Sequence record: MZ436830.1
Origin: Escherichia phage JK1
DNA length: 64,000 nt
Reading direction: 5' to 3' (one strand)
Shown here: positions 1-64,000 of the stretch, piece by piece
How the letters are laid out: each line of letters opens with the position of its first letter
How positions within the stretch are numbered: position 1 is the stretch's first letter
The notes under the pieces: model-generated
Told to the model about the DNA's origin: nothing
Seen by the model: the letters and a program-made list of their open reading frames with translations, nothing else
Databases searched by the model: none
Made by a program: the position numbers and the translations under genes

Positions 1-1512
1 ATCAAGAATTAGTGTGTTTATTTTAACACCTGAAACTTTTTCAGCAATATCACGCCAAGTAAATAAAAGAGCAATATCAATTCGTGCTTTTTCACCTTGA
101 CTGAATGAAGCATAACTAAAATCTTCACGACCACGGGATTTAATTGTCTCATTAAATTCTTCATCTAATGTAAACACATAATCCGCTTCCATTATTTTAA
201 GATAATGGTTAATCTGCTTATTAAATAATGGAATGTACTTTTTAATAATAGCACCTTTAATACCAGAATCTTTGAGCATATCAGTCAAAATTCCTCGGTG
301 GTATTTTTCCATTACTAAATTAGTTTTTGTCTTAACAATTTTATCAAGTTCTTCTTGAAGCAGTGCTATTTCATCAGCATGGTCAATAAACTCAGAAGAT
401 GCTTTTTCTATAGCTGCTTTAACTTTTTTAGCTTTATCTACTGTCGTGATTAGAGATTGCTTTTTATTGCGAATATCATTTGCCAACGACTGTTGGGTTT
501 TAATATTATCTCGGTATTCATCAACAAGAACTTTTAAATTATCACGGTGTGTTGAAAGCTGTTCAAACGAATGCGTACATTCAGAAACTTTATCTTTAAT
601 TTTAGAAACAACTTTATCACCGGAACTCAATTGTGACAAACAGGTTGGACATAATCCACCTTCGTGATACATATTAATGACTTTATTATACGAGTCAATT
701 TTTGATTTAATTAAAACTGCTTCTTGACCGATTTTATTAAATGCATCAGTCGGGTCTTCGTCTAAAACAATATTAACTAATCTTTCATTAGCTTCTTCTA
801 TTTCCGATTTTAGCGTTCTAGCTTCTTTTGCCAAATCATCATACATATTTTGCAGACGAGTAAGATTGTCACCCGTTAATTTTTTCTGGCGTTCAACGTT
901 ATCATTATATATTTTAATTTGTTGGATAATACTATCTTTTTTAACATCAAGCACTTGGTTTTGTGAATTTAATTCACGTATTAGTGCTTTATTAAGCTTA
1001 TCCATTTCAGCTAATGTTCCTACCTCGAGCAGGTCTTCCACAAGCTTTCTTCGCGCAGGGGTCGACAAACCCATGAAAGGGGTATACCCTGCTGTACCAA
1101 GGACAACAATCTGCTTGAAACTGGCATATGACATTCCGATAAGCTGTTCAAATTCTGCTTGGAAATCTTTACTGCTGGCAGATTCATTAAGACGTGTACC
1201 GTTAACGGTGATTTCGAAAACGTTTGGTTTTTGTCCTCTTTTGATATAGTACTTTTTCTCATCATATTCCATCCACAGTTCAACTAAAAGTTCTTTCTTA
1301 TTTGTGCTGTTTATTAATTGACCTTTCTTTACATCACGAAATGGTTTGCCAAAAAGCCCAAATGTGATGGCTTCTAACATAGTAGACTTACCACCGCCAT
1401 TTCGGCCAGTAATAAGAGTTTTTTGAACCTTATCTAGTTGAATGTCAATAGGATTTCCACCTACTGACATTATATTTTGATACCTAACTCGGTTTAGTTT
1501 AAAATTCTTCAC
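1..1512 (-). CDS. 46: Recombination endonuclease subunit gp46 (Rad50/SbcC-like ATPase), N-terminal part; C-terminus lies beyond the window start
   Basis: Minus frame open from window edge; own translation gives (V)KNFKLNRV..MSVGGNPIDIQLDKVQKTLITGRNGGGKSTMLEA with Walker A GRNGGGKST; GTG at 1512 preceded by AAGGAA (alternative ATG at 1470); sits downstream of gene 47 as in T4. Confidence 0.8.
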   Translation of the reverse strand, partial: MKNFKLNRVRYQNIMSVGGNPIDIQLDKVQKTLITGRNGGGKSTMLEAITFGLFGKPFRDVKKGQLINSTNKKELLVELWMEYDEKKYYIKRGQKPNVFEITVNGTRLNESASSKDFQAEFEQLIGMSYASFKQIVVLGTAGYTPFMGLSTPARRKLVEDLLEVGTLAEMDKLNKALIRELNSQNQVLDVKKDSIIQQIKIYNDNVERQKKLTGDNLTRLQNMYDDLAKEARTLKSEIEEANERLVNIVLDEDPTDAFNKIGQEAVLIKSKIDSYNKVINMYHEGGLCPTCLSQLSSGDKVVSKIKDKVSECTHSFEQLSTHRDNLKVLVDEYRDNIKTQQSLANDIRNKKQSLITTVDKAKKVKAAIEKASSEFIDHADEIALLQEELDKIVKTKTNLVMEKYHRGILTDMLKDSGIKGAIIKKYIPLFNKQINHYLKIMEADYVFTLDEEFNETIKSRGREDFSYASFSQGEKARIDIALLFTWRDIAEKVSGVKINTLILD

Positions 1513-1772
1513 AAAAGATTCCTTTTAATGTATCTTTTAGACCATTCTATCATATCATCATAATCTAAAAAGTATTCATCAAATTCAGCCATGCAAACAA
1601 CACCTTGTGCTGCTTTTGATGTGATATAAATTATTCCAACATATCTAGAATCTTCTTCGGTATAATCAATATTTGCTATGAATTCATCATTAATGTCAAA
1701 TGTCGAAAACTTCACAGTATGCATCCTTAATACAAGATACAGCCATATCTTGTAATGATTTAGGTGTGTCAT
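1509..1772 (-). CDS. Small hypothetical protein (T4 46.1-like position); true start probably an internal ATG near 1724
   Basis: 87 aa ORF between genes 47 and 46; overlaps the upstream ORF in another frame, so start is uncertain. Confidence 0.4.
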   Translation of the reverse strand: MTHLNHYKIWLYLVLRMHTVKFSTFDINDEFIANIDYTEEDSRYVGIIYITSKAAQGVVCMAEFDEYFLDYDDMIEWSKRYIKRNLL

Positions 1773-1959
1773 TATCTAAAATGTTGAAGTTAAAAGATAC
1801 AGCCCAGTCAGTGCAGACTGTAACCTTTTTAATACAATTATCTTCAACCTCTAACGGTTCAAACCAATATTCAATAATTTCTTTATGCCCAATATCATCT
1901 TTTACTTCGCATTCAAAATGCTGACTCATCATAACATTTTTAAATTCATCAAAAGTCAT
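1696..1959 (-). CDS. Small hypothetical protein (T4 46.2-like position)
   Basis: 87 aa ORF; its ATG overlaps the gene 47 stop (ATGA at 1956-1959). Confidence 0.45.
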   Translation of the reverse strand: MTFDEFKNVMMSQHFECEVKDDIGHKEIIEYWFEPLEVEDNCIKKVTVCTDWAVSFNFNILDNDTPKSLQDMAVSCIKDAYCEVFDI

Positions 1960-2975
1960 TGTGTTGCCTCTACATATAGCTGATTCGCATATTGAATAAG
2001 TGCTTCACGGTCAGAATCAGTGATGTCTGGAATTGCATTAATGTATTCTTCCATCAACGTCTGAAGAGATTGAACTTCAACTTCTTCACTTTCATCTGAC
2101 TCGACAGAGTTATCAATTTTTGACACAACTCGTAATGAATGCACAACTTTTTCTAGTTCAGATTCGAACTTCGTTAGATTTTTGTCTACTTCAGTTACTA
2201 TAACACGTACTGATAGATTTGTAAAATCTTTATAGTCAATTTTTCCTTTAAATGGATAATGAATTCTACGATGCCAGGTAGTATTGTTTGGAATAAATTC
2301 CATTCGTTCTGTTTCTGTATCAAACATCCAGAACCCACGAGGGTCATTCTCGTCACCTGCAGTTAGTGTCCATGGTGTCCCAATATATCTGACGTTAGCA
2401 GCCTCAGAGATAGTATGGAAGTGACCAGACCACACTTCCTTATAAGTCTTAAGGAAATCAGGTTCAAGACCGTGAGATTTCATTCCTTTATAAAAATAAA
2501 ATCCGTTCAGTTCCCAGTGACCAACGCAAAAAGAAGCAGATGAAGTTTTGATGTGTTCAAGAATTTCACCAGTATTTTCTTCACACATCCAAGGAATTAA
2601 ATCAATTAAACATCCGTCAAAATCTACTGTAGTAGGCTTATCATATACTTTAACATTAGGATATTTAGCCAAAAGCTCAGTAGAGGCATTTGGAGTTAAA
2701 GTATTTTTAAAGTGCATATCATGGTTTCCTACAACAGTATGTAGGGTAATACCAGCATCATCAAGCATTTGAACTATTTCACGAGCAAACTCCATAGTTT
2801 TATGCGTGATTGCTTTTCGCACATCAAAAATATCGCCGTATTGAATCCATGTAGTAATTCCATTTTTCTTAGAATATTCTATTGCTTGTTTAATTCCATC
2901 CAACTGAATGGATTGAACCCACTCATCATCGGCTTTAACGCCTAAATGCCAATCACCTAAATTTAAAATTTTCAT
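1956..2975 (-). CDS. 47: Recombination nuclease subunit gp47 (Mre11/SbcD-like metallophosphatase)
   Basis: 339 aa; phosphoesterase motifs GDWHLG, GDIFD, GNHD; T4 gp47 length and position. Confidence 0.9.
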   Translation of the reverse strand: MKILNLGDWHLGVKADDEWVQSIQLDGIKQAIEYSKKNGITTWIQYGDIFDVRKAITHKTMEFAREIVQMLDDAGITLHTVVGNHDMHFKNTLTPNASTELLAKYPNVKVYDKPTTVDFDGCLIDLIPWMCEENTGEILEHIKTSSASFCVGHWELNGFYFYKGMKSHGLEPDFLKTYKEVWSGHFHTISEAANVRYIGTPWTLTAGDENDPRGFWMFDTETERMEFIPNNTTWHRRIHYPFKGKIDYKDFTNLSVRVIVTEVDKNLTKFESELEKVVHSLRVVSKIDNSVESDESEEVEVQSLQTLMEEYINAIPDITDSDREALIQYANQLYVEATQ

Positions 2976-3151
2976 ATATCAAGAACCGTCATTGAAATGC
3001 AAAATAAAATTATTGAAATAAACCCATCTGGTGTGCTAAAGAACCCAATCCAACATGCTTTAGTGAATAGATAAAATGCAAGAAAAAGTATCACATATTC
3101 AAGAAATATCATTATATCAAACTCCGTATAAAGCTAAAGGGCCGAAGCCCT

Positions 3152-4354
3152 TTATTTTGTAATAATGTCAAACTGTTCTTTAAAGCAGAAGCTTGAATCT
3201 TGATGCTGATACAAAAATTCATAAGCTTTTTCGCGTTCGCGGTCATAAAGAGTTCGGTCAGATGACAGTTCTTTAATACGTTCAAATGTTGATTCCATGT
3301 CATTTTCATCAAACCAAATGATACCGCTATCATGCGAGGTCAAAGGAGTATTATCAACACGGAATTTTAAATTTTCGCCAGTAGATTTCCAAAATACCGG
3401 AATTGTTCCACATGCACCAAGCTCGAGATGAGTATATTCTAAAGAACGTTGTAGATATTTTTTATCCAACTTACTCAACTGATAACCAAAACCGGATTTA
3501 CTCATACGTTCAAGCATTTCGCTATTTACATAACGGTCAAGAATTTGCGTTGGCAAATTAGGAGCAATTTTAATTTGGTCTACTTGATGAAGACGATAAT
3601 ACTCGTATGGAATTCCTTTTTCTTTAATAGGAATGAACGCTGGAGAACGTTCCAGACCTTCCATAATAGTACTTAGTCCTGCAGGTTTAAGATGTTTTTC
3701 ATGAAAATCAAACATCTGATAAAAACCTTTCCATGTAGTCGTACGACCAATCCAACGGTTGATATTCATGTTAATTTCAGAAACATCTTTCCAGTAGGTT
3801 GACCGAACCTTCGCAATATCCATAGGAGGCTGAAAGTTATATACTGTCGGTGCTTCTTCAATATCATCAAACAGAGAAACTGTTTCAGGATACCATTCTT
3901 TCATCAGAACTTTATTAAAATCACCATTATCAGAATGGCTAAAAATAACATCAGCTCGACGAACAGTTTCTTCTAATCCCAAATTTCGGCGCAAAGAAAG
4001 AGAAGAATGGTCATGTTGATAAACTACAACACGAACAGAAGGTTTAATGTTATCAATAATTTTTTTATAGTTATTAATAGTGTCTTCTTCAACCGAAGTA
4101 GCAGGAACTGAATTGATAATTAGAATATCACAATCATTTACCAGCTTAAGTGTTTTATCATATTCTTTTGCCAATAAAACCGGAATTGAAAATGATTTAT
4201 AATCATGCGCGCAATTACGAGTAAATGATTTATCTTTAGCATAAACCAAAGTTACTTCATGACCATTCTTAATAAACCAATCACGTTGCTCAAGAGAAAA
4301 TTTAGTTACACCACAACCTTCAAGACCTCGAGCCATAAAAATACATACTTTCAT
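3152..4354 (-). CDS. agt: DNA alpha-glucosyltransferase
   Basis: 400 aa; N-terminus MKVCIFMARGLEGCGVTKFSLEQRDWFIKNGHEV matches my recollection of T4 a-gt; located between 47 and 55. Confidence 0.85.
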   Translation of the reverse strand: MKVCIFMARGLEGCGVTKFSLEQRDWFIKNGHEVTLVYAKDKSFTRNCAHDYKSFSIPVLLAKEYDKTLKLVNDCDILIINSVPATSVEEDTINNYKKIIDNIKPSVRVVVYQHDHSSLSLRRNLGLEETVRRADVIFSHSDNGDFNKVLMKEWYPETVSLFDDIEEAPTVYNFQPPMDIAKVRSTYWKDVSEINMNINRWIGRTTTWKGFYQMFDFHEKHLKPAGLSTIMEGLERSPAFIPIKEKGIPYEYYRLHQVDQIKIAPNLPTQILDRYVNSEMLERMSKSGFGYQLSKLDKKYLQRSLEYTHLELGACGTIPVFWKSTGENLKFRVDNTPLTSHDSGIIWFDENDMESTFERIKELSSDRTLYDREREKAYEFLYQHQDSSFCFKEQFDIITK

Positions 4355-4597
4355 TTAATATCCTCTTTGTTTTGGTTTATTTTACCAAAAATTTATAAAG
4401 CAATATAGGAGCCGAAGCTCCTATCTACATAATACGCCATACAGAGGCTCGTTAGAACTTTTAAATTTTATGCGCTTATATTTTATAGTTCCTTCTGCTT
4501 TAGCTTTATCATGAGACGCTTTAAAGAGTCTCATCATTTCCTCTTTAGAGGAACGAATTTTATTATAATCTATTTCAGAAGTCTGGGTGTTCATCTT

Positions 4598-4804
4598 TCA
4601 TAACTGCCACCATTTTTTGACTTGATAAGAATCAACCCACACTTTCATATTAGGGTCTGCTCTTACAATAGGAGGATTAACTTCTTTAATTGAACTATCA
4701 TGGTATTCTTTTTCAGAAATTTTCACACAAAGATGACCATTCAAAGATTCAGTAAATCCTGCATTAATTTTAAGACGCTTGAATTTTACGTGTGTAAGCA
4801 TCAA
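4598..4804 (-). CDS. Hypothetical small protein
   Basis: 68 aa minus-strand ORF in the early gene array. Confidence 0.35.
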   Translation of the reverse strand: MMLTHVKFKRLKINAGFTESLNGHLCVKISEKEYHDSSIKEVNPPIVRADPNMKVWVDSYQVKKWWQL

Positions 4805-5087
4805 TCATATCCTCAATCTGCGATCTAGTAGTCTTCCAAAGAATACTAATGAGTTCATCGTTATATGGCTGTTTTAGAATATCCCGACTTTTCTTGATAG
4901 CATATTCGTATTGAGCAAAATTATTGTTTTCAGCTGCAATCTGAGCGTGCTTATAAAGACGATTCAGTTCGCGTTTGTTTTTAGACAATAACTTATTTGC
5001 TTTTCTTTCTGCTTCAAGACGGTTCTTTTCTTCAATAGAAGAAATAAGCTTTTCCACTTCATCATTAATTTCGGGTTTATCAGTCAT
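4770..5087 (-). CDS. Hypothetical protein, predicted coiled-coil
   Basis: 105 aa ORF, charged and helical in composition. Confidence 0.45.
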   Translation of the reverse strand: MTDKPEINDEVEKLISSIEEKNRLEAERKANKLLSKNKRELNRLYKHAQIAAENNNFAQYEYAIKKSRDILKQPYNDELISILWKTTRSQIEDMIDAYTRKIQAS

Positions 5088-5088
5088 A

Positions 5089-5307
5089 TTATTTCTCTAA
5101 TATAAAATAAAAATCATCATCTGTCAAATGATACCTGTAATTTAATTCTACACCATTAGATTTAAAAGCGGTATCATACGGATTTTCTGGATCAATATCA
5201 ATGTCAAGAGCTAAAACTTCCCTGAGATACATTTTAAGTAAATAGGGAATAGCTTCAACTTCAGGTATTTCTTCCAAGAATCCGGAGAGGTTAATCGTTA
5301 GCCTCAT
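5089..5307 (-). CDS. Hypothetical small acidic protein
   Basis: 72 aa ORF, tightly packed after the preceding ORF. Confidence 0.4.
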
Positions 5308-5848
5308 ATAAAAAATCCAAACTAGGAGAATCGTCTACAACACTTTTCTTTTCAGCCCCCGGTGTTCTATAGGTTGATTCTTCGTAATGCGTCATTTTAT
5401 CGTAGATGTCTTGAATAAAAGTTTCATCTACTAACGCAACCATATCGTCGTCACGACTGTCATAGACATTGTGAACGAAGTAACTATATTTCTTTGCAAC
5501 TTCCTTACGTTCTTTTTTAATACGCTGGACGAATGCATTAAAACAAGCTTGAGTTATATACGCATGTGGGTTTTTATATTTCGTTTCATCAAAATTATGA
5601 AGCCCCTTAATAGAAGCTTCTATACCATCTGCAATCATTTCTTGTTTCCAAGACTGGGTGTATCCTGAAAAGTTGAAACGTTTAGATAAGCCTTCTGCAA
5701 TAAGCATAATGGCTAATCCGATAGTATCATTTTGACGAACTACTTTATTTGGGTCTTTATTATTTGCTAATTCTGTTTTCCAATCAATAATAGCTTGTAA
5801 AAGCTCTTTATTGTTTACGTAATTATATTTAGGCTTAGTTTCTGACAT
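5291..5848 (-). CDS. 55: Late-transcription sigma factor gp55
   Basis: Start taken at [24 protein letters not shown] (185 aa, as T4 gp55); ORF track extends 2 codons upstream. Confidence 0.85.
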
Positions 5849-5926
5849 TTTCACCTCTTAGCTCAATTCATAGATCTATTATATCATAATATTTGAAGAT
5901 CTATCTTAAAGCATAGAGAATATCAG

Positions 5927-6196
5927 TTATCTAAGTAAACAGTATGCTTGGAATACTTTCTCCATCATCTTTTTAAATTCATGAATATCTATATAATGAC
6001 TAGTTAGATCAGCATGATATAAAAAGTCTAAAAACTTTTCATGTGTACTAACATATTCACTTTCATTTAATTCAGAAACATGGCTTTCCCAATATCCAAC
6101 ACCAGTCTTATTTGGGAAAAATGAAATTTTCATGTATTGGTCAACATAGAAAATGCCATAATTTTCAATAGTAATAGAAATATTAATAAATTTCAT
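5927..6196 (-). CDS. Hypothetical protein (55.x region)
   Basis: 89 aa ORF. Confidence 0.4.
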   Translation of the reverse strand: MKFINISITIENYGIFYVDQYMKISFFPNKTGVGYWESHVSELNESEYVSTHEKFLDFLYHADLTSHYIDIHEFKKMMEKVFQAYCLLR

Positions 6197-6408
6197 ACAT
6201 TCATCAACTTAGCCGCTTCAAGAGCTGCATCTAGTGAATCAAATTGGTCAACGTATTCAATCAATTCGCCATAATTGGCATATAACCACCATTGGCTAAA
6301 TTCATACTCAAGGATGAATCCGTTTCCTTCAATTTGAGTTAAACCAATGCCATTTGTATTTACTTCATATCCAGCAAGACGCAAATCGTTAATAAGAGCT
6401 TCGTTCAT
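6193..6408 (-). CDS. Hypothetical small acidic protein (55.x region)
   Basis: 71 aa ORF; 4-nt overlap with the downstream ORF. Confidence 0.4.
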   Translation of the reverse strand: MNEALINDLRLAGYEVNTNGIGLTQIEGNGFILEYEFSQWWLYANYGELIEYVDQFDSLDAALEAAKLMNV

Positions 6409-6410
6409 AA

Positions 6411-6737
6411 TTATACCTTAGTAATTTTCAGGTCTGCAAATTTTTTCTTGCGTTGATTTTTCATGCGACGAATAGTTTTATCGGAAATTTCATGCTTTTG
6501 ATAAGCTTTAGATTCTACACCAAAAGCTTTAACATCAAATTCTGACAAGATATATTGAACCAACAATTCACGGACAGTATTGCGTCCAATCTTCTGATCA
6601 TTCTGTTTCATCGTTTGATGAAGCTCTTTTTCCCATTTATCCAAACTTTGAGGAGTTACAATATCGCCTTTTTCTAGCAAAGAAACTACTTTATCATATG
6701 CGTAAGAATTGATGGCGTTTTTAATTTGAATAGTCAT
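6411..6737 (-). CDS. Hypothetical protein (55.x region)
   Basis: 108 aa ORF. Confidence 0.45.
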   Translation of the reverse strand: MTIQIKNAINSYAYDKVVSLLEKGDIVTPQSLDKWEKELHQTMKQNDQKIGRNTVRELLVQYILSEFDVKAFGVESKAYQKHEISDKTIRRMKNQRKKKFADLKITKV

Positions 6738-6789
6738 ACATTATCCTCAATTGCGTTAAAATTTTATTATCCAAAAAGGGCCGAAGCCC

Positions 6790-6990
6790 TTAGCTAAACT
6801 TTTTGGCACCCTTCCAGCCTTCATACATCATTGCGGCTGATATTAATATTGCTCCTGAGCAACTTGAATATTTGTGATTCCAAAACCAGTTTAGAAAAAC
6901 TTCGTCATCAATACCTTGTGCTATCATATTTTCAAAGAACTGACGACGAGCTTCGGCAATTCGCTGCGATAATTTAGATTCAGGATTCAT
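6790..6990 (-). CDS. Hypothetical small protein
   Basis: 66 aa ORF. Confidence 0.35.
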   Translation of the reverse strand: MNPESKLSQRIAEARRQFFENMIAQGIDDEVFLNWFWNHKYSSCSGAILISAAMMYEGWKGAKKFS

Positions 6991-7206
6991 TTAAATTTTC
7001 CAATTACCGTTTTCATCAATGAATTTAATCCAGTCATTTACTGACCACTTAGTTGTATCGCCTTTTGGAGTAACATTTAAAGTATATAGCCCTTGCTTAA
7101 AAAGCATTCGTTTGATATTCATAATTTCCTCAGCTGTAACGATAGCACTCGTTTGATTTACGTTTAGCAACTCGTTGAGAAGTATTATAATCAAAATCAT
7201 CGTCAA
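6991..7206 (-). CDS. Hypothetical small protein; start uncertain
   Basis: 71 aa ORF overlapping the next ORF by 77 nt; probably starts at an internal Met. Confidence 0.3.
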   Translation of the reverse strand: MTMILIIILLNELLNVNQTSAIVTAEEIMNIKRMLFKQGLYTLNVTPKGDTTKWSVNDWIKFIDENGNWKI

Positions 7207-7462
7207 TGTAAACTGATTTTTTCAACTTTCTTACTTCACCACGTAATTGGCGATTTAGCTCATCTTTAACTTCTGAATCAATACCTTTCATTCTACGCCA
7301 TTTATCTGAGCGAAAAATGTTTTCAACCATATCTTTATGACTTACACCATCAGGAGCTTTACGCTTTCCGAAATAGTCATAATCACGTACTTTTAAATCT
7401 TTACGACGATACGTTTTACCCATGGAGTTTAATTTCCTTAGCAACTGAACTAAATGCAGCAC
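7130..7462 (-). CDS. Hypothetical basic protein; start probably internal (MGKTYRRKD, near 7423)
   Basis: 110 aa ORF rich in Lys/Arg. Confidence 0.4.
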   Translation of the reverse strand: MLHLVQLLRKLNSMGKTYRRKDLKVRDYDYFGKRKAPDGVSHKDMVENIFRSDKWRRMKGIDSEVKDELNRQLRGEVRKLKKSVYIDDDFDYNTSQRVAKRKSNECYRYS

Positions 7463-7598
7463 GATCGCAAATCATGCGTTTATGTAACTTGAGTATAATA
7501 TAGCAAACTTCAAAACTATTTACATGAGTAACGCGAACAGCATTACCATTAATAAGATAATACTGTCCCTTTTTAATTTCTTTATCAATCATAACCAT
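7416..7598 (-). CDS. Hypothetical small protein
   Basis: 60 aa ORF immediately downstream of an early promoter-like motif. Confidence 0.3.
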   Translation of the reverse strand: MVMIDKEIKKGQYYLINGNAVRVTHVNSFEVCYIILKLHKRMICDRAAFSSVAKEIKLHG

Positions 7599-7628
7599 AT
7601 CAATTCCTCAAAGGCAATTCATATGTTA

Positions 7629-7658
7629 ATAATACCACGGTTTGAACTTGTTGTAAAC
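7629..7658 (-). promoter_or_regulatory. Early (sigma70-type) promoter, T4 early class: GTTTAC -35, 18-nt spacer, TATTAT -10
   Basis: Plus-strand gtaaac at 7653-7658 and ataata at 7629-7634 (reverse complement GTTTAC..TATTAT); intergenic. Confidence 0.5.
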
Positions 7659-7756
7659 AACTTTGTGAAAAATATTTTAGGGAATGATAAGAAAGGAACG
7701 ATAGCTTAGAATGGTAATATACAGAATGTGAGAAAGAAAGGCCCAGAGGGCCCGTC

Positions 7757-8065
7757 TTAATCTTCTATGATATCTCTATCATATCCAAGTGAAATGAGAG
7801 TTTCTTTGAAGTGTTTAATGTTCTTTTGTCTAGAATCATTAATGAAAATGACTGGATAACGAATGTTAAGAGATGTGAATCCAGCGCGTTTAGCAAGAGA
7901 TACAATCAGTGGACGATCATACTCAATCTTACCATTATTTGTAAGAACTTTATAGAAAGTAAAAGGAGCATTGAGCTCCTTTAGAAGTTTTGTAACTGAT
8001 TGACATCCAGGACAACGACCTACTTCATCTGGAATTCCATAGACTTCAATCTTATTTTGTTTCAC
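7757..8065 (-). CDS. nrdH: Glutaredoxin-like protein NrdH
   Basis: 102 aa; CPGC redox motif (RCPGCQS); adjacent to nrdG/nrdD. Confidence 0.7.
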   Translation of the reverse strand: MKQNKIEVYGIPDEVGRCPGCQSVTKLLKELNAPFTFYKVLTNNGKIEYDRPLIVSLAKRAGFTSLNIRYPVIFINDSRQKNIKHFKETLISLGYDRDIIED

Positions 8066-8067
8066 AA

Positions 8068-8280
8068 CTATTCCTTACTAAGAGCAGCATTCAGCTTGTT
8101 AGTAATTTTATCCAGACGCTCATTGAACTCACTAGAAGATAAGCCCTTTTCTGGAGAAATTAAACTAATCACGAAAAATACAACAATAAAAGGAATAAGA
8201 AAAATAGCTCCAACTGCCATAAACAGAAAGAACGTTACAGTTGTAAGAAAATCAGCTAAACCTTTACGAAATTTATACAT
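8068..8280 (-). CDS. Small membrane protein
   Basis: 70 aa; long hydrophobic segment FLTTVTFFLFMAVGAIFLIPFIVVFFVISLI. Confidence 0.45.
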   Translation of the reverse strand: MYKFRKGLADFLTTVTFFLFMAVGAIFLIPFIVVFFVISLISPEKGLSSSEFNERLDKITNKLNAALSKE

Positions 8281-8395
8281 ATTTTACCCTTAATTGATTA
8301 ACCAAGCATTGATAAGCACTAAACTATATTGCGAATAAAATTCTGGACCAAAATGAAAAATCATATCATTTATAGTGTCCATAATATAATTCAAT

Positions 8396-8866
8396 TTAAT
8401 CATGTTTCCACACCCCATCGGTATTTGACCAAAGTCGCTGATTATCTGATCCTCGCCACAGCTTTTTAGTCGGAAGATTTTTCTCATACTTCCCATCAAT
8501 AATAACATCAACATATTTAAGCATTTCTAGTTGTTTAATATCTTCAAACTTATATCCTGTCCACAACCAAATGCTTTTATTGGGATAAAGATTTTTTACT
8601 GTTTGAACCACAGAGTGAATCACGTCTCTGTTATCAGGATAAAGAGGGTCACCTCCGGTTATAGTTAATCCTTCTATATAATCATTATTCAAACATTCAA
8701 TCAATTGTTCTAGTGTTTCACCAGTAAATGGAATACCATTTCTAGCATTCCATGTTGATTTATTATAACACCCTTCGCATTTATGCAAACAACCTGTAAC
8801 GAAAAGAACGACCCTGCAACCAGGGCCATTAACAAAATCGCAAGGATAAAATCTATCATAATTCAT
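8396..8866 (-). CDS. nrdG: Anaerobic ribonucleotide reductase activating protein (radical SAM)
   Basis: 156 aa; CxxxCxxC cluster motif CLHKCEGC; 4-nt overlap with nrdD. Confidence 0.9.
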   Translation of the reverse strand: MNYDRFYPCDFVNGPGCRVVLFVTGCLHKCEGCYNKSTWNARNGIPFTGETLEQLIECLNNDYIEGLTITGGDPLYPDNRDVIHSVVQTVKNLYPNKSIWLWTGYKFEDIKQLEMLKYVDVIIDGKYEKNLPTKKLWRGSDNQRLWSNTDGVWKHD

Positions 8867-10680
8867 TGGTGTTTAACCCTATGCATGATTTCTTTATTTT
8901 TACCGAGATTAAATCCGCGTTCGTTTGGATTTCCCAAATAACCACATGTTCTTCTTATGGTGTTCATCTTTTTAGGATCAGTTTCTCCACAAATAGAACA
9001 AACAAATCCGTTTTCAGTAGGAGTCATTTCATGGGTACTTCCACATGTAAAACATTTATCTACTGGCATATTAACACCAAAATAATCTAAATGTTGTGCA
9101 GCATAATCCCATACGGCCTCAAGACCTTTCAAGTTATTTTTCATATCAGGAAGTTCAACATAAGAAATGTGACCACCTGTCGCAATGAAATGATATGGCG
9201 CTTCACGAGAAATCTTTTCAAACGGAGTAATATTTTCTTCTACTGAAACGTGGAAACTGTTAGTGTACCAGCCTTTATCGGTAACATCTTTTACACTTCC
9301 ATATTTTTCTGTATCAAGTTTACAGAAGCGATAACAAAGGTTTTCAGCAGGAGTCGAATATAAACTAAAAGCAAATCCAGTTCTTTCAGTCCACTGTTTA
9401 AGATGAGCATTCATTTTAGTTAAAATTTCTTGTCCAATATCACGACCGACAAGAATATTCAATTCGTGAATACCAATGTATCCTAGGGACACTGAACTTC
9501 TACCGTTTTTAAATAACTCAATTATGTCGTCATCAGGTTTAAGACGAACCCCGAATGCACCTTCTTGGTAAAGAATAGGAGCAACAGTAGCTTTAACTCC
9601 TTTTAAGGAACTAATTCTACACATCAATGCTTCAAAACACAGATCCATTCGTTCATTGAACAATTCAACAAATTTCTGTTCATTGAATTGTGTTCCAATA
9701 TAAGAATCTAACGCGATGCGAGGAAGATTCAATGTTACAACACCAAGATTATTACGTCCATCAAGAATTTCATTACCGGTCGAATCTTTCCATACGCTCA
9801 AGAAACTACGGCATCCCATCGGAGAAACAGGAACAGATGAACCAGTGATAGCTTTATTGTTCTTAGCCGAAATGATGTCAGGATACATTCTTTTGCTTGC
9901 GCACTCTAAAGCAAGCTGCTTAATATCATAGTTCGGGTCGTCTTTATAAAGATTAACACCTTCTTCAACGAACATAACAAGCTTAGGGAAAATAGGAGTT
10001 ATCCCATCACGACCAAGACCTTTAATACGATTTTTCAGAATTGCTTTCTGAATCATTCGTTCAGTCCAGTCAGTTCCCGTACCAAATGTAATTGTTACAA
10101 AAGGCGTTTGTCCGTTTGAACTAAAGAGAGTATTTACTTCATATTCATAAGCTTGGAATGCATCGTATACGTCTTTTTCTGTTTTAGATTGAGCATAATT
10201 CAATGCATCAGCGATTTGCCATTTTTCTGCATCCTCAATATGTTTTGCATAGGTGCGTTTAACATAAGGAGAAAGTACTTTATCTACATTAGCAAAAGTC
10301 GTTCCGCCGTATTGGTGAGAAGCAACCTGTGCAGTAATTTGTGCCATAATTGCAGTAGCAACACCGATTGATTTAGGAGTTTCAATCTGTGCATTACCAA
10401 GCTTAAATCCGTTCTCAAGCATTCCTTTTAAATCTACTAAACAGCAATTAGTAAATGGAAGAGCAGGGGAATAATCAATATCATGGAAATGGATAATTCC
10501 GCTTTCATGAGCTTTCATAATAAAAGACGGGACCATATTTTTGGCAATGTGTTTAGACACAATACCAGCCATAAGGTCCCGTTGAGTTGGAAAAACACGA
10601 GAATCTTTATTAGCATTCTCGTTTAAAAGGTCTTTATTAGTTTTATGAATCAATCCTTCAATTTCTTTTTCAATTGTCAT
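8863..10680 (-). CDS. nrdD: Anaerobic ribonucleoside-triphosphate reductase, uninterrupted
   Basis: 605 aa continuous ORF; C-terminal glycyl-radical motif RRTCGYLG and Zn-ribbon CFTCGS..CSICGE. Confidence 0.9.
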   Translation of the reverse strand: MTIEKEIEGLIHKTNKDLLNENANKDSRVFPTQRDLMAGIVSKHIAKNMVPSFIMKAHESGIIHFHDIDYSPALPFTNCCLVDLKGMLENGFKLGNAQIETPKSIGVATAIMAQITAQVASHQYGGTTFANVDKVLSPYVKRTYAKHIEDAEKWQIADALNYAQSKTEKDVYDAFQAYEYEVNTLFSSNGQTPFVTITFGTGTDWTERMIQKAILKNRIKGLGRDGITPIFPKLVMFVEEGVNLYKDDPNYDIKQLALECASKRMYPDIISAKNNKAITGSSVPVSPMGCRSFLSVWKDSTGNEILDGRNNLGVVTLNLPRIALDSYIGTQFNEQKFVELFNERMDLCFEALMCRISSLKGVKATVAPILYQEGAFGVRLKPDDDIIELFKNGRSSVSLGYIGIHELNILVGRDIGQEILTKMNAHLKQWTERTGFAFSLYSTPAENLCYRFCKLDTEKYGSVKDVTDKGWYTNSFHVSVEENITPFEKISREAPYHFIATGGHISYVELPDMKNNLKGLEAVWDYAAQHLDYFGVNMPVDKCFTCGSTHEMTPTENGFVCSICGETDPKKMNTIRRTCGYLGNPNERGFNLGKNKEIMHRVKHQ

Positions 10681-11150
10681 TTTAAACTCTTTCTAAGCTG
10701 CTTCTTAAATGAAGCTATTAACTGTGTTTTGGTGTCAGATTCATTATATTCAAATCCTCTTTGAAGCATCTCGGCCATCATTTCCTCTTTTCCTAAACGA
10801 GAAAATTCCTTTGATTTATCTCCAACAAAGTTAGGGTGAATATTATTTTGGGTGTAATCGGATTTTAAGTAAGTAAGTAAATTTTCTAACCATTCAAGAT
10901 AATCAACACCTTGTCCCTTTAAGCCAGAACGATTAAATTTATGCTTCATTTGACCTTCTGCGGCATTACAGAGATTACAAAGCAATCCACGTACCTTTCC
11001 TGCTTTTGGTCCATTTAATTCATGGTCATGGTCGAGGTGATTAGCTTGAACATCAGGATTTAGTTCTCGTTGGCAAATTAAGCATTTACCGTTTTGTGCA
11101 TCATAAAATTTCTGTTTTTCTTCTTTATATAATTTGCCAGTCAATAACAT
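10677..11150 (-). CDS. 49: Endonuclease VII (Holliday junction resolvase)
   Basis: 157 aa; MLLTGKLYKEEKQKFYDAQNGKCLICQRELNPDVQANHLDHDHE matches T4 gp49 as I recall it. Confidence 0.85.
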   Translation of the reverse strand: MLLTGKLYKEEKQKFYDAQNGKCLICQRELNPDVQANHLDHDHELNGPKAGKVRGLLCNLCNAAEGQMKHKFNRSGLKGQGVDYLEWLENLLTYLKSDYTQNNIHPNFVGDKSKEFSRLGKEEMMAEMLQRGFEYNESDTKTQLIASFKKQLRKSLK

Positions 11151-11192
11151 AATAAAACCCTTACCTTAAATAGATAAGGGTATTTATTATTT

Positions 11193-11678
11193 TCAAGTAT
11201 TGTAAAACATTTGATTCAATCGCTTATATTGCCGAATCTTTTGGTCAGAAAAAGAAATTTGGGTTTCAAGCCATTCAATATATTCTGCCGCAGCTTGCAT
11301 CAAATTTCCTTCATAGCCATCGTTATTTTCTTGTGCAGCTAATTTAGCTAATGCATATGAAATACGTTCACCTTGAAAATCGGCTTTAGGCTTCTGAACA
11401 ACTTGATTAGTTCGCTCTACAACTTCTTCAATTTCGCCATTTTCGACTGATTCAGTATTCCACAAGCACCAATACGTAATTGGCTTATCGTAGATGTTAA
11501 TAATCTTTCCATCAGAAAGTTCAATTTCAATAATTCCAGTGTCAGGCTCTATATCATCTTCACATTCTTTTGCAAGTTCACGAACTTTAAAGACAGTACC
11601 TGCACTAAGTTCCGGCCAGTAATTACACAGCCCTGTATCAGCACGATTAATTCTAAACCACTTATCTACTGTAATCAT
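11193..11678 (-). CDS. pin: Probable protease inhibitor Pin
   Basis: 161 aa from internal Met MITVDKW (ORF track gives 167 aa); size and position after gene 49 match T4 pin. Confidence 0.55.
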   Translation of the reverse strand: MITVDKWFRINRADTGLCNYWPELSAGTVFKVRELAKECEDDIEPDTGIIEIELSDGKIINIYDKPITYWCLWNTESVENGEIEEVVERTNQVVQKPKADFQGERISYALAKLAAQENNDGYEGNLMQAAAEYIEWLETQISFSDQKIRQYKRLNQMFYNT

Positions 11679-11801
11679 GTCCCATCTCCATATCAATTAA
11701 GTCATTTATCGTTGGTTCATTATATACTGTTTCTTCATCAGTGTAAACCGGTTCTTCCAGCTCTGGCTCTACAGTTTCCCATCTAGCCGCCCACCAAGGT
11801 T

Positions 11802-12122
11802 TTATAGCGTAATCCATTCTCGTACTGTCTGAGTTACTACACGTTCATGGGGCTCGACTAGTTCAACAGTCGGAACTGCATAATACCAGTCAGAATGATA
11901 AGAACCTGACCGAGATTCATTTACAGCCACATGTACATTATGTTTTGGACTAAAGTAAACACACTGACGATATTGACATTTACCATCTTGCACCCAGTCT
12001 TCTATTTCGACAGGTTTAAGATAATCGGAAAAATCGAAATCATAGTTTTCCGAAAATGCATCATGGTCTTCAATGATTTCGCTCAGAACTGCATCAACAT
12101 CTAATTTATTTTCAATAGTCAT
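11802..12122 (-). CDS. Hypothetical protein (49.1-like position)
   Basis: 106 aa ORF. Confidence 0.45.
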   Translation of the reverse strand: MTIENKLDVDAVLSEIIEDHDAFSENYDFDFSDYLKPVEIEDWVQDGKCQYRQCVYFSPKHNVHVAVNESRSGSYHSDWYYAVPTVELVEPHERVVTQTVREWITL

Positions 12123-12305
12123 TTTTCACCAATTAATTTCGCAATTTATTAAGTTCTTCATCATCAATCCAGGATTCTAGTCCTGATGGCAGGTCACATT
12201 CAATTTCCCAAAGAAGTTCTTCAATTTTCTGAAGACGATCTAGTTCTTCAGCTGGAATAGTAACCATTGACGGAGCTCGTGATACATTAATATCGTAAAT
12301 CATAT

Positions 12306-12521
12306 TTACCCCAATTTAACCATACAATCGCCGTATTTCCACTTAGAAATAGACTTTTCACCGTTAGAATAATAAACTTCGAGTTTAGCACGATTATTTT
12401 TAATTTGAATAACCTTGGCTGTCATCAAAGTTCCATACCCATAGTAAACTGCAACTTCATCACCTACATATACCGCGCTTCCGCGGTAATCATGGATATA
12501 ATCAGTTCCTTCGAGAATCAT
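12306..12521 (-). CDS. Hypothetical small protein
   Basis: 71 aa ORF; 4-nt overlap with nrdC. Confidence 0.45.
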   Translation of the reverse strand: MILEGTDYIHDYRGSAVYVGDEVAVYYGYGTLMTAKVIQIKNNRAKLEVYYSNGEKSISKWKYGDCMVKLG

Positions 12522-12781
12522 TTAAAGTATTCTCGCAATTGGTCAAATCCACCAATATGACTTCCATCAGGAGCAAATACCTGAGGCATTGTTAAGCCGA
12601 TTTGAGTATCACGACCTAGTTTAGTCAGAAGCTCAGCAATTTTCTCATCATCAAAAACACCTTTTTCCGGCATAATGTTGATAAATTCAAACGGCTGTTT
12701 CTTCACGGTCAAAAGACGTTTTGCATTATCACAATACACGCATTTATGAATGCTGCTATCATAACCATATACTTTAAACAT
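12518..12781 (-). CDS. nrdC: Thioredoxin/glutaredoxin NrdC
   Basis: 87 aa; CVYC active-site motif; matches T4 NrdC as I recall it. Confidence 0.8.
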   Translation of the reverse strand: MFKVYGYDSSIHKCVYCDNAKRLLTVKKQPFEFINIMPEKGVFDDEKIAELLTKLGRDTQIGLTMPQVFAPDGSHIGGFDQLREYFK

Positions 12782-12782
12782 A

Positions 12783-13025
12783 TTATTCCTTAATTCCTAG
12801 TACTTGTTTAAAAGTCTCGTCGTAATCAAGACTTTGGCCCGTTTGTTCTTTATGTTTGTATATAATATCACTTACTTCTGATAGCATATTTTTATATGAA
12901 CGAGTTAAAGCAGATTTAAGCACGCTGTATCTATCAGGAAATTTACCATGTTCATTATAATACGCTATTGCTAATTCACGGACTGCCTTTTCAGCAGTCT
13001 CCATATATTCTTTACGCTTTGTCAT
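12783..13025 (-). CDS. Hypothetical protein; start set at internal Met MTKRKEY
   Basis: ORF track 12783..13166 overlaps the upstream ORF by 155 nt, so the internal start is preferred. Confidence 0.4.
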
Positions 13026-13326
13026 TTTCTTCTCGGTCAAATCGGTGTTTACAATGGCGGCATTTATAACGAAGATTACTAGTCTGCCAATGAACCAATT
13101 GCACCTGTTCAGTTCCGCATTCAGGGCAATTAGGAACGTTTTTAGAAGCACGTTCGCGGCGTTCAACCATGACCATTACAGAATCCCAATTAATAGGGCT
13201 GCTATAATCATCACAACCATGAATCTTTCCACGCATTTCCAAATCGTCTTCTTCACCAGCCATAATAATTTTAATTAGACTGGAATTACTAGAAGCTGCA
13301 ATATCTTCTAATAGACGCTTTTTCAT
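13012..13326 (-). CDS. Zinc-ribbon protein
   Basis: 104 aa; CPECG..CRHCKH four-Cys pattern. Confidence 0.5.
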
Positions 13327-14249
13327 TTCAATACCTCAATAGCATTACGTAAACCATTTGCTTTTGCATTAAGAGCTTTTAACAATTTGGTGTGTTCTGC
13401 AATTTGGGCTTCAACTTCAATCAAACGAGTATTGAGATATTCGCGTTCTTCTTTCATAGTATCATTCCCATGATTGGGTTTTGACGTAGGTTTAAATTCA
13501 CTAGGGTCCTTTAACTTAATAACAACTTTAGTTTCAAACAACGAAAGACCATAATTTGTATTATCATCAAAGGATTCAACTACATCCATTTTAGATAATA
13601 ACATACGCAAATTATAAGTCAAAGAACGAATTGTTTCATTGTGTTTATTAGCTTCACGCGGTTTCATATACGGAAGATTTTTATATATCTCGTGCGGAGC
13701 ACAGATAATAACTGATAATTCAGATGATTTATTCTGGGATGATGGAATGAATTTAGCCGTAACCCAGTCTTTTACATTCACATTAATAGTACGATCATCG
13801 CCATGACAAAACAGTCTACGAGAATGCTTAAAAAGCATATTCACGTTATTATTGAATTCGTGTGAAAACTCACTAGTAAATTTTTCTTTACTATTTTTAG
13901 AAAACCATTCTTCTAAATAAGTTCTTTTCACGTCGTTAATAATATTAAATGTAACAACACTAGCATTTGATACATTAGTCTCAATGTAGCTTGGATACAT
14001 AAATTTTTTAATGTTCTCACGAGCTACAGTAGAAGATAACACACGAGAACGCTTGAACCACTCAAGTAAAGAACCAAGAGATTGTGAATACGCATTCTGA
14101 GTATCCTTACAGATATGATTTTCCTGTCCAGTATAATCTAAAAAATCACGAAGAATATTATTGATTACTGCTCTGTGTCCGATTTGATAATTACGGTGTT
14201 TAGTAATAAGACTGTCAAAATAATCAATATAATGTTTACGAGTTTTCAT
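13323..14249 (-). CDS. Hypothetical protein with C-terminal coiled-coil
   Basis: 308 aa; first of four consecutive 300-350 aa ORFs that each end in a heptad-like helical tail. Confidence 0.6.
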   Translation of the reverse strand: MKTRKHYIDYFDSLITKHRNYQIGHRAVINNILRDFLDYTGQENHICKDTQNAYSQSLGSLLEWFKRSRVLSSTVARENIKKFMYPSYIETNVSNASVVTFNIINDVKRTYLEEWFSKNSKEKFTSEFSHEFNNNVNMLFKHSRRLFCHGDDRTINVNVKDWVTAKFIPSSQNKSSELSVIICAPHEIYKNLPYMKPREANKHNETIRSLTYNLRMLLSKMDVVESFDDNTNYGLSLFETKVVIKLKDPSEFKPTSKPNHGNDTMKEEREYLNTRLIEVEAQIAEHTKLLKALNAKANGLRNAIEVLK

Positions 14250-14301
14250 GTTCTTCTCACTTGGTTAATGATTTATACTCCGAGCCATCCTTGGCTTTAA
14301 A

Positions 14302-15354
14302 TTACTTAATTAACTGTAAAGCTTGTTCCAGACGATCAAGACGATTAACGGATTCTTCCCAAATCTTTTTAGCCTGCTCATATTCTTTGTGCGCTTTATT
14401 AGAAATTTCTAGAACTTCTTTATAAGCTTTTTCTAGTGCAATAACTTCTGGACGAATTTCTATCGGTTCAGGTGAATCGTCAAGACATTCCATTAGTTCC
14501 TCAAGGGTAGTTTCTTCTTTAGGAGTATTCACAATTTCATCACATTTTTGTTGGTAAATTTCTTTATCAGTCGGTGAGTACGCACACTTTACTTCACGAA
14601 GACTAATTACAATTTTATATCCTTCCCATCCGCATATATTCTTAAAAGGATATGTATGAATACTTTTTACAGTTTCCATACAGCCCAAAGCCATCTCTAA
14701 TTGATGAGTTATAGTGCTAGCAATTGAGAAAAATTTATTAATGTTCTTTTGATTAGCTGCTGGTGTAAAAAATCCATAATTCACAAAAATAGCTACTTTA
14801 TTTTTATCAAGCTCATATTCTTTTACGATAATCATATCAGAAGCCAAAGGATGAATTTGACGATAATCGCCATAACATAATTTAGAAGCTGATTTTAGAA
14901 TTTGTCCTTTGAAAAGTCTGAAATTACTAATCCAACGACGAGTAAAAATATTCTCAGGGTCTTCTTTGATATTAAGATGATAAGAATTAACATCACCGAA
15001 CCAATTATATCCTACTACATCTTTAGTTCGTTTAATTTCTTTCCCAAAATTACCAAGAATATCCCTATTAACCAAATATGAAAGAAGACGAGACCCTTTA
15101 AAGGTTTTCTTAATGGCATCTTTATCTGTACGACTAGAAATTTCACGAACTTCATGAATAAATTTGCCGGAAGAAACAATACTTGCATCAGTATTATTGA
15201 GCCATTGATTGATAATAGAAAGAACACTATTTTGGCCAAACAGCGGTATAACTTTATCATCAATAACGCTATTGAATGATTTGATATATTCGTTACGAGT
15301 CATAATAATCTCCTCAGTAGAAAGTAAGAACATTATACCACATCCTTGTGGCAA
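14302..15354 (-). CDS. Hypothetical protein with C-terminal coiled-coil
   Basis: 350 aa (start may be internal MTRNEYIK). Confidence 0.6.
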   Translation of the reverse strand: MPQGCGIMFLLSTEEIIMTRNEYIKSFNSVIDDKVIPLFGQNSVLSIINQWLNNTDASIVSSGKFIHEVREISSRTDKDAIKKTFKGSRLLSYLVNRDILGNFGKEIKRTKDVVGYNWFGDVNSYHLNIKEDPENIFTRRWISNFRLFKGQILKSASKLCYGDYRQIHPLASDMIIVKEYELDKNKVAIFVNYGFFTPAANQKNINKFFSIASTITHQLEMALGCMETVKSIHTYPFKNICGWEGYKIVISLREVKCAYSPTDKEIYQQKCDEIVNTPKEETTLEELMECLDDSPEPIEIRPEVIALEKAYKEVLEISNKAHKEYEQAKKIWEESVNRLDRLEQALQLIK

Positions 15355-15360
15355 AGTAAA

Positions 15361-16383
15361 CTAGTTCAGTGCATTTAGTGCATTGTTCAGTTTAGAACGT
15401 TGCTTCGTGAGATTTTTGACTTTTTCTTGAGCTTTTTCTAGCATCTTTTCAGCTTCTAACACTTCATTAGTTGCTTTAACGAGTTCATCATCTACTGCCT
15501 TGATAGACTTCTCAATCGCATGTGCATGCCATTTTTCAACAGGTTTAAGACTCGGATTTTCAATAGGAAGAAAATTCACTTTATTGAATTTCCATGCATC
15601 CTTATTACCTGAACTATACATCCAAAATTTAGGATCGTTTGATAAGTAATTAGATAAATTTAAGTTATCTTGCACTTCTTGCTTTTTCTCTTGCGTAACT
15701 TCGTCCTTTCTCAAAAAATCGTATTTAAATGAAACGATCATATCAAGTTCATATGTTGTTGTGTCTAATTTAAATCGTTCGAAATGCTGTGAAATCTTAG
15801 ACTGAACTGCAGCAACAACATCCATATACTTAAATGCTTCTGTCAACTGCGATTTAAGGCATTCGCAAATTGAAAGAGAATTTTTTGTATTAGGTTTAAA
15901 GCTAATTCGTGCAGTTCTATTATTTTCTTTTAATGGTCTTACTTCCATCTGAAGAGTATAACCATCAAATTTCAGGTTCTTTAAGTTAATGTCAGAACCT
16001 TTTAATCGACTAGCCGTCGACAAAATTTGCTTTAATTGTTTACGGAATAGAGCAATAAATCTCCATTCAATACGATAATGATTTGGATTGAAAAATCCAG
16101 ATGATAAATCAACCTTACTCTGACCAACACCTTGAACAAATAGAGGATTTTTATAATCAATAGTTTTACAGAAATCGGTGAGCTGCTCACGAGCAGTCAT
16201 TTGTGTAATATACCCCGCTTTACTAAAATGACGTAACCATTCACTGCTATTCAGATGTTTAAAGGCGTGAATGGAACAATTAACTTTACCAAGGTCTAAA
16301 TTATTTTCGCACAAAAATGTCATAGCATCACGAGTATAGCTGGCATTACGAACCATATCTTCAATTTGAGAACGAGTTTTCAT
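15361..16383 (-). CDS. Hypothetical protein with C-terminal coiled-coil
   Basis: 340 aa; begins MKTR like the 308-aa ORF. Confidence 0.6.
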   Translation of the reverse strand: MKTRSQIEDMVRNASYTRDAMTFLCENNLDLGKVNCSIHAFKHLNSSEWLRHFSKAGYITQMTAREQLTDFCKTIDYKNPLFVQGVGQSKVDLSSGFFNPNHYRIEWRFIALFRKQLKQILSTASRLKGSDINLKNLKFDGYTLQMEVRPLKENNRTARISFKPNTKNSLSICECLKSQLTEAFKYMDVVAAVQSKISQHFERFKLDTTTYELDMIVSFKYDFLRKDEVTQEKKQEVQDNLNLSNYLSNDPKFWMYSSGNKDAWKFNKVNFLPIENPSLKPVEKWHAHAIEKSIKAVDDELVKATNEVLEAEKMLEKAQEKVKNLTKQRSKLNNALNALN

Positions 16384-16391
16384 GGTGTTCC

Positions 16392-17294
16392 TTAAGATTT
16401 AAGTAAATCAACAATTTTAATTAATTTTTCACGCTCAGATTTAGCTTTACTACTCAATCCAGATAGTCTGAAAATTTCATCGTCATATTGTTGAATAGAA
16501 ATATTCAGCTCTTCAATCTGTTTATTAAAATAATCAATTTGTTCAGAATGTTTTTCGTTACTACGAACTGGTACAGGTTTTGTAGGCAATTTAGTTAAAC
16601 TGGATTCATCCGGGCGATAAATTAAAATACAATTTGAACCAATCGGGCATTTAGCACCAGACACATATTCTAATGTTCCAGCTTCTTTTAAAACTTCAAA
16701 AGCTAAACAGAGATGATGCCCCATATTGACATAATCTGTAGAGTGAGCTCTGACGTAATAATCATCTCCACGAGTGCTAAATTTAAAGCATTTAAGGTCT
16801 TCTGTATTATTAGTTTTAAAAATCATTTGTTTATCTAGACCTTTAGCCAATCGAGCACCTAATGCTAATAATCGTCGTTGATTTTCCCACAAATCCTCAA
16901 TCATTTGATCAAATGATAATTTCGGCATTAGTCGACCATAAAGGTCATATCCTTTATTATAATTACGAAGGATTTCACTCGCATTAATACGAGACAACGC
17001 TCCAATTTTATTAAGGGCTTTCATGATGCGATTAGATAAACTCATTCCAGACCCGTTTGTTCGCTGTAAATGTTTTTCTAATCCAAATCCAATATCAACT
17101 TTAAACTTATCTAAAATTTCTGCATGAACATCTCTGTCAATAACATTCAAATCCAAAGTTGGGTTAAATCTATGAAAAAATTTATCTGGCTCTCCACGAC
17201 GAAGTACAGTCCATTCATTCAATTTTTTATTAACTAAAGATTTAATTACTGCATTGACATTATTAATTACTACTGACATATTTTTCTCACTCAA
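16392..17294 (-). CDS. Hypothetical protein with C-terminal coiled-coil
   Basis: 300 aa. Confidence 0.6.
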   Translation of the reverse strand: MSEKNMSVVINNVNAVIKSLVNKKLNEWTVLRRGEPDKFFHRFNPTLDLNVIDRDVHAEILDKFKVDIGFGLEKHLQRTNGSGMSLSNRIMKALNKIGALSRINASEILRNYNKGYDLYGRLMPKLSFDQMIEDLWENQRRLLALGARLAKGLDKQMIFKTNNTEDLKCFKFSTRGDDYYVRAHSTDYVNMGHHLCLAFEVLKEAGTLEYVSGAKCPIGSNCILIYRPDESSLTKLPTKPVPVRSNEKHSEQIDYFNKQIEELNISIQQYDDEIFRLSGLSSKAKSEREKLIKIVDLLKS

Positions 17295-17695
17295 TTTTCA
17301 ATTTTACTAAATACACAGAATATGATGGAAAAGACTATATAAGCACCACACACAGATTGAACTAATACCATTCCAAAGAACCAAACAATATTATCAAACA
17401 ATGTCTGTTTTACGTCGAAAGGACGTAAACTTACAGTAATATTATCGCCTTTTTCTATTGATGAATACATCTCTGGAGAAATATATTCACTAAATCTATA
17501 ACCGTCTTTGAGTTCATATACAGCAATAAACGATAAACTAGACCCCTTTCCTTGAGTTCCTGTAAGGGTATTAACTACAGTAACATCATAATCTTTATAA
17601 TGCATATAATCATTAATTGCGTAATAACCATATGCAACTACTACACATAAACAACATATCAATAAATTCAATCTTTTAATTATCAACTGTTTCAT
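17291..17695 (-). CDS. Membrane protein (two predicted TM segments)
   Basis: 134 aa; hydrophobic N- and C-terminal segments. Confidence 0.55.
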   Translation of the reverse strand: MKQLIIKRLNLLICCLCVVVAYGYYAINDYMHYKDYDVTVVNTLTGTQGKGSSLSFIAVYELKDGYRFSEYISPEMYSSIEKGDNITVSLRPFDVKQTLFDNIVWFFGMVLVQSVCGAYIVFSIIFCVFSKIEN

Positions 17696-17750
17696 AATAA
17701 TCTCAGTTAAAAGGGCTTAGAACCATTATACCATCCTTGGTATAAAGCGG

Positions 17751-18278
17751 TTATGCGAGTACCGTCTTTAACCGTTCTTCAAACTTCCGAAGAGTATTTT
17801 GGCGTTCAGCTCTTTGCTTTTTGTAAGTTTCAATACGCTCTGAAATGAGAGTGTATCGTTCATTTACTGATTCTTTCATAAAATCAGGAATTTCACGAGA
17901 AGCTTTAATCTCGTCAAATTTATCAATAACAGCTTGCTCTTCAGCAATTAAGTTATCATACATCAAAATATCTTTCTTGATGAACTCAATATCTTCTTGA
18001 GTTACGCGAGATAATTTAGATGCTTTATCCTTTTTGTACTGTTCGTTAGTATCACGAGACCAGTGTAATGTACGATTTTTATTCGTATTCTTATAAATTT
18101 CTACAATACCAATCTCATCAATAATAACGATCCAATTCCAACGGGATTTGTAAATTTGTCCTCCATCAACTGTGATTTCACCTCCGATTGAGATGTCATT
18201 AAAGAACTTGCTTTGTGCTTCAGATTTAAATTTACCATCGTTGTAATTTACCAAGTTGAAAATATCTTTAGCGTTCAT
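17751..18278 (-). CDS. Hypothetical protein
   Basis: 175 aa; early promoter motif directly upstream. Confidence 0.55.
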   Translation of the reverse strand: MNAKDIFNLVNYNDGKFKSEAQSKFFNDISIGGEITVDGGQIYKSRWNWIVIIDEIGIVEIYKNTNKNRTLHWSRDTNEQYKKDKASKLSRVTQEDIEFIKKDILMYDNLIAEEQAVIDKFDEIKASREIPDFMKESVNERYTLISERIETYKKQRAERQNTLRKFEERLKTVLA

Positions 18279-18306
18279 TTTCTGTTCCTCCGTAGTTGAT
18301 AGTTGT

Positions 18307-18336
18307 ATAATACCACAGAGGAACAGTCTTGTAAAC
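18307..18336 (-). promoter_or_regulatory. Early promoter (GTTTAC-N18-TATTAT)
   Basis: Plus gtaaac 18331-18336, ataata 18307-18312; followed by conserved leader gttgatagttgtataatacc. Confidence 0.5.
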
Positions 18337-18338
18337 CA

Positions 18339-18653
18339 CTAAAAGAAACTTCTTTCACAATTTTTTCCACTGAACCAAGCGCTCACTGCTTTCTTAGTCT
18401 CAGGAGCAGTGTTATCCATAAACCATTCAAAGGCAGCCTTTTTATGATTCTGGAGGGCTTCTCGGGCTTTAATCTGTTCACGGTCTATTAACACTAACAT
18501 ATGAGCCTTTCTTGTCACCAAGGGCTTCTTATGATTTTTTGAATACTCCCAATCATTTGTCCATCGCATCGTTGTTGCGAACTGAAATACTGCTTCTTTA
18601 ATTTTAGTTTCGTAAATTTCACGAGCCTTTGAGTATAACATCACTACCTCCAT
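18339..18653 (-). CDS. Hypothetical protein
   Basis: 104 aa ORF. Confidence 0.5.
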   Translation of the reverse strand: MEVVMLYSKAREIYETKIKEAVFQFATTMRWTNDWEYSKNHKKPLVTRKAHMLVLIDREQIKAREALQNHKKAAFEWFMDNTAPETKKAVSAWFSGKNCERSFF

Positions 18654-18742
18654 TTACCAGTTTAATTCTAATCATCTTTTTGATGGCAGTCCATATAATC
18701 TATTTCTGAACTGCCTTTTTATCTTAGAAGGCCTCTTATGAA

Positions 18743-19723
18743 TTATTTCAGAAGAGTAACCTCAGCGATTTCTTCCCAACCGTTTTTGTCGGTCATAATA
18801 AAGTCAGCAAGATAAAGAGCAGTACGCAGTGAAACATTACGTAAACGATTAACATTGACTTTCATCCATGATAATGCTTTATAAGTTTCTTCATCAGAAA
18901 GACCGCGCTTTTGCATCATGTCAGTTGAAAGAATAACATCTTCAACCCTGACCATAATTTCTTCATTAGTGTGAACACCCAAATCCAAATAAACTGAGCG
19001 GGACACTAATGCTTGTAAATGTGGAGCAAGTTTAGTACCACGGTCTAATTCGCGGTCAATGTCAACGTTTGTGATAAAAACAATCGTTCCTTTAAATTCA
19101 AACTCACGCTCAATGCCTTTTTCTTCTAAGTAAGAAGATGCAGTGCTCCAGCAGACTTTACGGGTCTCTCCAGTGTCCAGAGCAGCTTTTAGAAGATTAA
19201 GAATGTCCATATCAGAGAAAACATCCACATCATCAATCAAAAGGACAGAATTCTCTTCACGATTATTCCAAAGCTGTTCATAAAGACCGATACCGGAGAT
19301 TTTACCGTTAATGCTTTTATATTCAATGTATCCAATATCATTTGCTTTATTTAAAGCTTTATCTAAAGAATACGTTTTACCAATACCTGCCGCACCAGAG
19401 ATAATTAATGAACGAATGTTTCCGTTAATAATACCATTCGTCATCATTCCCATAACATTAAATCTTTTATTAATGCGGGTTTTCATATCTTCATACGATT
19501 CTTTAACTTCTTCAACTTTTACACCATCATATGAAATGTCTGATTTGTAAACCCAAACACCGCGACGTTTACCGTCAATTTCAACAAAAACTTTACCATC
19601 TCCTTGTGCATCTACCGGAGCATTATCTGGGAACCATTCGCCTAAGAGCTCAAAAGTTCCAGAGATTTCTTTACCGAAGTAGATACCCTTATTGATAGTT
19701 ACAGTTTTCATTTTATTCTCCAA
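18743..19723 (-). CDS. P-loop ATPase (AAA-like; T4 nrdC.10-like position)
   Basis: 326 aa; Walker A GAAGIGKT, Walker B VLLIDDVD. Confidence 0.65.
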   Translation of the reverse strand: MENKMKTVTINKGIYFGKEISGTFELLGEWFPDNAPVDAQGDGKVFVEIDGKRRGVWVYKSDISYDGVKVEEVKESYEDMKTRINKRFNVMGMMTNGIINGNIRSLIISGAAGIGKTYSLDKALNKANDIGYIEYKSINGKISGIGLYEQLWNNREENSVLLIDDVDVFSDMDILNLLKAALDTGETRKVCWSTASSYLEEKGIEREFEFKGTIVFITNVDIDRELDRGTKLAPHLQALVSRSVYLDLGVHTNEEIMVRVEDVILSTDMMQKRGLSDEETYKALSWMKVNVNRLRNVSLRTALYLADFIMTDKNGWEEIAEVTLLK

Positions 19724-19745
19724 ATCCGTATCAGTTGATAGTTGT

Positions 19746-19775
19746 ATAGTACCATAAAGCTTTATGCTTGTAAAC
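19746..19775 (-). promoter_or_regulatory. Early promoter (GTTTAC-N18-TACTAT)
   Basis: Plus gtaaac 19770-19775, atagta 19746-19751; 22-nt leader identical to the one at 34983-35004. Confidence 0.5.
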
Positions 19776-19799
19776 AGTTTTGTGAAAAATTTTTGAAAT

Positions 19800-19824
19800 A
19801 AAAAAGGGAGCCCGAAGGCTCCCT
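19800..19824 (-). terminator. Intrinsic terminator-like hairpin with C(UUCG)G loop and U-run on the minus-strand RNA
   Basis: Plus agggagcc-cgaa-ggctccct at 19805-19824, preceded by aaaaa; lies just downstream of the 337-aa ORF stop. Confidence 0.5.
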
Positions 19825-19825
19825 A

Positions 19826-20839
19826 TCATTTATAATAACTTTGGTGGTTTTCAAGATAGACCTTCTCAAGGAAGTCATCCCAGAAACTCATGTCTACTGT
19901 TTTAGGCATACCATTCTTAGAAGCTTCAGTAGATGCTGCTTCTACTTGATCGACCACATCTTCCAAAAACTCTTGAACTGTTTTAAATGGATGTTTACCC
20001 AACTTCACGTCGAGAATAAATGGAGCATCTTGGAGTGGATAAATCAAGTCGCCAGTTTTGTAAATTTCCAATAGTTGAAGTCCACCACGACAAGCATGAC
20101 TTAGTGCTTTCCAATCAATACCTTCATTAGCTTCGGCTTTACGAGCACGTTCACCATATTCAGCATCTAATTTGTTCAGTGACTGCTTAAGCTCAATAAG
20201 AGAAAGCGTTGTCTGATATTTACGACCCAGCACTGTATAGAACGTTTGTGGACCTGTTTTCTCATGATTATGGAACACCCATTCACAGAATTCGTTTTCT
20301 GGAAGACGATGCTTAATATCTTCAACTTTAGTACGACGCTGCTTAATGGAACCGTCTTCTTGGTAATCAACCCATTGCTCAGGGATTTGATTAACTACTT
20401 TCAATACATCGCGTAATGCAGCCAAACGAGAACCCTTGACACCGTATTTAGAAGCTTGCTTGCGGACATATCCTAAATAGGATTTCATGTTAGTCGTATA
20501 AAAACGAGAACGGTTGTCTTGAATAAACTTCCACACATCAGGCAAATCAGATTTAACCACTAGTTTAGGTGGAGTATGAAGCATATCCAATGCTACAGTT
20601 TCACCATCTGCTGCTAATTTAAAGAAATATTTAAGACTGTATAGTTCATGGTCAATATCATCTTTAGTGTTTTTAGATGATGTATTGTTAGTATTTTTAC
20701 TCATATGCTCTTTAACATTTCCGACAAGAATATCGCGAGCAGGAGGAACAAAGATTTCTTTAAAATCTACATCAGATTCTGGGGTAGAAGTTCCATAAAG
20801 ATGACTACCAAAATAGCTTTTCATTACTGTTTTCATCAT
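19826..20839 (-). CDS. Hypothetical protein (T4 nrdC.11-like position)
   Basis: 337 aa ORF. Confidence 0.6.
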   Translation of the reverse strand: MMKTVMKSYFGSHLYGTSTPESDVDFKEIFVPPARDILVGNVKEHMSKNTNNTSSKNTKDDIDHELYSLKYFFKLAADGETVALDMLHTPPKLVVKSDLPDVWKFIQDNRSRFYTTNMKSYLGYVRKQASKYGVKGSRLAALRDVLKVVNQIPEQWVDYQEDGSIKQRRTKVEDIKHRLPENEFCEWVFHNHEKTGPQTFYTVLGRKYQTTLSLIELKQSLNKLDAEYGERARKAEANEGIDWKALSHACRGGLQLLEIYKTGDLIYPLQDAPFILDVKLGKHPFKTVQEFLEDVVDQVEAASTEASKNGMPKTVDMSFWDDFLEKVYLENHQSYYK

Positions 20840-21297
20840 TCAGCCTTATATTCAATAACAGGACATACTTTAGCTTTACGAGCTTTTAAAAATTCAACGA
20901 TAATCGATTTCTTGGGTTGAATAGGAGGTAAACCTTTATACGCCCTATCAATATTTTCTACGTGTAAAGCATAATCCTTTTTCCATTTATAATCTTTATA
21001 TTTTTCACGCAAATGTGCAGGAATAACAAATGAACCGATAATAAGTAAAACAACCAAAAGCGCAAGTATAAATGCCGATGGAAGAAGAGTCCATAAACTA
21101 CCGAAAATAAGCCAACGTTGTAGGCTTTCTGCACAAATAATTGTTAGCCCTACGAGTATAGCACACCCAAAAATAGAAACGAAAAATGTAGGAATGGCAA
21201 TAGACCAAAAATATGCGCATAGTGTCTTAGGTCGTTGCCATTCATCGTTAAACAATTTGAATAATTTATAGTGCCAAGAGTTTTCATTAATAATCAT
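20836..21297 (-). CDS. Membrane protein (multiple TM segments)
   Basis: 153 aa; hydrophobic stretches AIPTFFVSIFGCAILVGLTIICA and LLALLVVLLIIGSFVI. Confidence 0.55.
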   Translation of the reverse strand: MIINENSWHYKLFKLFNDEWQRPKTLCAYFWSIAIPTFFVSIFGCAILVGLTIICAESLQRWLIFGSLWTLLPSAFILALLVVLLIIGSFVIPAHLREKYKDYKWKKDYALHVENIDRAYKGLPPIQPKKSIIVEFLKARKAKVCPVIEYKAE

Positions 21298-21299
21298 AA

Positions 21300-21821
21300 T
21301 TATCCTTTCATTGAAGGCGTAACGGTTGTTAAATACTTAATCATAGCTTCAGCTTCTGATTTTGATAATGAAATTTCTCCATTGTTTTGACGAATAGAAA
21401 TAAAATCCGGATGACGGTCACCACCAGCTTTTAAAACACACATATAAGTATCAGTTTCACCTTCAATATTTGAAATGATTGAAGCAGTTCCACATGAATG
21501 TGGTTTTTGATAAATCAATGCAGCTTTTCTTCCGCCATTTGACTGCTCATAGGCTTTTAATACATCAAGCAAATCAGTTCTTTTATCAATAGCTAAAATG
21601 TTATTTTCATCTTCAATGTTAAATCCTTCGGATACTTCATAAAGCGTTACCCATAAATCACCAATGTCAATAACAGCATTTACTTTTCCACGGCTTTCAA
21701 GAGTATGACAAATTTTCTTGATTTCGTCATAACTCATTTTAATAATATCATCTCCTTGAATAAGGAAGATGTCATTTTTAAATTCAACACGAATTAAACC
21801 ACTTTCACTTGAAATAAACAT
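21300..21821 (-). CDS. Hypothetical protein, paralog of the following ORF
   Basis: 173 aa; C-terminus EAEAMIKYLTTVTPSMKG resembles that of 21828..22382. Confidence 0.5.
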   Translation of the reverse strand: MFISSESGLIRVEFKNDIFLIQGDDIIKMSYDEIKKICHTLESRGKVNAVIDIGDLWVTLYEVSEGFNIEDENNILAIDKRTDLLDVLKAYEQSNGGRKAALIYQKPHSCGTASIISNIEGETDTYMCVLKAGGDRHPDFISIRQNNGEISLSKSEAEAMIKYLTTVTPSMKG

Positions 21822-21827
21822 ATTTCC

Positions 21828-22382
21828 TCACTTTGAAATCATAGTTGGAATAACAGAATCAAGATAAGTCTTTAGTGCAATAGCTTCGTCTTTGGTAAAT
21901 GTGACAATATGTGCTCGAGAATCATCAATTTGGCGAACAAGTACGACATCGCCATCTTCATAAGAAGTCTTGACATCCAAAGTCGTAGTATAATTTGCAG
22001 CTACTGGATTAATAATGCTAGCACCACGATCTTTAGCCCATTGAAGTTTAGCCTTTTCGGGTGTTTCGACTGTTTCAGATTCCAAGAATTCTTTCACCTT
22101 GGCAACGAATGTTGCCCAATTGTTGATAGAAAGACACATAAATTCAGTTTCAATATTACCGCCGTAAAGGCCACGATAAAAACGAACTTGGAGGTCGCCT
22201 GTAATATTAGTTACACCGGTAACTCCTGAGGGAGCATAAGATAAAATCGCAGCCAGTTCCATAGGAAGAATAGTAATACTATCGTCTTCCTGCGTCAGAA
22301 CGTATACATTATCACGTTTTTCGATAACCAGGTCACCGAACAAATCAGTTGTTTCAATTACAGCTTTCATATTATTTACCAA
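21828..22382 (-). CDS. Hypothetical protein, paralog of the preceding ORF
   Basis: 184 aa; C-terminus EAIALKTYLDSVIPTMISK. Confidence 0.5.
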   Translation of the reverse strand: MVNNMKAVIETTDLFGDLVIEKRDNVYVLTQEDDSITILPMELAAILSYAPSGVTGVTNITGDLQVRFYRGLYGGNIETEFMCLSINNWATFVAKVKEFLESETVETPEKAKLQWAKDRGASIINPVAANYTTTLDVKTSYEDGDVVLVRQIDDSRAHIVTFTKDEAIALKTYLDSVIPTMISK

Positions 22383-22557
22383 TTAAAGTTTCAATATAAG
22401 AATCAAGATTTACTTTAGCTTCTTCCATAAGAGTTTTGTATTTAATCTTGTTAGCATGTCCGGAGAAAGCTGATTCATCAATAATTGTTGATGTATGAAC
22501 AGCTTTACTATACGTCTCAATTAATTCTCTTAATTTAAAAGCCTGCTCACTTGTCAT
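22372..22557 (-). CDS. Small helical protein, member of the xEQxxKLxELI paralog family
   Basis: 61 aa; MTSEQAFKLRELIETY N-terminus. Confidence 0.45.
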   Translation of the reverse strand: MTSEQAFKLRELIETYSKAVHTSTIIDESAFSGHANKIKYKTLMEEAKVNLDSYIETLIGK

Positions 22558-22689
22558 TACATACTCCTTTGAATCATATCAATAATATTGTTCACCAGAT
22601 TATAGGTAAACAAAGGATAATTATATTGAATCATCACATACACAACAAACAAAACTTTCATTCTCTTCTCCTTGGCAGTTGACAAGATT

Positions 22690-22719
22690 ACTATACCATA
22701 ACCTTGCCAACTTGTAAAC
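22690..22719 (-). promoter_or_regulatory. Early promoter-like motif (GTTTAC-N18-TATAGT)
   Basis: Plus gtaaac 22714-22719, actata 22690-22695. Confidence 0.35.
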
Positions 22720-22721
22720 CA

Positions 22722-22895
22722 TTAAATGACGTTTTCGATAAAATTCTGAAGCTTTGTATGAGCATCAACCATGATTTTCATTTCTTCCTTTGCGAAAGCT
22801 GTACCTCTTTCACGAGAAGAACATTCATAGTCAGAAACTGCATTAGCATATTCTTCAATTAGCTTCATTAAAAACATCTGCTTTTCAGTTTTCAT
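22722..22895 (-). CDS. Small helical protein, not in the ORF track; possible member of the same paralog family
   Basis: 57 aa read manually: MKTEKQMFLMKLIEEYANAV..; start overlaps the upstream ORF end (alternative ATG at 22877). Confidence 0.3.
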   Translation of the reverse strand: MKTEKQMFLMKLIEEYANAVSDYECSSRERGTAFAKEEMKIMVDAHTKLQNFIENVI

Positions 22896-23079
22896 TATTC
22901 CACCTAATCATTTCAAGATATTGAACTAACTTAGCTTTGGATTTATCCAAATCCTTTTTAGCTGCTTCTATACCGTCGTATGAATATCCTTCACAATGCT
23001 CAACTGCCAATTGATATGAATCTATTTCAATATCACGTGCTAATTTAATGATTTTTTCAAACTGTTCGCGTGTTAGCAT
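22885..23079 (-). CDS. Small helical protein, member of the xEQxxKLxELI paralog family
   Basis: 64 aa; MLTREQFEKIIKLARD N-terminus. Confidence 0.45.
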   Translation of the reverse strand: MLTREQFEKIIKLARDIEIDSYQLAVEHCEGYSYDGIEAAKKDLDKSKAKLVQYLEMIRWNNEN

Positions 23080-23081
23080 AA

Positions 23082-23321
23082 TTAAACTCTCGTATTATGA
23101 TCGATAATTTCATCAAGAAACATATCTAACGCTTCTAAAGCATTATCAACTTTAGTTTCAAAGTCTTTAATGCCTTTATTCGAAATACCCGATGAATACC
23201 AAGCAAAGTCAATCAGCTCTTCATCTGCTTTACGAATTGAAGCCACTAATTCCTTGATTTTATCTGCTTGCTCTATACTAATCATTATTCCACCACATAT
23301 GACAGAGAGAATATTGCACAC
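23082..23321 (-). CDS. Small helical protein, member of the same paralog family
   Basis: 79 aa ORF; internal start gives [17 protein letters not shown]. Confidence 0.45.
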
Positions 23322-23473
23322 GCCATGTGAGTTGCAACTTCATCACACATATTATAACGTTTCTTAAGAAATTCTACAAGTTCTTCACTAGTAACTTCAT
23401 CCATGTCGACGAAAAAATCACCATTAATGATGACGTAGATATTTCCTTCTTGATTGAGTGCTTCAATTTTCAT
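23285..23473 (-). CDS. Small acidic protein; start set at MKIEALNQ with GAGGAG ribosome-binding site
   Basis: The ORF-track start at 23518 lies upstream of the -10 element of the adjacent promoter, so the internal ATG at 23473 is preferred. Confidence 0.4.
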
Positions 23474-23501
23474 GATGTTCTCCTCTTTATCCGATAGTTG
23501 T

Positions 23502-23531
23502 ATAGTATCACAGCTCAAACGGAAAGTAAAC
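23502..23531 (-). promoter_or_regulatory. Early promoter (GTTTAC-N18-TACTAT) immediately downstream of a stem-loop
   Basis: Plus gtaaac 23526-23531, atagta 23502-23507. Confidence 0.5.
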
Positions 23532-23541
23532 CGGTAAAATG

Positions 23542-23564
23542 AAAAAAGTCTCCCGAAGGAGACT
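23542..23564 (-). terminator. Intrinsic terminator-like hairpin, C(UUCG)G loop plus U-run
   Basis: Plus agtctcc-cgaa-ggagact at 23547-23564, preceded by aaaaa. Confidence 0.5.
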
Positions 23565-23568
23565 AATG

Positions 23569-23955
23569 TTATTCGAGGGAAAGAAGATACTTACTCTGGT
23601 AAAACATCCCAGTAATATCATCTATCGTGCTTTGGATGGCTGGAGGCATTTCTTTATAAATGCTGTTAGATTGGTCTAGTATGCGATCAATCATTTTAAT
23701 TGTGTCGGTAGGAAGTTTACTGGCATCTGGAATTGAAGGTGTGTATTTTCTACCAGAATACCCCAAATATTGCTCACCAAATTTATCAATCAAATCTGGC
23801 AACTCGGAGAAAATAAAATCGTATGCTTTGTGTCTAGCATAACTTTTAGTTTCAAAATGTGCAGAATGAAAATAAGCTTGTGCAGCCATTAATAAACCTA
23901 AGTATTCATCTGCCTTTGAAGGTTTTCCACTTTGTGAAAAGTCGCTGAATTTCAT
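23569..23955 (-). CDS. Hypothetical protein (rI.-1-like position)
   Basis: 128 aa ORF immediately upstream of rI. Confidence 0.5.
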
Positions 23956-24245
23956 TCAGTCTCCAATTTAATGTTCATAATTCTAGCGTATGATTGTGCC
24001 ATCTCCGCGCCTCGTTCTATACATTCAAAATCAGAAGAGCACGGGTCATTTTTATAGGTCGTTCTCATAAAACTATAGAATTGTTCAGACGATTCTACGC
24101 TTTTATTTTCAAAAAGTGTATAAACGTGCCTAATACCAGATTCCATAAATTTATCAAAATGAGGATCGACATTCGCTTCAATCGATGGAGATAAAACAAA
24201 TGACAATCCTAGCATGGCAAATAGTGCCGTTGCTTTTAAGGCCAT
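23952..24245 (-). CDS. rI: Lysis-inhibition regulator RI (signal-anchored)
   Basis: 97 aa; MALKATALFAMLGLSFVLSPSIEANVDPHF matches T4 RI as I recall it. Confidence 0.8.
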   Translation of the reverse strand: MALKATALFAMLGLSFVLSPSIEANVDPHFDKFMESGIRHVYTLFENKSVESSEQFYSFMRTTYKNDPCSSDFECIERGAEMAQSYARIMNIKLETE

Positions 24246-24257
24246 AAAGGCCTCCTA

Positions 24258-24470
24258 TCATTTTTGTCCTGTATTTACTTTATGCCGATGCACGGCCTTA
24301 ACTTTATCAAGGTATTTTTCAAAATTTCGCAATCTAGTATAGTCTGCCGGAGATTGGTTGAGTGATACTTCTCGACGCAAAGCTGAAATAACATTTCCAA
24401 CTTCCCTACGAATTTCATCTAATTGAAGCACAGTAAGATTGCGAAGTTGCTTTTCAGTTAATTGTAGCAT
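24258..24470 (-). CDS. Hypothetical small protein (rI.1-like position)
   Basis: 70 aa ORF. Confidence 0.45.
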
Positions 24471-24512
24471 ATATACCCCTTTAGTTAGATAAACCTATTT
24501 ATAACTTTTGCA

Positions 24513-25094
24513 CTAACCGAGCTTTTTAGTTAATTCATTCCAATGTTTTCTACACAAAGAAACATAAATTTCATCACCAATACAGATTTGATTACCTTCT
24601 TTAACTGGTGTTCCATCTTCCATTAATCGAGCTGTCATAATCGCTTTTTTACCACAATGACAAACTGCTTTTAGTTCAATAAGTTTATCTGCAATCGCTA
24701 AAAGTTCTTTAGAACCTTCAAACAATTTTCCAGCGAAATCAGTCCTTAATCCATAAGCCATAACAGGAACATTATATGTATCAACAATTCGGCTCAATTG
24801 ATGCACTTGTTCAGTTTTTAAAAACTGAGCTTCATCTACAAATACGCAATGAATATCTTTTTGTGCTTCAGCCCATTTATAGAACTCGAAAATATCCATA
24901 TCATCTGTAATAATATTCGCTTCCTGTTTAATTCCAATGCGAGAAACAACTTCACAGACAGAATCGCGAGTATCAATAGCAGGCTTAAGAACTAATACAC
25001 TCATTCCACGTTCTTTATAATTATGTGCAGCAGTCAAAAGAGAAGCAGATTTTCCAGCATTCATTGCTGCATAAGTAAAAATTAAACTCGCCAT
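24513..25094 (-). CDS. tk: Thymidine kinase
   Basis: 193 aa; P-loop AMNAGKS; C-terminal Cys cluster CHCGKK..C..C. Confidence 0.9.
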   Translation of the reverse strand: MASLIFTYAAMNAGKSASLLTAAHNYKERGMSVLVLKPAIDTRDSVCEVVSRIGIKQEANIITDDMDIFEFYKWAEAQKDIHCVFVDEAQFLKTEQVHQLSRIVDTYNVPVMAYGLRTDFAGKLFEGSKELLAIADKLIELKAVCHCGKKAIMTARLMEDGTPVKEGNQICIGDEIYVSLCRKHWNELTKKLG

Positions 25095-25103
25095 ATCACC
25101 TTC

Positions 25104-25289
25104 TTAAAGCGTATTCACATAAGCTATTAATTCATTTTCTTTCTTATCAAACAGATCAGCAAATTCTTCCTGCTGTTCAGGAGATAGCGGGCCGTATTCA
25201 TCATAAAAGGTGTTTGCTTCTGTATGCTCATCTAGAAGTTCATGGATAAGCTCAAACAATTTATCTTTTTGTTCTTTACTCAGACTCAT
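25104..25289 (-). CDS. Small helical acidic protein, xEQxxKLxELI family-like
   Basis: 61 aa; MSLSKEQKDKLFELIHELL. Confidence 0.45.
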   Translation of the reverse strand: MSLSKEQKDKLFELIHELLDEHTEANTFYDEYGPLSPEQQEEFADLFDKKENELIAYVNTL

Positions 25290-25455
25290 ATATTAATTTC
25301 CAGGAGTTTTAAGATAATTCGCTTTTGCTTAAATATTTCCATCGTTAAATGATCAATATCTTTTTGACCAATTCCAATAGCAAAACCCTTATTTACGGCA
25401 AGTTCAATTAAATTATCAATATTGCGTAAAACTTCATAACGTAACTCAAAATTAT

Positions 25456-25683
25456 TCATTTTGGTTCACCTTCTTTAACGAAATCAGGATAAGGATAAAA
25501 TCCTGAATAAAATCCTTCACCTTTATGATTGATGCATCCTTTATTAGAACAATAGCACCAATAATCGAAATCACAAGCCATTTCATCGTTGCATAAAGCA
25601 AAAACAACCGGCCACTTACACTTTTCACAGTGGGCATTTTTAAGAATACTAGTTTGGCTCATAACCATGTAACCTTTAAGCAA
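25456..25683 (-). CDS. Small Cys-rich (putative zinc-binding) protein
   Basis: 75 aa with 8 Cys, including CEKCKW and CYCSNKGC. Confidence 0.45.
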   Translation of the reverse strand: MLKGYMVMSQTSILKNAHCEKCKWPVVFALCNDEMACDFDYWCYCSNKGCINHKGEGFYSGFYPYPDFVKEGEPK

Positions 25684-25871
25684 TATTCTTCTACATGTTG
25701 TTTACGACCTTTCTTATCAATAAAGGTATATTCAACGAATGTTCCAATGTAGTCTTTATCTACATCATGTGGACTATTAATTGGACATTTAGTACGGCAA
25801 ATGCGTTCCCATTGACGAATAATTACTGCTTTGTTTTTAGGATCAAACGGATGTGGGTAATGCACTTTCAT
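25659..25871 (-). CDS. Hypothetical small protein
   Basis: 70 aa ORF. Confidence 0.4.
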   Translation of the reverse strand: MKVHYPHPFDPKNKAVIIRQWERICRTKCPINSPHDVDKDYIGTFVEYTFIDKKGRKQHVEEYCLKVTWL

Positions 25872-26322
25872 AATCCACCACTATTAAATCAATATCAGGA
25901 GTAAACATGTCGATTAATTTAGAAACCTTATCCCAATCGCCGCCAGCAATACCACAACCTATGCGTGGAATGTAAATTACCGGTTTAAACAAAAGGGTTT
26001 CTGCCTGTAGATTTAATTCTATCATGCAGTTTACTAAAGCACCATAATCAAGATTAGGACCTGGTTCGTATTGCGTATACAGGTTATAGCATATACCAAA
26101 TCCCGTAGGACTATGTTTAAAAACAATAGACATATCGCCTAATTTATCACGAGAACCGTACTCAGTAGTGGTTTTATCTATTTCTAAAATTTTGGGATAG
26201 GCTCTGGCTAATTGACCCGCTACACCTGAACCCATAGTATGAAAACAATTGCACCCGTGCGCAATAATATTACCTTGAAGAAATAGGGCGACAATATCGC
26301 CCTTGATATATTTTACAATCAT
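25843..26322 (-). CDS. Possible macro-domain (ADP-ribose binding/processing) protein
   Basis: 159 aa; Gly-rich motif HGCNCFHTMGSGVAGQLARAY resembles the macro-domain N..N...GGGV.GAI..AAG signature; by eye only. Confidence 0.4.
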   Translation of the reverse strand: MIVKYIKGDIVALFLQGNIIAHGCNCFHTMGSGVAGQLARAYPKILEIDKTTTEYGSRDKLGDMSIVFKHSPTGFGICYNLYTQYEPGPNLDYGALVNCMIELNLQAETLLFKPVIYIPRIGCGIAGGDWDKVSKLIDMFTPDIDLIVVDYESALPTSV

Positions 26323-26660
26323 CTAGTACTCAATCCTCGATTATAAGAATCTACCAAACGGTCAACCATTGAATGACAAGCGGCTTTATCTTTCTCCTCC
26401 GCAACTGAACATTCTAAGGTATTCCACTTTTTAGCATATCGTTTTAACAATGTATCATTTTTGTATCTGCTTGATTTATCTCTTTCTCCGTCTTTATATG
26501 CATATATTAATTTCTGCGCAAATTCAGCTTGGCATGCTTTATTTTTCCCGCAATAATCCGCTGCAGTACGGTTTACATACTCTCTAATTTCAGTATATGA
26601 TGTATCTGCTAACGCAGAAAATGAAATTAATCCTATACATAAAACCAAAATTTTAGTCAT
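26319..26660 (-). CDS. Small secreted or periplasmic protein with signal peptide
   Basis: 113 aa; N-terminal MTKILVLCIGLISFSALA; several Cys. Confidence 0.45.
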   Translation of the reverse strand: MTKILVLCIGLISFSALADTSYTEIREYVNRTAADYCGKNKACQAEFAQKLIYAYKDGERDKSSRYKNDTLLKRYAKKWNTLECSVAEEKDKAACHSMVDRLVDSYNRGLSTR

Positions 26661-27198
26661 TTACTATTTCCAAAAGTTTATTATTTTTAAGGTAATTAGC
26701 CTTTTCTAGGACTTCAGAAGCATATTTAGAACCTGCTTTAACATTCCATCCCGAATTATAAGAGGATATTGCTTTTCTTATATCGCCCTTATGTATATTT
26801 AACCAATAAGAAAGTTCAATGTACGCCCAGGAAGCTGAATTGGACCGTTTATTCAACATTCTTTTTATTTCAGCATCGGTCATATTATAACCAAGTTCCT
26901 TAACTCTTGCTCGCATAGTAGGCAAATAATTTTGGAACATTCCATAAGCGTGATGCTTTGGTTTAGATTTTAAATTAACTCCGCCAGAGCTTTCTTGCCA
27001 TAAAATAGCAGCCATTATATGACCTAATCCGCTCTTGTGGATATTTTTGTGTGTTTTATATTTTCCATCCTTAGAAAATTGTTCCCCGAATTGATACGCG
27101 TAACGCATGTTATCGAGTTGGACATTACTGAAAGTATGCTCGGAGCTATGTGCCATCATTGAAATGGCCAATAGACCAGCGAGTAGTGCTTTTCTCAT
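26653..27198 (-). CDS. Secreted lytic-transglycosylase-like (SLT domain) protein
   Basis: 181 aa; signal peptide MRKALLAGLLAISMMAHS; AILWQESSGG (catalytic E-S) and SYNSGW motifs. Confidence 0.55.
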   Translation of the reverse strand: MRKALLAGLLAISMMAHSSEHTFSNVQLDNMRYAYQFGEQFSKDGKYKTHKNIHKSGLGHIMAAILWQESSGGVNLKSKPKHHAYGMFQNYLPTMRARVKELGYNMTDAEIKRMLNKRSNSASWAYIELSYWLNIHKGDIRKAISSYNSGWNVKAGSKYASEVLEKANYLKNNKLLEIVND

Positions 27199-27205
27199 GC
27201 TTACC

Positions 27206-27667
27206 TCATTGAGTTTTAATTACTGCTTTAGAAGCCTTTCCTGGTAAACGACGACTGTTGATAATTGCCATCCTGCATTGAAGTGACGGGTTTTTGAACT
27301 TCTCATTAGGCTTACAAACCGTAAATCCAAGCCAAAGATTTCCATCTGTGATTTCTAAACGTCCAGGACGATATTCAACCCCATCAATAAAATCCTCGTC
27401 AATGTCAGGACGCGGAGGCATACTCAGGAATTCATTAACTTCTAAAACATGGTCTTTTATTTTATGGAATAATTCAAAAACATATGTCTCATCAATCTCC
27501 CGTTGAATTGCACGATCAAGAAGATGTTGAGAATATTTTAGATGAAACGATGAGACTCCTGCTGCTTTTGATGCCTCACGAATCTCATTGTTAATTTGAC
27601 GAAACTCCGACTCAAAGTGACGACGAAGCTTATTTCGACGGATAAAAACTTCTGTATTGATAGTCAT
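27206..27667 (-). CDS. regB: RegB endoribonuclease
   Basis: 153 aa; length, position and N-terminus consistent with T4 RegB as I recall it. Confidence 0.75.
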   Translation of the reverse strand: MTINTEVFIRRNKLRRHFESEFRQINNEIREASKAAGVSSFHLKYSQHLLDRAIQREIDETYVFELFHKIKDHVLEVNEFLSMPPRPDIDEDFIDGVEYRPGRLEITDGNLWLGFTVCKPNEKFKNPSLQCRMAIINSRRLPGKASKAVIKTQ

Positions 27668-27694
27668 GTTATTCTCCTCTTAACTGATAGAAAA

Positions 27695-27724
27695 ATTATA
27701 CCACAGTCAAGAGGAAAAGTAAAC
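27695..27724 (-). promoter_or_regulatory. Early promoter upstream of regB (GTTTAC-N18-TATAAT)
   Basis: Plus gtaaac 27719-27724, attata 27695-27700. Confidence 0.5.
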
Positions 27725-27726
27725 AG

Positions 27727-28005
27727 TTATTCTTTAAATCTAATCAATTTATTCATAGACTTTGAAACTTCTGCACGAACCTCATGTAAGTTTTTAAGCT
27801 GTTCAAGACGCTGCTCATAGTAAGCAATTTCATCTTCTTCGAGACAGTCCTGTGAATCTTCTTTAAGATAACGTGCATAGTCCTGGAAAGCTTTACGGAC
27901 TACTTCCTGGAAGTCATCAAGACTTTGAATTTTCTTAGGAGCGACAGATACACGACGAGGTGCAGTATAATACTCATAACCAAACCCTGCACTTAATTGA
28001 GCCAT
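27727..28005 (-). CDS. Hypothetical protein; start at internal Met giving TAATG coupling
   Basis: ORF track 27727..28047; ATG at 28005 overlaps the upstream stop. Confidence 0.4.
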
Positions 28006-28271
28006 TAGTATTTTTCCTCTGGTTGGAACACTGCACGACAAGCCCACATACTGGCTTCTTTGAGTTTCGTTTTAGCAATAGTTAACTGATCGAGGCTTTC
28101 GGCGTAATTCTTCGCGAGTTCATCATCTTCACAGCTATCAAATGCTTCCCAAAATTCATCGTATAAAGCATCAAAGATAAGTCCTAAACGAACTTCAGCG
28201 TCTTTAATAGCATTTACTTTACCGATTTTTTCGTCGGTATGTGGCTTATAACCTTTAATATCTTCAATCAT
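28005..28271 (-). CDS. Hypothetical acidic protein; start at internal Met (MIEDIKG)
   Basis: ORF track 28005..28307; ATGATTGA overlap with the upstream ORF. Confidence 0.4.
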
Positions 28272-28485
28272 ATTTGACTTCCTCACCAGTACATAAATCG
28301 TATTCAACTAAACGAATAGGTTCATGAATGCCATATCCCTGAACAGAAATTTCTGTAGTAGGATAAATTCCATCAATATCACCCATATTCCACGCTTCGT
28401 TAAATTGCTGTTCGCCTGAATTACTAAACCACTCGGCGAAAGCATTTAGCACATCTTTAGAACCTTCAATAATTATCTTTGCCAT
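28264..28485 (-). CDS. Hypothetical small protein
   Basis: 73 aa; TAATG overlap with the upstream gene. Confidence 0.45.
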   Translation of the reverse strand: MAKIIIEGSKDVLNAFAEWFSNSGEQQFNEAWNMGDIDGIYPTTEISVQGYGIHEPIRLVEYDLCTGEEVKYD

Positions 28486-28847
28486 TACAAACTCTCGGTG
28501 AAGGTACGAGCGATAACGTCGCGCTGCTGTTCCGGAGTCAGAGAGTTAAAGCGAACTGCATAACCGGATACACGGATGGTCAGCTGCGGATATTTTTCCG
28601 GATGCTTAACTGCATCTTCCAGAGTTTCACGACGCAGAACGTTAACGTTCAGGTGTTGACCACCTTCAATTTTAACTGTAGGCTGTGGCTCAATTTCAAT
28701 TTCACGGGCATGCAAACCGTAGAAAATTTCTGGGTCTACAAAAGAGTCCTCTTTAAAGGTTTTAGAGACAATAATTCGTGCTTGAATACCATCTTCAAAA
28801 TAAATAGTGCCTTTATGTGTGCCTTCAAGAATTTGATATGCTTTCAT
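28485..28847 (-). CDS. Autonomous glycyl-radical cofactor (GrcA/YfiD-like)
   Basis: 120 aa; C-terminal glycyl-radical motif [25 protein letters not shown]. Confidence 0.8.
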
Positions 28848-28854
28848 ATAAACC

Positions 28855-29184
28855 TCAATTAGAAAATAAATTTATCCAAGATTGTTCTTTAATTAAAAAT
28901 GGCTCAGAATCATATGCCATTAAACTTTGGGTAATTAATCCTTTAAAAGGTCCATCAATAAATTCCATGGTAAAATATGGAATTTTATTCATTAGCCGTG
29001 CATTAGGAGCAGTGCACAAAACTCTGCATCCTTTGAATATACCTTTTTGTAATTTGTATTGCTTGGGATAAAATTCGCTCAAAGTGTTATTATTTGCCAA
29101 AATTTCAAAATGATTCACCAATTTATTTTTAATAGTTTTTGGCGAAAAATAAAGATATTCGAAAAGCTGAGTGTCTGTCATCAT
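28855..29184 (-). CDS. Hypothetical protein, translationally coupled to the upstream P-loop ORF
   Basis: Start MMTDTQ at 29184 (ATGATGA overlap with the upstream stop); ORF track 28855..29235. Confidence 0.45.
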
Positions 29185-29771
29185 TGCATTCCAATCACAA
29201 AAAATTGAGGACGAGTAATACCACCAATGCAACATTTACTATTACAGCAGTAGTGTACAGTGTCAATATGGACGCTATAAATCTTATCCATATCAGGAGA
29301 TTTGACAGGCTCATCAATTATATACAAAATTCGCGAAAGCGATAAACCTCTGAACTTACTTCCTTTATTACCAATAAAACTGCGCACAGAATCAGTAAAT
29401 AAACGAAAACGTATATCATCATTAGAATAACGCGAAAATTCCTTTTTAATGTTATTTGCAGAAATTTTAGCGTAAGCTGAAGTATTAGAAAGAACAATAA
29501 CTGTTCCGCCATCATACAGCCAATTAGCAGCAAAGTTAGTCACAGCAATTGATTTACCAGATTGACGTCCACCATCTAGTCGAAGTGTACAATATTCTTT
29601 AAATAAATGCGACGAATCAGGTACATAAAATCCACTATTACAAATTTCTTCTACTCTAGCATCAGAATGGTGTGTAAAAGCATTCATCAGGGATAGATAA
29701 GGACCAGTTAAAAATGTTCTCATTTTATTCTCTCTAAATTTGGGCCATTCCGTGGCGCATGAATTGTCCAT
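29181..29771 (-). CDS. Small P-loop NTPase
   Basis: 196 aa; Walker A LDGGRQSGKS, Walker B-like LYIIDEP. Confidence 0.5.
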   Translation of the reverse strand: MDNSCATEWPKFRENKMRTFLTGPYLSLMNAFTHHSDARVEEICNSGFYVPDSSHLFKEYCTLRLDGGRQSGKSIAVTNFAANWLYDGGTVIVLSNTSAYAKISANNIKKEFSRYSNDDIRFRLFTDSVRSFIGNKGSKFRGLSLSRILYIIDEPVKSPDMDKIYSVHIDTVHYCCNSKCCIGGITRPQFFVIGMQ

Positions 29772-29864
29772 TTCTGTATTTACCCATTACCGCACTCAGG
29801 CTCGACCTTATCACAGGTTGGCGGGAATCCCTCACAGAATCATGAGGTCCAGCTTGTTCCCATA

Positions 29865-30338
29865 TTATTTGAACGATTTAACGTACTGAATAGAACCTTT
29901 ACTATTCACAAAGGCAATTTTACCATTTTTATTATACATGGTAGCAGTACGTTGATAACCATAAGTTTGTTTACCAGATTGATAACCAACTAATGCGAAA
30001 TTATCTTCGCCCATTTTATTCTGTTTAGCGCGAATGCGTTCATGACCATGTGCCATAAGAACCTTAGCATCACCGGTTGCAATGGATCGACGAGTTTTTT
30101 CATCTTCAACTGTATTAACAAAGTCGTCAAATGAATCAAATTTAGCATGAGATTTATTATACAGTTTTCCATCTACTGCATAATTATATCCCTGTACATC
30201 CATCTCAACTTCTGTACCATCATCCAATACAGCAGTGATTTTTTGACCTTTTTTAAATTTCAAAAGATCAGTAAAAGATTCAGCAATAATTTGAGAATTA
30301 ATAGCTGCTTCAGTGATAAATTCTTGATATGTTTTCAT
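29865..30338 (-). CDS. Internal-protein-like ORF with capsid-targeting-sequence (CTS)-like N-terminus
   Basis: 157 aa; N-terminus MKTYQEFITEA matches the T4 internal-protein CTS (MKTYQEFIAE) with an I-x-E protease-type site; immediately downstream of denV. Confidence 0.6.
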   Translation of the reverse strand: MKTYQEFITEAAINSQIIAESFTDLLKFKKGQKITAVLDDGTEVEMDVQGYNYAVDGKLYNKSHAKFDSFDDFVNTVEDEKTRRSIATGDAKVLMAHGHERIRAKQNKMGEDNFALVGYQSGKQTYGYQRTATMYNKNGKIAFVNSKGSIQYVKSFK

Positions 30339-30347
30339 ATGTTTCCT

Positions 30348-30764
30348 TTAAATGTAAATATTTTTACCGTAATACTTATACCAATGTGGTTTCATTAAAA
30401 TTTTTTCATCAAGTCGTTGTTGACTCAATTTAATAGCTGATTTGCATGGATTATAATCATTTTTCCATTCTATTGGAATATCGCTGATGTCAGGAACTTC
30501 AGTATCTTTTATACTGAACCCGCGTTTTAAGCATTCCGTTATAATGTCTAATTGACGCTTTCGCAAAAATTCTAACTTATCGTAAAAGAACGTAACATGA
30601 CCAGAACCTAAAATAAACTCGGAAGATATTTTAAAATCTTTAACGCGCTTACCGTTTGCCACATGCTTACGAACTATACCAAAAACACGTGGCAATTCAC
30701 GATATTCTGCAATTAAATGCTGATCAGTAAGTTCAGATACTAAAGTCAAATTAATACGAGTCAT
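30348..30764 (-). CDS. denV: Endonuclease V (pyrimidine dimer DNA glycosylase)
   Basis: 138 aa; [37 protein letters not shown] matches T4 DenV as I recall it. Confidence 0.9.
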
Positions 30765-30789
30765 TTTATCCCTCCAAGTAACTGTGAAT

Positions 30790-30819
30790 ATACTATCACA
30801 ATTCTAGGAGAAAGTAAAC
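30790..30819 (-). promoter_or_regulatory. Early promoter-like motif upstream of denV (GTTTAC-N18-TAGTAT)
   Basis: Plus gtaaac 30814-30819; weaker -10; occupies the 60-bp denV-e intergenic gap. Confidence 0.4.
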
Positions 30820-30823
30820 AACT

Positions 30824-31792
<969 letters not shown>

Positions 31793-31811
<19 letters not shown>

Positions 31812-32281
31812 TCAGTGATAAAGCTATTTAAATTTTGGGTATATTTCTTTTCATCAAAAATCTTTTGTTGTCTGCGTAAACGCCATGGCATTTCAATGAA
31901 CGTGTACCATATCCCAGATAATATTGCTGCTGTAAAAATATTAACAAGTATGGTTAAAATAATCCAATCTCCCGTTCTGTCTACTGGACTTTCTCCAAAG
32001 AAGCAAAATACAAATGATGTCACAGGAAAACTAATAATGTACCACAGAATCATAATTTTATCTGTGAACCAATCAGCATTTGTTAACTTAGCACGACCAT
32101 TATGAATACACACGAATTTATCATCTGTTATAATAGATGGCTTAGCTGCTTGATATCCCATTCTAAACTCCCTAATCAACAAATTTTTCATATCTTCGGA
32201 ACAACCATTCCAGTCAACTCTATTAACTGAAATGCCATCATCCCCATCATCTAAATCATACCAGCGAGTTTTTAAAATCAT
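31793..32281 (-). CDS. Membrane protein (2 TM), member of tandem triplet with C-terminal (D/E)CRK(L/I)K-like tail
   Basis: 162 aa; hydrophobic core; ends FITECRKLK. Confidence 0.5.
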
Positions 32282-32640
32282 TTAATTTTCCTACAATCAC
32301 TCACAAACTCTTCCATTGATTCTTTTTCAATATAAGACATGTAGCTATTATATTCCTTTAATTGTATTTTGTAATCCTTTTTTCTTTGCCAATTTATTTT
32401 AAAATTATCATAATGAAAATATAACATGGTACCAAAGAATGAAAATAATGAAATAATTTTAGTATAGTGAAGTTCACTCCAAACTTCTATTATATTTACT
32501 GTGCCGTCAATGTTTAAAATAAGACAGTCAATTAACAATCCAAAAAGACTACCCGCAAGAGCTGCAGCCAACGCTACAGCAAAAATTAAAAATGACTCAG
32601 GAAGAGAATATTTGACTTTATTTAGTTTTGGCTTTTGCAT
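32278..32640 (-). CDS. Membrane protein (2 TM), tandem triplet member
   Basis: 120 aa; ends FVSDCRKIK. Confidence 0.5.
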   Translation of the reverse strand: MQKPKLNKVKYSLPESFLIFAVALAAALAGSLFGLLIDCLILNIDGTVNIIEVWSELHYTKIISLFSFFGTMLYFHYDNFKINWQRKKDYKIQLKEYNSYMSYIEKESMEEFVSDCRKIK

Positions 32641-33035
32641 CGTGATTCCTTAACAAATTTCATAATTTCATCAAATTCATGCGCAGCAAGTTTAAGCTGA
32701 TGTTCCTTTTTAATCTTTTTACACTGAGCTTTCCAATCACGTACACGTTTACGATAGTGTCTTCCTTGATACCAGTATCCTATCCAATTTATAGGTACTA
32801 ATAAAAGCGGAACTACCAATGGAAGAATTAGTGTTGCTCCAAATATTGCACCAGATTCAATATCAGTCATAACGTCTATAACTATTCCAGCAATCAGCAG
32901 AATCACAAATGATACGGCTACCACAGGACCTATTAATACATCAGTAGGAATTAGCTGACGTTTTAGTTCATACTTCACAGGTTCACTTGGAAGGTATAGT
33001 GATGGCTTTGACATATTCTCTACATTCCTTAACAA
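32622..33035 (-). CDS. Membrane protein (2 TM), tandem triplet member
   Basis: 137 aa; ends FVKESRCKSQN. Confidence 0.5.
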   Translation of the reverse strand: MLRNVENMSKPSLYLPSEPVKYELKRQLIPTDVLIGPVVAVSFVILLIAGIVIDVMTDIESGAIFGATLILPLVVPLLLVPINWIGYWYQGRHYRKRVRDWKAQCKKIKKEHQLKLAAHEFDEIMKFVKESRCKSQN

Positions 33036-33588
33036 ATTTTTCTAATAATAAATCGCTTTCAAAATTAGGATTTTCTACGAATTTATCAAAAAGATCATCA
33101 ACAATAGTTAAGATATTCTTTTTACTAAGAATACGTTTATTTTCATGCTTCGTTTCAGAATCAACTATAAGAGTAAAGAAATATTTCTTGCCCTGAAATT
33201 TTACAGTAGTATCAATATAGAATAAATTTGACTTTTGTAAATTACGTTTAAACCATGCATCACTTAAACTATAAACGCCAAGATAATCATAATCGTCGTT
33301 TAAATAACAGACCGTCCATTCAGGAGAAACAAAATCAGTAAATTCAACGTCAAAATCGCATGTTAATAAATGAATTGATTCAATACTGTTAATAAGTATT
33401 CCAGGACGTATTAAAGACTTTTTACCTTTATAAAATCCAGAAAGACTTTCATCAGTTTCATATGAAGAACCCCAATAATAATTACGTCCTTCTGCCATAC
33501 GTTTAAGAGCATTTAATAATTGGTCTGGAACATCAACCTGTCTTTGGAACTCTTCAAACATTGAATTGAAATCACTTTGCATTTTCAT
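32983..33588 (-). CDS. Hypothetical protein
   Basis: 201 aa ORF. Confidence 0.55.
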   Translation of the reverse strand: MKMQSDFNSMFEEFQRQVDVPDQLLNALKRMAEGRNYYWGSSYETDESLSGFYKGKKSLIRPGILINSIESIHLLTCDFDVEFTDFVSPEWTVCYLNDDYDYLGVYSLSDAWFKRNLQKSNLFYIDTTVKFQGKKYFFTLIVDSETKHENKRILSKKNILTIVDDLFDKFVENPNFESDLLLEKFVKECREYVKAITIPSK

Positions 33589-33608
33589 TCCTACTTACTT
33601 CAAGTAAT

Positions 33609-33624
33609 AGGGGCCGAAGCCCCT
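33609..33624 (-). other. Intergenic C(UUCG)G-loop hairpin (RNA-stabilising or weak terminator)
   Basis: Plus ggggc-cgaa-gcccc; no clear U-run. Confidence 0.35.
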
Positions 33625-33629
33625 TATCA

Positions 33630-34223
33630 TTATTTCAGAGAATTAATGTATTCCTGAACATCGGCAGAGGTAGTTTCAACCCCAGAAATATTGCCATTAA
33701 AGGTTTCAACTCGAGCAAGAGTATCTTCAATATCAACCTTAGTCAGTGCTGCAATTTCAACTACATCATCAGCAGTACTAATTCCGAGGGCATTCGCGGC
33801 GCGAGTTTCACGGATATATTCCAATTTAACTGCAAGTTCTTGGCGAGCATCATCTAACTCAACTACTTTCTTGGCGATTTCAATTCGCATTTCAGCATAA
33901 CCATCAGCTTTAGTAGTCAACTGCTCAGCTGTTCGACGATATAGTAAACCAAGTTTAGCATGCATTGTTACATCTTGACCTTCAGAAAGAAGCTTGCGAA
34001 TTTCACGCTCTTTTGATTCGGCCTGTCGATTCTTTTCGACAATAAGTTCACGAATACGTTTTTCTTCATTAATAGATTTAACAGAAGCAGTTTTTAGATC
34101 TTTAATCTTATCAAGTAGTTTTGCTGCCGCAGCAGTATACTGTTCTTCAACAGATAAATTTTTAGCCATAGCAGAACCAAGTTTAGTGCGAATAAACTCA
34201 ACAATTTTCTTCAGCATGTTCAT
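33630..34223 (-). CDS. Coiled-coil protein, possibly PspA/IM30-like
   Basis: 197 aa, strongly helical and charged; family assignment by eye only. Confidence 0.45.
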
Positions 34224-34298
34224 AGCATTTCCTTTAGTTAATTAAGGGTTTTTATAATCCGTGGGAGTATTATACTCTACTCCCAAGAGTTTGTAAAC

Positions 34299-34631
34299 TT
34301 ATTCTTCGTCCAATTCATCAATAAATTTATCGATACTACTATTAATAGACTCATCGATGATTAACAAAGCATCATCATCCATAATATTAATATTTTCTAA
34401 AGCATCAATATAAGCTTGATTGACTATAGACCATGCCCTTTGAAAATATGGGGCTTCATCATCAGGACTGAACCAACGTACACCTTCAAAGATACGTTTG
34501 GCATAATCTAACACCCATTGTACAGGCATGTTTTGAGAACGTTCGTTAAACTCTTTAAAGTCCTTAGATTCAAAAAGCTCTTCAGGATAATAATTTCTAT
34601 TACAAAAAGCTTTACTAAAGTTACGTTTCAT
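34299..34631 (-). CDS. Hypothetical acidic protein
   Basis: 110 aa ORF. Confidence 0.5.
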   Translation of the reverse strand: MKRNFSKAFCNRNYYPEELFESKDFKEFNERSQNMPVQWVLDYAKRIFEGVRWFSPDDEAPYFQRAWSIVNQAYIDALENINIMDDDALLIIDESINSSIDKFIDELDEE

Positions 34632-34687
34632 AATGTTCTCCTCAAAGTTATAGGCTCATAATATCTCAATCATGAGCCTGTGTAAAC

Positions 34688-34963
34688 TTATTTCATATTA
34701 TTGAAATATTCTTCTGCGATTTCATCGTTATCATGGTAAACTTTAGAAGACAGTTTAACATAACCTTCTGCTGTGAACATATTAATCACAACCTTTACAG
34801 TATACCACTGACCATCTTCATTACCCATTACTGCGTAAGTTTCAAACATCGGATGGTCAGGACCGATAACTTTAATATCATTCACTGTACGACCAAAATC
34901 TTCTGAAACACATTTCATAAAGAAGTTGAACAGTTCGCCGTAATTATCCATTTCATTCTCCAA
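34688..34963 (-). CDS. Hypothetical protein
   Basis: 91 aa; early promoter directly upstream. Confidence 0.5.
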   Translation of the reverse strand: MENEMDNYGELFNFFMKCVSEDFGRTVNDIKVIGPDHPMFETYAVMGNEDGQWYTVKVVINMFTAEGYVKLSSKVYHDNDEIAEEYFNNMK

Positions 34964-34994
34964 GTTGTTTTCTGTATCAGTAGTTGATAGTTGT

Positions 34995-35024
34995 ATAGTA
35001 CCATGGAAGGGTAAGGATGTAAAC
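34995..35024 (-). promoter_or_regulatory. Early promoter (GTTTAC-N18-TACTAT)
   Basis: Plus gtaaac 35019-35024, atagta 34995-35000; leader identical to 19734-19755. Confidence 0.5.
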
Positions 35025-35154
35025 TGTTTTGTGAAAAAAATTTTTAAAAAGTTTTGGGGAATTCTAGGGCAGGGAGGGGCAATTAAAAGATAGGATAATA
35101 TATTATAAAGGATAGAAACTAAATGATGTCTAGAGAGGCCCGGAAAGGCCTAGA

Positions 35155-35189
35155 TACCAAAAAGCCCCAACCTTTTGGTCGGGGCTAAG
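35155..35189 (-). repeat. 35-nt direct repeat, copy 1 (terminator hairpin plus U-run), downstream flank of the CTS-like ORF
   Basis: taccaaaaagccccaaccttttggtcggggctaag; 32/35 identical to 35690-35724. Confidence 0.7.
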
Positions 35190-35193
35190 AATG

Positions 35194-35655
35194 TTATTTG
35201 ATTTGTTTAGCAGACCAAATGCGATCTTTAATAATTTTTTGGATGTCTTCAACATACTCTAGGTCATGAGCATGTGGATTATCTTTGAAACTATGAGCTC
35301 GCGCAAGTTTCTGGCCTTCGGTCTTAATTATCAAAAGTTCTTTAAGAATTGCTTCATACCTAGAGATAATTCCTTTAGCAATATTTTTTTCTTGTGCTGC
35401 TTTAGGGTCAGCCTTAGGAGCAGGTTTACCAGAAGGTTTTTCGAAAGCCGCACCAGTAGCAACCAGGCTTTTCCAGGCGGTGGTAACATAGTTACCCACA
35501 AAGCCTTCAGCTCTCATATCGTCATAGAACTTGTACCGAGATTCGTCAGAAGCATCTTTATAAGAATATTTACCAGCTTTAATAGCAGCAGTTGCTACAG
35601 CGCGAACATCTGAAGCGGATGCTTCGGTCATTAAAAATTGAGCATAAGTTTTCAT
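35194..35655 (-). CDS. Candidate packaged internal protein: CTS-like N-terminus, own late promoter
   Basis: 153 aa; N-terminus MKTYAQFLMTEA (CTS-like, L-x-E site); AGGAAA ribosome-binding site; TATAAATA 28 nt upstream; flanked by direct repeats. Confidence 0.55.
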   Translation of the reverse strand: MKTYAQFLMTEASASDVRAVATAAIKAGKYSYKDASDESRYKFYDDMRAEGFVGNYVTTAWKSLVATGAAFEKPSGKPAPKADPKAAQEKNIAKGIISRYEAILKELLIIKTEGQKLARAHSFKDNPHAHDLEYVEDIQKIIKDRIWSAKQIK

Positions 35656-35683
35656 TATTATTTCCTGTGTTAATTAACTCATC

Positions 35684-35691
35684 TATTTATA
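35684..35691 (-). promoter_or_regulatory. Late promoter TATAAATA upstream of ORF 35194..35655
   Basis: Plus tatttata at 35684-35691. Confidence 0.5.
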
Positions 35692-35724
35692 CCAAAAAGC
35701 CCCAACCTTTCGGCTGGGGCTAAG
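35690..35724 (-). repeat. 35-nt direct repeat, copy 2 (terminator hairpin plus U-run), upstream flank of the CTS-like ORF
   Basis: taccaaaaagccccaacctttcggctggggctaag; hairpin 35698-35721 followed on the minus RNA by UUUUU. Confidence 0.7.
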
Positions 35725-35762
35725 CCTTGCGGCAACCTTGTCGGGGTTCCACCTGCTAAGGC

Positions 35763-36030
35763 AAGTGTTTGTACGAAACGCCGGGATTCGAACCCGGTTA
35801 TTAAGTAGTTGACGCTACTCAATATTTTTAAAAGGCCATATCTCGACCATATCCGAACGTTCCGTCAAAAACGCTACTCGGCTTATGGCAAAGATATTTC
35901 CTCGAATCGATAATTCGGTGCGCCGTTTCTGCTGTGATGTAAGAGGGCATCAATAAACGTAAAGATTATTAACGCAATTCCTTACTCAGGGAACATCAGT
36001 CCGACGACTTGCCGGTAGCGACCCGGCTTC
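35763..36030 (-). ncRNA. Possible stable small RNA(s) with tRNA-like 3' T-arm (T4 species-1/2 RNA-like), downstream of tRNA-Arg
   Basis: About 270 nt with no ORF between tRNA-Arg and the terminator; 3' end CCGGGTTCGAATCCCGG plus acceptor-like strand; cloverleaf not resolved. Confidence 0.3.
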
Positions 36031-36035
36031 TTGTC

Positions 36036-36111
36036 TGGTCGAGGCAGTAGGGATCGAACCTACGACCCAGGACTTAGAAGGTCCTTGCTCTTCCTTCTGA
36101 GCTATGCCTCG
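36036..36111 (-). tRNA. tRNA-Arg (anticodon UCU)
   Basis: Hand-folded: 76 nt, CCA encoded, anticodon loop CUUCUAA, T-arm GGTTCGATCC. Confidence 0.8.
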
Positions 36112-36115
36112 TATT

Positions 36116-36190
36116 TGGCGGACGTGATAGGATTCGAACCTATAACCAATCGCTTAACAGGCGATCGCTCTGCCATTGAGCTACACATCC
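36116..36190 (-). tRNA. tRNA-Asn (anticodon GUU)
   Basis: Hand-folded: 75 nt, CCA encoded, anticodon loop CUGUUAA, T-loop TTCGAAT. Confidence 0.7.
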
Positions 36191-36194
36191 AAAT

Positions 36195-36281
36195 TGGTGG
36201 GGAGTGGTGGAGTCGAACCACCCGAGTCGCAATGACAATGGATTTACAGTCCACACCGCTACCTCTACGGGATAACTCCCC
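36195..36281 (-). tRNA. tRNA-Tyr (anticodon GUA), long variable arm
   Basis: Hand-folded: 87 nt, anticodon stem-loop GTGGA-CUGUAAA-TCCAT, type II variable arm, CCA encoded. Confidence 0.7.
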
Positions 36282-36290
36282 AAATTAATT

Positions 36291-36365
36291 TGGTGGCCCT
36301 GGGTGGAATTGAACCACCATCTGGCGATTATGAGTCGCTTGCTTGAACCTTCCAGCTACAGGGCC
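36291..36365 (-). tRNA. tRNA with CAU anticodon (Ile via modified C34, or Met)
   Basis: Hand-folded: 75 nt, acceptor GGCCCTG/CAGGGCC, anticodon loop CUCAUAA. Confidence 0.7.
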
Positions 36366-36366
36366 T

Positions 36367-36442
36367 TGGTGCTGATTGACGGAATCGAACCGCCGACCTT
36401 CTCATTACAAGTGAGTTGCTCTACCTACTGAGCTAAATCAGC
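36367..36442 (-). tRNA. tRNA-Thr (anticodon UGU)
   Basis: Hand-folded: 76 nt, D-arm GCTCAGTAGGTAGAGC, anticodon loop CUUGUAA. Confidence 0.8.
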
Positions 36443-36447
36443 AAAAC

Positions 36448-36537
36448 TGGCGGAGGCGATAGGATTTGAACCTATGAGTCGCCGGAGCGACTGCCGGTTT
36501 TCAAGACCGGTGCATTAAACCACTCTGCCACGCCTCC
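36448..36537 (-). tRNA. tRNA-Ser (anticodon UGA), long variable arm
   Basis: Hand-folded: 90 nt, anticodon stem-loop CCGGT-CUUGAAA-ACCGG. Confidence 0.8.
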
Positions 36538-36539
36538 AG

Positions 36540-36613
36540 TCTCCATACAAGGATTTGAACCTTGGACCTCCTGATCCCAAATCAGGCGCTCTACCAAACT
36601 GAGCTACACGGAG
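36540..36613 (-). tRNA. tRNA-Pro (anticodon UGG)
   Basis: Hand-folded: anticodon loop UUUGGGA; CCA not encoded. Confidence 0.75.
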
Positions 36614-36623
36614 TAAATTAAAT

Positions 36624-36697
<74 letters not shown>

Positions 36698-36702
36698 AAA
36701 TT

Positions 36703-36789
36703 TGGTGCGAGAAGTGGGACTCGAACCCACAAGGAAATCATTCCGCAGCATTTTAAGTGCTGTGCCTTTACCAATTTGACCATTCTCGC
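36703..36789 (-). tRNA. tRNA-Leu (anticodon UAA), long variable arm
   Basis: Hand-folded: 87 nt, anticodon stem-loop CAGCA-CUUAAAA-TGCTG; one nucleotide separates it from tRNA-Gln (dimeric precursor). Confidence 0.8.
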
Positions 36790-36790
36790 G

Positions 36791-36863
36791 CTGGGAATAA
36801 AGGACTCGAACCTTTGCATCCTGGAATCAAAATCCAGTGCCTTACCAACTTGGCTAATTCCCA
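36791..36863 (-). tRNA. tRNA-Gln (anticodon UUG)
   Basis: Hand-folded: acceptor TGGGAAT/ATTCCCA, anticodon loop UUUUGAU. Confidence 0.8.
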
Positions 36864-36949
36864 ATTATTAACAAAGGCTCTCAAACAAGAACCCTTGATG
36901 ATAGAGGGTATTAATCAGTGCGGTATGAGTTAATAATAACAAATAATTC

Positions 36950-37465
36950 TTAAAGCAAATTAAACATTTTAACGGTCGGCAAAACAATTTCTTTTTCTAT
37001 ATAAGAGTATTTAACACTCTCAACTACACGCAAAAAATCATAATCATAATACTCAGAAGCACTGCCTAAAATATTAATAAGTCCTTCAAGCACTTTATTA
37101 CCATTCACAAAGAATAAGTCAAATACGCGTTCTTCGTCTTCTTCGGATTTATTACCAAGGTCAACTTCTATATCAAAGACCTTTTTAATGAATTCTGGAT
37201 AAAGTTGTTCTGAGAACAGTCCTTCAACCAAGTATTCATAAATAAAAAGCGATTGCTCGCTGAACAAGCCATTACCACAATAACGTTCAGCTTTAGTACT
37301 AGAATGTCTACTTTTAAACTTCTTTAAAAGATATTGAAATTGTAAGATTTCATGCTCTTCTACGCCAAACAGTGTTTTAGTTTTATAGTTGTCACCATCA
37401 TTTTCCCAGGTAGTGACATCAATTACGTAACCCTGCGGAATTGTAGTACCTAAACAAATATTCAT
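36950..37465 (-). CDS. Hypothetical acidic protein
   Basis: 171 aa ORF between the tRNA cluster and the internal-protein-like gene. Confidence 0.5.
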   Translation of the reverse strand: MNICLGTTIPQGYVIDVTTWENDGDNYKTKTLFGVEEHEILQFQYLLKKFKSRHSSTKAERYCGNGLFSEQSLFIYEYLVEGLFSEQLYPEFIKKVFDIEVDLGNKSEEDEERVFDLFFVNGNKVLEGLINILGSASEYYDYDFLRVVESVKYSYIEKEIVLPTVKMFNLL

Positions 37466-37755
37466 TTGCTCACCATATTAATGTAAGTATATTCAATACA
37501 TTCAAGACCCAAAGGATTCTTGAAAATATCATATTCAAGAGGACCTTTTTCCGTTTCAATAAAGAAATCAAAATTTACTGTATTAAATTTACGGTCTTCC
37601 TTCACTAATTTAACCTGAGAAGATGAACGGTCAATGTAAACCTTTTCAACTTCAAAACATGTTAAAATGCCATAATCATCAATCAAGGCTTTAGCTGCTT
37701 CTTGATCATATTTATATCCATTTTCAATGGATGATACTTTAGCATAAAGAATCAT
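37462..37755 (-). CDS. Hypothetical protein
   Basis: 97 aa; 4-nt overlap coupling. Confidence 0.5.
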   Translation of the reverse strand: MILYAKVSSIENGYKYDQEAAKALIDDYGILTCFEVEKVYIDRSSSQVKLVKEDRKFNTVNFDFFIETEKGPLEYDIFKNPLGLECIEYTYINMVSK

Positions 37756-37757
37756 TA

Positions 37758-38168
37758 TCAGCCTCTATCAACGATAGCATGAGTATGGGCATTTACGATT
37801 TGCCACCAGTCGAAACGATTGGAACCATAATCTGGTTTATTTTCATTTTCTTTAATGATATCACGCAGTTTATCTTCTGTTTCAGCATACGCAATTAAAT
37901 CATCATATCCGCCACAAGGATAATAATTATCACCTGCGAATAAAAGAAAATTTACCTTAGATGGATTTACGTAATAATGGTCTTTAGGATATTTAGTTCC
38001 TCTCCAATCAGTTACTTCAACATAACGGTAAGAAAATCCATTTTTACTTTCAATCCAACTCCACGCTTCAAAAGGAGTATTAAAAACTTTATCAGGTATT
38101 AAATTACCTTCAAAATGAGAAGGATTTGCATAATCCCCGGCATAAACATAATATTCGTTAATACTCAT
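37758..38168 (-). CDS. Hypothetical protein
   Basis: 136 aa, Tyr/Trp-rich. Confidence 0.5.
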   Translation of the reverse strand: MSINEYYVYAGDYANPSHFEGNLIPDKVFNTPFEAWSWIESKNGFSYRYVEVTDWRGTKYPKDHYYVNPSKVNFLLFAGDNYYPCGGYDDLIAYAETEDKLRDIIKENENKPDYGSNRFDWWQIVNAHTHAIVDRG

Positions 38169-38354
38169 CTATTCACCTTTAGAAATTTTATCCATAACGA
38201 TAGCGATTAAACCAATTAAAAATGCTACTACAAGTGAAAACACATTTTCTGCTGTAGTCAATAATCCACATATAAATCCAACAAACATTGAAAAACTAAA
38301 AGCGGAAGCAGAAATTGCAATAGCAACATTTCGAATTAATTCACAACGTTTCAT
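38169..38354 (-). CDS. Small membrane protein
   Basis: 61 aa; ISASAFSFSMFVGFICGLL and LVVAFLIGLIAIV hydrophobic segments. Confidence 0.45.
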   Translation of the reverse strand: MKRCELIRNVAIAISASAFSFSMFVGFICGLLTTAENVFSLVVAFLIGLIAIVMDKISKGE

Positions 38355-38382
38355 TTTATTCTCCTCGGTAGTTGATAGGGTA

Positions 38383-38412
38383 ATAGTATCACTACCCTAT
38401 CTAAAAGTAAAC
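38383..38412 (-). promoter_or_regulatory. Early promoter (GTTTAC-N18-TACTAT), copy of the module at 38683-38712
   Basis: Plus gtaaac 38407-38412, atagta 38383-38388; 24-nt ttgatagggtaatagtatcactac identical to 38672-38695. Confidence 0.5.
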
Positions 38413-38646
38413 TTATTTTTTACGAAAAATTGATTTATATTTATCAGCCCATTTCTCAATGACTTTTGCCGGGCCATAGATAACAAAGTAATCGCCAAAC
38501 TCTTCACCACCGAGTTGACCGAAATCATCTAATGCATCACGAAGAACTCCATGAGGCATTTCACCCATTTTATCTTTCTTGCCAGTGTAAATAAACTCAA
38601 CTTTTACATCAGCAGTTTCAGCAATAAATTCTTGATACGTTTTCAT
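38413..38646 (-). CDS. Internal protein with canonical CTS (IPI-like by position, just upstream of 57B)
   Basis: 77 aa from MKTYQEFIAE (exact T4 CTS decapeptide); GGAGAA ribosome-binding site; ORF track extends 6 codons upstream. Confidence 0.65.
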   Translation of the reverse strand: MKTYQEFIAETADVKVEFIYTGKKDKMGEMPHGVLRDALDDFGQLGGEEFGDYFVIYGPAKVIEKWADKYKSIFRKK

Positions 38647-38682
38647 TTTGTTCTCCAATTTCACATTTGTTTTGATAGGGTA

Positions 38683-38712
38683 ATAGTATCACTACTAAAA
38701 CCCCATGTAAAC
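38683..38712 (-). promoter_or_regulatory. Early promoter (GTTTAC-N18-TACTAT) for the internal-protein-like gene
   Basis: Plus gtaaac 38707-38712, atagta 38683-38688. Confidence 0.5.
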
Positions 38713-38724
38713 AACTTTGTGAAA

Positions 38725-39421
<697 letters not shown>

Positions 39422-39422
<1 letters not shown>

Positions 39423-40147
39423 TATAGTACCTTTAGTGTATTTTTAATTTTAGAAAAAAGTTCTTCAAGAGAACCATCGTTTGTAATTACTAAATCGCCA
39501 TCACGAATTGGCAATCCAGCTTCTGTAATATGTGTATCATTGGATTTTTGACCAGGACGAACTACATGAATTACTGTAGCACCCATCGCCCTAGCCGCAT
39601 CCATTTCATGATCTTGACGAGTATCAGGAACGATATAATAATCATAACCTGAGTTAAATTTATCAAGATAATCTAAAGCAAATAATTTTACCCAATACAT
39701 GCGGTCGAAGTTATTAACAATCAAATCCGTACCTAGGGCTTGCATCAGACGACGGACTGACCATTGATCTTCAATATTATTTATAACGTCAATAATCTTG
39801 TTAAATGCTACGGAATTAACTGATTCTTGTCCTTCGTCATCAAAAACAAACACACCCTTAATTGGGCTTTTACCATTAAGATAGCAAAATGCTTGTTCCA
39901 TAATCGTGATTACTTCTGATTTAGTCAGATTTAAATTAGTCTCACGATCATAGTCAATTCCTTCAAACTCTTTACGAGTTAAGCAAGGATAGTCAGTGTT
40001 TGCTGCAAATACTCCCCATGCATAAGCCAATGCATCCTTAATAGGACCAGCAAGTTGGTATTTAACTGCAGAATAATTGCTCATGATAAAATCAGCAGTA
40101 GTATCTTTTCCACTACGCTTTACACCGCTTAAAAAGATTAGTTTCAT
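39422..40147 (-). CDS. 1: Deoxynucleoside monophosphate kinase (gene 1)
   Basis: 241 aa from MKLIFLSGVKRSGKDT (P-loop); GAGGAG ribosome-binding site; ORF track extends 13 codons upstream. Confidence 0.85.
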
Positions 40148-40196
40148 GTGTTTCTCCTCAAATTTAATTAAGATTATAACACACAAAACTGAAGCA

Positions 40197-40727
40197 TTAA
40201 ACTTCTGCTATAATTTTTCCATCTTTTTCTACTTGAAAATATGTGTAAGGAATCGTTGCAGTACATACTAAAGCCGGGTCTGAATCTTCTGTGTAGCTAA
40301 ATTCTACTTCAGATAGGTCAGAAACCCAAGGCTTATAAAAATTTATTGACATCACGATTTCAGTTTTGCTATTATCTAAGATGTAAAGCGTAATGTACTC
40401 AGGACCTGTTTTTTGAGCAGTATTTTCACCTGTAAGATAGTTGCTAGTTCCTAGCATCCATTCATACATTCCTATCCATGATTTAAGTTCTTCATCAACT
40501 ATAAATCTCACAATGAGTGGATCATACTCGAATGTAACACCTGGACGTTGTGCTCGGCCCAGTCCAAACGGCCCAGTCACGGTATCAGTAACAGGTATTC
40601 TAATTCCTGGAATAGGAACTGACTGAGCATTTAAAGTAAAAGCAGATGTAGTATTACTATGTGGTATTGATAATACAAAGTTAGTTGTATTTGCTTGGTT
40701 AAAAATTTGTTGCAGAGCTTGCGACAT
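40197..40727 (-). CDS. 3: Tail completion / sheath stabiliser gp3
   Basis: 176 aa from internal Met MSQALQQ with GAGGAA ribosome-binding site; position between genes 1 and 2. Confidence 0.7.
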   Translation of the reverse strand: MSQALQQIFNQANTTNFVLSIPHSNTTSAFTLNAQSVPIPGIRIPVTDTVTGPFGLGRAQRPGVTFEYDPLIVRFIVDEELKSWIGMYEWMLGTSNYLTGENTAQKTGPEYITLYILDNSKTEIVMSINFYKPWVSDLSEVEFSYTEDSDPALVCTATIPYTYFQVEKDGKIIAEV

Positions 40728-40833
40728 ATATTCCTCATAATGCTTTATAACTGTTGGTGGTATAATGGGTCTAAGTCCCTTCCATTCAATTCCATTTAGA
40801 ACAAACAACAGAAAAGAATGGAAGATAATAGAA

Positions 40834-41658
40834 TTAGATATTTGACCAGACTTTGTTTGCAGAGAAACGTTTTCCTTTTGAAACGAACTGCTGAAGTGGC
40901 ATCAACACAACGTTCGCCCAGTCTTTCGGGGCGATTTCAACAAGGCTACCCATAATATTACCAGGTATATATGCCTTAATCATTTGGTCTGCACCCCTAA
41001 ATCCTTTCACTTGACTCCAATCAATTTTTAATTTCGTTTTATTAGTAATAGTAGGTGTATTTGCATATTGCTTTAAAAGCTCTTCTAGGAATTGCTGACG
41101 AGCTTTAGGTGGAATATAGTGCAAGTTTAATCCGTACATTAAATTATGCTTACCTAAACCAAGGTAAATTATCAAAGGAAATTTATCCCAGTAAGGAAGA
41201 GTTTCCTTGTGTTTAGCATCATAAGCAAAAGCATATATTCGTCCCGGCTGCGGGCGAACAACTTTATGTCCTTTTACTTGCTTAATAGTTTCAGCAAACC
41301 ACTTTCTGGTTTTATTATTAATTGCTGCACCTTCATTACGAATTTTATCGCGCAATGTTTGTCTGAATGAATTTATCATAAGCAGTTGTCTTTCTTGCTT
41401 ATTGAGCTTATTCATTGGTTTTGATTCAAGCTTTTGAATCTTTTCAGCTGTTTTAATTCCTGAAGCATATTTTGACATTGCCGAAGTAAACGTAGAGTAT
41501 TTGATTCCTCTTTCTTCAGCAAATTGCTTTCCTGTCATTCCTTTTGCTTTGGCCTTTTTATATTCAAGACCTATTTGAATCCATTTCTTTTCGTTTAATG
41601 ATTGCTTAACCTTTGGAACTTGGGGAGTGCTTTCATTAATTATTTGAAAAATAGCCAT
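40834..41658 (-). CDS. 2: DNA end-protector protein gp2
   Basis: 274 aa, basic; size and position as T4 gp2. Confidence 0.75.
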
Positions 41659-42110
41659 TATGCCCCCTTAAAGCCAAGAGCTCGTAATCCATCTTCTGTT
41701 AGAATTCTAAATTTTATTCCACGCTTTTCAGCTAAAGCTTGCGCTGCTTTCCATTTGTCGGTATTAACGGAATATGTATAAATTTCATTCATAAATCTTT
41801 TCTTCGCTGCAGTTGTTAGATGTGCTGGTTTAACCGGTGGTTGTGTTTCTTTTTTAGGTTTTATTTCAATAAAAAATTCTTGCCCAGAAGAATCTTTCAT
41901 CCAAATATCCATGAAGTATCTACGTTTTTTCCCTTCTGCATTACAAAAATAAGGAATTACTGCTGTTTCACTACCCCATGCAATAATTTCTGGATTTTTA
42001 TCTAACCATTCAAAAAAGAATTTTTCCCAATTTGATCTATACGTAATTTTTTTAGGGTCACCTCTATACTTTGATATATTTTTAGGAACCCATTTTCCAG
42101 AATATGCCAT
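41658..42110 (-). CDS. 4: Head completion protein gp4
   Basis: 150 aa; divergent from gene 53 across a late-promoter region. Confidence 0.7.
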
Positions 42111-42121
42111 TGGATTCTCCT

Positions 42122-42129
42122 TATAAATA
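42122..42129 (+). promoter_or_regulatory. Late promoter TATAAATA for gene 53
   Basis: tataaata at 42122-42129, 29 nt before the ATG. Confidence 0.55.
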
Positions 42130-42136
42130 GATAATA

Positions 42137-42144
42137 TATTTATA
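42137..42144 (-). promoter_or_regulatory. Late promoter TATAAATA for gene 4 (divergent)
   Basis: Plus tatttata at 42137-42144. Confidence 0.45.
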
Positions 42145-42157
42145 AACAGGAGGGCCC

Positions 42158-42748
42158 ATGCTCTTTACATTTTTTGATCCGATTGAATATGCGGCCAAAA
42201 CGGTGAATAAAAACGCGCCGACTATTCCTATGACAGATATTTTTAGAAACTATAAAGACTATTTCAAACGTGCTCTTGCGGGATACCGCTTACGTACTTA
42301 TTATATTAAAGGTTCACCACGCCCGGAAGAATTAGCAAATACTATATATGGAAATCCACAGTTGTATTGGGTTTTATTGATGTGTAATGATAATTATGAT
42401 CCATATTATGGATGGATTACTTCACAAGAAGCTGCTTATCAAGCATCTATACAAAAATACAAAAATGTGGGTGGAGATCAGATAGTATATCATGTGAATG
42501 AGAACGGTGAAAAATTTTATAATTTAATATCATACGATGATAATCCATATGTTTGGTATGATAAAGGCGATAAAGCTAGAAAATATCCTCAATATGAAGG
42601 AGCACTTGCTGCGGTCGATACGTATGAAGCTGCTGTTCTTGAAAATGAAAAACTTCGTCAAATAAAAATAATAGCAAAATCAGACATCAATTCATTTATG
42701 AACGACCTTATACGTATAATGGAGAAATCTTATGGAAATGATAAGTAA
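42158..42748 (+). CDS. 53: Baseplate wedge protein gp53
   Basis: 196 aa; first gene of the plus-strand baseplate operon. Confidence 0.8.
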   Translation: MLFTFFDPIEYAAKTVNKNAPTIPMTDIFRNYKDYFKRALAGYRLRTYYIKGSPRPEELANTIYGNPQLYWVLLMCNDNYDPYYGWITSQEAAYQASIQKYKNVGGDQIVYHVNENGEKFYNLISYDDNPYVWYDKGDKARKYPQYEGALAAVDTYEAAVLENEKLRQIKIIAKSDINSFMNDLIRIMEKSYGNDK

Positions 42749-44459
42749 TAACCTTAATTGGTTTGTTGGTGTTGTTGAAGATAGAATGGACCCATTAAAA
42801 TTAGGTCGTGTTCGTGTTCGTGTGGTTGGTCTGCATCCACCACAAAGAGCGCAAGGTGATGTAATGGGTATTCCAACTGAAAAATTACCATGGATGTCAG
42901 TTATTCAACCTATAACTTCTGCAGCAATGTCTGGAATTGGAGGTTCTGTTACTGGACCGGTAGAAGGAACTAGAGTTTATGGTCATTTTTTAGACAAATG
43001 GAAAACTAACGGAATTGTCCTTGGCACGTATGGTGGAATAGTTCGCGAAAAACCGAATAGACTTGAAGGATTTTCTGACCCAACTGGGCAATATCCTAGA
43101 CGTTTAGGAAATGATACTAACGTACTAAACCAAGGCGGTGATGTAGGATATGATTCCTCTTCTAATGTTATTCAAGATAGTAACTTAGACACTGCAATAA
43201 ATCCTGATGATAGACCACTATCAGAGATTCCAACTGATGATAATCCAAACATGTCAATGGCTGAAATGCTTCGCCGTGATGAAGGATTAAGACTAAAAGT
43301 TTATTGGGATACTGAAGGATATCCGACAATTGGTATTGGTCATCTTATCATGAAGCAGCCAGTTCGTGATATGGCTCAAATTAATAAAGTTTTATCAAAA
43401 CAAGTTGGTCGTGAAATTACAGGAAATCCAGGTTCTATTACAATGGAAGAAGCGACGACTTTATTTGAGCGTGATTTGGCTGATATGCAACGTGACATTA
43501 AATCACATTCTAAAGTAGGACCAGTCTGGCAAGCTGTCAACCGTTCTCGCCAAATGGCATTAGAAAATATGGCATTTCAGATGGGTGTTGGCGGTGTAGC
43601 TAAATTTAACACAATGTTAACTGCTATGTTAGCAGGAGATTGGGAAAAAGCATATAAAGCCGGTCGTGATTCATTGTGGTATCAACAAACAAAAGGCCGT
43701 GCATCCCGTGTTACCATGATTATTCTTACGGGGAATTTGGAATCATATGGTGTTGAAGTGAAAACTCCAGCTAGGTCTTTATCGGCAATGGCTGCGACTG
43801 TAGCTAAATCTTCTGACCCTGCTGACCCTCCTATTCCAAATGACTCGAGAATTTTATTCAAAGAACCAGTTTCTTCATATAAAGGCGAATATCCTTATGT
43901 GCATACAATGGAAACTGAAAGCGGACATATTCAGGAATTTGATGATACCCCTGGGCAAGAACGATACAGATTAGTTCATCCAACTGGAACTTATGAAGAA
44001 GTATCACCGTCAGGAAGAAGAACAAGAAAAACTGTTGATAATTTGTATGATATAACCAACGCTGATGGTAATTTTTTGGTAGCCGGTGATAAAAAGACTA
44101 ACGTCGGTGGTTCAGAAATTTATTACAACATGGATAATCGTCTTCACCAAATAGATGGAAGCAATACAATATTTGTACGTGGCGATGAAACTAAGACGGT
44201 TGAAGGTAATGGAACTATCCTAGTTAAAGGTAATGTTACTATTGTAGTTGAAGGTAATGCTGACATTACAGTTAAAGGAGATGCTACCACTTTAGTTGAA
44301 GGAAATCAGACTAATACAGTAAATGGAAATCTTTCTTGGAAAGTTGCTGGGACAGTTGATTGGGACGTTGGTGGTGATTGGACAGAAAAAATGGCATCTA
44401 TGAGTTCTATTTCATCTGGTCAATACACAATTGATGGATCGAGGATTGACATTGGCTAA
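42732..44459 (+). CDS. 5: Baseplate hub / cell-puncturing protein gp5 with lysozyme domain
   Basis: 575 aa; internal lysozyme domain MAEMLRRDEGLRLKVYWDTEGYPTIGIGHL (paralog of e); C-terminal VEGN-type beta-helix repeats. Confidence 0.9.
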   Translation: MEMISNNLNWFVGVVEDRMDPLKLGRVRVRVVGLHPPQRAQGDVMGIPTEKLPWMSVIQPITSAAMSGIGGSVTGPVEGTRVYGHFLDKWKTNGIVLGTYGGIVREKPNRLEGFSDPTGQYPRRLGNDTNVLNQGGDVGYDSSSNVIQDSNLDTAINPDDRPLSEIPTDDNPNMSMAEMLRRDEGLRLKVYWDTEGYPTIGIGHLIMKQPVRDMAQINKVLSKQVGREITGNPGSITMEEATTLFERDLADMQRDIKSHSKVGPVWQAVNRSRQMALENMAFQMGVGGVAKFNTMLTAMLAGDWEKAYKAGRDSLWYQQTKGRASRVTMIILTGNLESYGVEVKTPARSLSAMAATVAKSSDPADPPIPNDSRILFKEPVSSYKGEYPYVHTMETESGHIQEFDDTPGQERYRLVHPTGTYEEVSPSGRRTRKTVDNLYDITNADGNFLVAGDKKTNVGGSEIYYNMDNRLHQIDGSNTIFVRGDETKTVEGNGTILVKGNVTIVVEGNADITVKGDATTLVEGNQTNTVNGNLSWKVAGTVDWDVGGDWTEKMASMSSISSGQYTIDGSRIDIG

Positions 44460-44988
44460 TATACTTCCAATGAGCGCTGATTTAGGAGAATCCATGGAAG
44501 GTTCTTCTATCGACGTCACCTTTACCGCTCAATTAGAAACAGGTGAAACGTTAGTATCTATAAATATAACTAGTTACGAAGAAACTCCTGGGGTTTTAGT
44601 AGAAGAAAATCGCTTATATGGAACATATGAATCTGTATTTGGTTTCGGAAATGACGCGTTGAAATATCGTTTAGGCGATGAATTTAAAACTGCTGCTTCA
44701 TGGGAAGAACTTCCTACTGATTCTGATACTCAGTTGTATTTGTGGAAAGCTCCTCAGAATCTCCAGAAGACATTCACTTACGAAGTAACATTAATATATG
44801 ACTACCAAGAACAAAGTGAATCTGGAGGTTCTGGCAGTAATTCTAGGTCATCTTCTGATACTACTGAACCGACAGATCCTCCTGCTCCAGTAAGAAAAAC
44901 TCTCGTTAAAAATTATACTAAAACTATAGTTGGAAATTGGAGTCGTTGGGCTAATAAATTGAGAAGCTATGTGTATGAGAGGCCATAA
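44431..44988 (+). CDS. gp5.1-like protein
   Basis: 185 aa; start overlaps the gene 5 end (alternative start MSADLGE near 44470). Confidence 0.5.
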
Positions 44989-45282
44989 ATGTCAGGATTA
45001 AGTTATGATAAGTGTGTTACTGCTGGCCATGAAGCGTGGCCTCCAACAGTTGTGAATGCTACACAAAGTAAAGTATTCACTGGAGGAATTGCTGTTCTCG
45101 TAGCAGGTGATCCAATTACAGAACATACAGAAATTAAAAAGCCATATGAAACACATGGCGGAGTGACACAACCCAGAACTTCTAAGGTATATGTCACTGG
45201 AAAGAAAGCTGTTCAAATGGCTGATCCAATATCATGCGGTGATACTGTGGCTCAGGCATCATCTAAAGTATTCATTAAATAG
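44989..45282 (+). CDS. 5.4: PAAR-repeat spike-tip protein gp5.4
   Basis: 97 aa; position immediately before gene 6. Confidence 0.7.
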
Positions 45283-45290
45283 GATTTAAA

Positions 45291-47273
45291 ATGGCAAATA
45301 CCCCTGTAAATTATCAATTAACAAGAACAGCAAATGCTATTCCCGAGATATTCGTCGGGGGTACGTTTGCTGAAATAAAACAAAACCTCATTGAATGGCT
45401 TAATGGCCAAAATGAATTTTTGGATTATGATTTTGAAGGCTCAAGATTAAACGTTCTGTGTGACCTTTTGGCTTATAATACATTGTACATTCAACAATTT
45501 GGTAATGCTGCTGTGTATGAAAGCTTTATGCGTACTGCTAACTTACGAAGCTCAGTTGTTCAAGCTGCGCAAGATAACGGATATTTACCTACTTCAAAAT
45601 CCGCTGCGCAGACCGAAATTATGTTAACATGCACCGACGCATTGAATAGGAATTACATTACAATTCCTCGCGGAACTCGCTTTTTAGCATATGCAAAAGA
45701 TACTTCTGTTAATCCATATAACTTCGTTTCTACCGAAGACGTTATTGCTATTCGTGATAAAAATAACCAATATTTTCCGCGTTTAAAATTGGCCCAGGGA
45801 CGTATAGTAAGAACTGAAATCATTTATGATAAATTAACACCTATTATCATTTATGATAAAAATATTGATAGAAACCAGGTTAAATTATATGTTGATGGAG
45901 CGGAATGGATTAACTGGACAAGAAAGTCAATGGTTCATGCTGGTTCAACATCAACGATTTATTATATGCGTGAAACTATTGATGGAAACACTGAATTCTA
46001 TTTTGGTGAAGGTGAAATTTCTGTTAATGCTTCTGAAGGAGCTTTGACCGCTAATTATATCGGAGGTCTTAAACCTACTCAGAACTCTACGATTGTTATT
46101 GAGTACATCAGTACTAATGGCGCTGACGCGAACGGAGCAGTCGGATTTTCATACGCAGATACATTAACAAATATAACTGTCATCAATATTAATGAAAATC
46201 CAAACGATGACCCAGATTTTGTTGGGGCAGATGGCGGCGGCGATCCAGAAGATATTGAACGTATTCGCGAATTGGGTACTATTAAACGCGAAACCCAGCA
46301 ACGCTGCGTAACTGCAACTGACTATGATACATTCGTTTCAGAGAGATTTGGTTCTATTATTCAAGCAGTTCAGACTTTCACTGATTCTACTAAACCTGGG
46401 TATGCATTTATTGCTGCTAAACCTAAATCAGGACTGTATTTAACTACTGTACAGCGCGAAGATATTAAAAATTATCTCAAAGACTATAATTTAGCTCCTA
46501 TTACGCCATCAATTATTTCTCCTAATTATCTTTTTATTAAGACTAATTTAAAAGTCACATATGCTTTAAATAAACTGCAAGAATCCGAACAGTGGCTTGA
46601 AGGTCAAATAATTGATAAAATTGATCGCTATTATACCGAAGATGTAGAAATTTTTAACTCGTCTTTCGCTAAATCTAAGATGTTGACATATGTAGATGAT
46701 GCAGATCATTCTGTCATTGGTTCATCAGCGACTATTCAAATGGTTCGTGAAGTACAAAACTTCTATAAAACGCCTGAAGCAGGTATTAAATACAATAATC
46801 AAATAAAAGATCGTTCTATGGAATCTAATACGTTTTCATTTAATTCTGGACGAAAGGTTATAAATCCTGATACTGGTTTAGAAGAAGATGTATTATATGA
46901 CGTTCGCATAGTATCAACAGACCGAGATTCTAAAGGAATTGGTAAAGTTATTATTGGTCCATTTGCTTCTGGCGATGTTACAGAAAATGAAAACATTCAG
47001 CCGTATACAGGCAACGATTTTAACAAATTAGCAAATTCTGATGGACGCGACAAATACTATGTTATCGGTGAAATAAATTATCCAGCTGACATGATTTATT
47101 GGAATATCGCTAAAATTAATTTAACATCTGAAAAATTTGAAGTTCAGACTATTGAATTATATTCTGACCCAACTGATGATGTTATCTTTACTCGCGATGG
47201 TTCACTGATTGTATTTGAAAATGACTTACGTCCACAATACTTAACTATCGATTTGGAGCCTATATCACAATGA
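45291..47273 (+). CDS. 6: Baseplate wedge protein gp6
   Basis: 660 aa, size and order as T4. Confidence 0.85.
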   Translation: MANTPVNYQLTRTANAIPEIFVGGTFAEIKQNLIEWLNGQNEFLDYDFEGSRLNVLCDLLAYNTLYIQQFGNAAVYESFMRTANLRSSVVQAAQDNGYLPTSKSAAQTEIMLTCTDALNRNYITIPRGTRFLAYAKDTSVNPYNFVSTEDVIAIRDKNNQYFPRLKLAQGRIVRTEIIYDKLTPIIIYDKNIDRNQVKLYVDGAEWINWTRKSMVHAGSTSTIYYMRETIDGNTEFYFGEGEISVNASEGALTANYIGGLKPTQNSTIVIEYISTNGADANGAVGFSYADTLTNITVININENPNDDPDFVGADGGGDPEDIERIRELGTIKRETQQRCVTATDYDTFVSERFGSIIQAVQTFTDSTKPGYAFIAAKPKSGLYLTTVQREDIKNYLKDYNLAPITPSIISPNYLFIKTNLKVTYALNKLQESEQWLEGQIIDKIDRYYTEDVEIFNSSFAKSKMLTYVDDADHSVIGSSATIQMVREVQNFYKTPEAGIKYNNQIKDRSMESNTFSFNSGRKVINPDTGLEEDVLYDVRIVSTDRDSKGIGKVIIGPFASGDVTENENIQPYTGNDFNKLANSDGRDKYYVIGEINYPADMIYWNIAKINLTSEKFEVQTIELYSDPTDDVIFTRDGSLIVFENDLRPQYLTIDLEPISQ

Positions 47274-50200
47274 CAGTAAAAGCACCTTCAGTCACTAGTC
47301 TCAGAATTTCCAAGTTATCCGCAAATCAGGTGCAAGTACGCTGGGATGACGTTGGTGCTAATTTCTACTATTTTGTAGAAATCGCTGAGACAAAAACAAA
47401 CTCGGGGGAAAATCTCCCGAGTAATCAATACAGATGGATTAACTTAGGATATACTGCAAATAACAGCTTCTTTTTTGATGATGCTGATCCATTGACATCA
47501 TACATTATCAGAGTAGCTACAGCTGCGCAAGATTTTGAGCAGTCTGATTGGATTTATACCGAAGAGTTTGAAACTTTTGCTACAAATGCTTATACATTTC
47601 AAAACATGATTGAAATGCAATTAGCCAATAAATTCATTCAGGAAAAATTTACTCTTAATAATTCTGATTATGTTAATTTTAATAATGACACTATAATGGC
47701 TGCATTGATGAATGAATCATTTCAATTCAGCCCATCGTATGTTGATGTTTCATCAATAAGTAATTTTATTATTGGTGAAAATGAGTATCATGAAATACAA
47801 GGTTCTATTCAGCAAGTATGTAAGGATATTAACCGAGTTTATTTGATGGAATCAGAAGGAATTCTATATCTTTTTGAGCGCTATCAACCTGTAGTTAAAG
47901 TATCCAATGATAAAGGACAAACTTGGAAAGCTGTAAAGCTCTTCAATGACCGTGTAGGATATCCTTTATCTAAGACAGTATATTACCAATCTGCGAACAC
48001 AACATACGTTCTAGGATACGACAAGATTTTCTATGGCCGCAAATCTACTGATGTTAGATGGTCAGCCGATGATGTCAGATTTAGTTCTCAGGATATAACA
48101 TTTGCTAAACTTGGCGACCAACTTCATTTAGGATTTGATGTAGAAATTTTTGCCACTTACGCGACTTTGCCAGCGAATGTATACCGCATTGCAGAAGCTA
48201 TTACTTGCACCGATGATTACATTTACGTTGTCGCCAGAGACAAAGTTAGATACATAAAAACGAGTAATGCACCTATAGATTCTGATCCATTATCTCCAAC
48301 ATATTCGGAAAGACTTTTTGAACCTGATACTATGACTATAACCGGAAATCCTAAAGCGGTATGCTATAAAATGGATTCTATCGGTGATAAAGTTTTTGCT
48401 CTTATTATTGGTGAAGTTGAAACATTAAATGCTAATCCTAGAACATCAAAAATAATTGATTCCGCTGATAAAGGAATATATGTTTTAAATCATGACGAAA
48501 AAACATGGAAAAGAGTTTTTGGTAATACCGAAGAAGAAAGAAGACGTATTCAACCCGGATATGCGAATATGTCAACTGACGGTAAATTAGTTTCTCTGTC
48601 TTCGAGTAATTTTAAATTTTTAAGTGATAATGTTGTTAATGACCCTGAAACTGCAGCAAAATATCAGTTAATTGGTGCTGTCAAATATGAATTTCCTCGT
48701 GAATGGCTAGCTGATAAGCATTATCATATGATGGCATTTATAGCGGATGAAAAATCTGATTGGGAAACTTTTACTCCTCAACCAATGAAATACTACGCAG
48801 AACCGTTCTTTAACTGGTCTAAAAAATCTAACACACGCTGTTGGATAAACAACTCCGATAGGGTTGTAGTAGTTTATGCTGATTTAAAATACACTAAAGT
48901 TATAGAAAATATTCCGGAAACATCACCAGATAGATTAGTTCATGAATACTGGGATGATGGCGATTGTACTATAGTAATGCCAAATGTTAAATTCACTGGA
49001 TTTAAAAAATATGCATCTGGGATGCTTTTCTATAAAGCCTCTGGTGAAATAATTTCTTACTATGATTTTAACTATCGCGTGAGAGATACAGTAGAAATTA
49101 TTTGGAAGCCAACTGAAGTATTTTTAAAAGCATTTTTACAAAACCAAGAGCATGAAACTCCTTGGTCGCCTGAAGAAGAGCGTGGATTGGCTGACCCTGA
49201 TTTAAGACCATTGATTGGCACAATGATGCCTGATTCTTATTTGTTGCAGGATTCGAATTTTGAGGCATTTTGCGAAGCATATATTCAGTATCTTTCTGAT
49301 GGATATGGAACTCAGTATAACAATTTACGAAATTTAATTCGTAACAAATATCCACGAGAAGAGCATGCATGGGAATATTTGTGGTCAGAGATATATAAAA
49401 GAAACATTTATTTAAATGCTGACAAACGTGATGCTGTTGCAAGATTTTTCGAATCACGTAGCTATGATTTTTATTCTACTAAAGGAATTGAAGCATCATA
49501 CAAATTTCTTTTTAAAGTTCTTTATAATGAAGAGGTTGAAATTGAAATTGAATCTGGGGCTGGTACTGAATATGATATAATCGTTCAATCTGATTCTTTG
49601 ACTGAAGACTTAGTAGGACAAACGATTTATACAGCTACAGGAAGATGTAATGTTACTTATATAGAAAGAAGCTATTCTAATGGTAAATTGCAATGGACCG
49701 TAACTATTCATAATCTTTTGGGACGATTAATTGCTGGCCAAGAAGTTAAAGCAGAAAGACTTCCTAGTTTTGAAGGCGAAATTATTCGTGGGGTTAAAGG
49801 AAAGGATTTGCTTCAAAATAATATAGACTATATTAATAGAAGTCGATCATATTATGTAATGAAAATTAAATCCAATTTACCTTCTTCTCGTTGGAAATCT
49901 GACGTTATTCGTTTTGTTCATCCAGTAGGATTTGGATTTATAGCAATTACCCTTTTAACGATGTTTATTAATGTTGGTTTAACTCTTAAACACACAGAGA
50001 CTATAATTAATAAATACAAAAACTATAAATGGGATTCTGGATTGCCTACTGAATATGCTGATAGAGTAGCTAAATTGACTCCAACTGGTGAAATTGAGCA
50101 TGATTCGGTAACAGGCGAAGCAATTTATGAGCCTGGCCCAATGGCTGGTGTAGAATATCCTCTTCCTGATGACTATAATGCTGAAAATAATAATTCAATA

Positions 50201-50368
50201 TTTCAAGGTCAATTGCCGTCTGAACGACGTAAATTAATGAGTCCTTTATTTGATGCATCTGGAACAACATTTGCGCAATTTAGAGATTTAGTTAATAAAC
50301 GTCTAAAAGATAATATAGGAAATACAAGAGACCCTGAAAATCCAACACAGGTTAAAATAGATGAATGA
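47270..50368 (+). CDS. 7: Baseplate wedge protein gp7
   Basis: 1032 aa, size and order as T4. Confidence 0.85.
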   Translation: MTVKAPSVTSLRISKLSANQVQVRWDDVGANFYYFVEIAETKTNSGENLPSNQYRWINLGYTANNSFFFDDADPLTSYIIRVATAAQDFEQSDWIYTEEFETFATNAYTFQNMIEMQLANKFIQEKFTLNNSDYVNFNNDTIMAALMNESFQFSPSYVDVSSISNFIIGENEYHEIQGSIQQVCKDINRVYLMESEGILYLFERYQPVVKVSNDKGQTWKAVKLFNDRVGYPLSKTVYYQSANTTYVLGYDKIFYGRKSTDVRWSADDVRFSSQDITFAKLGDQLHLGFDVEIFATYATLPANVYRIAEAITCTDDYIYVVARDKVRYIKTSNAPIDSDPLSPTYSERLFEPDTMTITGNPKAVCYKMDSIGDKVFALIIGEVETLNANPRTSKIIDSADKGIYVLNHDEKTWKRVFGNTEEERRRIQPGYANMSTDGKLVSLSSSNFKFLSDNVVNDPETAAKYQLIGAVKYEFPREWLADKHYHMMAFIADEKSDWETFTPQPMKYYAEPFFNWSKKSNTRCWINNSDRVVVVYADLKYTKVIENIPETSPDRLVHEYWDDGDCTIVMPNVKFTGFKKYASGMLFYKASGEIISYYDFNYRVRDTVEIIWKPTEVFLKAFLQNQEHETPWSPEEERGLADPDLRPLIGTMMPDSYLLQDSNFEAFCEAYIQYLSDGYGTQYNNLRNLIRNKYPREEHAWEYLWSEIYKRNIYLNADKRDAVARFFESRSYDFYSTKGIEASYKFLFKVLYNEEVEIEIESGAGTEYDIIVQSDSLTEDLVGQTIYTATGRCNVTYIERSYSNGKLQWTVTIHNLLGRLIAGQEVKAERLPSFEGEIIRGVKGKDLLQNNIDYINRSRSYYVMKIKSNLPSSRWKSDVIRFVHPVGFGFIAITLLTMFINVGLTLKHTETIINKYKNYKWDSGLPTEYADRVAKLTPTGEIEHDSVTGEAIYEPGPMAGVEYPLPDDYNAENNNSIFQGQLPSERRKLMSPLFDASGTTFAQFRDLVNKRLKDNIGNTRDPENPTQVKIDE

Positions 50369-51365
50369 TTCAAGTGTTATCTATCGTGCGATAGTTACTT
50401 CAAAATTTAGAACAGAAAAAATGTTGAATTTTTATAATTCAATTGGAAGTGGTCCGGATAAAAACACTATCTTTATCACATTTGGAAGATCAGAACCGTG
50501 GTCATCAAATGAAAATGAGGTGGGCTTTGCCCCACCTTATCCTACCGATTCTGTATTAGGTGTAACTGACATGTGGACTCATATGATGGGAACAGTAAAG
50601 GTTCTTCCATCAATGCTTGATGCTGTTATTCCTCGTAGAGATTGGGGAGATACTAGATATCCGGATCCATACACATTTAGAATTAACGATATTGTAGTGT
50701 GTAACTCAGCTCCTTACAACGCTACTGAATCAGGCGCAGGCTGGTTAGTATATCGTTGTTTAGATGTTCCTGATACCGGAATGTGTTCAATCGCATCTTT
50801 AACTGATAAGGATGAATGCCTTAAGTTAGGTGGAAAATGGACTCCTTCTGCTAGGTCAATGACTCCTCCTGAAGGTCGAGGAGATGCTGAAGGAACAATT
50901 GAACCTGGGGACGGATATGTTTGGGAATATCTATTTGAGATTCCGCCTGATGTATCTATAAATAGATGCACGAATGAATATATCGTGGTTCCTTGGCCTG
51001 AGGAATTAAAAGAAGACCCGACTAGATGGGGATATGAAGATAATCTCACTTGGCAGCAAGATGATTTTGGATTAATTTACCGTGTTAAGGCAAATACTAT
51101 CCGTTTTAAAGCATATTTAGATTCAGTTTATTTTCCTGAAGCTGCATTGCCAGGAAATAAAGGATTTAGACAAATATCAATAATCACGAATCCTCTTGAA
51201 GCTAAAGCTCATCCAAATGACCCAAACGTTAAAGCTGAAAAGGATTATTATGATCCGGAAGATTTAATGAGGCATTCGGGCGAAATGATTTATATGGAAA
51301 ATAGGCCACCTATTATTATGGCAATGGATCAGACAGAAGAAATCAATATTCTGTTTACATTTTAA
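50361..51365 (+). CDS. 8: Baseplate wedge protein gp8
   Basis: 334 aa. Confidence 0.85.
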   Translation: MNDSSVIYRAIVTSKFRTEKMLNFYNSIGSGPDKNTIFITFGRSEPWSSNENEVGFAPPYPTDSVLGVTDMWTHMMGTVKVLPSMLDAVIPRRDWGDTRYPDPYTFRINDIVVCNSAPYNATESGAGWLVYRCLDVPDTGMCSIASLTDKDECLKLGGKWTPSARSMTPPEGRGDAEGTIEPGDGYVWEYLFEIPPDVSINRCTNEYIVVPWPEELKEDPTRWGYEDNLTWQQDDFGLIYRVKANTIRFKAYLDSVYFPEAALPGNKGFRQISIITNPLEAKAHPNDPNVKAEKDYYDPEDLMRHSGEMIYMENRPPIIMAMDQTEEINILFTF

Positions 51366-51370
51366 ATTAA

Positions 51371-51393
51371 GGGAGCCCATGGGCTCCCTTTTT
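51371..51393 (+). terminator. Rho-independent terminator after gene 8
   Basis: gggagcccatgggctccc hairpin followed by ttttt. Confidence 0.6.
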
Positions 51394-51396
51394 CTT

Positions 51397-51404
51397 TATA
51401 AATA
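51397..51404 (+). promoter_or_regulatory. Late promoter TATAAATA for gene 9
   Basis: tataaata at 51397-51404, 25 nt before the ATG. Confidence 0.55.
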
Positions 51405-51428
51405 CTATAAACTCATAAGGAAACCGCT

Positions 51429-52295
51429 ATGTTCATTCAAGAACCAAAGAAATTGATTGATACCGGCGAAATTGGTAACGCTTCTACTGGTGATATCTTA
51501 TTCGACGGTGGTAATAAAATTAATAGTGATTTTAACGCAATTTATAATGCGTTTGGCGATCAACGTAAAATGGCAGTAGCAAATGGCACCGGAGCAGATG
51601 GTCAAATTATCCATGCTACTGGATATTATCAAAAACACTCTATTGCAGAGTATGCAACTCCAGTAAAAGTTGGCACTAGGCATGATATTGATACCTCTAC
51701 TGTAGGTGTTAAAGTTATCATTGAAAGAGGCGAACTCGGCGATTGTGTTGAATTCATTAATTCTAACGGATCAATATCAGTTACTAATCCTTTGACAATT
51801 CAAGCTATTGATTCAATTAAAGGTGTTTCAGGTAATTTAGTAGTAACTAGCCCATATAGTAAAGTTACTTTACGCTGTATTTCATCTGATAATTCTACGT
51901 CGGTTTGGAATTATTCTATTGAAAGTATGTTTGGACAAAAGGAATCACCAGCTGAAGGTACATGGAATATTTCTACATCTGGATCAGTTGATATTCCACT
52001 ATTTCATCGCACTGAATACAATATGGCTAAATTACTAGTTACATGCCAATCGGTAGATGGAAGAAAAATTAAAACAGCAGAAATAAATATTCTTGTGGAT
52101 ACTGTCAATTCAGAGGTAATTTCTTCTGAATATGCTGTCATGCGAGTTGGGAATGAAACCGAAGAAGACGAAATCGCTAATATTGCATTTAGTATTAAAG
52201 AAAATTACGTAACGGCGACTATAAGTTCTTCAACTGTCGGTATGAGAGCAGCAGTTAAAGTTATCGCTACGCAGAAAATCGGGGTGGCTCAATAA
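51429..52295 (+). CDS. 9: Baseplate protein gp9 (long tail fibre socket)
   Basis: 288 aa. Confidence 0.85.
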   Translation: MFIQEPKKLIDTGEIGNASTGDILFDGGNKINSDFNAIYNAFGDQRKMAVANGTGADGQIIHATGYYQKHSIAEYATPVKVGTRHDIDTSTVGVKVIIERGELGDCVEFINSNGSISVTNPLTIQAIDSIKGVSGNLVVTSPYSKVTLRCISSDNSTSVWNYSIESMFGQKESPAEGTWNISTSGSVDIPLFHRTEYNMAKLLVTCQSVDGRKIKTAEINILVDTVNSEVISSEYAVMRVGNETEEDEIANIAFSIKENYVTATISSSTVGMRAAVKVIATQKIGVAQ

Positions 52296-54103
52296 TGAAA
52301 CAAAATATTAATATCGGTAATGTTGTAGATGATGGTACCGGTGACTACCTGCGTAAAGGTGGTATAAAAATAAATGAAAACTTTGATGAGCTTTATTATG
52401 AACTCGGTGATGGTGATGTTCCATATTCAGCCGGTGCCTGGAAAACTTATAATGCTTCATCAGGACAAACATTAACAGCAGAATGGGGAAAATCGTACGC
52501 TATTAATACATCTTCTGGAAGAGTGACTATAAATCTTCCAAAGGGCACAGTTAATGATTACAACAAGGTAATTAGAGCTAGAGACGTATTTGCTACATGG
52601 AACGTCAACCCAGTTACACTAGTAGCTGCTTCCGGAGATACGATTAAAGGGTCTGCAGTACCAGTTGAAATTAATGTTCAATTCAGCGATTTAGAACTAG
52701 TGTATTGTGCCCCAGGACGTTGGGAATATGTCAAAAATAAACAAATTGACAAAATTACCAGTTCAGACATTAGTAATGTAGCTCGTAAAGAATTTTTAGT
52801 CGAAGTCCAAGGACAAACAGACTTTTTAGATGTTTTCCGTGGAACCAGTTATAATGTAAATAACATCAGAGTAAAACATCGTGGTAACGAATTGTATTAT
52901 GGCGATGTGTTTAGCGAAAACAGTGATTTTGGCTCTCCGGGCGAAAATGAAGGAGAACTAGTTCCTCTTGATGGATTTAATATTCGATTAAGACAGCCTT
53001 GTAATATTGGTGACACTGTTCAAATTGAAACATTTATGGATGGTGTATCGCAGTGGAGAAGTTCATATACAAGACGTCAAATTAGATTGTTAGATTCAAA
53101 ATTAACGTCAAAAACTTCTTTAGAAGGAAGCATTTACGTTACTGATTTATCAACAATGAAATCAATTCCATTTTCTGCTTTTGGATTAATTCCAGGAGAA
53201 CCTATTAATCCTAACTCTCTTGAGGTTCGTTTTAACGGGATTTTGCAGGAATTGGCTGGCACAGTTGGAATGCCATTATTTCATTGTGTTGGTGCCGATT
53301 CAGACGATGAAGTAGAATGCTCTGTTTTAGGTGGAACTTGGGAACAATCTCATACCGATTATTCAGTTGAAACTGATGAAAACGGCATACCGGAAATTTT
53401 ACATTTCGATAGAGTATTTGAGCATGGTGACATTATCAATATCACCTGGTTTAATAATGATTTAGGTACATTATTAACAAAAGATGAGATTATTGATGAA
53501 ACTGATAATCTCTATGTATCGCAAGGACCAGGAGTAGATATTTCCGGTGATGTAAATTTAACAGACTTCGATAAAATTGGTTGGCCAAATGTAGAAGCAG
53601 TTCAATCTTATCAACGCGAATTTAATGCTGTTTCAAATATCTTTGATACGATTTATCCTATTGGAACTATATATGAAAACGCTGTTAATCCAAACAACCC
53701 TGTTACATATATGGGATTCGGCTCATGGAAATTATTTGGGCAAGGAAAAGTTTTAGTTGGATGGAATGAAGATATTTCGGACCCTAACTTTGCTCTAAAT
53801 AACAACGATTTAGATTCGGGTGGAAATCCTTCGCATACTGCAGGTGGAACAGGTGGTTCTACTTCTGTTACATTGGAAAATGCTAATCTTCCTGCAACTG
53901 AAACAGATGAAGAAGTTCTAATAGTTGATGAAAATGGATCAGTCATTGTTGGTGGGTGTCAATACGATCCAGATGAATCCGGTCCAATTTACACTAAATA
54001 CCGTGAAGCTAAAGCATCTACTAACTCTACTCACACTCCGCCAACATCAATAACTAACATTCAACCATATATTACAGTTTATCGTTGGATAAGGATTGCA
54101 TAA
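52295..54103 (+). CDS. 10: Baseplate wedge protein gp10
   Basis: 602 aa. Confidence 0.85.
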
Positions 54104-54762
54104 TGAGTTTACTTAATAATAAAGCGGGAGTTATTTCCCGCTTAGCCGATTTTCTTGGTTTTAGACCTAAAGCTGGTAATATAGATGTAATGAATCGTCA
54201 ATCAGTTGGGTCAGTGACAATTTCTCAATTAGCGAAAGGATTCTATGAACCAAACGTAGAATCAGCTATTAATGATGTTCATAATTTTTCTATAAAAGAC
54301 ATTGGTACAATTATTACTAATAAAACTGGTGTTTCTCCTGAGGGTGTTTCTCAAACTGATTATTGGGCATTTTCTGGAACTGTAACAGACGATTCTCTTC
54401 CTCCGGGTTCTCCTGTTACGGTATTAGTATTTGGTCTTCCAGTTTCAGCAACTACTGGAATGACGGCAATTGAGTTTGTTGCAAAAGTTCGTGTTGCCCT
54501 TCAAGAAGCTATTGCGTCATTTACTGCTATTAACTCATATAAAGACCATCCAACAGATGGTAGTAAATTAGAAGTTACTTATTTAGATAATCAAAAACAT
54601 GTATTAAGCACATATTCTACATATGGAATAACTATTTCACAGGAAATTATTTCTGAGTCTAAACCTGGCTACGGTACATGGAATTTATTAGGCGCACAAA
54701 CTGTAACTTTAGATAATCAGCAGACTCCTACAGTACTTTATCATTTTGAGAGAACAGCATGA
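54103..54762 (+). CDS. 11: Baseplate wedge protein gp11 (short tail fibre attachment)
   Basis: 219 aa from MSLLNNKAG; TAATG overlap with the gene 10 stop; ORF track starts 6 codons upstream. Confidence 0.8.
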
Positions 54763-56342
54763 GTAATAATACATATCAACACGTTTCTAATGAATCTCGT
54801 TATGTAAAATTTGATCCAACTGGTACAAATTTTCCGGAAGAGATTACTGATGTTCAGGCTGCTATAGCAGCCATTTCTCCTGCTGGCGTAAATGGAGTTC
54901 CTGATGCATCGTCAACAACAAAGGGAATTTTATTTCTTGCCACTGAACAGGAAGTTATAGATGGAACTAATAATACCAAAGCAGTTACACCGGCAACGTT
55001 GGCAACAAGATTATCATATCCAAATGCTACCGAAGAAGTTTATGGACTTACACGTTATTCAACAGACGATGAAGCTGTAGCTGGTGTTAATAATGAATCA
55101 TCTATAACTCCGGCTAAATTTACTACAGCAATTAATCACATTTTTGATACACGAATTTCTTCTGAAAGTTCACTTGGCGTTATTAAGTTATCATCTCTAC
55201 CGCAAGCATTAGCTGGTGCAGATGATACTACTGCAATGACTCCATTAAAAACGCAGCAGTTAGCTATTAAATTAATTGCGCAAATTGCTCCTTCTGAAAC
55301 CACAGCTACCGAATCGGACCAAGGTGTTGTTCAATTAGCAACAGTAGCGCAGGTTCGTCAGGGAACTTTAAGAGAAGGCTATGCAATTTCTCCTTATACG
55401 TTTATGAATTCATCTGCTACTGAAGAATATAAAGGCGTAATTAAATTAGGAACACAGTCAGAAGTTAACTCGAATAATGCTTCTGTTGCTGTTACTGGTG
55501 CAACTCTTAATGGTCGTGGTTCTACAACGTCAATGAGAGGCGTAGTTAAATTAACTACAACTGCCGGCTCACAGAGTGGAGGTGATGCTTCATCAGCACT
55601 AGCTTGGAATGCTGATGTTATCCACCAAAGAGGTGGTCAAACGATTAATGGAACACTTCGCATTAATAATACGCTTACAATAGCTTCAGGTGGAGCAAAT
55701 ATTACCGGAACAGTTAACATGACTGGCGGTTATATTCAAGGTAAGCGTGTCGTAACACAAAATGAAATTGATAGAACTATTCCTGTCGGAGCTATTATGA
55801 TGTGGGCCGCTGATAGTCTTCCTAGTGATGCTTGGCGTTTTTGCCACGGTGGAACTGTTTCAGCGTCAGATTGTCCATTATATGCTTCTAGAATTGGAAC
55901 AAGATATGGCGGAAGCTCATCAAATCCTGGATTGCCTGACATGCGTGGTCTTTTTGTTCGTGGTTCTGGTCGTGGCTCTCACTTAACAAATCCAAATGTT
56001 AATGGTAATGACCAATTTGGTAAACCTAGATTAGGTGTAGGTTGTACTGGTGGATATGTTGGTGAAGTACAGAAACAACAGATGTCTTATCATAAACATG
56101 CTGGCGGATTTGGTGAGCATGATGATTCTGGGGCATTCGGTAATACCCGTAGATCAAATTTTGTTGGTACACGTAAAGGACTTGACTGGGATAACCGTTC
56201 ATACTTCACCAATGACGGATATGAAATTGACCCGGCATCACAACGAAATTCCAAATATACATTAAATCGTCCTGAATTAATTGGAAATGAAACACGTCCA
56301 TGGAACATTTCTTTAAACTACATAATTAAGGTAAAAGAATGA
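54759..56342 (+). CDS. 12: Short tail fibre protein gp12
   Basis: 527 aa. Confidence 0.85.
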
Positions 56343-57802
56343 CAGATATTGTACTGAATGACTTACCATTCGTTGACGGCCCTCCTGCAGAGGGCCAGAG
56401 CCGCATTTCCTGGATTAAAAACGGCGAAGAAATATTAGGAGCTGACACACAGTATGGAAGTGAAGGTTCAATGAATAGACCTACAGTTTCTGTACTAAGA
56501 AATGTTGAAGTTCTCGATAAAAACATTGGAATACTTAAAACATCTTTAGAAACCGCAAATAGTGATATTAAAACAATTCAGGGCATCTTAGATGTATCTG
56601 GTGATATTGAAGCTTTGGCCCAAATAAGTATCAATAAAAATGATATTTCTGACCTTAAAACGCTAACCAGTGAACATACAGAAATATTAAATGGGACTAA
56701 TAGTACAGTTGACAGCATTCTTGCTGATATTGGTCCATTTAACTCCGAGGCCAACTCTGTATACAGAACGATCAGAAATGATTTACTATGGATAAAGCGT
56801 GAACTTGGACAATACACAGGTCAAGATATTAATGGTCTTCCTGTTGTAGGAAATCCTAGTAGTGGAATGAAGCATCGTATTATTAATAATACTGATGTCA
56901 TTACTTCACAGGGAATACGTTTAAGCGAATTAGAAACAAAATTTATTGAATCTGATGTAGGTTCTTTGACTATTGAAGTTGGCAATCTTCGCGAAGAGCT
57001 TGGACCGAAACCACCATCATTTTCACAGAACGTTTATAGTCGTTTAAATGAAATTGACACTAAACAGACAACAGTTGAGTCTGACATTAGTGCTATTAAG
57101 ACCTCAATAGGATATCCAGGAAATAATTCGATTATCACGAGTGTTAATACAAACACTGATAATATTGCATCTATTAATTTAGAGCTAAATCAAAGTGGAG
57201 GTATTAAACAGCGTTTAACCGTTATTGAAACTTCTATTGGATCAGACGATATTCCTTCAAGTATTAAAGGCCAAATCAAAGATAATACAACTTCAATCGA
57301 ATCTCTAAATGGAATCGTCGGTGAAAACACTTCATCTGGTTTAAGAGCGAATGTTTCGTGGTTAAACCAAATTGTTGGAACTGATTCTAGCGGTGGACAA
57401 CCTTCTCCTCCTGGGTCTCTTTTAAACCGAGTTTCTACAATTGAAACTTCTGTTTCAGGCTTGAATAACGATGTTCAAAACCTACAAGTAGAGATTGGTA
57501 ATAACAGCACAGGAATTAAAGGACAAGTTGTAGCGTTAAATACTTTAGTAAATGGAACTAATCCAAACGGTTCAACTGTTGAAGAACGCGGATTAACCAA
57601 TTCAATAAAAGCTAACGAAACCAACATCGCATCAGTTACACAAGAAGTAAATACAGCCAAAGGTAGTATATCTTCTCTGCAAGGTGATGTTCAAGCTCTA
57701 CAAGAAGCAGGTTATATTCCTGAAGCTCCAAAAGATGGTCAAGCTTACGTTCGTAAAGACGGCGAGTGGGTATTACTTTCTACCTTTTTATCACCAGCAT
57801 AA
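56339..57802 (+). CDS. wac: Fibritin (whisker antigen control, wac)
   Basis: 487 aa; coiled-coil; C-terminal foldon [27 protein letters not shown]. Confidence 0.9.
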
Positions 57803-57805
57803 CAT

Positions 57806-57821
57806 GGGGCCGCAAGGCCCC
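57806..57821 (+). other. GC hairpin with GCAA loop after wac (possible weak terminator or RNA-stabilising element)
   Basis: ggggcc-gcaa-ggcccc. Confidence 0.35.
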
Positions 57822-57834
57822 AAAGGATTTTTAA

Positions 57835-59536
<1,702 letters not shown>

Positions 59537-59577
59537 TAAATATTATAAACTAATTAAAGCCCAGATTAGGAGAAATC

Positions 59578-62718
<3,141 letters not shown>

Positions 62719-62746
62719 TATTAAAGCATATTAAAGAGGATTAAAA

Positions 62747-64000
62747 ATGACTTTATTATCTCCGGGCATTGAGCTCAAAGAAACTACGGTTCAAAGCACC
62801 GTGGTTAATAACTCTACTGGTACAGCAGCTTTGGCCGGTAAATTCCAGTGGGGTCCTGCTTTTCAGATTAAACAGGTTACAAATGAAGTAGATTTAGTTA
62901 ATACTTTTGGTCAACCAACCGCTGAAACTGCTGACTATTTTATGTCTGCGATGAATTTCTTGCAGTACGGAAATGACTTACGAGTAGTTCGTGCTGTTGA
63001 TAGAGATACCGCTAAAAACTCATCTCCGATTGCTGGTAATATTGAATACACAATTTCTACCCCAGGTAGTAACTATGCAGTTGGAGATAAAATCACGGTC
63101 AAATATGTTTCAAATGATATTGAAACTGAAGGTAAAATTACTGAAGTAGACGCAGATGGAAAAATTAAGAAAATTAATATTCCTACTGCAAAAATTATCG
63201 CTAAAGCTAAAGAAGTCGGTGAATACCCAACATTAGGTTCTAACTGGACTGCAGAAATTTCTTCGTCTTCCTCTGGTTTAGCCGCAGTAATAACTCTTGG
63301 AAAAATTATTACTGATTCTGGTATTTTATTAGCTGAAATTGAAAATGCTGAAGCTGCTATGACAGCGGTTGACTTTCAAGCAAATCTCGAAAAATACGGA
63401 ATTCCAGGAGTAGTAGCTCTTTATCCAGGCGAATTAGGCGATAAAATTGAAATTGAAATCGTATCTAAAGCTGACTATGCAAAAGGAGCTTCTGTATTAC
63501 TCCCAATTTATCCAGGTGGTGGTACTCGTGCATCTACTGCTAAAGCAGTGTTTGGATATGGACCACAAACTGATTCACAGTACGCTATTATAGTTCGTCG
63601 TAATGATGCTATTGTTCAAAGTGTTGTTCTTTCAACTAAGCGTGGTGAAAAAGATATTTACGATAGTAACATCTATATCGATGACTTTTTCGCAAAAGGT
63701 GGTTCAGAATATATTTTTGCAACTGCACAAAACTGGCCAGAAGGCTTCTCTGGAATTTTAACTCTTTCTGGTGGATTATCATCAAATGCTGAAGTAACAG
63801 CAGGAGATTTGATGGAAGCTTGGGACTTCTTTGCTGACCGTGAATCTGTAGATGTTCAACTGTTTATTGCGGGTTCTTGTGCCGGTGAATCTTTAGAAAC
63901 AGCATCTACTGTCCAAAAACATGTTGTTTCAATTGGGGATGCTCGTCAAGATTGCTTAGTATTGTGCTCACCACCACGTGAAACTGTAGTTGGAATTCCT
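62747..64000 (+). CDS. 18: Tail sheath protein gp18, N-terminal 418 codons (continues beyond window end)
   Basis: Frame open to window edge; MTLLSPGIELKETTVQSTVVNNSTGTAALAGKFQWGPAF matches T4 gp18 as I recall it. Confidence 0.9.
   Translation, partial: MTLLSPGIELKETTVQSTVVNNSTGTAALAGKFQWGPAFQIKQVTNEVDLVNTFGQPTAETADYFMSAMNFLQYGNDLRVVRAVDRDTAKNSSPIAGNIEYTISTPGSNYAVGDKITVKYVSNDIETEGKITEVDADGKIKKINIPTAKIIAKAKEVGEYPTLGSNWTAEISSSSSGLAAVITLGKIITDSGILLAEIENAEAAMTAVDFQANLEKYGIPGVVALYPGELGDKIEIEIVSKADYAKGASVLLPIYPGGGTRASTAKAVFGYGPQTDSQYAIIVRRNDAIVQSVVLSTKRGEKDIYDSNIYIDDFFAKGGSEYIFATAQNWPEGFSGILTLSGGLSSNAEVTAGDLMEAWDFFADRESVDVQLFIAGSCAGESLETASTVQKHVVSIGDARQDCLVLCSPPRETVVGIP

Follow-up and report, generated by a model that had tools for sequence, protein, structure and literature searches.

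In Escherichia phage JK1 (sequence record MZ436830.1), the genes for an anaerobic ribonucleotide reductase and its activase lie side by side with gene 49. The stretch analysed here, hereafter the window, comprises 64,000 nucleotides, or 64 kb out of about 167 kb for the whole genome, and 9 of the 15 homing-endonuclease loci of T4 fall outside it. The genes at the locus are the following.

8396-8866, minus strand: nrdG, 156 aa, the radical-SAM activase of NrdD
8863-10680, minus strand: nrdD, an uninterrupted ORF of 605 aa, the large subunit of the anaerobic (class III) ribonucleoside-triphosphate reductase
10677-11150, minus strand: gene 49, endonuclease VII (a Holliday-junction resolvase), a nuclease but not a homing endonuclease

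NrdD belongs to class III by its match to the Pfam family NRDD (PF13597), which spans positions 1-562 of 562 with an E value of 1.7e-171; Pfam also places a C-terminal glycyl-radical domain (Gly_radical, PF01228) at residues 481-586, and the translation contains the motif RRTCGYLG. The product of the adjacent nrdG is recognized as the activase by its matches to Fer4_12 (E 7e-49) and Radical_SAM, and its translation contains the motif 'CLHKCEGC', of the CxxxCxxC type associated with a 4Fe-4S cluster. The gene 49 product matches Endonuclease_7 and Endonuc-dimeris and is 100% identical to T4 gp49 in amino acid sequence. The nrdD gene is an intact and presumably functional class III ribonucleotide reductase gene, and the 99.7% amino acid identity of its product to T4 NrdD suggests that it would reduce ribonucleoside triphosphates anaerobically.

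The genes of this cluster overlap: the tetranucleotide ATGA at 8863-8866 is common to the stop codon of nrdD and the start codon of nrdG (the coding-strand sequence at this junction reads CACCAATGAATTATG), and the start of nrdD is overlapped by 4 nt of gene 49 in the same manner. A single nrdD ORF of 605 aa overlapping nrdG by 4 nt had been described in the original prediction, which was made from the sequence by itself and had the coordinates right. The ATGA overlap is the usual arrangement in T4 relatives, and it would probably couple the translation of NrdD and NrdG.

A high nucleotide identity to T4 and its relatives, in addition to a common gene order, places the window in the genus Tequatrovirus. 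A megablast search against 50,697 phage records showed about 97% identity across 25-kb blocks to RB27, RB18, PE37, QOTSP and many others, with RB27 aligned over positions 1-24998 in one single piece. Among these 50,697 records none matched at full length with at least 99% identity (the best reached about 97-98%), so the exact genome is absent from the collection searched. By blastn the window is collinear with T4 (NC_000866) from 33.5 to 99.8 kb, that is, from gene 46 to gene 18, and the aligned blocks are mostly 92-98% identical. Tequatrovirus genomes are heavily mosaic.

The nrdD intron site and the nrdD-nrdG junction

The corresponding T4 locus, nrdD (sunY)-mobC-nrdG (NC_000866, 42446-46385), has the same gene order and orientation as the window. 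Spliced T4 nrdD and the nrdD of the window are both 1818 nt long and are 96.9% identical, with 57 nucleotide differences and only 2 of the 605 residues changed (V65F and R417Q). In T4 a 1033-nt group I intron with I-TevII is inserted after nt 538 of nrdD; it is precisely absent from the window, whose gene has the length of the spliced T4 gene, and the alignment to the T4 nrdD region thus bears out the view of nrdD as uninterrupted. The prediction had placed a group I intron in T4 nrdD, which is correct, and had named I-TevIII as its endonuclease, which is not: the endonuclease of the nrdD (sunY) intron is I-TevII, of the GIY-YIG family (T4 annotation; PMC2988022 Table 1), while I-TevIII, an HNH enzyme that is truncated in T4 but complete in RB3, belongs to the nrdB intron (PMC2988022).

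A second T4 element is missing from the same locus. T4 carries mobC, an insertion of 601 bp, between nrdD and nrdG, and the window does not; the 4-nt overlap of the two genes is a second empty site, one that went unremarked in the original prediction. The first 300 nt of the window's nrdG are 45-90% identical to T4, whereas its final 170 nt match T4 at about 100%; with SG1, a phage without mobC, the identity over nt 1-240 is 93-97%. The nrdG of the window is thus of the mobC-less type.

Other Tequatroviruses can be set beside the window. T2 and most members of the group (RB27, RB18, CM8, slur07 and others) share with it an nrdD gene without interruption, a direct nrdD-nrdG junction and a tRNA block that lacks segB. 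In phages of the HY03 type, nrdD and its insertion site are the same as in the window, but in HY03 the site is occupied by a second, diverged version of the nrdD intron, whose I-TevII-like gene shows 56% amino acid identity, and SegH is found where mobC sits in T4; the window has neither.

Homing-endonuclease sites and endonuclease genes in the window

The T4 interval collinear with the window contains six homing-endonuclease genes: mobB, mobC, I-TevII, mobD, segB and segC (T4 annotation; PMC2988022 Table 1). In T4, mobB lies between a-gt and a-gt.2, mobC between nrdG and nrdD, I-TevII in the group I intron of nrdD, mobD between nrdC.11 and mobD.1, segB between the tRNA-Arg and tRNA-Ile genes, and segC between 5.1 and 5.3 (T4 annotation; PMC2988022). 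Comparison with T4 by blastn found all six of these loci (6/6) empty in the window, and neither blastn nor the profile HMMs described below detected a remnant of an intron or of an endonuclease gene at any of them. The corresponding features of the window are as follows.

4346-4369, minus strand: unoccupied mobB site in the a-gt/a-gt.2 interval, where T4 has 861 nt (37818-38678) and the window 24 nt
8863-8866, minus strand: empty mobC/segH site at the direct nrdD-nrdG junction; T4-only gap of 601 nt (42917-43517), corresponding to the 601-bp mobC insertion
Between 10143 and 10142, minus strand: unoccupied nrdD intron site; T4-only gap of about 1035 nt (44815-45849)
20836-21821, minus strand: position of T4 mobD; 808 nt found only in T4, 962 nt of unrelated sequence in the window
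20836-21297, minus strand: ORF at the mobD position, a predicted membrane protein of 153 aa (PHROG 944, 'membrane protein')
21300-21821, minus strand: second ORF at the mobD position, an additional y05I/mobD.1-like gene (Pfam T4_y05I_N and T4_y05I_C; PHROG 1502)
36036-36863, minus strand: ten tRNA genes (Arg, Asn, Tyr, Met, Thr, Ser, Pro, Gly, Leu, Gln), identified by ARAGORN, Rfam and blastn against T4
44985-44990, plus strand: empty segC site, where gene 5.1 directly adjoins gene 5.4; T4 segC and 5.3 are missing, with a T4-only gap of 557 nt (80218-80774)

Two of these positions hold other genes. At the mobD position, Pfam and PHROGs gave no HNH or GIY-YIG match in either of the two ORFs, in agreement with the claim that no ORF of this kind follows the genes downstream of nrdC. 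In the tRNA region, the segB gene and the tRNA-Ile gene of T4 (796 nt found only in T4) are replaced by genes for tRNA-Asn, -Tyr and -Met, and the gaps between neighbouring tRNA genes are at most 10 nt throughout the ten-gene block, so that there is no room within it for a segB-like ORF, the absence of which had likewise been predicted. Phage T2L resembles the window in lacking segB and in having genes for tRNA-Asn, -Tyr and -Met, and its tRNA-Asn gene is the preferred cleavage site of SegB (PMC2330249). The empty mobB and segC sites, like that of mobC, had been overlooked in the original prediction.

The window was searched by several methods for endonuclease genes at any position. With tblastn, queries of all 15 T4 homing endonucleases gave a best E value in the window of 0.025 and no endonuclease, and T4 I-TevII together with its HY03 homologue gave values of 1.6 or worse. 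Profile HMMs, based on the N-terminal catalytic parts of the nine GIY-YIG proteins of T4 and four Mob proteins, were run on the six-frame translation, divided into 1665 stop-to-stop segments with a minimum length of 20 aa, and found no endonuclease there, the best E values being 1.7 for GIY-YIG and 0.74 for HNH. Applied to T4 as a control, the same HMMs recovered 9/9 GIY-YIG genes (E 5e-24 or lower) and 5/5 mob genes with HNH (E 3.5e-15 or lower), including the mobA remnant of 37 aa at E 3.5e-15. A scan of the window for GIY-YIG and HNH motifs returned two chance matches, both of which recur in T4 at the orthologous positions, in loci that do not encode endonucleases; the one GIY-YIG match is also found in T4 gp47.1.

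By the gene map against T4, 12 ORFs of the window have no T4 counterpart. Pfam on 13 ORFs (these 12 and the divergent mobD.1 homologue) and PHROGs on 10 of the 13 identified no nuclease family; in the Pfam control on T4, MobC scored above the HNH cut-off, and I-TevII was weak, lying just under the cut-offs for NUMOD and SegE_GIY-YIG. The segments without a T4 match (5922-6181, 12130-12516, 20841-21802, 21963-22545, 25095-25657, 29866-30474, 35189-35688, 36970-37483 and 38393-38613) were considered as possible endonuclease genes and contained no nuclease; their ORFs belong to DUF or PHROG families or encode internal head proteins, a membrane protein and y05I-like proteins. Two window-specific ORFs flanking the tRNA block (35194-35655 and 36950-37465) were considered as unrecognized endonucleases; since neither contains a catalytic motif or matches a Pfam family, and both fall in PHROGs of unknown function, this reading was rejected as unsupported. 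Endonuclease genes known from relatives are also absent from the window, both the HNH protein in the tRNA cluster of teqhad and the I-TevII-like protein of HY03.

As for introns, Rfam at the gathering score reported the ten tRNAs only, and the group I intron family (RF00028) was absent from the window even at E values up to 0.5; this relaxed-threshold search yielded tRNA-related noise only and no degenerate introns. The T4 nrdD intron scored 105 bits in the control, but Rfam missed the diverged nrdD intron of HY03, which makes its negative result weak on its own. For the absence of introns, gene-by-gene collinearity with T4 is accordingly the main evidence: each gene that the window shares with T4 matches its orthologue over the full length and without insertion.

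The locus thus consists of an intact nrdD-nrdG pair, all six sites are without a mobile element, and the 64 kb contain no endonuclease gene and no intron. The general claim that the window has no homing-endonuclease genes withstood every one of the searches (tblastn, HMMs, motifs, Pfam and PHROGs, Rfam), among them the six-frame search for GIY-YIG and HNH motifs that had been suggested as a check. The broader suggestion, that this genome is an intron- and endonuclease-poor relative of T4, holds for the window with its 6/6 empty sites; for the genome as a whole it goes too far, given the nine T4 loci that lie elsewhere, namely mobA, segF, segA, segD, segE, I-TevIII, mobE, I-TevI and segG, and further endonuclease genes may be present in the other roughly 100 kb.

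Empty sites among T4 relatives

The occupied state of T4 is rare among phage records. The T4-type nrdD intron is present in 25 records, against 1034 records with homology to nrdD-nrdG; the carriers are mostly T4 isolates and also include RB55, RB59, PST, fPS-2, G8, RPN226, Manna, EC128 and U5. The mobC gene is present in 32 records. Taking coverage of at least 80% of a junction probe by a single match to mean an uninterrupted junction, the direct nrdD-nrdG junction (a 171-nt probe) is uninterrupted in 606/738 records, T2 included. A 105-nt probe over the unoccupied intron site was covered to at least 80% in 618/677 records and matched with at least 99% identity in 253 records (T2, 100%).

Most T4 relatives therefore have empty sites, with T4 as the exception, and the empty state is not a distinguishing mark of this phage. 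Published counts of homing endonucleases are 15 in T4, 1 in T2, 2 in RB18, 2 in RB14 and none in RB26 and RB69 (PMC2993671 Table 5), and reviews have already called T4 an outlier; the contrast between T4, rich in endonucleases, and its poor relatives is already known, from papers of the late 1980s onward and again from reviews of 2010.

Origin of the empty arrangement

We conclude with high confidence that the window comes from a close relative of T4 in which every T4 endonuclease position of the interval bears the common empty-site allele. Under this explanation the state of T4 would most likely be the derived one, produced by insertion of the I-TevII group I intron into nrdD and of mobC, a free-standing HNH gene, between nrdD and nrdG, and the empty arrangement would be older than that of T4. 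That the sites only appear empty, because mobile elements were collapsed or omitted in assembly or because the sequence is a chimera of several phages, is hardly credible: RB27 is collinear with positions 1-24998 in a single piece, the same junctions occur in hundreds of independent genomes, and no reading frame is broken.

An alternative is that the lineage once had the nrdD intron, perhaps together with mobC and other endonuclease genes, and has precisely lost them, for example through recombination with a phage lacking the intron, in line with the cycle of gain, decay and loss that has been proposed for homing elements. The mosaic nature of Tequatrovirus genomes makes such replacement conceivable, and alleles that lack the intron can have flanks associated with it: in SG1, which has no intron, the exon-2 side of the site is of the T4 type. 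At the intron site, however, the window has the majority haplotype, identical to that of T2 over the 105-nt junction, rather than the intron-associated one; its nrdG is of the type found without mobC, and the count of remnants at the six sites is zero. We consider secondary loss unlikely.

The sequence around the intron site allows another alternative. The differences between the nrdD genes of the window and T4 are unevenly spread, with 7 falling in the 22 nt from nt 537 to nt 558 and 9 in the 40 nt from nt 537 to nt 576, a stretch that coincides with the target of the intron endonuclease:

10105-10144, minus strand: region matching the I-TevII homing site, around the intron insertion site; 9 changes from the T4 exons in 40 nt, all silent

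This cluster is the densest in the gene, with p of about 0.004 for a 24-nt window and about 0.002 for a 42-nt window by codon-level permutation. It might have been selected because it blocks cleavage in the recognition and cleavage region of I-TevII, in which case the intron-free state would be protected by a resistant allele. Besides the clustering itself, two observations agree with selection of this kind: at least three synonymous haplotypes occur at the site (that of the window and T2; that of T4 and EC128, both with the intron; and that of HY03), and among intron-free records the identity to the complete 105-nt junction of the T4 type does not exceed 95.2%. GIY-YIG endonucleases of this group, however, tolerate many substitutions in their targets, which counts against resistance, and the window has many mosaic patches, at a distance from any endonuclease site, that have diverged to a similar or greater degree. 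Moreover, the clustering is accounted for equally well by co-conversion, a process documented for flanking exon sequence in T4 homing (PMC2988022). We regard co-conversion, in which donor exon sequence is carried along with the intron, as the simplest reading of the cluster, and a resistant allele as improbable. A similar pattern is seen beside T4 mobC, where the start of nrdG has diverged between the two phages and the remainder has not.

If resistance were nonetheless true, the T2-type haplotype would persist by escaping I-TevII cleavage, and the nrdD intron would for that reason be confined to a small minority of Tequatroviruses. On the preferred explanation, that of a T4 relative with common empty-site alleles, the finding has little importance past correct annotation: the window shows the ordinary, uninvaded form of nrdD-nrdG and of five other T4 endonuclease sites. 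In mixed infection with T4 such a phage would be expected to behave like T2, its empty sites being cut and converted by the endonucleases of T4, and it may serve as a natural recipient for homing and marker-exclusion crosses with T4.

Silent differences in nrdD and the mosaic structure of nrdG

Around the position at which the T4 nrdD intron is inserted, nine synonymous nucleotide differences separate the uninterrupted nrdD gene of JK1 from the T4 exons within a 40-nt stretch (window 10105-10144, nrdD nt 537-576), the densest such cluster of the whole gene (p about 0.002-0.004). The relative T2, whose nrdD is likewise uninterrupted, is identical to the window over the 105-nt nrdD junction, and at least three synonymous haplotypes are found at the insertion site among Tequatroviruses.

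A sharp mosaic boundary lies within the adjacent activase gene, nrdG: its first 300 nt (window 8567-8866) share 45-90% identity with T4, whereas identity to T4 rises to about 100% over the final 170 nt. SG1, a relative that lacks the homing-endonuclease gene mobC, matches nt 1-240 of the JK1 gene at 93-97% identity. The insertion site of mobC in T4 adjoins this divergent tract. An imperfect direct repeat of roughly 21 nt is present on both sides of T4 mobC (T4 42896-42916 and 43518-43538), and mobC opens with seven codons (MNYDRIY) that repeat the beginning of nrdG, which places the mobC insertion in T4 exactly at the junction between the nrdD stop and the nrdG start.

A second nrdD intron lineage in HY03

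Phage HY03 carries a second lineage of nrdD intron, inserted at the same site as that of T4 (HY03 sequence L006, 455-1500). Its product is an I-TevII-like protein (56% amino acid identity), and its 5' core can be visibly aligned with the T4 intron; a search of the HY03 intron with the Rfam model RF00028 gave no match at E values up to 1. Downstream of nrdD, at the position of mobC in T4, HY03 has SegH.

Gene content at other loci

Within the tRNA cluster, the related phage teqhad carries a gene for a 202-aa HNH endonuclease (teqhad sequence L008, 12397-13005) at a position corresponding to tRNA-Gln (36790-36863) in the window; the protein is absent from the window, and blastp at E values up to 1e-3 detected no relationship to T4 endonucleases. 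The rnaC/rnaD-tRNA block of JK1 is flanked by two ORFs that are not in T4, which match no Pfam family and are assigned to PHROGs 2280 and 2290, families without a functional label:

35194-35655, minus strand, 153-aa ORF
36950-37465, minus strand, 171-aa ORF

In place of the T4 genes mobD and mobD.1, JK1 has (window 20836-22382) an ORF for a predicted membrane protein followed by a tandem pair of paralogues:

20836-21297, minus strand, 153-aa ORF for the predicted membrane protein
21300-21821, minus strand, first y05I/mobD.1-like ORF
21828-22382, minus strand, second y05I/mobD.1-like ORF

A further ORF without a T4 counterpart has a match to the Pfam family of the T7 gp5.9 RecBCD inhibitor that falls below threshold (E 4.7e-4; 20.5 bits, cut-off 24.5):

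12133-12303, minus strand, acidic 56-aa ORF

The window also lacks T4 ipII and ipIII (T4 65360-66453), as well as ipI, and has near the T4 ip gene positions other internal virion protein genes:

29865-30338 and 38413-38664, internal virion protein gene regions (PHROG 3155 and PHROG 8111)

Follow-up and report, generated by a model that had tools for sequence, protein, structure and literature searches.

The nrdC.3–nrdC.6 genes of Escherichia phage JK1: a tandem array of probable paralogs that includes the ortholog of the T4 anti-Dsr1 gene

The window analysed here is a 64,000-nucleotide stretch of Escherichia phage JK1 (MZ436830.1), a Tequatrovirus with approximately 93% nucleotide identity to T4; its DNA is matched by 506 T4-like records. 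Four co-directional neighboring genes fill the minus strand from 13323 to 17279. A first-pass annotation had described four consecutive open reading frames at this site and placed them where T4 carries the genes downstream of nrdC. Both points are borne out, the first by the ORF list and the second by T4 records, including the annotation of NC_000866, and it is virtually certain that the four genes are the orthologs of T4 nrdC.3, nrdC.4, nrdC.5 and nrdC.6. Amino acid identity to T4 is 89–93% for the three orthologs compared (nrdC.3, nrdC.4 and nrdC.5). The gene order 49.2 ... nrdC-nrdC.1 ... nrdC.11 agrees with NC_000866 except at the 49.3 slot, which is occupied in the window by two unrelated small ORFs.

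The nrdC.3 ortholog (13323–14249, minus strand) encodes 308 aa with 89% identity to T4 NrdC.3, as identified from the T4 annotation, and the nrdC.4 ortholog (14302–15303, minus strand) encodes 333 aa with 93% identity to T4 NrdC.4. Both proteins match phrog_1435 over the full length (E = 6.7e-101 and 5.7e-167, respectively), and PF26897 is listed among precomputed Pfam assignments for homologs of NrdC.4. The nrdC.5 ortholog (15361–16383, minus strand; phrog_2351) encodes 340 aa with 93% identity to T4 NrdC.5 over 340 of 340 residues. It matches the Pfam family DUF7235 (PF23882) across the entire profile (positions 1–307 of 307, E = 2.1e-122, 408.8 bits against a cut-off of 30), while the same model found no match in NrdC.3, NrdC.4 or NrdC.6. 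The nrdC.6 ortholog (16392–17279, minus strand) encodes 295 aa and matches phrog_2257 over the full length (E = 1.8e-152); PF26899 is the precomputed Pfam assignment listed for its homologs. A tblastn comparison of NrdC.6 with T4 gave 97% identity split across two frames, the gene being frameshifted in the T4 reference.

The ORF lengths given at first were correct for the 308 and 340 aa proteins; those of 350 and 300 aa are too long because of mechanical TTG extensions and become 333 and 295 aa. The nrdC.4 gene starts at the ATG at 15303 with GAGGAG directly ahead of it. Since nrdC.6 starts at the ATG at 17279 and not at an upstream TTG, the array ends at 17279 instead of 17294, with its other boundary unchanged at 13323. 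In line with this start, homologs of the 295 aa protein all open with MSQAIN or MSVVIN. Two proteins, those of 308 and 340 aa, begin with MKTR as had been noted, and the 333 aa protein begins with MTRNEY. A consensus scan and the sequence itself identified a T4 early-type promoter (TTTACT-17 nt-TATAAT with an upstream TG; 15332–15360, minus strand) in the spacer between nrdC.5 and nrdC.4. Read from 15360 to 15332, it is followed by the GAGGAG and ATG of nrdC.4, and the T4 record U76612 carries the annotation "early promoter 50.0" at the matching position. Comparisons with relatives gave dN/dS values of 0.06–0.41 for all four genes, which are therefore constrained coding genes; with values well below 1, the quartet showed no direct sign of positive selection.

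Each of the four proteins ends in a heptad-like helical segment of 42–49 residues, in agreement with the first-pass annotation. The periodicity was measured as the occupancy of heptad positions a and d by L, I, V, M or A over the last 42–49 residues and compared with 2000 residue shuffles. Occupancy was 0.71–0.93 across the quartet, a level reached by at most 35 of 2000 shuffles, and when the 70 ORFs in the window with 100 aa or more are ordered by this measure, the four proteins take ranks 1–4. The strongest signal is the last 49 aa of NrdC.5 (15364–15510, minus strand), where 13 of 14 positions are apolar (0.93; 0 of 2000 shuffles; rank 1 of 70), followed by the last 42 aa of NrdC.3 (13326–13451, minus strand; 0.83; 14 of 2000 shuffles; rank 2 of 70). 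AlphaFold2 models, which cover NrdC.4 and NrdC.6, both place helices here. In NrdC.4, residues 285–332 (14308–14451, minus strand) are predicted as one helix of 48 residues with an occupancy of 0.71–0.75. Its 3.5-residue hydrophobic moment was equalled by 0–2 of 2000 shuffles, and it is the best-conserved block among orthologs (0.75 versus 0.54 elsewhere). In NrdC.6, the helices span residues 245–271 and 277–294 (16398–16547, minus strand; occupancy 0.71–0.75; 3–8 of 2000 shuffles). The hallmarks of a coiled coil, apolar heptad periodicity and a continuous helix of at least four heptads, were thus found. As monomers, the NrdC.4 tail is predicted as a single free helix and the NrdC.6 tail as helix-break-helix; in the latter model, the NrdC.6 C-terminus forms a helical hairpin, which could pack on itself.

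The earlier suggestion that the four proteins are diverged paralogs is supported by evidence that differs among the members. NrdC.3 and NrdC.4 are detectably related by blastp (23.5% identity over 268 aa, E = 9e-8), match the same phrog_1435, and align by hhalign over residues 3–248 with a probability of 98.4%. A direct hhalign comparison of the nrdC.4 and nrdC.5 families gave 72%. A bridging family, P0234 (phrog_26858, Klebsiella phage Marfa group), matches the two families at 95.5% and 91.4%, and with the bridge merged the comparison rose to 94.8–96.5% (E = 5e-8 to 1e-9) over 246–276 columns; the nrdC.4/nrdC.5 alignment spans 27–340 against 36–333. For each family HMM, the top non-self match within the window falls on one of the other three quartet proteins. 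It is very likely that nrdC.3, nrdC.4 and nrdC.5 descend from a common ancestor.

The placement of nrdC.6 depends on predicted structure. The NrdC.4 model (pLDDT = 81.9) consists of a helical domain (3–84), three strands, a helix (116–140), two strands, a helix (185–208), two further strands, a disordered stretch with pLDDT below 50 within residues 261–284, and the helix at 285–332. The independent NrdC.6 model (pLDDT = 77.1) presents its secondary-structure elements in the same order, although the β-meander behind the helical domain is barely formed. A Foldseek search with the NrdC.4 model identified the NrdC.6-family protein C4MZI0 (E = 3.7e-5, probability 1.00), and seven of the ten significant BFVD matches of the NrdC.6 model are common to NrdC.4 (E = 2.5e-4 or better). 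The Foldseek TM-scores are only 0.38–0.49, below 0.5, and the long helices may inflate such matches.

These reservations, together with the poorly formed meander, would suit a reading in which only nrdC.3, nrdC.4 and nrdC.5 are true paralogs and nrdC.6 is an unrelated neighbor with an independently acquired C-terminal amphipathic helix. When the NrdC.6 family was compared with the other three by hhalign, probabilities were 0.1–8.5% with no significant profile match. The motifs NKGYDLYGR, NQRRLLALGARLA and PVPVRSNEKH are strongly conserved in NrdC.6 and absent from the other three proteins; the first two do not vary across an alignment of 24 homologs, one of them the window protein, and DDEIFRL...KAKxER...LLK is near-invariant in the C-terminal helices of the same 24. 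Nevertheless, the order of elements in NrdC.4 and NrdC.6 agrees from the N-terminus to the C-terminus, the Foldseek matches are significant, and the best of the weak NrdC.6 profile alignments follow the same linear order as the structural correspondence and together span residues 83–294. The position of nrdC.6 within the array is also kept in every enterobacterial T4-like locus examined (L002–L014). An unrelated nrdC.6 is therefore considered unlikely, and the models suggest that nrdC.6 probably belongs in the nrdC.3/nrdC.4/nrdC.5 family.

The first-pass annotation had also proposed variable N-terminal domains on a common oligomerisation module. This part of the proposal is not supported: the nrdC.3/nrdC.4 and nrdC.4/nrdC.5 alignments span the body of the proteins, and the element order is shared between NrdC.4 and NrdC.6. 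The quartet probably represents a single fold that has diverged along its entire length, not a set of swapped heads on a common tail. In this phage-specific fold, a helical domain at the N-terminus would be followed by a two-layer α/β sandwich, a flexible linker and, at the C-terminus, a heptad helix of 40–50 residues.

When 1.84 billion representatives were searched exhaustively with HMMER, 10 matches were returned, all of them relatives of the T4-like-phage kind, and the BFVD matches are all uncharacterised T4-like phage proteins. The family is confined to T4-like phages, downstream of nrdC, in one, two, three or four copies. Klebsiella Marfa-like phages have a single copy at the syntenic site and Acinetobacter phage Acj61 has two; the other sampled enterobacterial T4-like phages have three and Tequatrovirus has four. 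The array probably grew by duplication at this fixed site. The nrdC.3 gene occurs in two allele classes with 63–65% identity, a natural nrdC.5::nrdC.3 fusion lacks nrdC.4, and nrdC.4 is split in locus L005. Along with the frameshifted nrdC.6 of T4, these are signs of accessory-gene turnover.

While the function of the quartet had been regarded as unknown, this is outdated for one member. T4 NrdC.5 (NP_049703) was identified as an anti-Dsr1 factor by Srikant, Guegler and Laub (eLife 2022; PMC9391042), where T4 nrdC.5 allowed a T4 deletion mutant to plate again on cells carrying Dsr1; the published support is genetic, by complementation, and concerns the T4 allele only. The 340 aa protein of the window has the same flanking genes and full-length identity of 93%, and differs from T4 NrdC.5 by 25 substitutions concentrated in residues 1–60 and 301–340. 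The other three proteins are likened to T4 NrdC.5 as probable paralogs that share its order of domains and likewise end in a heptad helix. Since their identity to T4 NrdC.5 is below 25%, the same target cannot be assumed for them. Given the action of nrdC.5 against Dsr1 and the paralogy, the other three are plausible candidate anti-immunity genes.

The neighboring genes provide some context. T4 Gp49.2 inhibits OLD (PMC13096335) and T4 NrdC.1 inhibits Septu (bioRxiv 10.1101/2025.11.20.689424); their orthologs lie in the window at 11802–12122 and at about 12783–13025, respectively. Both belong to the same early dispensable block, from gene 49 to mobD, and each counters one defence system. Unlike the quartet, their products are small (80–106 aa), unrelated in sequence, devoid of a coiled-coil tail, and outside the paralog family. 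The nrdC.1-6 block of T4 can be removed (PMC9825161). On balance, the locus appears to comprise four paralogous early accessory genes in tandem, all of them non-essential, with a counter-defence role. That every one of the four proteins has such a role is an evenly poised proposition, in which NrdC.3, NrdC.4 and NrdC.6 would be counter-defence proteins with other specificities. Searches of Pfam, NCBIfam, the PDB and PADLOC returned no match that gives a functional clue for the quartet, and PADLOC models recognised 0 families for the four proteins and P0234 at E values up to 1.

Alternatively, the family as such may not serve counter-defence but consist of early host-takeover or nucleic-acid-binding proteins, with possible targets in DNA, RNA or the nucleoid, and the anti-Dsr1 effect of NrdC.5 may be indirect. 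NrdC.3, NrdC.5 and NrdC.6 are basic (pI 9.1–9.3, net charge +7 to +12), which would also fit nucleic-acid binding; the N-terminal helices of NrdC.3 resemble the XerC/XerD N-terminal domain very weakly (E = 0.005–0.03, far under the cut-off); the dN/dS values reflect ordinary purifying selection; and the evidence for nrdC.5 is complementation only. Against this, no nucleic-acid-binding domain was recognised above threshold in the quartet proteins, the block is not needed in laboratory hosts, copy number and alleles differ among close relatives, and the flanking genes are demonstrated OLD and Septu inhibitors. The alternative is regarded as improbable.

With a counter-defence role, the quartet proteins would be made early, before defence sensors encounter any late phage proteins. 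They may act as stoichiometric binders whose globular body contacts the target, although a direct-binding mechanism is put forward only tentatively. The C-terminal helix, through which the proteins may oligomerise, could form a homo-oligomeric coiled coil or serve as a conserved docking element. DSAD1 of phage SPbeta provides a working analogy. This phage protein is reported to neutralise DSR2, a defence protein with a SIR2-domain NADase, by occupying the sensor region of DSR2 in competition with the activating virion protein. NrdC.5 may be likened to DSAD1 by analogy only; the host and phage groups differ, and the target of DSAD1 is DSR2, not Dsr1.

In a considerably more speculative extension, and a rather improbable one, the NrdC.3–6 fold is an expandable "sensor-blocker" platform of T4-like phages, whose paralogs, produced early and oligomerised through the conserved C-terminal helix, each block the sensor domain of their own host immune protein: NrdC.5 that of Dsr1, and the rest those of other TPR, STAND or SIR2-type sensors. 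A virion protein might be imitated through a tail-terminator-like α/β domain. If true, T4-like phages would possess in this array an equivalent of a multigene immune-evasion family, and the three orphan members would hint at defence-trigger pairs that have yet to be recognised. That the α/β domain is itself a derived copy of a tail terminator or tail completion protein (λ gpU-like), the quartet being early decoys of virion proteins for immune sensors, is highly improbable. Such proteins (λ gpU, SPP1 gp17-like, DUF3168) are late structural proteins of about 130–280 aa that form hexameric rings and have neither the N-terminal helical domain nor the C-terminal heptad helix, whereas the quartet genes are early and non-essential. 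The similarity is too low to demonstrate homology.

T4 is the reference phage, yet a function is known for only about half of its genes. Should nrdC.3, nrdC.4 and nrdC.6 be paralogous to the one gene known to overcome Dsr1, they become three concrete candidates for new counter-defence activities; PF26897, DUF7235/PF23882 and PF26899, at present three distinct families of unknown function, would join with phrog_26858 as a single structural family whose architecture is defined, and a structure-function study of NrdC.5 and Dsr1 would be easier to design. The gain is incremental: publications already cover the genes, the fact that they are dispensable and the phenotype of nrdC.5.

Many GenBank records label the quartet genes "thioredoxin", a widespread mis-annotation that is flagged here and seems to stem from naming the genes nrdC.x. 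None of the four proteins matched a thioredoxin or glutaredoxin family in Pfam at E values up to 1. In place of the β-α-β-α-β-β-α thioredoxin fold, the NrdC.4 and NrdC.6 models present a helical domain, an α/β sandwich and a long helix.

Four consecutive genes are encoded on the minus strand of the window; the first-pass annotation had noted them as contiguous open reading frames of 308, 350, 340 and 300 aa, the lengths given by mechanical calling. The lengths of 308 and 340 aa stand, while those of 350 and 300 aa were both inflated by upstream TTG codons. The second protein reads as 333 aa from an ATG at 15303, with a GAGGAG sequence and a T4 early-type promoter ahead of it (TTTACT-17 nt-TATAAT with a TG extension; 15360–15332, minus strand). 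The fourth reads as 295 aa from an ATG at 17279, which gives an N-terminus that agrees with all homologs. With the TTG extensions discounted, the array therefore spans 13323–17279. The intergenic gaps are 52, 57 and 8 nt, and the stop of the 308-aa gene directly adjoins the start of the next downstream gene.

The window matches 506 phage records at the DNA level, nearly all of them Tequatrovirus, with an identity of 90–97% (~93% to T4). From the T4 annotations (U76612, NC_000866), the 308-, 333-, 340- and 295-aa proteins correspond to nrdC.3, nrdC.4, nrdC.5 and nrdC.6, and next to the quartet come nrdC.7, which encodes a membrane protein of 134 aa, and then nrdC.8, nrdC.9, nrdC.10 and nrdC.11. 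These annotations rule out an assignment of the four frames to nrdC.4–nrdC.7; the gene published as overcoming the host defence protein Dsr1 is therefore the 340-aa frame, not the 333-aa frame. The array is a real feature that is largely known already, being composed of orthologs of annotated T4 genes, one of which has a published counter-defence phenotype.

Amino acid identity to T4 is 89% for nrdC.3 and 93% for both nrdC.4 and nrdC.5. A tblastn comparison of nrdC.6 gave 97% identity, with the T4 match split over two reading frames at approximately residue 258. Relative to the window (16392–17279) and most relatives, nrdC.6 of the T4 reference (NC_000866, 5508–6394 of compared locus L019) is frameshifted at this point and residues 259–295 lie in another frame; as a result, the C-terminal helix is cut short in the annotated 275-aa T4 product. 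Either laboratory T4 carries a genuine lesion here or the reference contains a sequencing error.

None of the four proteins has a solved structure, and searches of Pfam, NCBIfam and PADLOC identified no family with a functional clue for the quartet. Sub-threshold hits from these databases and from PDB sequences (Gemini_AL1_M, DUF3905, Cas6b_C, XerC/D, caspase-3 and antibody light chains) were dismissed as noise. Among the PHROG families, nrdC.3 and nrdC.4 both match phrog_1435, nrdC.5 matches phrog_2351 as well as Pfam DUF7235 (408.8 bits), and nrdC.6 matches phrog_2257; precomputed Pfam labels on the homologs are PF26897, PF23882 (DUF7235) and PF26899. Many GenBank phage records call homologs of nrdC.3–nrdC.6 "thioredoxin" or "Thioredoxin, phage-associated". 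This label, apparently derived from the gene names nrdC.x, was rejected since neither a thioredoxin-family match nor a thioredoxin fold was found for any of the four.

Each protein of the quartet ends in a heptad helix. Occupancy of the a and d positions by L, I, V, M or A, taken from the best heptad register over the last 42–49 residues, was 0.79–0.83 for NrdC.3, 0.71–0.75 for NrdC.4, 0.92–0.93 for NrdC.5 and 0.71–0.75 for NrdC.6, values that were reached by at most 35 of 2000 shuffles. By this measure, the quartet occupies ranks 1 to 4 among the 70 window frames that are 100 aa or longer. AlphaFold2 places a single C-terminal helix at residues 285–332 of NrdC.4 (overall pLDDT 81.9) and helices at residues 245–271 and 277–294 of NrdC.6 (pLDDT 77.1). 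Among orthologs, the heptad segment is better conserved than the remainder in each family (0.87 vs 0.72, 0.75 vs 0.54, 0.52 vs 0.42 and 0.73 vs 0.59). Occupancy, rank, models and conservation together bear out the heptad ending that had been noted from the sequence.

A charged amphipathic C-terminal helix, YKKQRAERQNTLRKFEERLKTVLA, is also present in the 175-aa product of nrdC.8 (17751–18278, minus strand), two genes upstream of the array. NrdC.6 homologs have a similar ending (KAKAERQK...LLK); nrdC.8 itself belongs to a separate family, phrog_2274.

The relationship between nrdC.3 and nrdC.4 is clear from sequence comparison, with 23.5% identity across 268 aa in blastp (E 9e-8) and an hhalign score of 98.4% (E 6e-15) over residues 3–248. 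The direct hhalign signal between nrdC.4 and nrdC.5 is moderate (72%, E 3.4e-5, 241 collinear columns) and becomes strong when bridged. An exhaustive HMMER search with a combined nrdC.3 and nrdC.4 profile retrieved 10 proteins in all from 1.84 billion representatives, one of which was P0234, a 315-aa protein of phrog_26858 found in Marfa-group Klebsiella phages. P0234 scored 95.5% against the nrdC.4 family and 91.4% against the nrdC.5 family. When its family was merged into either side, nrdC.4 and nrdC.5 aligned at 94.8–96.5% (E 5e-8 to 1e-9) over 246–276 columns. A still higher value of 99.5% for nrdC.3 and nrdC.5, obtained from an iterated search that merged the nrdC.3/4 and nrdC.5 families, was discarded as an artefact because a chimeric protein, P0226, had drawn the families together; the family search was redone without it. 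Taken together, nrdC.3, nrdC.4 and nrdC.5 very probably share a common ancestor. Since the similarity runs along the entire protein, the earlier description of the quartet as a common module bearing variable N-terminal domains does not fit. Family HMMs run against all frames of the window found no further paralog.

P0226, from a 167-kb contig, is a natural in-frame fusion of the middle of NrdC.5 (MEVRPLKENN...AWKFNKVN) with the last ~170 aa of a protein of the NrdC.3 type (MLFKHARKLF...). It corresponds to a deletion that took out nrdC.4 entirely, together with the end of nrdC.5 and the start of nrdC.3 (compare 13323–16383 in the window).

For nrdC.6, hhalign found no significant profile similarity to the other families, and its placement depends largely on predicted structure. 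The AlphaFold2 models of NrdC.6 and NrdC.4 present a common order of secondary structure elements: approximately six N-terminal helices, a short β-meander, a long helix, a one-turn helix, a β-hairpin, a helix, a second β-hairpin, a disordered linker and one or more terminal helices. A Foldseek search with the NrdC.4 model identified C4MZI0, a protein of the NrdC.6 family (E 3.7e-5), and seven of the ten significant BFVD matches of the NrdC.6 model were also matched by NrdC.4. Weak hhalign alignments (NrdC.4 62–150 with NrdC.6 83–152; NrdC.3 211–308 with NrdC.6 187–294) are collinear with the structural correspondence, and the best non-self match of every family HMM among all frames of the window was another member of the quartet. 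From these comparisons, nrdC.6 probably shares ancestry with nrdC.3–nrdC.5. One NrdC.6 homolog of 378 aa, P0066 from Shigella phage Sf25, contains an internal tandem duplication of ~83 residues in which IRAHSTDY...QIEEL occurs twice.

All BFVD structural matches at E ≤1e-3 are uncharacterised proteins of T4-like phages, infecting Escherichia, Yersinia, Enterobacter, Pectobacterium, Klebsiella, Erwinia, Serratia and Acinetobacter. Tequatrovirus loci have four copies at the syntenic site, more distant enterobacterial T4-like phages three (L006–L014, without nrdC.3) and Klebsiella Marfa-like phages one. Acinetobacter phage Acj61 (Twarogvirinae) has two adjoining genes downstream of nrdC, encoding proteins of 330 and 304 aa that both end in heptad helices and were among the Foldseek matches. 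Direct hhalign comparison of this pair (p120 and p121) with the four T4 families found no sequence similarity, so the Acj61 link is drawn from Foldseek only.

The dN/dS ratios of all four genes (0.06–0.41) indicate that they are under purifying selection, and a test for positive selection by the Nei-Gojobori method found none of the 60-codon blocks above 1. Close relatives carry two allele classes of nrdC.3 with 63–65% amino acid identity (13323–14249 in the window against ~9056–9986 in L004 and L005). Identity is 93% over the first 60 residues and only 42–51% over residues 120–240, a pattern that suggests mosaic replacement of the α/β domain. In the Tequatrovirus contig L005, nrdC.4 is split into two frames of 193 and 158 aa (7971–9003), an apparent frameshift or pseudogene.

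With respect to function, a genetic anti-Dsr1 role has been shown for the T4 ortholog of one member: expression of T4 nrdC.5 restored infection of dsr1-carrying cells (PMC9391042). The T4 nrdC.1-6 block is dispensable (PMC9825161), and from the same block Gp49.2 inhibits OLD (PMC13096335) and NrdC.1 inhibits Septu (bioRxiv 10.1101/2025.11.20.689424). According to a 2026 preprint (PMC12803255), Dsr1 recognises the major capsid proteins of phages through its TPR sensor. Nothing later on DUF7235 or on how nrdC.5 acts against Dsr1 was found in a search of the literature. An Ocr-like DNA mimic was rejected because the proteins are neutral (NrdC.4) to basic (NrdC.3, NrdC.5 and NrdC.6; pI 9.1–9.3). 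By analogy with DSAD1, the SPbeta protein that neutralises DSR2, the quartet proteins would be early-made oligomeric binders that block sensors. The NrdC.5 allele of the window would share the anti-Dsr1 activity of T4, and NrdC.3, NrdC.4 and NrdC.6 would counter other defences. What is added here is the proposed union in one fold of three or four families whose function is unknown, the variation of their copy number at a fixed locus, and three candidates for counter-defence genes.

Between 49.2 and nrdC are two small minus-strand frames of 56 and 71 aa (12133–12303 and 12306–12521), for which tblastn found no counterpart in the 49-nrdC.11 region of T4. T4 carries gene 49.3 (102 aa) at this position, and the slot therefore holds different cargo in JK1. 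Upstream of the array, the adjacent pair nrdC.10 and nrdC.11 (18743–19723 and 19826–20839) may be another accessory module; the first has weak matches to clamp-loader (AAA+-type) PHROGs, phrog_1250 among them, and the second is a nucleotidyltransferase (phrog_388). Elsewhere in its early region, Acj61 has an annotated tandem duplicate of two 372-aa genes, Acj61p076 and p077 (L020, 15028–17322 region; 39027–41321 of the record); the record notes "putative copy of Acj61p076".

Follow-up and report, generated by a model that had tools for sequence, protein, structure and literature searches.

Genes and predicted promoter modules in the window

The DNA analysed here, a single stretch of 64 kb that we call the window, belongs to a Tequatrovirus (T4-like coliphage) sharing ~96-97% nucleotide identity with many sequenced genomes. 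Genes in its first part (1-42 kb) lie on the minus strand and keep the T4 order nrdC...tk...regB...e...tRNA...57B, minus strand throughout. Between 7.6 and 40.2 kb this part carries at least 14 short, related promoter modules, and the genes downstream of them are homologues of T4 prereplicative genes. The modules, whose predicted activity and timing are taken from their sequence and from the T4 literature, are listed here with one gene that lies between two of them:

7629-7658, minus strand: P7.6, predicted early promoter, with the recurring tttttcacaaagtt UP-like tract
15332-15361, minus strand: P15.3, predicted early promoter upstream of nrdC.4
18307-18336, minus strand: P18.3, GTTTAC-N18-TATTAT with a TGG extended -10; would drive the nrdC.8 homologue; T4 nrdC.8 has an orthologous motif
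19746-19775, minus strand: P19.7, with an A/T-rich UP-like tract; would drive the nrdC.10 homologue; Shine-Dalgarno (SD) sequence GGAGAATAAAA
22582-22611, minus strand: P22.6, inside the tiny mobD.2 ORF and upstream of a 61-aa ORF; a weaker member, without TGn
23502-23531, minus strand: P23.5, predicted early promoter of the mobD.5 homologue
27695-27724, minus strand: P27.7, predicted early promoter of regB; its 30-mer also stands, unchanged, ahead of regB in T4
30790-30819, minus strand: P30.8, predicted early promoter of denV
34269-34298 (34262-34298 with its stem), minus strand: P34.3, stem-loop overlapping the -10; lower boundary of the e.7 cassette
34658-34687 (34652-34687 with its stem), minus strand: P34.7, stem-loop overlapping the -10; upper boundary of the e.7 cassette
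34995-35024, minus strand: P35.0, with a long A/T UP-like tract; would drive e.8
38383-38412 (38374-38412 with its stem), minus strand: P38.4, would drive trna.4
38413-38646, minus strand: internal-protein (IP) gene, 77 aa, starting MKTYQEFIAE, Ip6-like, with a promoter module on each side
38683-38712 (38675-38712 with its stem), minus strand: P38.7, would drive the IP gene; SD sequence GGAGAACAAAA
40173-40202, minus strand: P40.2, promoter-like GTTTAA-N18-TATAAT upstream of gene 1

A sequence-only reading of this DNA had described six of these sites as a near-identical, plus-strand family of early promoters of the form GTTTAC-N18-TA(C/T)TAT. All six are real and fit that form with 0 mismatches, but on the minus strand: the plus-strand 22-mer behind the description, gttgatagttgtatagtaccat, is the reverse complement of the TGn, -10 and start-site region of T4-type early promoters. 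Near-identity holds for three of the six, the 22-mer being exact at 19734 and 34983 (P35.0) and carrying 2 mismatches at 18295 (3 matches, against 0.00 expected), while near 23490, 38371 and 38671 the match is looser (~4-7 mismatches in the best register). The first site, given as 18294, lies at 18295 and corresponds to the -10/start region of P18.3. Eight further modules had been missed (at 7629, 15332, 22582, 27695, 30790, 34269, 34658 and 40173), the first two of them outside the range of that reading.

Searching the 64-kb window for GTTTAC-N18-TANNAT retrieved 16 exact matches, on the minus strand only, against 0.32 expected; with motif counts this far above expectation, chance is excluded. 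A generic sigma-70 scan gave 85 matches against 79 expected, that is, no enrichment, and the signal is therefore that of the T4-specific promoter form. The early-gene part (1-42 kb) holds 15 of the 16 copies, the single one in the 22-kb late-gene part being probably fortuitous. Intergenic enrichment, which had been set as a test beforehand, was borne out: in the 16.7-41.3 kb stretch 10 of 11 exact copies are non-coding, compared to a non-coding background of 11.7% (p = 5e-9). Copies in this stretch are oriented with transcription, and 24-45 nt separate the end of the -10 from an ATG.

Architecture of the modules

Alignment of the 14 modules revealed an A/T-rich UP-like tract upstream of the -35 in most of them (often aaaaatttttcacaaa), followed by GTTTAC as the -35, a spacer of 17 nt counted from TTTACN, and TAnnAT as the -10, with an extended -10 TGn in 11/14. 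The start-site region cTATCAA is conserved among the modules, and the A of ATCAA is the putative transcript start. The resulting leader of 25-45 nt ends in a GGAG Shine-Dalgarno sequence. At three modules (P19.7, P38.4 and P38.7) the SD matches exactly the strong RegB-site consensus GG*AGRAYARAA (as GGAGRAYARAA), which has no exact match elsewhere in the 64-kb window; the other module SDs deviate from it at 1-3 positions. The GGAG sequence of the leaders is a predicted target of the phage RegB RNase.

Promoters are not annotated in the GenBank and RefSeq entries for T4. The early label was examined against published consensus sequences. The T4/PST consensus TTTACW-N17-TAYWAT (PMC4122927) fits all copies here, and the T4 regB promoter, whose region is reproduced by P27.7, is a typical early promoter (PMC3014915); the label given by the sequence-only reading is therefore appropriate. 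MotA/AsiA-dependent middle promoters, which have a MotA box centred at -30 instead of a -35 element (PMC2988021), are a very improbable identity for these repeats: GTTTAC stands at -35 with a 17-nt spacer in all modules, a TGCTT box at -30 is found in none, and the regB promoter, an orthologue, counts among the early ones.

Stem-loops and terminators

Several stem-loops accompany the modules. Two hairpins with a C(UUCG)G loop, proposed earlier to lie just upstream of promoters, are real, and both are intrinsic terminators, located 21-29 nt (P19.7) and 15 nt (P23.5) upstream of the -35. Two further terminator hairpins flank an ORF at 35194-35655:

19805-19824, minus strand: intrinsic terminator after nrdC.11, GGGAGCC-UUCG-GGCUCCC then a U run (5-6), dG -17.2
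23547-23564, minus strand: intrinsic terminator after rI.-1, AGTCTCC-TTCG-GGAGACT then a U run (5-6), dG -8.7
35163-35186, minus strand: terminator hairpin AGCCCCGACC-AAAA-GGUUGGGGCU then UUUU; ORF 35194-35655 has a direct repeat on either side, of which this is one copy
35698-35721, minus strand: terminator hairpin, second copy, AGCCCCAGCC-GAAA-GGUUGGGGCU then UUUU

All four combine a G+C-rich stem with a U-run, as intrinsic terminators do; at the first of them the minus strand reads, from 19824 to 19805, AGGGAGCC-TTCG-GGCTCCCT then TTTTT. The ORF between the last two is missing in T4, T6 and BYEP01, where the junction shows an overlap of 35-36 nt, and the RB51 annotation describes it as 'flanked by 34 bp imperfect direct repeat'.

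In four modules, as the sequence-only reading had missed, a stem-loop of 7-12 bp overlaps the -10. These are GGGAGUA..UACUCCC at P34.3 (34262-34285, dG -11.9), AGGCUCAU..AUGAGCCU at P34.7 (dG -14.9), the 12-bp GAUAGGGUAGUG..UAUUACCCUAUC at P38.4 (dG -14.9), and a stem-loop at P38.7 (dG -14.2). They have no U-run and are not intrinsic terminators. Three versions of the stem show compensatory changes at 6/9 pairs, in sequences pre-selected for pairing in register. These putatively functional stems could form only in read-through RNA coming from upstream, never in transcripts that the module itself initiates. The stem-loop is weak at P22.6 and P30.8 and no convincing one was found at P18.3, P27.7, P35.0 or P40.2; only 6-8 of the 14 modules have a convincing stem-loop.

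Modules and variable gene content

The stretch from 16.7 to 41.3 kb was compared structurally with 13 relatives, which are phylogenetically non-independent. In this comparison 16 of 75 homology-breakpoint clusters fell in module zones, which make up 4.4% of the region (~5-fold, p = 1e-7), and within gene-boundary zones 16 of 60 clusters were in module zones against 16% (~1.6-fold, p = 0.03; leaving out the tRNA region gives 0.015), module zones being drawn wider than plain junctions. The association with variable gene content put forward by the sequence-only reading is thus present, but modest once gene boundaries are the null (p ~0.02-0.03). Junctions bearing a promoter were also more often polymorphic (10/13 rows, representing 12 modules with P22.6 counted twice) than other junctions (18/42; p = 0.03).

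The figures lend some weight to an alternative in which the modules act as strong early promoters and terminators and in no other way: their similarity would reflect selection for optimal RNA-polymerase binding, without promotion of recombination, and indels would end at them only because breakpoints are tolerated in intergenic DNA and the loss or gain of a whole gene has to stop at a gene boundary. Beyond the modest enrichment within gene-boundary zones, about 60% of the structural differences have a module at neither end. These module-free events comprise insertions of seg-like and HNH homing endonucleases, which explain several of the insertions, as well as tk.1/tk.2, Ip4, e.2, ORF171 and tRNA-array changes. 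In addition, three of the 12 modules in this stretch (P18.3, P23.5 and P40.2) have no adjacent polymorphism among the 13 relatives.

The structure of the joints makes this alternative rather unlikely, as junctions occur inside the shared sequence and not merely near it. A 3,080-bp deletion in T6 has fused P30.8 (upstream half) with P27.7 (downstream half) within TGTTTACTTT, a sequence common to both parental promoters. Negative subject gaps of 14-115 nt, which denote shared sequence, occur at module joints, and chimeric promoters made of different upstream and downstream halves are seen across 14 genomes: a single upstream half is found with three different leaders, and the converse is seen too. 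P19.7 is an insertion hotspot (in QOTSP, KMB22, NIC06P2, LF73P3 and GRNsp7), and the QOTSP and NIC06P2 insertions have promoter copies at their bounds; BYEP01 has lost 51 bp at this same module and 64 bp at P35.0. Also against a role restricted to transcription are the recombinant mini-circles described by Arbiol et al. (2010; PMC2839356), in which crossing over had taken place between the -10 and the SD/ATG; such excised mini-circles were detected during infection only in RB49/phi1, by inverse PCR.

Whole genes are exchanged at the modules as well. The e.7 cassette is swapped between its flanking promoters P34.3 and P34.7, and internal-protein cassettes, each carrying its own module, are swapped between theirs: the IP gene at 38413-38646 is replaced by ipI in T4, while T6, e11/2, PYPS2T and QOTSP have a second IP gene beside this type. 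The gene that follows the P30.8 module, and would be driven by it, is denV in our phage, ipIII in T4 and, in RB18 and e11/2, an Ip4-like gene; the 61-aa ORF downstream of P22.6 is present or absent depending on the relative. With crossovers inside the modules, the suggestion that they serve the modular shuffling of small ORFs is supported; it re-states the published PeSL model.

Dispersed copies that are alike in sequence, flank variable ORFs and in some cases contain inverted repeats could also be the ends or targets of a small mobile element (MITE-like, or a homing-endonuclease site) spread through the accessory region. We regard this as the most remote of the explanations considered, since neither terminal inverted repeats nor target-site duplications surround the cassettes, and since the copies have one orientation, matching transcription, a fixed distance from the ATG, and conserved positions that are exactly the RNA-polymerase contact elements. 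Moreover, the seg/HNH insertions of the relatives are found at other junctions (18727/18762, 36538/36619 and 40836/40846).

A model for cassette expression and exchange

Taken together, the repeats are very likely sigma-70-dependent early promoters of a T4-like phage, on the minus strand, that undergo PeSL-type recombination. Following the T4 literature, host RNA polymerase would fire the module promoters immediately after infection, and possession of such a promoter would make each short block of accessory genes an autonomous expression cassette, with the two UUCG-tetraloop terminators just upstream insulating units from read-through. Given the 10-60 nt that the modules have in common and their position at gene boundaries, homologous or microhomology-mediated recombination between them could delete, insert or swap whole cassettes with expression unbroken. 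The modules may drive this recombination or may merely tolerate it.

Comparison with known systems

The modules show no essential difference from the T4 early promoters (Pe), described as 'uber UP/-35/TGn/-10' promoters with extra consensus (PMC2988021): GTTTAC, the 17-nt spacer, TGn, TAnnAT, the A/T UP-like tract and the start-site consensus are the same, as is the placement, ahead of early genes and on the strand that is transcribed. In T4 the motif precedes nrdC.4, nrdC.8, nrdC.10, mobD.5, regB, ipIII, e.6, e.8, trna.4 and ipI, and at nrdC.8, nrdC.10, mobD.5, regB, e.8 and trna.4 its position is orthologous and its sequence near-identical or identical to that found here. The downstream gene differs at some sites, such as P30.8, and P34.3 and P34.7 had no exact-motif counterpart in the T4 scan. 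The GGAG SDs also resemble the RegB target sites in early-gene SDs, a likeness seen here at the level of sequence.

At the internal-protein locus, the polymorphic T-even locus of Repoila et al. (1994), as described in Comeau et al. (2014; PMC4122927) and in our own alignments, has alternative MKTYQEF... IP genes in the 57B-trna.4 interval, with a conserved promoter module before each IP gene and one, two or different IP genes per phage.

The cassette arrangement has already been published for T4-type phages, and its occurrence here is real but ordinary. The PeSL cassettes of Arbiol et al. (2010; PMC2839356) and Comeau et al. (2014; PMC4122927) consist of the same AT-rich tract, early promoter, stem-loop, SD and ATG, although a convincing stem-loop is restricted here to part of the modules. 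As in our phage, their stem-loops lie upstream in the AT-rich region or overlap the -10, and the cassettes cluster in the accessory ('hyperplastic') region, next to places where close relatives differ by indels and replacements, with crossovers falling inside the cassette.

Gene order and strand

Between 17 and 41 kb, the window matches hundreds of Tequatrovirus (T4-like) coliphage genomes at 95-98% identity, with vB_Eco_QOTSP as the best match (97.5%). A tblastn search with T4 proteins recovered the T4 gene order, namely nrdC ... nrdC.11, mobD.x, rI, tk, vs, regB, denV, e, nudE and e.2-e.8, followed by the tRNA cluster, trna.2-4, 57B, 57A, 1, 3, 2 and 4. All of these genes lie on the minus strand, up to ~42.1 kb, where plus-strand late genes (53, 5 ...) begin and the GC skew switches sign. 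Hence the minus strand is the one on which the repeats in this region have to be read.

A family of probable promoter modules on the minus strand

The sequence-only reading had described 22-30 nt repeats at six sites. The 22-mer is exact at 19734 and 34983 (0 expected), while the 18295 copy carries 2 mismatches (with a 1-nt offset) and the three remaining sites match it more loosely, differing at 4-7 positions. What all six sites share without a mismatch, on the minus strand, is the proposed GTTTAC-N18-TA(C/T)TAT. The form GTTTAC-N18-TANNAT has 16 exact matches where 0.32 are expected, and all 16 lie on the minus strand. On this strand the 22-mer reads 5'-ATGG-TACTAT-ACAACT-ATCAAC-3', corresponding to an extended -10 (TGn), a -10 hexamer, a discriminator and a start-site region. 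The family is also larger than first described, with 14 or more modules spread over 7.6-40.2 kb; judged from their sequence, these would be active as promoters in JK1. Modules discussed below are named by position in kb:

18307-18336, minus strand, module P18.3
19746-19775, minus strand, module P19.7
22582-22611, minus strand, module P22.6
23502-23531, minus strand, module P23.5
27695-27724, minus strand, module P27.7
30790-30819, minus strand, module P30.8
34269-34298, minus strand, module P34.3
34658-34687, minus strand, module P34.7
34995-35024, minus strand, module P35.0
38383-38412, minus strand, module P38.4
38683-38712, minus strand, module P38.7
40173-40202, minus strand, module P40.2

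Module anatomy (all rows except the leader from an alignment of 14 modules)
Upstream of -35: A/T-rich tract, often aaaaatttttcacaaa
-35: GTTTAC, invariant
Interval: 18 nt, ending in tGTGg; TGn in 11/14
-10: TAyTAT or TATAAT
Start region: conserved cTATCAA
Leader: GGAG Shine-Dalgarno at its end; 24-45 nt from the -10 end to ATG

Within 16.7-41.3 kb, where 11.7% of the sequence is non-coding, all but one of the 11 exact copies lie in this non-coding part (p = 5e-9); the remaining copy lies within the 34-codon mobD.2 ORF. A scan for the generic sigma-70 form TTGACA/TATAAT found no enrichment in this AT-rich DNA (85 matches vs 79 expected), so what is enriched here is the T4-specific form of the promoter. 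The consensus for strong RegB sites, GGAGRAYARAA (taken from PMC3014915), occurs exactly in three leaders and nowhere else in the 64-kb window. An Rfam scan of 17-41 kb returned 10 tRNAs only, with no family for the leaders or hairpins. Three other minus-strand matches to GTTTAC-N18-TANNAT (7184-7213, 11719-11748 and 55996-56025) are exact but have neither TGn nor a nearby Shine-Dalgarno sequence or ATG; they probably fall within coding sequence and are fortuitous or weak.

Stem-loops

Two UUCG hairpins had also been proposed, and both are real, with G+C-rich stems, a UUCG tetraloop and then a U-run. These terminators directly follow the nrdC.11 and rI.-1 stop codons, and the next -35 lies 15-29 nt downstream. 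A third UUCG-tetraloop hairpin (33609-33624, GGGGC-UUCG-GCCCC, minus strand), between e.6 and e.5, is an annotated terminator in phage e11/2 and has no adjoining early-promoter motif.

In P34.3, P34.7, P38.4 and P38.7, a stem of 7-12 bp lies over the -10 hexamer (dG -12 to -15 kcal/mol), without a U-run. Across 14 genomes this stem has at least three sequence versions:

Version 1: GATAGGGTA/TACCCTATC
Version 2: GATGAGGTA/TACCTCATC
Version 3: GGGAGTA/TACTCCC

Both sides change, in a compensatory manner, at 6/9 pairs; the stem sequences were pre-selected for pairing, and weight is placed on this compensatory pattern only, not on the percentage paired. Pairing of this kind is possible only in read-through RNA or in DNA that is single-stranded or cruciform. 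It is conceivable, though we consider it unlikely, that the stems of these four modules and their relatives are a selected structural element, serving as read-through attenuators or 3'-end stabilisers, or as structure-specific recombination hotspots that make the internal-protein (IP) and e.7 cassettes exchangeable. If true, such a role would exceed what is demonstrated for promoter-early stem-loop cassettes (PeSLs).

Junction sequences among relatives

More can be learned from the junction sequences than from the statistics. T6 lacks 3,080 bp (vs.3 to denV), and at its junction the upstream half of P30.8 is fused to the downstream half of P27.7, with the joint inside their shared TGTTTACTTT. 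At P19.7, differing ORFs are inserted in QOTSP/KMB22, NIC06P2, LF73P3 and GRNsp7. Each insert has the resident terminator and promoter at one edge and a second promoter-like module at the opposite edge. The gene e.7, between P34.3 and P34.7, has at least five different replacement sequences. The 57B-trna.4 interval holds one Ip6-like gene in the window, ipI in T4 and Ip5+Ip6 in T6, each IP gene being preceded by its own 'aataatttcacaaagttGTTTAC...TACTATtacc' module; a polymorphic IP locus was reportedly described by Repoila et al. in 1994. The P30.8 module stands upstream of denV in the window, of ipIII in T4 and of an Ip4-like gene in RB18. Three different leaders follow the upstream half aagcataaagctttatgg, and the leader taccctatcaactac in turn follows any of three upstream halves. 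Such a mix is what crossovers in the -10/start region would be expected to leave.

In other cases the joint can lie in the stem-loop part. ORF 35194-35655 (153 aa, start MKTYAQFLMTEA, resembling the N-terminus of internal proteins) is flanked by near-identical minus-strand terminator hairpins (AGCCCC..GGGGCU then UUUU) at 35163-35186 and 35698-35721. It is missing from T4, T6 and BYEP01, with the joint inside the repeat (35-36 nt overlap), and the RB51 annotation records a '34 bp imperfect direct repeat' around it.

BYEP01 further shows precise deletions of 51 bp and 64 bp that remove just the P19.7 and P35.0 modules (window 19724-19776 and 34985-35050), the most similar module pair in the window (44/65 positions identical).

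Breakpoint statistics

Homologous stretches of 22-30 kb were taken from each of 13 relatives (T4, T6, RB18, RB51, e11/2, QOTSP, NIC06P2, LF73P3, GRNsp7, PYPS2T, KMB22, BYEP01 and S1P5QW), BLASTN alignments were chained to the window, and all interruptions of at least 40 bp were recorded; one chaining artefact (QOTSP 37760|38614) was left out of the statistics. The 112 interruption endpoints formed 75 clusters, 16 of them in module zones, each extending from 40 nt below its -10 as far as 20 nt above its -35 and together covering 4.4% of the stretch (p = 1e-7). Under a stricter null, in which whole-gene indels must end near gene boundaries, 16/60 clusters fell in the module part, 16% of the boundary sequence (p = 0.03; 0.015 without the tRNA array). 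Polymorphism was found at 10/13 promoter-bearing junctions vs 18/42 others (p = 0.03; P22.6 counted twice). The association of modules with variability is real but moderate; the relatives are non-independent, and the module zones are wider than plain junctions.

P18.3, P23.5 and P40.2 were never polymorphic among the 13 relatives, and no module takes part in about 60% of the distinct structural differences:

Seg-like or HNH endonuclease insertions at 18727|18762, 36538|36619 and 40836|40846
The mobD swap, tk.1/tk.2, tk.4 mosaic patches, Ip4 replacement, e.2, ORF171 and tRNA-array changes

The modules are therefore one of several plasticity routes, a view also taken by Comeau et al. (PMC4122927). 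The data are compatible both with modules that promote recombination and with the survival of those recombinants that end in modules.

Other variable loci

At the nrdC.9|nrdC.10 junction (18654-18760), a seg-like homing-endonuclease gene of 731 bp is inserted at 18727|18762 in RB51, T6, NIC06P2 and KMB22; it is absent from the window, as is the mobD (HNH) gene that T4 carries at 20840|21803. Ten tRNA genes (Arg, Asn, Tyr, Met/Ile2-CAU, Thr, Ser, Pro, Gly, Leu, Gln) form one uninterrupted array at 36036-36863, vs eight annotated in T4. Among relatives this array varies in His/Asn/Tyr/Pro content and in a segB-like endonuclease insertion at 36538|36619, absent from the window. In the tk.4/macro-domain gene (25843-26322), whose protein is only 58% identical to T4 Tk.4, nine relatives lose similarity in two short patches of nearly equal length (25874-26011 and 26091-26173), which suggests an intragenic, mosaic replacement of alleles and not an indel.

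An Ip4-like internal-protein gene (MKTYQEFITEA...) lies 9 nt downstream of denV (29865-30338 and 30348-30764), and T4's ipII and ipIII are not in the window. The denV gene is precisely missing in RB18, e11/2, KMB22 and S1P5QW, and in five other relatives Ip4 is absent or another sequence stands in its place, with no promoter module on the side next to denV. The idea of a hidden promoter between Ip4 and denV was rejected, the 9-nt gap containing no motif; Ip4 swaps are thus not promoter-bounded at that end.

Comparison with known promoters and PeSLs

T4 early promoters are of an 'uber' UP/-35/TGn/-10 type with additional consensus regions (Hinton review, PMC2988021). Middle promoters were rejected as a reading of the modules, which lack the MotA-box architecture (compared with PMC2988021); a mobile-element reading was also considered and rejected. 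The T4 RefSeq and GenBank records annotate no promoter features, and we found no usable genome-wide T4 5'-end mapping data in the literature. In T4 itself, the motif is found at the orthologous sites, in front of nrdC.4, nrdC.8, nrdC.10, mobD.5, regB, ipIII, e.6, e.8, trna.4 and ipI, and the T4 regB copy is identical to window 27695-27724 over 30 nt.

Cassettes of this kind account for the way in which T4-like phages express small accessory genes, insulate them and exchange them; among the products of these genes are injected internal proteins that act against host defences. The cassettes are thus relevant to the evolution of phage host range and to phage engineering. The window adds only one more illustration, its clean junction examples being the T6 promoter-to-promoter deletion and the nrdC.10-promoter insertions. 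The module picture is already known from T4-type phages. Arbiol et al. 2010 (PMC2839356) defined the PeSL as a regulatory cassette of a strong sigma-70-like early promoter and a stem-loop, the latter lying either within the AT-rich tract upstream, or between the boxes, or over the -35 or the -10. They found PeSLs concentrated in hyperplastic regions, where they mediate modular shuffling, mapped crossovers between the -10 and the SD/ATG, and detected excised mini-circles. Comeau et al. 2014 (PMC4122927) extended PeSLs to the T4/PST pair and tied them to the polymorphic IP locus; every copy in the window fits their promoter consensus, TTTACW-N17-TAYWAT. The sequence-only reading holds both in its observation, apart from the 1-nt offset and the three loose copies, and in its interpretation, early promoter and stem-loop cassettes with modular shuffling; both repeat what has been published, here for promoters orthologous to those of T4 itself.

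Follow-up and report, generated by a model that had tools for sequence, protein, structure and literature searches.

The window analysed here, a stretch of 64,000 nt from Escherichia phage JK1 (MZ436830.1), belongs to a Tequatrovirus (T4-like) genome and shows 98–99% identity to Tequatrovirus genomes. Two adjacent open reading frames on its minus strand, 173 and 184 aa long, had been described in an original prediction as tandem paralogues of unknown function with a common C-terminal motif and a local duplication as their origin; the list of open reading frames bears out their positions, their strand and the peptide ends quoted for them. Gene A (21300..21821) encodes an A-type MobD.1/y05I family member of 173 aa, as predicted, and has a strong Shine-Dalgarno sequence (GAGGAAatATG). 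Gene B (21828..22370), the positional orthologue of T4 mobD.1 (y05I), has its ATG at 22370 and encodes 180 aa. The length of 184 aa rests on a mechanical TTG start at 22382, to which the open frame extends and from which B would overlap the upstream gene, whereas database copies (P0014 with 100% identity, and the e11/2 annotation) start at the ATG and have 180 aa. Copies of A that are 93–99% identical are found in about 430 phage records, and hundreds of sequenced T4-like phages carry genes 93–100% identical to A and B. A third paralogue was not detected in the window below E = 1, according to phmmer and to repeat HMMs run with --max.

Both genes belong to a tightly packed minus-strand unit that consists of mobD.2, DUF7438, B, A, a membrane protein gene, nrdC.11 and a terminator. 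The DUF7438 gene (22372..22557, minus strand; 61 aa, PF24219 at 1.4e-15) lies directly upstream of B with a 1-nt gap. The best sigma-70-type (early-type) promoter match, a candidate from a consensus scan (22690..22718, minus strand; TTTACA, 17-nt spacer, TG-TATAGT, 10/12), is located upstream of mobD.2, DUF7438, B and A. Directly downstream of A is the gene for a predicted membrane protein of 153 aa (20836..21297, minus strand; phrog_944), which corresponds to RB32ORF096c, annotated as 'replaces mobD'. Its stop overlaps the start of nrdC.11 (ATGA), the last gene of the unit (19826..20839, minus strand), annotated as a nucleotidyltransferase of the RlaP family (PF10127), with the Pfam RlaP domain found on its orthologues; T4 NrdC.11 is named as a member of this family in a preprint (PMC12776372). 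An intrinsic-terminator-like hairpin after nrdC.11 (19805..19824, minus strand; 8 bp, 6 of them G-C, then a T run) probably ends the unit, and the e11/2 annotation marks the same hairpin as a terminator. Two labels found on neighbouring or homologous genes, 'molybdopterin-guanine dinucleotide biosynthesis protein MobD' and 'helicase loader', are annotation artefacts (gene-name confusion or weak PHROG names).

The proposed relationship between A and B is upheld by pairwise alignment, which is significant and essentially full length (BLASTP, 29% identity over 173 aligned residues, E = 2e-8 in a single comparison). Both proteins also carry the same two Pfam domains, in N-then-C order and far above the gathering threshold. 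T4_y05I_N (PF24449, cutoff 24.9) scores 113.5 bits in A (7.7e-33) and 109.9 bits in B (1e-31), and T4_y05I_C (PF24448, cutoff 27) scores 83.1 bits (1.8e-23) and 62.9 bits (3.7e-17), respectively; under the same two models T4 MobD.1 has 146.7 and 73.7 bits. In A, the domains span residues 2–95 and 102–171. In addition, both A and B match phrog_1502 at about 1e-67. The C-terminal motif noticed in both proteins, [FL][ST]KxEAxALxxYLxxV[IT]P[ST]M, is indeed common to them and is a hallmark of the whole MobD.1/y05I family, including stand-alone C-domains; in an 18-sequence alignment Y163 and L164 never vary, and the conservation of P169 is 90% or more. A and B further resemble T4 MobD.1 in length and in their place between mobD.2/DUF7438 genes and nrdC.11 (RlaP), as family synteny requires. 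Judged by sequence, A and B separated long ago within the MobD.1 (UniProt y05I) family. This family consists of small early proteins, falls into about 30 clusters and is confined to T4-like (Straboviridae) phages of enterobacteria.

This family is already catalogued (Pfam PF24449/PF24448, PHROG 1502), and the likeness of the A-type protein to mobD.1 is already recorded in the RB14 GenBank note ('similar to mobD.1'). PADLOC gave no match for A or B, and NCBIfam gave noise only. A literature search for experimental work on mobD.1, y05I or nrdC.8 found none, the single text match naming mobD.1 as a flank of mobD. When two close homologues of the Dhakavirus type were scanned against Pfam (P0048 at E <= 1, L031 at E <= 0.1), the 'DUF3846' label that one GenBank record gives to a Dhakavirus homologue was not reproduced. 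The 9 weak C-domain profile matches in a protein of 1572 aa (P0060) are spurious, and this protein consists of an unrelated, Cys-containing repeat arrayed in tandem (...GCDSIVTTVLTV...).

In comparison with T4 MobD.1, codons 1–135 of B represent a Mosigvirus-like allele, and A represents a separate, deeper branch. According to the neighbour-joining tree, A branches outside all first-position orthologues, i.e. the B-type, Mosigvirus-type, T4-type and Dhakavirus-type proteins. B is 73% identical to the Mosigvirus-type allele, 48% to T4 MobD.1, 34% to the Dhakavirus type and 31% to A, and A is 28% identical to T4 MobD.1; the two copies are thus not closer to each other than to the orthologues of other genomes, as recent duplicates would be. 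Moreover, each type occurs alone elsewhere (A-type in locus L024, T4-type in T4, B-like type in L009). A recent in-place tandem duplication with redundant, drifting copies would fit the adjacency, common orientation, similar length and shared motif of the two genes, and the frameshifts in the first copies of RB14 and T2 are a hint of redundancy. Given an A–B identity of about 30% versus 48–73% between B and its orthologues in other genera, the outgroup position of A and the single-type loci, such an origin is, however, highly improbable, and A, conserved at 93–99% identity across about 430 genomes, is not drifting. Of the original prediction, the tandem paralogues therefore stand, while the recent duplication does not. 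Because of the low identity, the tree position and the separate occurrence of each type, the pair either arose by duplication very long ago or consists of two diverged alleles that recombination between phages has placed side by side, and it predates T4's own arrangement.

Recombination is visible within B itself. According to the blastn segment map and per-segment identities, codons 1–135 (21964..22367, minus strand) form a divergent allelic cassette, uniformly about 70–76% identical at the protein level to the Mosigvirus-type allele and about 34–41% identical to T4; they have no blastn-detectable similarity to RB14 or T4, with both flanks being 95–97% identical. The last 45 codons (21828..21963, minus strand), which encode a hairpin and the terminal helix FTKDEAIALKTYLDSVIPTMISK, are a conserved 3' end: they show about 97% DNA identity to the T4-type mobD.1 of RB14, in one blastn segment running on through A, the membrane gene and nrdC.11, and 89% DNA and 78% protein identity to T4 MobD.1. 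B is a recombinant that joins a Mosigvirus-like allele (codons 1–135) to a Tequatrovirus-type 3' end. Neither a MotA box nor the late-promoter sequence TATAAATA, either of which might cause the conservation of the mobD.1 3' end, is present inside A or B. In comparison with phages RB32 and RB14, A shares 98% identity with its RB14 equivalent RB32ORF097c, and the membrane protein shares 99% with RB32ORF096c; in place of the window's B allele, however, RB14 has a T4-type mobD.1 (two pieces, annotated as truncated) and an extra Phage_tudor gene. In RB14 and T2, mobD.1 is matched by tblastn in 2–3 pieces. A hybrid gene with a MobD.1-type N-domain fused to an A-type C-domain (P0011) is the only copy in 6 contigs, and the locus is a recombination hot spot.

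Unlike the window, T4 lacks A except for a stub: after mobD.1, a ribosome-binding site and the first six codons of A remain. The stub, GAGGAAATATGTTTATTTCAAGTGGAA, is identical in T4 and RB14 and has one mismatch in the window; T4 then diverges into mobD, and its homology to the window resumes at the nrdC.11 start. Comparison of these sequences shows that the T4 locus is derived, a mobD homing-endonuclease cassette having taken the place of the membrane gene and of A beyond the stub.

AlphaFold models of A and B (mean pLDDT 74 and 85.3, respectively) share the same strand/helix layout, b4-a / b4-a / b5-a. In A, the N-terminal domain (21537..21818, minus strand; pI 4.4) has a pLDDT of about 88 over residues 1–95 (E2-29, H31-44, E49-78, H81-94), while the C-terminal domain, or repeat 3 (21309..21518, minus strand), with five strands and a long helix and ending in SKSEAEAMIKYLTTVTPSM, is less confident (pLDDT 50–74). 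The corresponding segments predicted for B are E2-34/H36-43, E52-82/H85-97 and E108-159/H160-178. Repeats 1 and 2 are predicted to form a confident, fast-evolving and very acidic N-terminal domain, and repeat 3, which carries the C-terminal motif, is predicted to be the conserved core, with homology to repeat 1 as well as to the DUF7189 proteins encoded nearby. According to hhalign, repeats 1 and 3 are related with a probability of 89% (E 2e-6), and repeat 2 has no detectable relation to either of them (probability below 2%). Stand-alone C-domains exist as proteins of 67–87 aa. Full-length members have a pI of 4.2–5.8 and a net charge of −3 to −22, and their N-domains have a pI of about 4.3 and a net charge of −9, the most conserved N-domain residues being E, Q and D, e.g. 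in a Q-[ED]-D-D hairpin.

The strand-helix order of the PC4-like/PUR/Whirly fold is found in A and B at the level of predicted secondary structure only. No Foldseek match to a solved structure is significant (E <= 1e-3), the best E-value being 0.015. Pur-alpha repeat III is retrieved at E 0.09–0.2 with an rmsd of 4.6–7 Å; for 8chw_A the E-value is 0.21 (prob 1.0, TM 0.75 on target), and for 5fgo it is 0.09–0.16 (TM 0.65–0.68 on target). The TM value for 2gia is 0.24, and that on target for 3cm1_C is 0.43. Other PC4-/Whirly-like matches include MRP1/2, an SsgA-like protein and an ssRNA-phage coat protein; the PP7 coat protein has five strands, as does repeat 3. The top matches by E-value (sliding clamps, Ctf4, Rtt106/Pob3 PH domains and CRABP2) were rejected as beta-rich noise with TM of 0.1–0.2 and rmsd of 15–24 Å. 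At the sequence level, neither A nor, at E <= 10, a 29-sequence profile matches any PDB entry, and the PUR, Whirly and PC4 Pfam families give no match at E <= 1.

According to the Pfam label 'putative transcription factor', A and B could be Pur-alpha/Whirly/PC4-like regulators that bind single-stranded nucleic acids. The layout of three predicted b4-a units, which corresponds to the type I plus type II arrangement of Pur-alpha, agrees with such a role, as does the presence of PUR repeat III, MRP1/2 and the ssRNA-phage coat protein in the Foldseek list; the early unit, furthermore, also encodes the RNA-acting RlaP enzyme. All full-length members, however, are acidic, with an N-domain pI of about 4.3 and conserved E/Q/D residues, the structural matches are not significant, and PUR, Whirly and PC4 proteins show no sequence relation to A and B. 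SsgA-like proteins, which belong to the same fold class, are protein binders. We therefore regard nucleic-acid-binding regulators, in which repeats 1–2 would bind ssDNA or RNA, repeat 3 would dimerise, and early phage or host gene expression would be modulated, as unlikely. As for the label itself, the strong acidity of the proteins makes it doubtful.

The explanation that we favour, with a probability of about 50%, is that A and B are a diverged MobD.1 pair with a three-repeat fold, acting as dimerising accessory proteins linked to the membrane protein. Repeat 3 would be the dimerisation module, of the PC4-like 'type II' or Pur-alpha repeat III kind, and A and B may form homodimers, or heterodimers of the tandem paralogues, via the conserved amphipathic C-terminal helix. 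These dimers would function in concert with the neighbouring membrane protein, and the variable acidic head would recognise a target that changes and is probably a protein. According to a 2020 review, the b-b-b-b-a topology defines the PC4-like/PUR fold, one repeat by itself is not expected to fold and must pair, and repeat III of Pur-alpha homodimerises (PMC7549692). The lower pLDDT of repeat 3 in the monomer models is compatible with helix swapping or with dimerisation of a lone repeat, though it is not evidence for either. Pur-alpha differs, however, in that repeat 3 of A and B has five strands and both proteins are strongly acidic. Finally, A and B would be accessory or host-interaction factors that the phage can do without, and not transcription factors: T4 lacks A as well as the membrane gene, and mobD.1 is broken in RB14 and T2.

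Regarding the membrane protein, a gene bearing y05I_C stands immediately upstream of its gene in 23 of 23 non-T4 loci, taken from Tequatrovirus, Dhakavirus, Jiaodavirus, Kanagawavirus, a Kosakonia phage, other T4-like phages and metagenome contigs; three of these loci were chosen via the membrane protein itself, independently of y05I. The membrane protein occurs in 918 phage records. Adjacency is, however, weak evidence of a functional link, because a conserved gene order is the rule among T4-like phages, and T4 keeps mobD.1 without the membrane gene. In L024 the membrane protein has diverged strongly (no more than 35% identity to any of three reference membrane proteins), whereas the A-type C-terminus is 86% conserved, and therefore no obvious co-variation is seen.

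A and B might instead belong, as accessory subunits, to a module for RNA repair or RNA modification around the RlaP protein nrdC.11 and the nrdC.10 ATPase, since a y05I gene, the membrane gene and RlaP follow one another in this order in every locus examined and RlaP enzymes, as the preprint describes, act on RNA (PMC12776372). One to three unrelated genes, however, separate the membrane gene from RlaP in several genera (L005, L025, L029 and L030), and mobD is inserted between them in L016 and T4. The preprint describes operons with RtcB and other RNA ligases, and no y05I-like partner was found in the portion of its text that was searched; its figure of >10,000 RlaP sequences compares with about 30 y05I clusters confined to T4-like phages (PMC12776372). 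An RNA-repair role is thus very unlikely, and the accessory proteins linked to the membrane protein remain our preferred reading.

Repeat 3 has a further relative in DUF7189 (PF23819), a small phage protein of 63–71 aa whose gene, in Dhakavirus, Jiaodavirus and others, directly precedes a y05I or y05I_C gene. It shares the hairpin-helix motif I-x-Q-D-D-D-x-I-x-L-x-x-x-E/Q-x-x-A-L, and hhalign relates it to repeat 3 with a probability of 88.6% and to repeat 1 with one of 64%. DUF7189 lacks, however, the YLxxVIPTM tail, and its model scores 23.9 bits on A and B, below the cutoff of 27. By tblastn of L011–L013 (three Tequatrovirus loci with the tandem pair) and RB14, no copy of a DUF7189 protein was found. 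More speculatively, and with rather low probability, y05I and DUF7189 may be a phage-specific radiation of b-b-b-b-a (PC4-/PUR-like) repeats, in which the conserved repeat 3 builds homo- and heterodimers of the tandem paralogues and docks them on the membrane protein, and a recombination-swapped, hypervariable acidic head targets a variable host factor. The 2020 review regards the combination of type I and type II within one chain as unique to Pur-alpha (PMC7549692). If the radiation reading were true, full-length y05I members would reproduce this one-chain architecture, the host target might be, e.g., a defence or surface-associated protein, and the locus would be an arms-race cassette.

As a discovery the pair adds little, with copies in hundreds of phages, the families already defined and the mutual similarity noted in GenBank. 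What is added is, first, that the T4 locus is the derived state, its second paralogue and membrane gene having been erased by the mobD homing-endonuclease cassette, and second, that the conserved unit is not the whole protein but the C-terminal repeat, which is positionally tied to a membrane protein. The analysis also provides a testable structural model, with three PUR-like repeats and dimerisation via repeat 3, and the strong acidity casts doubt on the 'putative transcription factor' label. These results may serve as a guide to assigning functions among the many uncharacterised early genes of T4-like phages.

ORF A (21300-21821, minus strand, 173 aa) and ORF B (listed as 21828-22382, minus strand, 184 aa) are both present, with the C-terminal peptides quoted for them. 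They align end to end in BLASTP (29% identity over 173 columns, E 2e-8), and both match Pfam T4_y05I_N (7.7e-33 for A and 1e-31 for B) and T4_y05I_C (1.8e-23 and 3.7e-17, respectively) far above the gathering scores, as well as PHROG 1502 (about 1e-67 each). Thus, their similarity is real homology and not a matter of composition. As for the start of B, the TTG codon at 22382 overlaps the upstream gene, while the ATG at 22370 lies one base past the upstream stop codon and is the start in the e11/2 annotation and in the 180-aa database copies (P0014, 100% identical). No further copy of A or B was found within the 64-kb window.

Both proteins are members of an already catalogued family, and their mutual similarity is already annotated. 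The T4 mobD.1 product (181 aa) matches T4_y05I_N and T4_y05I_C at 3.5e-43 and 1.6e-20, respectively, and its gene adjoins Phage_T4_Y05J (mobD.2), where the Pfam name 'y05I' would place it; by position, B is the orthologue of mobD.1. The counterpart of A in phage RB14 is RB32ORF097c, whose GenBank note reads 'similar to mobD.1', so the paralogy had been recorded before; that of the window's membrane-protein gene is RB32ORF096c, annotated 'replaces mobD'. The y05I family is very small: searched exhaustively with HMMER, 1.84 billion representatives yielded 30 clusters, all of them short phage proteins save one spurious repeat protein. The literature search found no paper giving MobD.1/y05I a function. 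Several GenBank/RefSeq records of MobD.1 homologues (H86, H93, H95, H97, H99, and P0025) read 'molybdopterin-guanine dinucleotide biosynthesis protein MobD', an annotation error arising from the gene name 'mobD'.

The 1.8 kb around the pair matches Tequatrovirus (T4-like) genomes, e.g., vB_Eco_QOTSP and e11/2, at 98-99% identity, and G+C is about 35% across the window. A and B lie on the minus strand in the early-transcribed nrdC-tk region, where the order in the direction of transcription, named after the e11/2, T4, and RB14 annotations, is tk, rI.1, rI, rI.-1, mobD.5-mobD.2, the 61-aa DUF7438 gene, B, A, the 153-aa membrane protein, nrdC.11, and nrdC.10. According to a consensus scan, the pair would be transcribed from a putative early-type promoter at 22718-22690 (minus strand) to a putative terminator at 19824-19805 (minus strand), for which there is also an e11/2 terminator annotation; no middle or late promoter motifs were found inside A or B. 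Two G+C-rich hairpins (19805-19824, the terminator candidate just named, and 23547-23564), terminator-like on both strands, flank the mobD.5-to-nrdC.11 block that contains B and A. A possible middle promoter of nrdC.11 is the MotA-box-like ATGCTTTA at 20965-20972 (minus strand), which lies about 125 nt upstream of that gene, within the 3' portion of the membrane-protein gene; across the whole window, MotA-box matches exceed expectation (40 vs 19.6). GC skew turns from negative to positive at about 41000-43000, as would fit a change from early genes on the minus strand to genes on the plus strand.

Other tandem paralogues are also seen. The 61-aa ORF, mobD.2a, mobD.3, and mobD.4 (22372-22557, 22722-22895, 22885-23079, and 23082-23264, respectively, all minus strand) match Pfam DUF7438 (E 1e-12 to 1e-17) and are a second tandem array, directly upstream of B and A; the PHROG label 'helicase loader' on one copy is dubious. 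The nrdC.3 and nrdC.4 products (308 and 333 aa; 13323-14249 and 14302-15303, minus strand) are distant paralogues (BLASTP E 9e-8, 23.5% identity across 268 aa). The nrdC.5 product is DUF7235, and BLASTP of nrdC.5 and nrdC.6 against the rest of nrdC.3-nrdC.6 gave no similarity, though all four are similar in size.

Regarding the age of the A/B split, A shows 31% identity with B and 28% with T4 MobD.1. For B, identity is 73% with a Mosigvirus-type allele, 48% with T4, and about 34% with Dhakavirus-type genes. In a neighbour-joining tree all first-position genes, i.e., those in the mobD.1/B slot upstream of A, exclude the A-type clade, which branches outside. As a sole copy, the A-type is found in contig L024 (P0010, 57% identical), the T4-type in T4, the B-like type in loci L009 and L010, and the Dhakavirus-type in L014-L022. 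A total of 443 phage records carry A-type genes and 732 carry B/MobD.1-type genes, so the tandem state marks a large Tequatrovirus subset. Judged from these sequences, the pair appears to be a deep duplication, and a recent redundant one is highly improbable. The original prediction of a local duplication of a gene of unknown function thus stands for the homologous pair and its unknown function, but a local duplication in the sense of a recent one is not supported.

Recombination has also shaped the locus. In blastn against RB14, a block without similarity (22367-21964, i.e., B codons 1-135) has 97% identity on either side, and the downstream 97% segment takes in both the last 45 codons of B and, in RB14, the 3' end of the T4-type mobD.1. 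Compared by segment, B keeps 69-76% identity with the Mosigvirus-type allele over its whole length; with T4-type genes its identity is 32-41% over segments one to three but 78-84% in the final one. B is therefore recombinant. Its converse is database protein P0011, a fusion of a T4-type N-terminal part with an A-type C-terminal part (L026:3001-3540; metagenome contigs L026-L028). In six independent contigs P0011 is the sole copy, flanked by a Phage_tudor gene on one side and the membrane gene on the other, and its sequence points to a tandem pair collapsed through recombination between paralogues.

In T4, the mobD.1 stop is followed right away by GAGGAAATATGTTTATTTCAAGTGGAA, which is A's ribosome-binding site and first six codons, identical to RB14 (Shine-Dalgarno plus MFISSG; L002 about 13257-13283, minus strand, between mobD.1 and mobD). 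Beyond this relic T4 diverges into the mobD cassette, and alignment resumes only at the nrdC.11 start. Therefore, the pair was present in T4's ancestor, and A and the membrane gene gave way to the mobD homing-endonuclease cassette; the T4 arrangement shows A to be dispensable. At locus L016, mobD lies downstream of the membrane gene and upstream of nrdC.11, without the loss seen in T4. As for the first copy, tblastn matches to mobD.1 fall into two pieces in RB14 (L008 2498-3024) and three in T2 (NC_054931.1 54413-54934), probably reflecting a frameshift, a pseudogene, or a sequencing error. Together with the RB14 annotation of this gene as truncated, the pieces suggest that mobD.1 is likewise dispensable. 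In metagenome contig L024 (SRR8048117_1869), identity to the window is 98% for nrdC.10 but only 77% for RlaP, 57% for the A-type gene, and 35% for the membrane protein; its y05I, membrane, and RlaP genes form a divergent cassette with sharp bounds.

In both the A and B lineages the N-terminal part changes fast and the last 45 residues are conserved. The C-terminal repeat also occurs as stand-alone proteins of 67-87 aa with the same tail motif. At all 23 non-T4 loci examined, a gene bearing y05I_C, whether full-length, hybrid, or stand-alone, is followed directly by a membrane-protein homologue, with an overlap or a gap of at most about 40 nt. Three of these loci (from Jiaodavirus Klebsiella, Kanagawavirus Enterobacter, and Dhakavirus Salmonella phages) were picked via the membrane protein, and the y05I_C gene is directly upstream in all three. 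In the window, A adjoins the membrane gene (20836-21297, minus strand) and B is the extra upstream copy. The RlaP gene nrdC.11 lies zero to three genes beyond the membrane gene, and a role as RlaP accessory is improbable.

AlphaFold2 models built with family alignments have a mean pLDDT of 74 for A (about 88 in the N-domain, 50-74 in the C-domain) and 85 for B. Both share the order of four strands plus helix (repeat 1), four strands plus helix (repeat 2), and five strands plus long helix (repeat 3, the C-terminal domain). According to profile-profile comparison, repeats 1 and 3 are homologous (probability 89%, E 2e-6) and share the motif v-I-x-Q-[DE]-D-D-x-I-x-L-t-x-x-E-A-x-x-L, while repeat 2 showed no sequence relation to the others. 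Repeats 1 and 3 are also related to the 71-aa DUF7189 protein, whose gene lies just upstream in other genera (88.6% probability against repeat 3). The PC4-like/PUR-like class is defined by a b-b-b-b-a repeat; in Pur-alpha, repeats I-II make one domain and repeat III dimerises, and a lone repeat is unlikely to fold by itself (PMC7549692). From the topology of the models alone, ahead of Foldseek, such a fold would be expected. Foldseek gave no significant match for either model (best E-value 0.015). Non-significant matches of B include Pur-alpha repeat III 8chw_A (TM 0.75 on target, prob 1.0) and 5fgo (TM 0.65-0.68), with E of 0.09-0.2 for these PUR matches, as well as MRP1/2 and an ssRNA-phage coat protein; A matched an SsgA-like protein, again not significantly. 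No solved chain matched by sequence, so that membership of this fold class is a reasoned lead and not a demonstrated fact. Matches in a viral structure library were family members and uncharacterised phage proteins only.

As for function, the Pfam label 'putative transcription factor' presumably comes from the Whirly/PC4/PUR-like shape, and a nucleic-acid-binding regulator would suit that label. However, acidity is common to all full-length members (pI 4.2-5.8, net charge from -3 to -22), and in the N-domains, with a pI of about 4.3, E, Q, and D make up most of the conserved residues, a composition that argues against nucleic-acid binding and makes such a regulator doubtful. We instead propose, with a probability of roughly 0.5 for the whole and less for each step, that A and B are dispensable early accessory proteins. 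Repeat 3 would be a dimerisation module, forming homodimers or heterodimers between tandem paralogues or with DUF7189, and would act jointly with the neighbouring membrane protein, while the variable acidic head would bind a changeable target, probably a protein.

What is new for the family is modest: the three-repeat PUR-like model, the recombinant B, the six-codon relic of A in T4, and a conserved unit made of the C-terminal repeat and the membrane protein.

Follow-up and report, generated by a model that had tools for sequence, protein, structure and literature searches.

Five small open reading frames (ORFs) of Escherichia phage JK1 form one old paralogous family, and profile comparisons of their sequences show that they share a common ancestor. 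The family is already known: it is catalogued as Pfam DUF7438, to which Pfam assigns no function, so the finding is the re-identification of a catalogued family and reveals no new system. The phage is a Tequatrovirus (T4-like), and the window, by which we mean the whole 64,000-nucleotide stretch of its DNA that was analysed (MZ436830.1), carries all five ORFs on the minus strand at the coordinates given below. The initial annotation had described a paralogous family of small helical proteins, and in this it is backed by Pfam, by the profile tests and by two AlphaFold models. It had also placed four members in tandem at 22372-23321. Four do lie there, but a non-family ORF of 34 aa (22557-22661, mobD.2) interrupts them.

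22372..22557, minus strand: 61-aa DUF7438 member of phrog_4859, here called X61; Pfam 57.8 bits
22557..22661, minus strand: 34-aa hydrophobic ORF, a non-member between two members; T4 mobD.2 orthologue by translation and alignment
22690..22718, minus strand: sigma-70-like promoter match (10/12) between mobD.2a and the 34-aa ORF
22722..22895, minus strand: 57-aa DUF7438 member, T4 mobD.2a orthologue; Pfam 56.5 bits
22885..23079, minus strand: 64-aa DUF7438 member, T4 mobD.3 orthologue; Pfam 64.1 bits
23082..23285, minus strand: 67-aa DUF7438 member, T4 mobD.4 orthologue; Pfam 58.9 bits
23285..23473, minus strand: mobD.5 orthologue, a non-member; first gene of the mobD.5-mobD.4-mobD.3-mobD.2a string
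23496..23564, minus strand: intrinsic-terminator-like hairpin (23564-23547, terminator scan) after rI.-1, then the homologue of the T4 mobD.5 early promoter
25104..25289, minus strand: 61-aa strongly acidic (pI 4.2) DUF7438 member, T4 tk.2 orthologue; Pfam 68.3 bits

Common ancestry of the five proteins

Each of the five proteins matches PF24219 (DUF7438) end to end, covering positions 1-56 or 1-57 of the 57-position model. The scores, 56.5-68.3 bits with E-values of 4e-15 to 7e-19, exceed the gathering cutoff of 25 bits. Direct pairwise similarity in phmmer is weak (E about 0.01 to 40), so the motif from which the family was first proposed would not alone prove homology; since this comparison was too weak to decide the matter, profile tests were used. 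Subfamily alignments compared with hhalign gave co-linear, near full-length matches: mobD.4 with mobD.3 at P=2.3e-5 (58 columns), X61 (22372..22557) with mobD.2a at P=1.1e-4 (57 columns), and the tk-adjacent ORF with mobD.4 at P=2.5e-4 and with mobD.3 at P=4.5e-4. The best of 20 reversed-sequence controls reached only P=0.08. In addition, HMMs were built with one subfamily left out each time, from sequences that all had below 35% identity with the member left out. Among the 920 ORFs of the window these models found the left-out members at E=6.7e-8, 5.5e-5, 7.3e-10, 4.3e-11 and 1.7e-9, always at rank 5 after the other four, while the best of the other 915 ORFs had an E-value of at least 0.023. 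The family counts exactly five members in the 64-kb window, the next best ORF (E 0.037) belonging to DUF5495. The ORF at 6196-6417, considered as an extra member, was rejected as DUF5495.

The weak phmmer values (0.01 to 40) could be taken to mean that the resemblance is only helical or compositional bias among unrelated small ORFs, but this reading is refuted by the full-length DUF7438 match in all five, by hhalign (P 2e-5 to 5e-4, whereas reversed controls gave 0.08 or worse) and by the leave-one-out models (E 5e-5 to 4e-11, against 0.02 at best for the other 915 ORFs), and we give it practically no credence. The C-terminal helix motif that had been claimed as common to the family also holds in the family alignment, with 95% conservation of L54 and a hydrophobic residue in 98-100% of cases at positions 57, 58 and 61.

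Gene context, names and distribution

Translational coupling is tight within the early gene strings on both sides of the rI-tk block. X61 has an AGGAG ribosome-binding site, and its ATG forms a TAATG overlap with the stop codon upstream; nothing in the T4 alignment corresponds to this ORF, and its presence or absence is polymorphic among Tequatroviruses. The 34-aa mobD.2 orthologue has an AAGGAG site, and the putative promoter at 22690..22718 (TTTACA, 17-nt spacer, TATAGT, upstream TG) is the best promoter-like site in the region. The mobD.2a orthologue starts 11 nt inside the 3' end of mobD.3 and has an AGGTGG site. A 1-bp deletion reduces T4 mobD.2a to 38 aa in NC_000866; the window copy is intact, and in the resequenced T4 of the HIDEN-SEQ annotation the gene has its full 174 bp, the frameshift being absent. 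The mobD.3 orthologue, with counterparts in T4 and Gaprivervirus VR26, has a CEGYSY loop motif kept across genera. All five ORFs exist, but their lengths had been put at 57-79 aa, and the ORF called at 79 aa from GTG 23321, the mobD.4 orthologue, should instead start at ATG 23285 and encode 67 aa; this start forms a TAATG overlap with the mobD.5 stop. In T4 a 21-bp in-frame deletion in the loop shortens MobD.4 to 60 aa, the window loop being 7 residues longer. The region 23496..23564 upstream of mobD.5 is 98% identical to T4, and the hexamers there match the consensus only weakly. Neither the mobD.2 orthologue (22557..22661) nor the mobD.5 orthologue (23285..23473) has a match in Pfam.

On the other side of the block, comparison with both T4 genes identifies the tk-adjacent ORF (25104..25289) as the orthologue of tk.2 and not of tk.1. 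It lies directly upstream of tk, which starts 9 nt downstream, and has an ATGA start/stop overlap with the ORF upstream of it. The window allele shares only about 57% identity with that of T4 and is closer to a Gaprivervirus allele. Compared with T4, the cassette on the tk side has been exchanged, with the switch precisely at the stop codon of tk, where identity falls from 97-100% to 21-48%. T4 tk.1, which is absent from the window, also matches DUF7438 end to end above the cutoff and represents a sixth paralogue type; X61 and tk.1 are both present or absent depending on the phage.

Public names for these genes are of little help. PHROGs divides this single homologous family among three groups, with mobD.3, mobD.4 and tk.2 in phrog_653, X61 in phrog_4859 and mobD.2a in phrog_2758, and weak cross-hits between them. 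The label "helicase loader" given to X61 in RefSeq and PHROG (phrog_4859) is unsupported: the sole Pfam family above cutoff is DUF7438, not a loader of the T4 gp59 or DnaC/AAA+ type, there is no NCBIfam match, and what a phage of 97% identity has annotated as "DNA helicase loader" is another gene, 654 bp long (X61 has only 61 aa). The RefSeq label "MobD molybdopterin..." on mobD.4 is also unsupported, as neither Pfam nor NCBIfam gives a match to molybdopterin-guanine dinucleotide biosynthesis; it probably stems from confusion of the T4 gene name mobD.4 with bacterial mob genes. NCBIfam holds no names for family members, and in a full-text literature search mobD.2a, mobD.3, mobD.4, tk.1, tk.2 and DUF7438 occurred in the main text of no paper.

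Copy number varies, from 6 in O157 typing phage 7 and 5 in T4 to 3 in a Mosigvirus and 2 in a Gaprivervirus, and orthologue groups are retained across several genera. Outside these phages, the Pfam DUF7438 cutoff is passed by IME11_78, which lies in the early region at the left end of IME11, an N4-like phage. HMMER, run exhaustively against 1.84 billion representatives, returned only 35 matches at E<=1e-3, none of them an informative domain fusion; two long multi-stretch matches (P0121, P0128) we assume to be repetitive helical proteins, and P0143 has an unannotated C-terminal extension. A 74-aa ORF of NBEco003 (L011:33377-33598, MISWHQFEHLKGLI...DLHDYIQSL) and gene0045 of Aeromonas phage 13AC503A gave no Pfam match and are possibly distant relatives only.

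Predicted fold, selection and expression

AlphaFold2 predicts a helical hairpin for X61 (helices at residues 3-28 and 34-59, pLDDT 94) and for the tk.2 orthologue (residues 5-32 and 37-60, pLDDT 89). Two divergent paralogues are in this way predicted with high confidence to take the same two-helix hairpin of about 60 residues. Only the stripe of hydrophobic residues along each helix and a T-x-E-Q cap at the N-terminus are conserved. Paralogues differ in their exposed residues, in charge and in the length of the loop, and these soluble proteins range from neutral to strongly acidic (pI 4.2 to 6.1; pI 4.4 and net charge -7 for the mobD.4 orthologue, pI 4.2 and -11 for that of tk.2). The hydrophobic faces are wide (positions 11/12/14/15/18 and 54/57/58/61), and in the modelled fold this may allow DUF7438 proteins to pack into a four-helix bundle. 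Fold searches of the PDB and of viral predicted structures yielded nothing beyond generic hairpins and uncharacterised proteins of phages (best PDB E 0.39), and a profile search of PDB sequences gave no match. Identity with a histidine-kinase DHp domain (HisKA) was considered and rejected: the DHp of HK853 is among the top Foldseek matches, but at E 0.39 or worse, and no HisKA match is found at E<=1. A motif resembling the kinase H-box, LIHE(L/V), is confined to the tk.2 group; its histidine is present in 31% of the family alignment, which we read as the tk.2-group sequences.

All five ORFs are under purifying selection, with dN/dS of 0.05-0.25 (X61, 0.24; mobD.2a, 0.05-0.13; mobD.3, 0.05-0.22; mobD.4, 0.10-0.14; tk.2, 0.05-0.25). 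Within tk.2 the hairpin base (omega 0.02-0.22) is far more constrained than the loop-proximal half (0.2-0.57), where positive selection was sought and omega did not exceed 1. Pairwise dN/dS was never above 1, and thus does not directly point to an arms race.

The genes had been described as early, and this agrees with what is known of T4, whose orthologues have early RNA (PMC9697503 supplements) and whose mobD.5 promoter gives a primer-extension stop 3 min after infection (PMC1702504). Translation of such small ORFs, which the initial annotation had left to be confirmed, is supported by the dN/dS of 0.05-0.25 in the window and by mass spectrometry of T4 infection, in which MobD.3, MobD.4, Tk.1 and Tk.2 were detected, MobD.3 and MobD.4 early (PMC9697503 supplements). 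The T4 orthologues are dispensable in the laboratory: CRISPRi-ART knock-down scored them "Not Fit", with no fitness phenotype in E. coli K-12, and transposon disruption (HIDEN-SEQ) found the orthologues non-essential in T4 and Bas37 in the same host. The two HIDEN-SEQ conditional tables examined show no depletion of family genes, and the text of that paper does not name them among the conditionally essential ones.

Possible roles and related systems

From context, and in line with the host-takeover or anti-defence role suggested in the initial annotation, we infer that the likeliest role of these proteins is that of small protein-binding accessory factors in host takeover or counter-defence. 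Since conservation is confined to the core and the surfaces diverge, the hairpin is most likely a scaffold that pairs with other helices. As a minimal scaffold it could do so in a four-helix bundle, as a homodimer or a heterodimer, or it could dock onto a partner; a different partner for each paralogue would then be inhibited or retuned in the host, and the resulting takeover or counter-defence would matter only in particular hosts or conditions. That the genes are real, translated, early accessory genes encoding such a hairpin, with paralogues directed at different partners, is the best explanation we can offer, and we give it about an even chance of being right. Counter-defence genes do occur in the same early block (e.g. 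T4 nrdC.1, which inhibits Septu, and bas37_0203, which inhibits Druantia III); bas37_0203, a 175-aa gene of the nrdC block, is not a member of the family. The more specific proposal that each paralogue, alone or in mixed four-helix-bundle dimers, neutralises a different host protein is rather unlikely in our estimation. If it were true, redundancy among five or six co-expressed copies would leave single-gene screens with nothing to see. More narrowly, the tk.2 group, whose LIHE(L/V) helix is invariant, could mimic a histidine-kinase dimerisation hairpin and disturb two-component signalling of the host.

The partners may instead lie within the phage, with the proteins acting as regulators or adaptors that tune rI-operon lysis inhibition or a thymidine kinase/nucleotide-metabolism complex. 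The rI.-1/rI/rI.1/tk block has one of the two clusters on either side, translation of tk.2 is coupled to that of tk, and small accessory proteins of the rI operon modulate lysis inhibition (PMC2962797). Members are gained and lost, however, while rI and tk stay 97-100% identical; knock-down has no fitness phenotype; and the IME11 member sits among early left-end genes, with no rI or tk annotated in the stretch examined around it. We consider this reading unlikely. Binding of nucleic acid by Rop-like four-helix bundles, or blocking of host DNA-binding proteins by acidic DNA mimics, is more doubtful still. The structural neighbours include Rop variants and FrmR-type hairpins (TM about 0.8, E about 3), and the orthologues of mobD.4 and tk.2 have a strongly acidic character (pI 4.4 and 4.2; charge -7 and -11), but those structural matches are not significant, no solved structure is matched in sequence, and no basic or acidic surface is conserved family-wide, X61 and mobD.2a being near neutral. 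Finally, it is highly improbable that the genes are without current function, whether as dispensable filler or as passengers of mobile cassettes beside homing endonucleases. Their non-essentiality in two screens, their presence/absence polymorphism, the adjoining mobD homing-endonuclease site and the frameshifted mobD.2a of the T4 reference might suggest this, but against it stand the dN/dS of 0.05-0.25 in all five, orthologue groups kept across several genera, proteins made in infection and a resequenced T4 without the frameshift.

A large share of the early genes of T-even phages encode tiny proteins without known function, and DUF7438 adds two to six of them per genome. The reading of one scaffold with diversified surfaces points to the deletion of all copies together, and the analysis corrects misleading public annotations. 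Among known systems, Rop/ROM of ColE1 and other helical-hairpin dimers (DHp, FrmR) are similar to DUF7438 members in size and two-helix topology, but none of them has a significant structural or sequence match to the family (the best Foldseek E is 0.39 and no sequence in the PDB is matched; the Rop mutant 4do2 gives an E of 3.6, with TM 0.77-0.82 and 14% identity). The small early takeover and counter-defence proteins of T-even phages (nrdC.1 against Septu, Dmd, AsiA) show no homology to DUF7438 members and are like them in size, early expression, dispensability in the laboratory and plastic early location. T4 itself differs from the window in being without X61, in having tk.1, in its shorter mobD.4 loop and in the cut mobD.2a of NC_000866, but its mobD.2a, mobD.3, mobD.4 and tk.2 are positional and sequence orthologues of four of the window ORFs, with gene order and coupled junctions alike.

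The DUF7438 family in the mobD-tk region

Many Tequatrovirus (T4-like) genomes share 97-98% identity with the window over the 3.7 kb around the five ORFs, and the window keeps the T4 gene order, from nrdC.11 through mobD.1-mobD.5, rI.-1, rI, rI.1, tk and tk.1-tk.4 to vs, all on the minus strand. The ORFs are named here by their T4 orthologues, except X61, which has none.

Family ORFs in the window
22372-22557, minus strand: X61, 61 aa, no T4 orthologue
22722-22895, minus strand: mobD.2a orthologue, 57 aa
22885-23079, minus strand: mobD.3 orthologue, 64 aa
23082-23285, minus strand: mobD.4 orthologue, 67 aa
25104-25289, minus strand: tk.2 orthologue, 61 aa, adjoining tk

Translation of the T4 genes ruled out X61 as mobD.2 and the tk-adjacent ORF as tk.1. 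The mobD.2 orthologue is a 34-aa hydrophobic ORF (22557-22661, minus strand, beginning MKVLFVVYVMIQYNYP) with a strong AAGGAG ribosome-binding site; upstream of it lies the region's best sigma-70-like match, a promoter-like site at 22690-22718. A metagenomic protein (P0028) fuses this ORF to mobD.2a and carries PF26864.

All five proteins score 56-68 bits against the curated Pfam family DUF7438 (PF24219; cutoff 25), each match covering the 57-position model end to end. The family is thus already known, and its T4 orthologues have long been annotated. Misleading product names have propagated in RefSeq: neither "helicase loader" for the X61 type (NC_055831, L001 2073-2258) nor [quoted passage not shown] for mobD.4 (L001 2783-2986; NC_000866) has Pfam or NCBIfam support, and both names failed all the tests applied.

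PHROGs divides the five among phrog_653, phrog_4859 and phrog_2758, with weak cross-matches. Since direct pairwise similarity is marginal, paralogy was tested by two Pfam-independent routes. In profile-profile comparison the five orthologue alignments were co-linear over 47-58 columns (P 2e-5 to 5e-4), against a best P of 0.08 for 20 reversed sequences that keep composition and helicity; the similarity therefore goes beyond compositional bias. For each protein in turn, an HMM was built without any family sequence of 35% or more identity to it; these HMMs found the omitted protein among all 920 six-frame window ORFs at E 5.5e-5 to 4.3e-11, always directly behind the other four, the best other ORF reaching E=0.023. 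Pfam and both routes thus agree with the initial annotation that the five ORFs form one paralogous family. Searched with a broad family HMM, the 64-kb window has these five members and no more; the ORF at 6196-6417, a repeated near-miss, is a DUF5495 protein and was rejected as a sixth.

Coupling, expression and exchange of the genes

The junctions between family ORFs and their neighbours are typical of coupled phage genes: TAATG joins mobD.5 to mobD.4 and the 34-aa ORF to X61, 2 nt separate mobD.4 from mobD.3, mobD.3 and mobD.2a overlap by 11 nt, and tk.2 has ATGA at its upstream junction and is followed by the tk start after 9 nt. The mobD.5/mobD.4 junction fixes ATG 23285, not GTG 23321, as the mobD.4 start, which gives this member 67 aa. 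In T4, a promoter upstream of mobD.5 is active by 3 min post-infection (PMC1702504), and over the corresponding stretch the window shares 98% identity with T4. In the RNA-seq and proteomics supplements of PMC9697503, T4 mobD.2a, mobD.3, mobD.4, tk.1 and tk.2 all have early RNA; the protein is early for mobD.3 and mobD.4, middle for tk.1 and tk.2, and not detected for mobD.2a.

Among 5.8 billion proteins a word-indexed search gave 119 matches, all assignable to five orthologue groups and all but a 42-aa fragment (P0114) carrying PF24219; HMMER, run exhaustively over 1.84 billion representatives, gave only 35. T4 tk.1 represents a sixth orthologue type (55.6 bits). Copies found number six in O157 typing phage 7, five each in the window and T4, three in Mosigvirus (NicPhage) and two in Gaprivervirus (VR26), and X61 comes and goes among otherwise near-identical Tequatroviruses. 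Outside Straboviridae, the N4-like phage IME11 has a member (51 bits, above the Pfam cutoff) among its early left-end genes. No additional members were found in other early regions of one 97%-identical genome. In NC_055831, a 74-aa ORF that follows the spanin genes (L011 33377-33598, plus strand), beginning MISWHQFEHLKGLI and ending DLHDYIQSLVEK, aligns weakly with the two ends of the family HMM (E 0.07) and matches nothing in Pfam. It is a possible distant relative whose middle section is longer.

In T4 NC_000866 a 1-bp deletion shortens mobD.2a to 38 aa (L002 3050-3166, aligned to window 22722-22895). Because the gene is intact (57 aa) in the window and many relatives, and is 174 bp without the deletion in resequenced T4 (transposon-screen annotation), the NC_000866 copy is a strain variant or sequencing error.

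Identity to T4 is 97-100% from mobD.5 through tk. Precisely at the tk stop codon it drops to 21-48%, and in tk.3, a DUF7202 match, it is back at 98%. The sharp drop indicates a swapped cassette (25099-25682), occupied in T4 by tk.1 and tk.2, and in the window by a divergent tk.2 allele, closer to that of a Gaprivervirus than to T4's, and two other ORFs.

Other ORFs of the cassette
25286-25459: 57-aa ORF, no Pfam match
about 25456-25662: "Phage zinc binding domain" ORF (PF23895)

At the other end of the region, T4 has one mobD.1 copy plus the homing endonuclease mobD, whereas the window has two tandem mobD.1 paralogues (21300-21821 and 21828-22382, both minus strand; y05I-like "putative transcription factor", PF24449 and PF24448) and no mobD. 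In place of mobD, the extra y05I copy is joined by a 153-aa ORF (20836-21297) that looks hydrophobic by eye.

A predicted hairpin and its possible role

AlphaFold2, run with family alignments on two divergent paralogues, predicts the same helix-loop-helix hairpin for the tk.2 orthologue (helices 5-32 and 37-60, pLDDT 89) and X61 (3-28 and 34-59, pLDDT 94), in line with the small helical proteins originally proposed. Conservation is essentially limited to the hydrophobic stripe of each helix (positions 3, 11, 12, 14, 15, 18, 25 and 47, 54, 57, 58, 61) and to a T-x-E-Q cap at the N-terminus. Paralogues differ in charge, in surface residues and in how long the loop is, with pI values of 6.1, 5.3, 5.0, 4.4 and 4.2. 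In tk.2, omega is 0.02-0.22 at the tightly constrained hairpin base and 0.2-0.57 in the relaxed loop-proximal half, never above 1.

We propose that the hairpin would act as a minimal protein-protein interaction module, dimeric or docking onto a target's helices, that each paralogue may have a different partner, and that the outcome would be host takeover or counter-defence, relevant in some hosts only. The genes are early, dispensable, copy-variable and exchanged between phages, the hairpin they encode is conserved only in its core, and the hydrophobic face of each helix is wider than a lone hairpin needs; the model fits these features. We give this general model about an even chance, and counter-defence specifically a lower one; the functional reading in the initial annotation, host takeover or anti-defence, is reasonable but unproven. 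T4 mobD.2a, mobD.3, mobD.4, tk.1 and tk.2 all scored "Not Fit" in CRISPRi-ART knock-down and were non-essential in transposon mutagenesis (91-100% of TA sites hit), as were the Bas37 genes at corresponding positions; two conditional tables of the transposon study show no depletion of family genes. Redundancy among paralogues might mask single-gene phenotypes. A phage-internal role around rI and tk seems unlikely. Nucleic-acid binding or DNA mimicry is more doubtful still. That the genes are filler without function is highly improbable, dN/dS against orthologues being 0.05-0.25 in all five, which indicates purifying selection. Similarity by chance is refuted.

In the adjoining nrdC block, the same transposon study found counter-defence genes, T4 nrdC.1 against Septu and bas37_0203, reported in a 2025 preprint as a Druantia type III inhibitor, making this early region rich in counter-defence factors. 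The 175-aa bas37_0203 is unrelated to DUF7438 and was rejected as a member; a 175-aa window ORF (17751-18278, minus strand) equals it in length and in its spacing and placement with respect to nrdC.11, which makes it a candidate orthologue by layout. Among structures, Foldseek against viral predictions returned uncharacterised phage proteins only, a profile search of PDB sequences gave no match, and Foldseek against the PDB gave generic hairpins, none significant (best E 0.39), including histidine-kinase DHp domains, Rop and FrmR. No HisKA match to the tk.2 orthologue was found in Pfam. The top PDB matches of tk.2 were to the DHp hairpin of HK853 (23-25% identity, E 0.39, not significant), and helix 1 of the tk.2 group keeps LIHE(L/V) invariant from genus to genus (residues 14-18 of the window protein); the likeness to the histidine-kinase DHp hairpin is only a weak lead.
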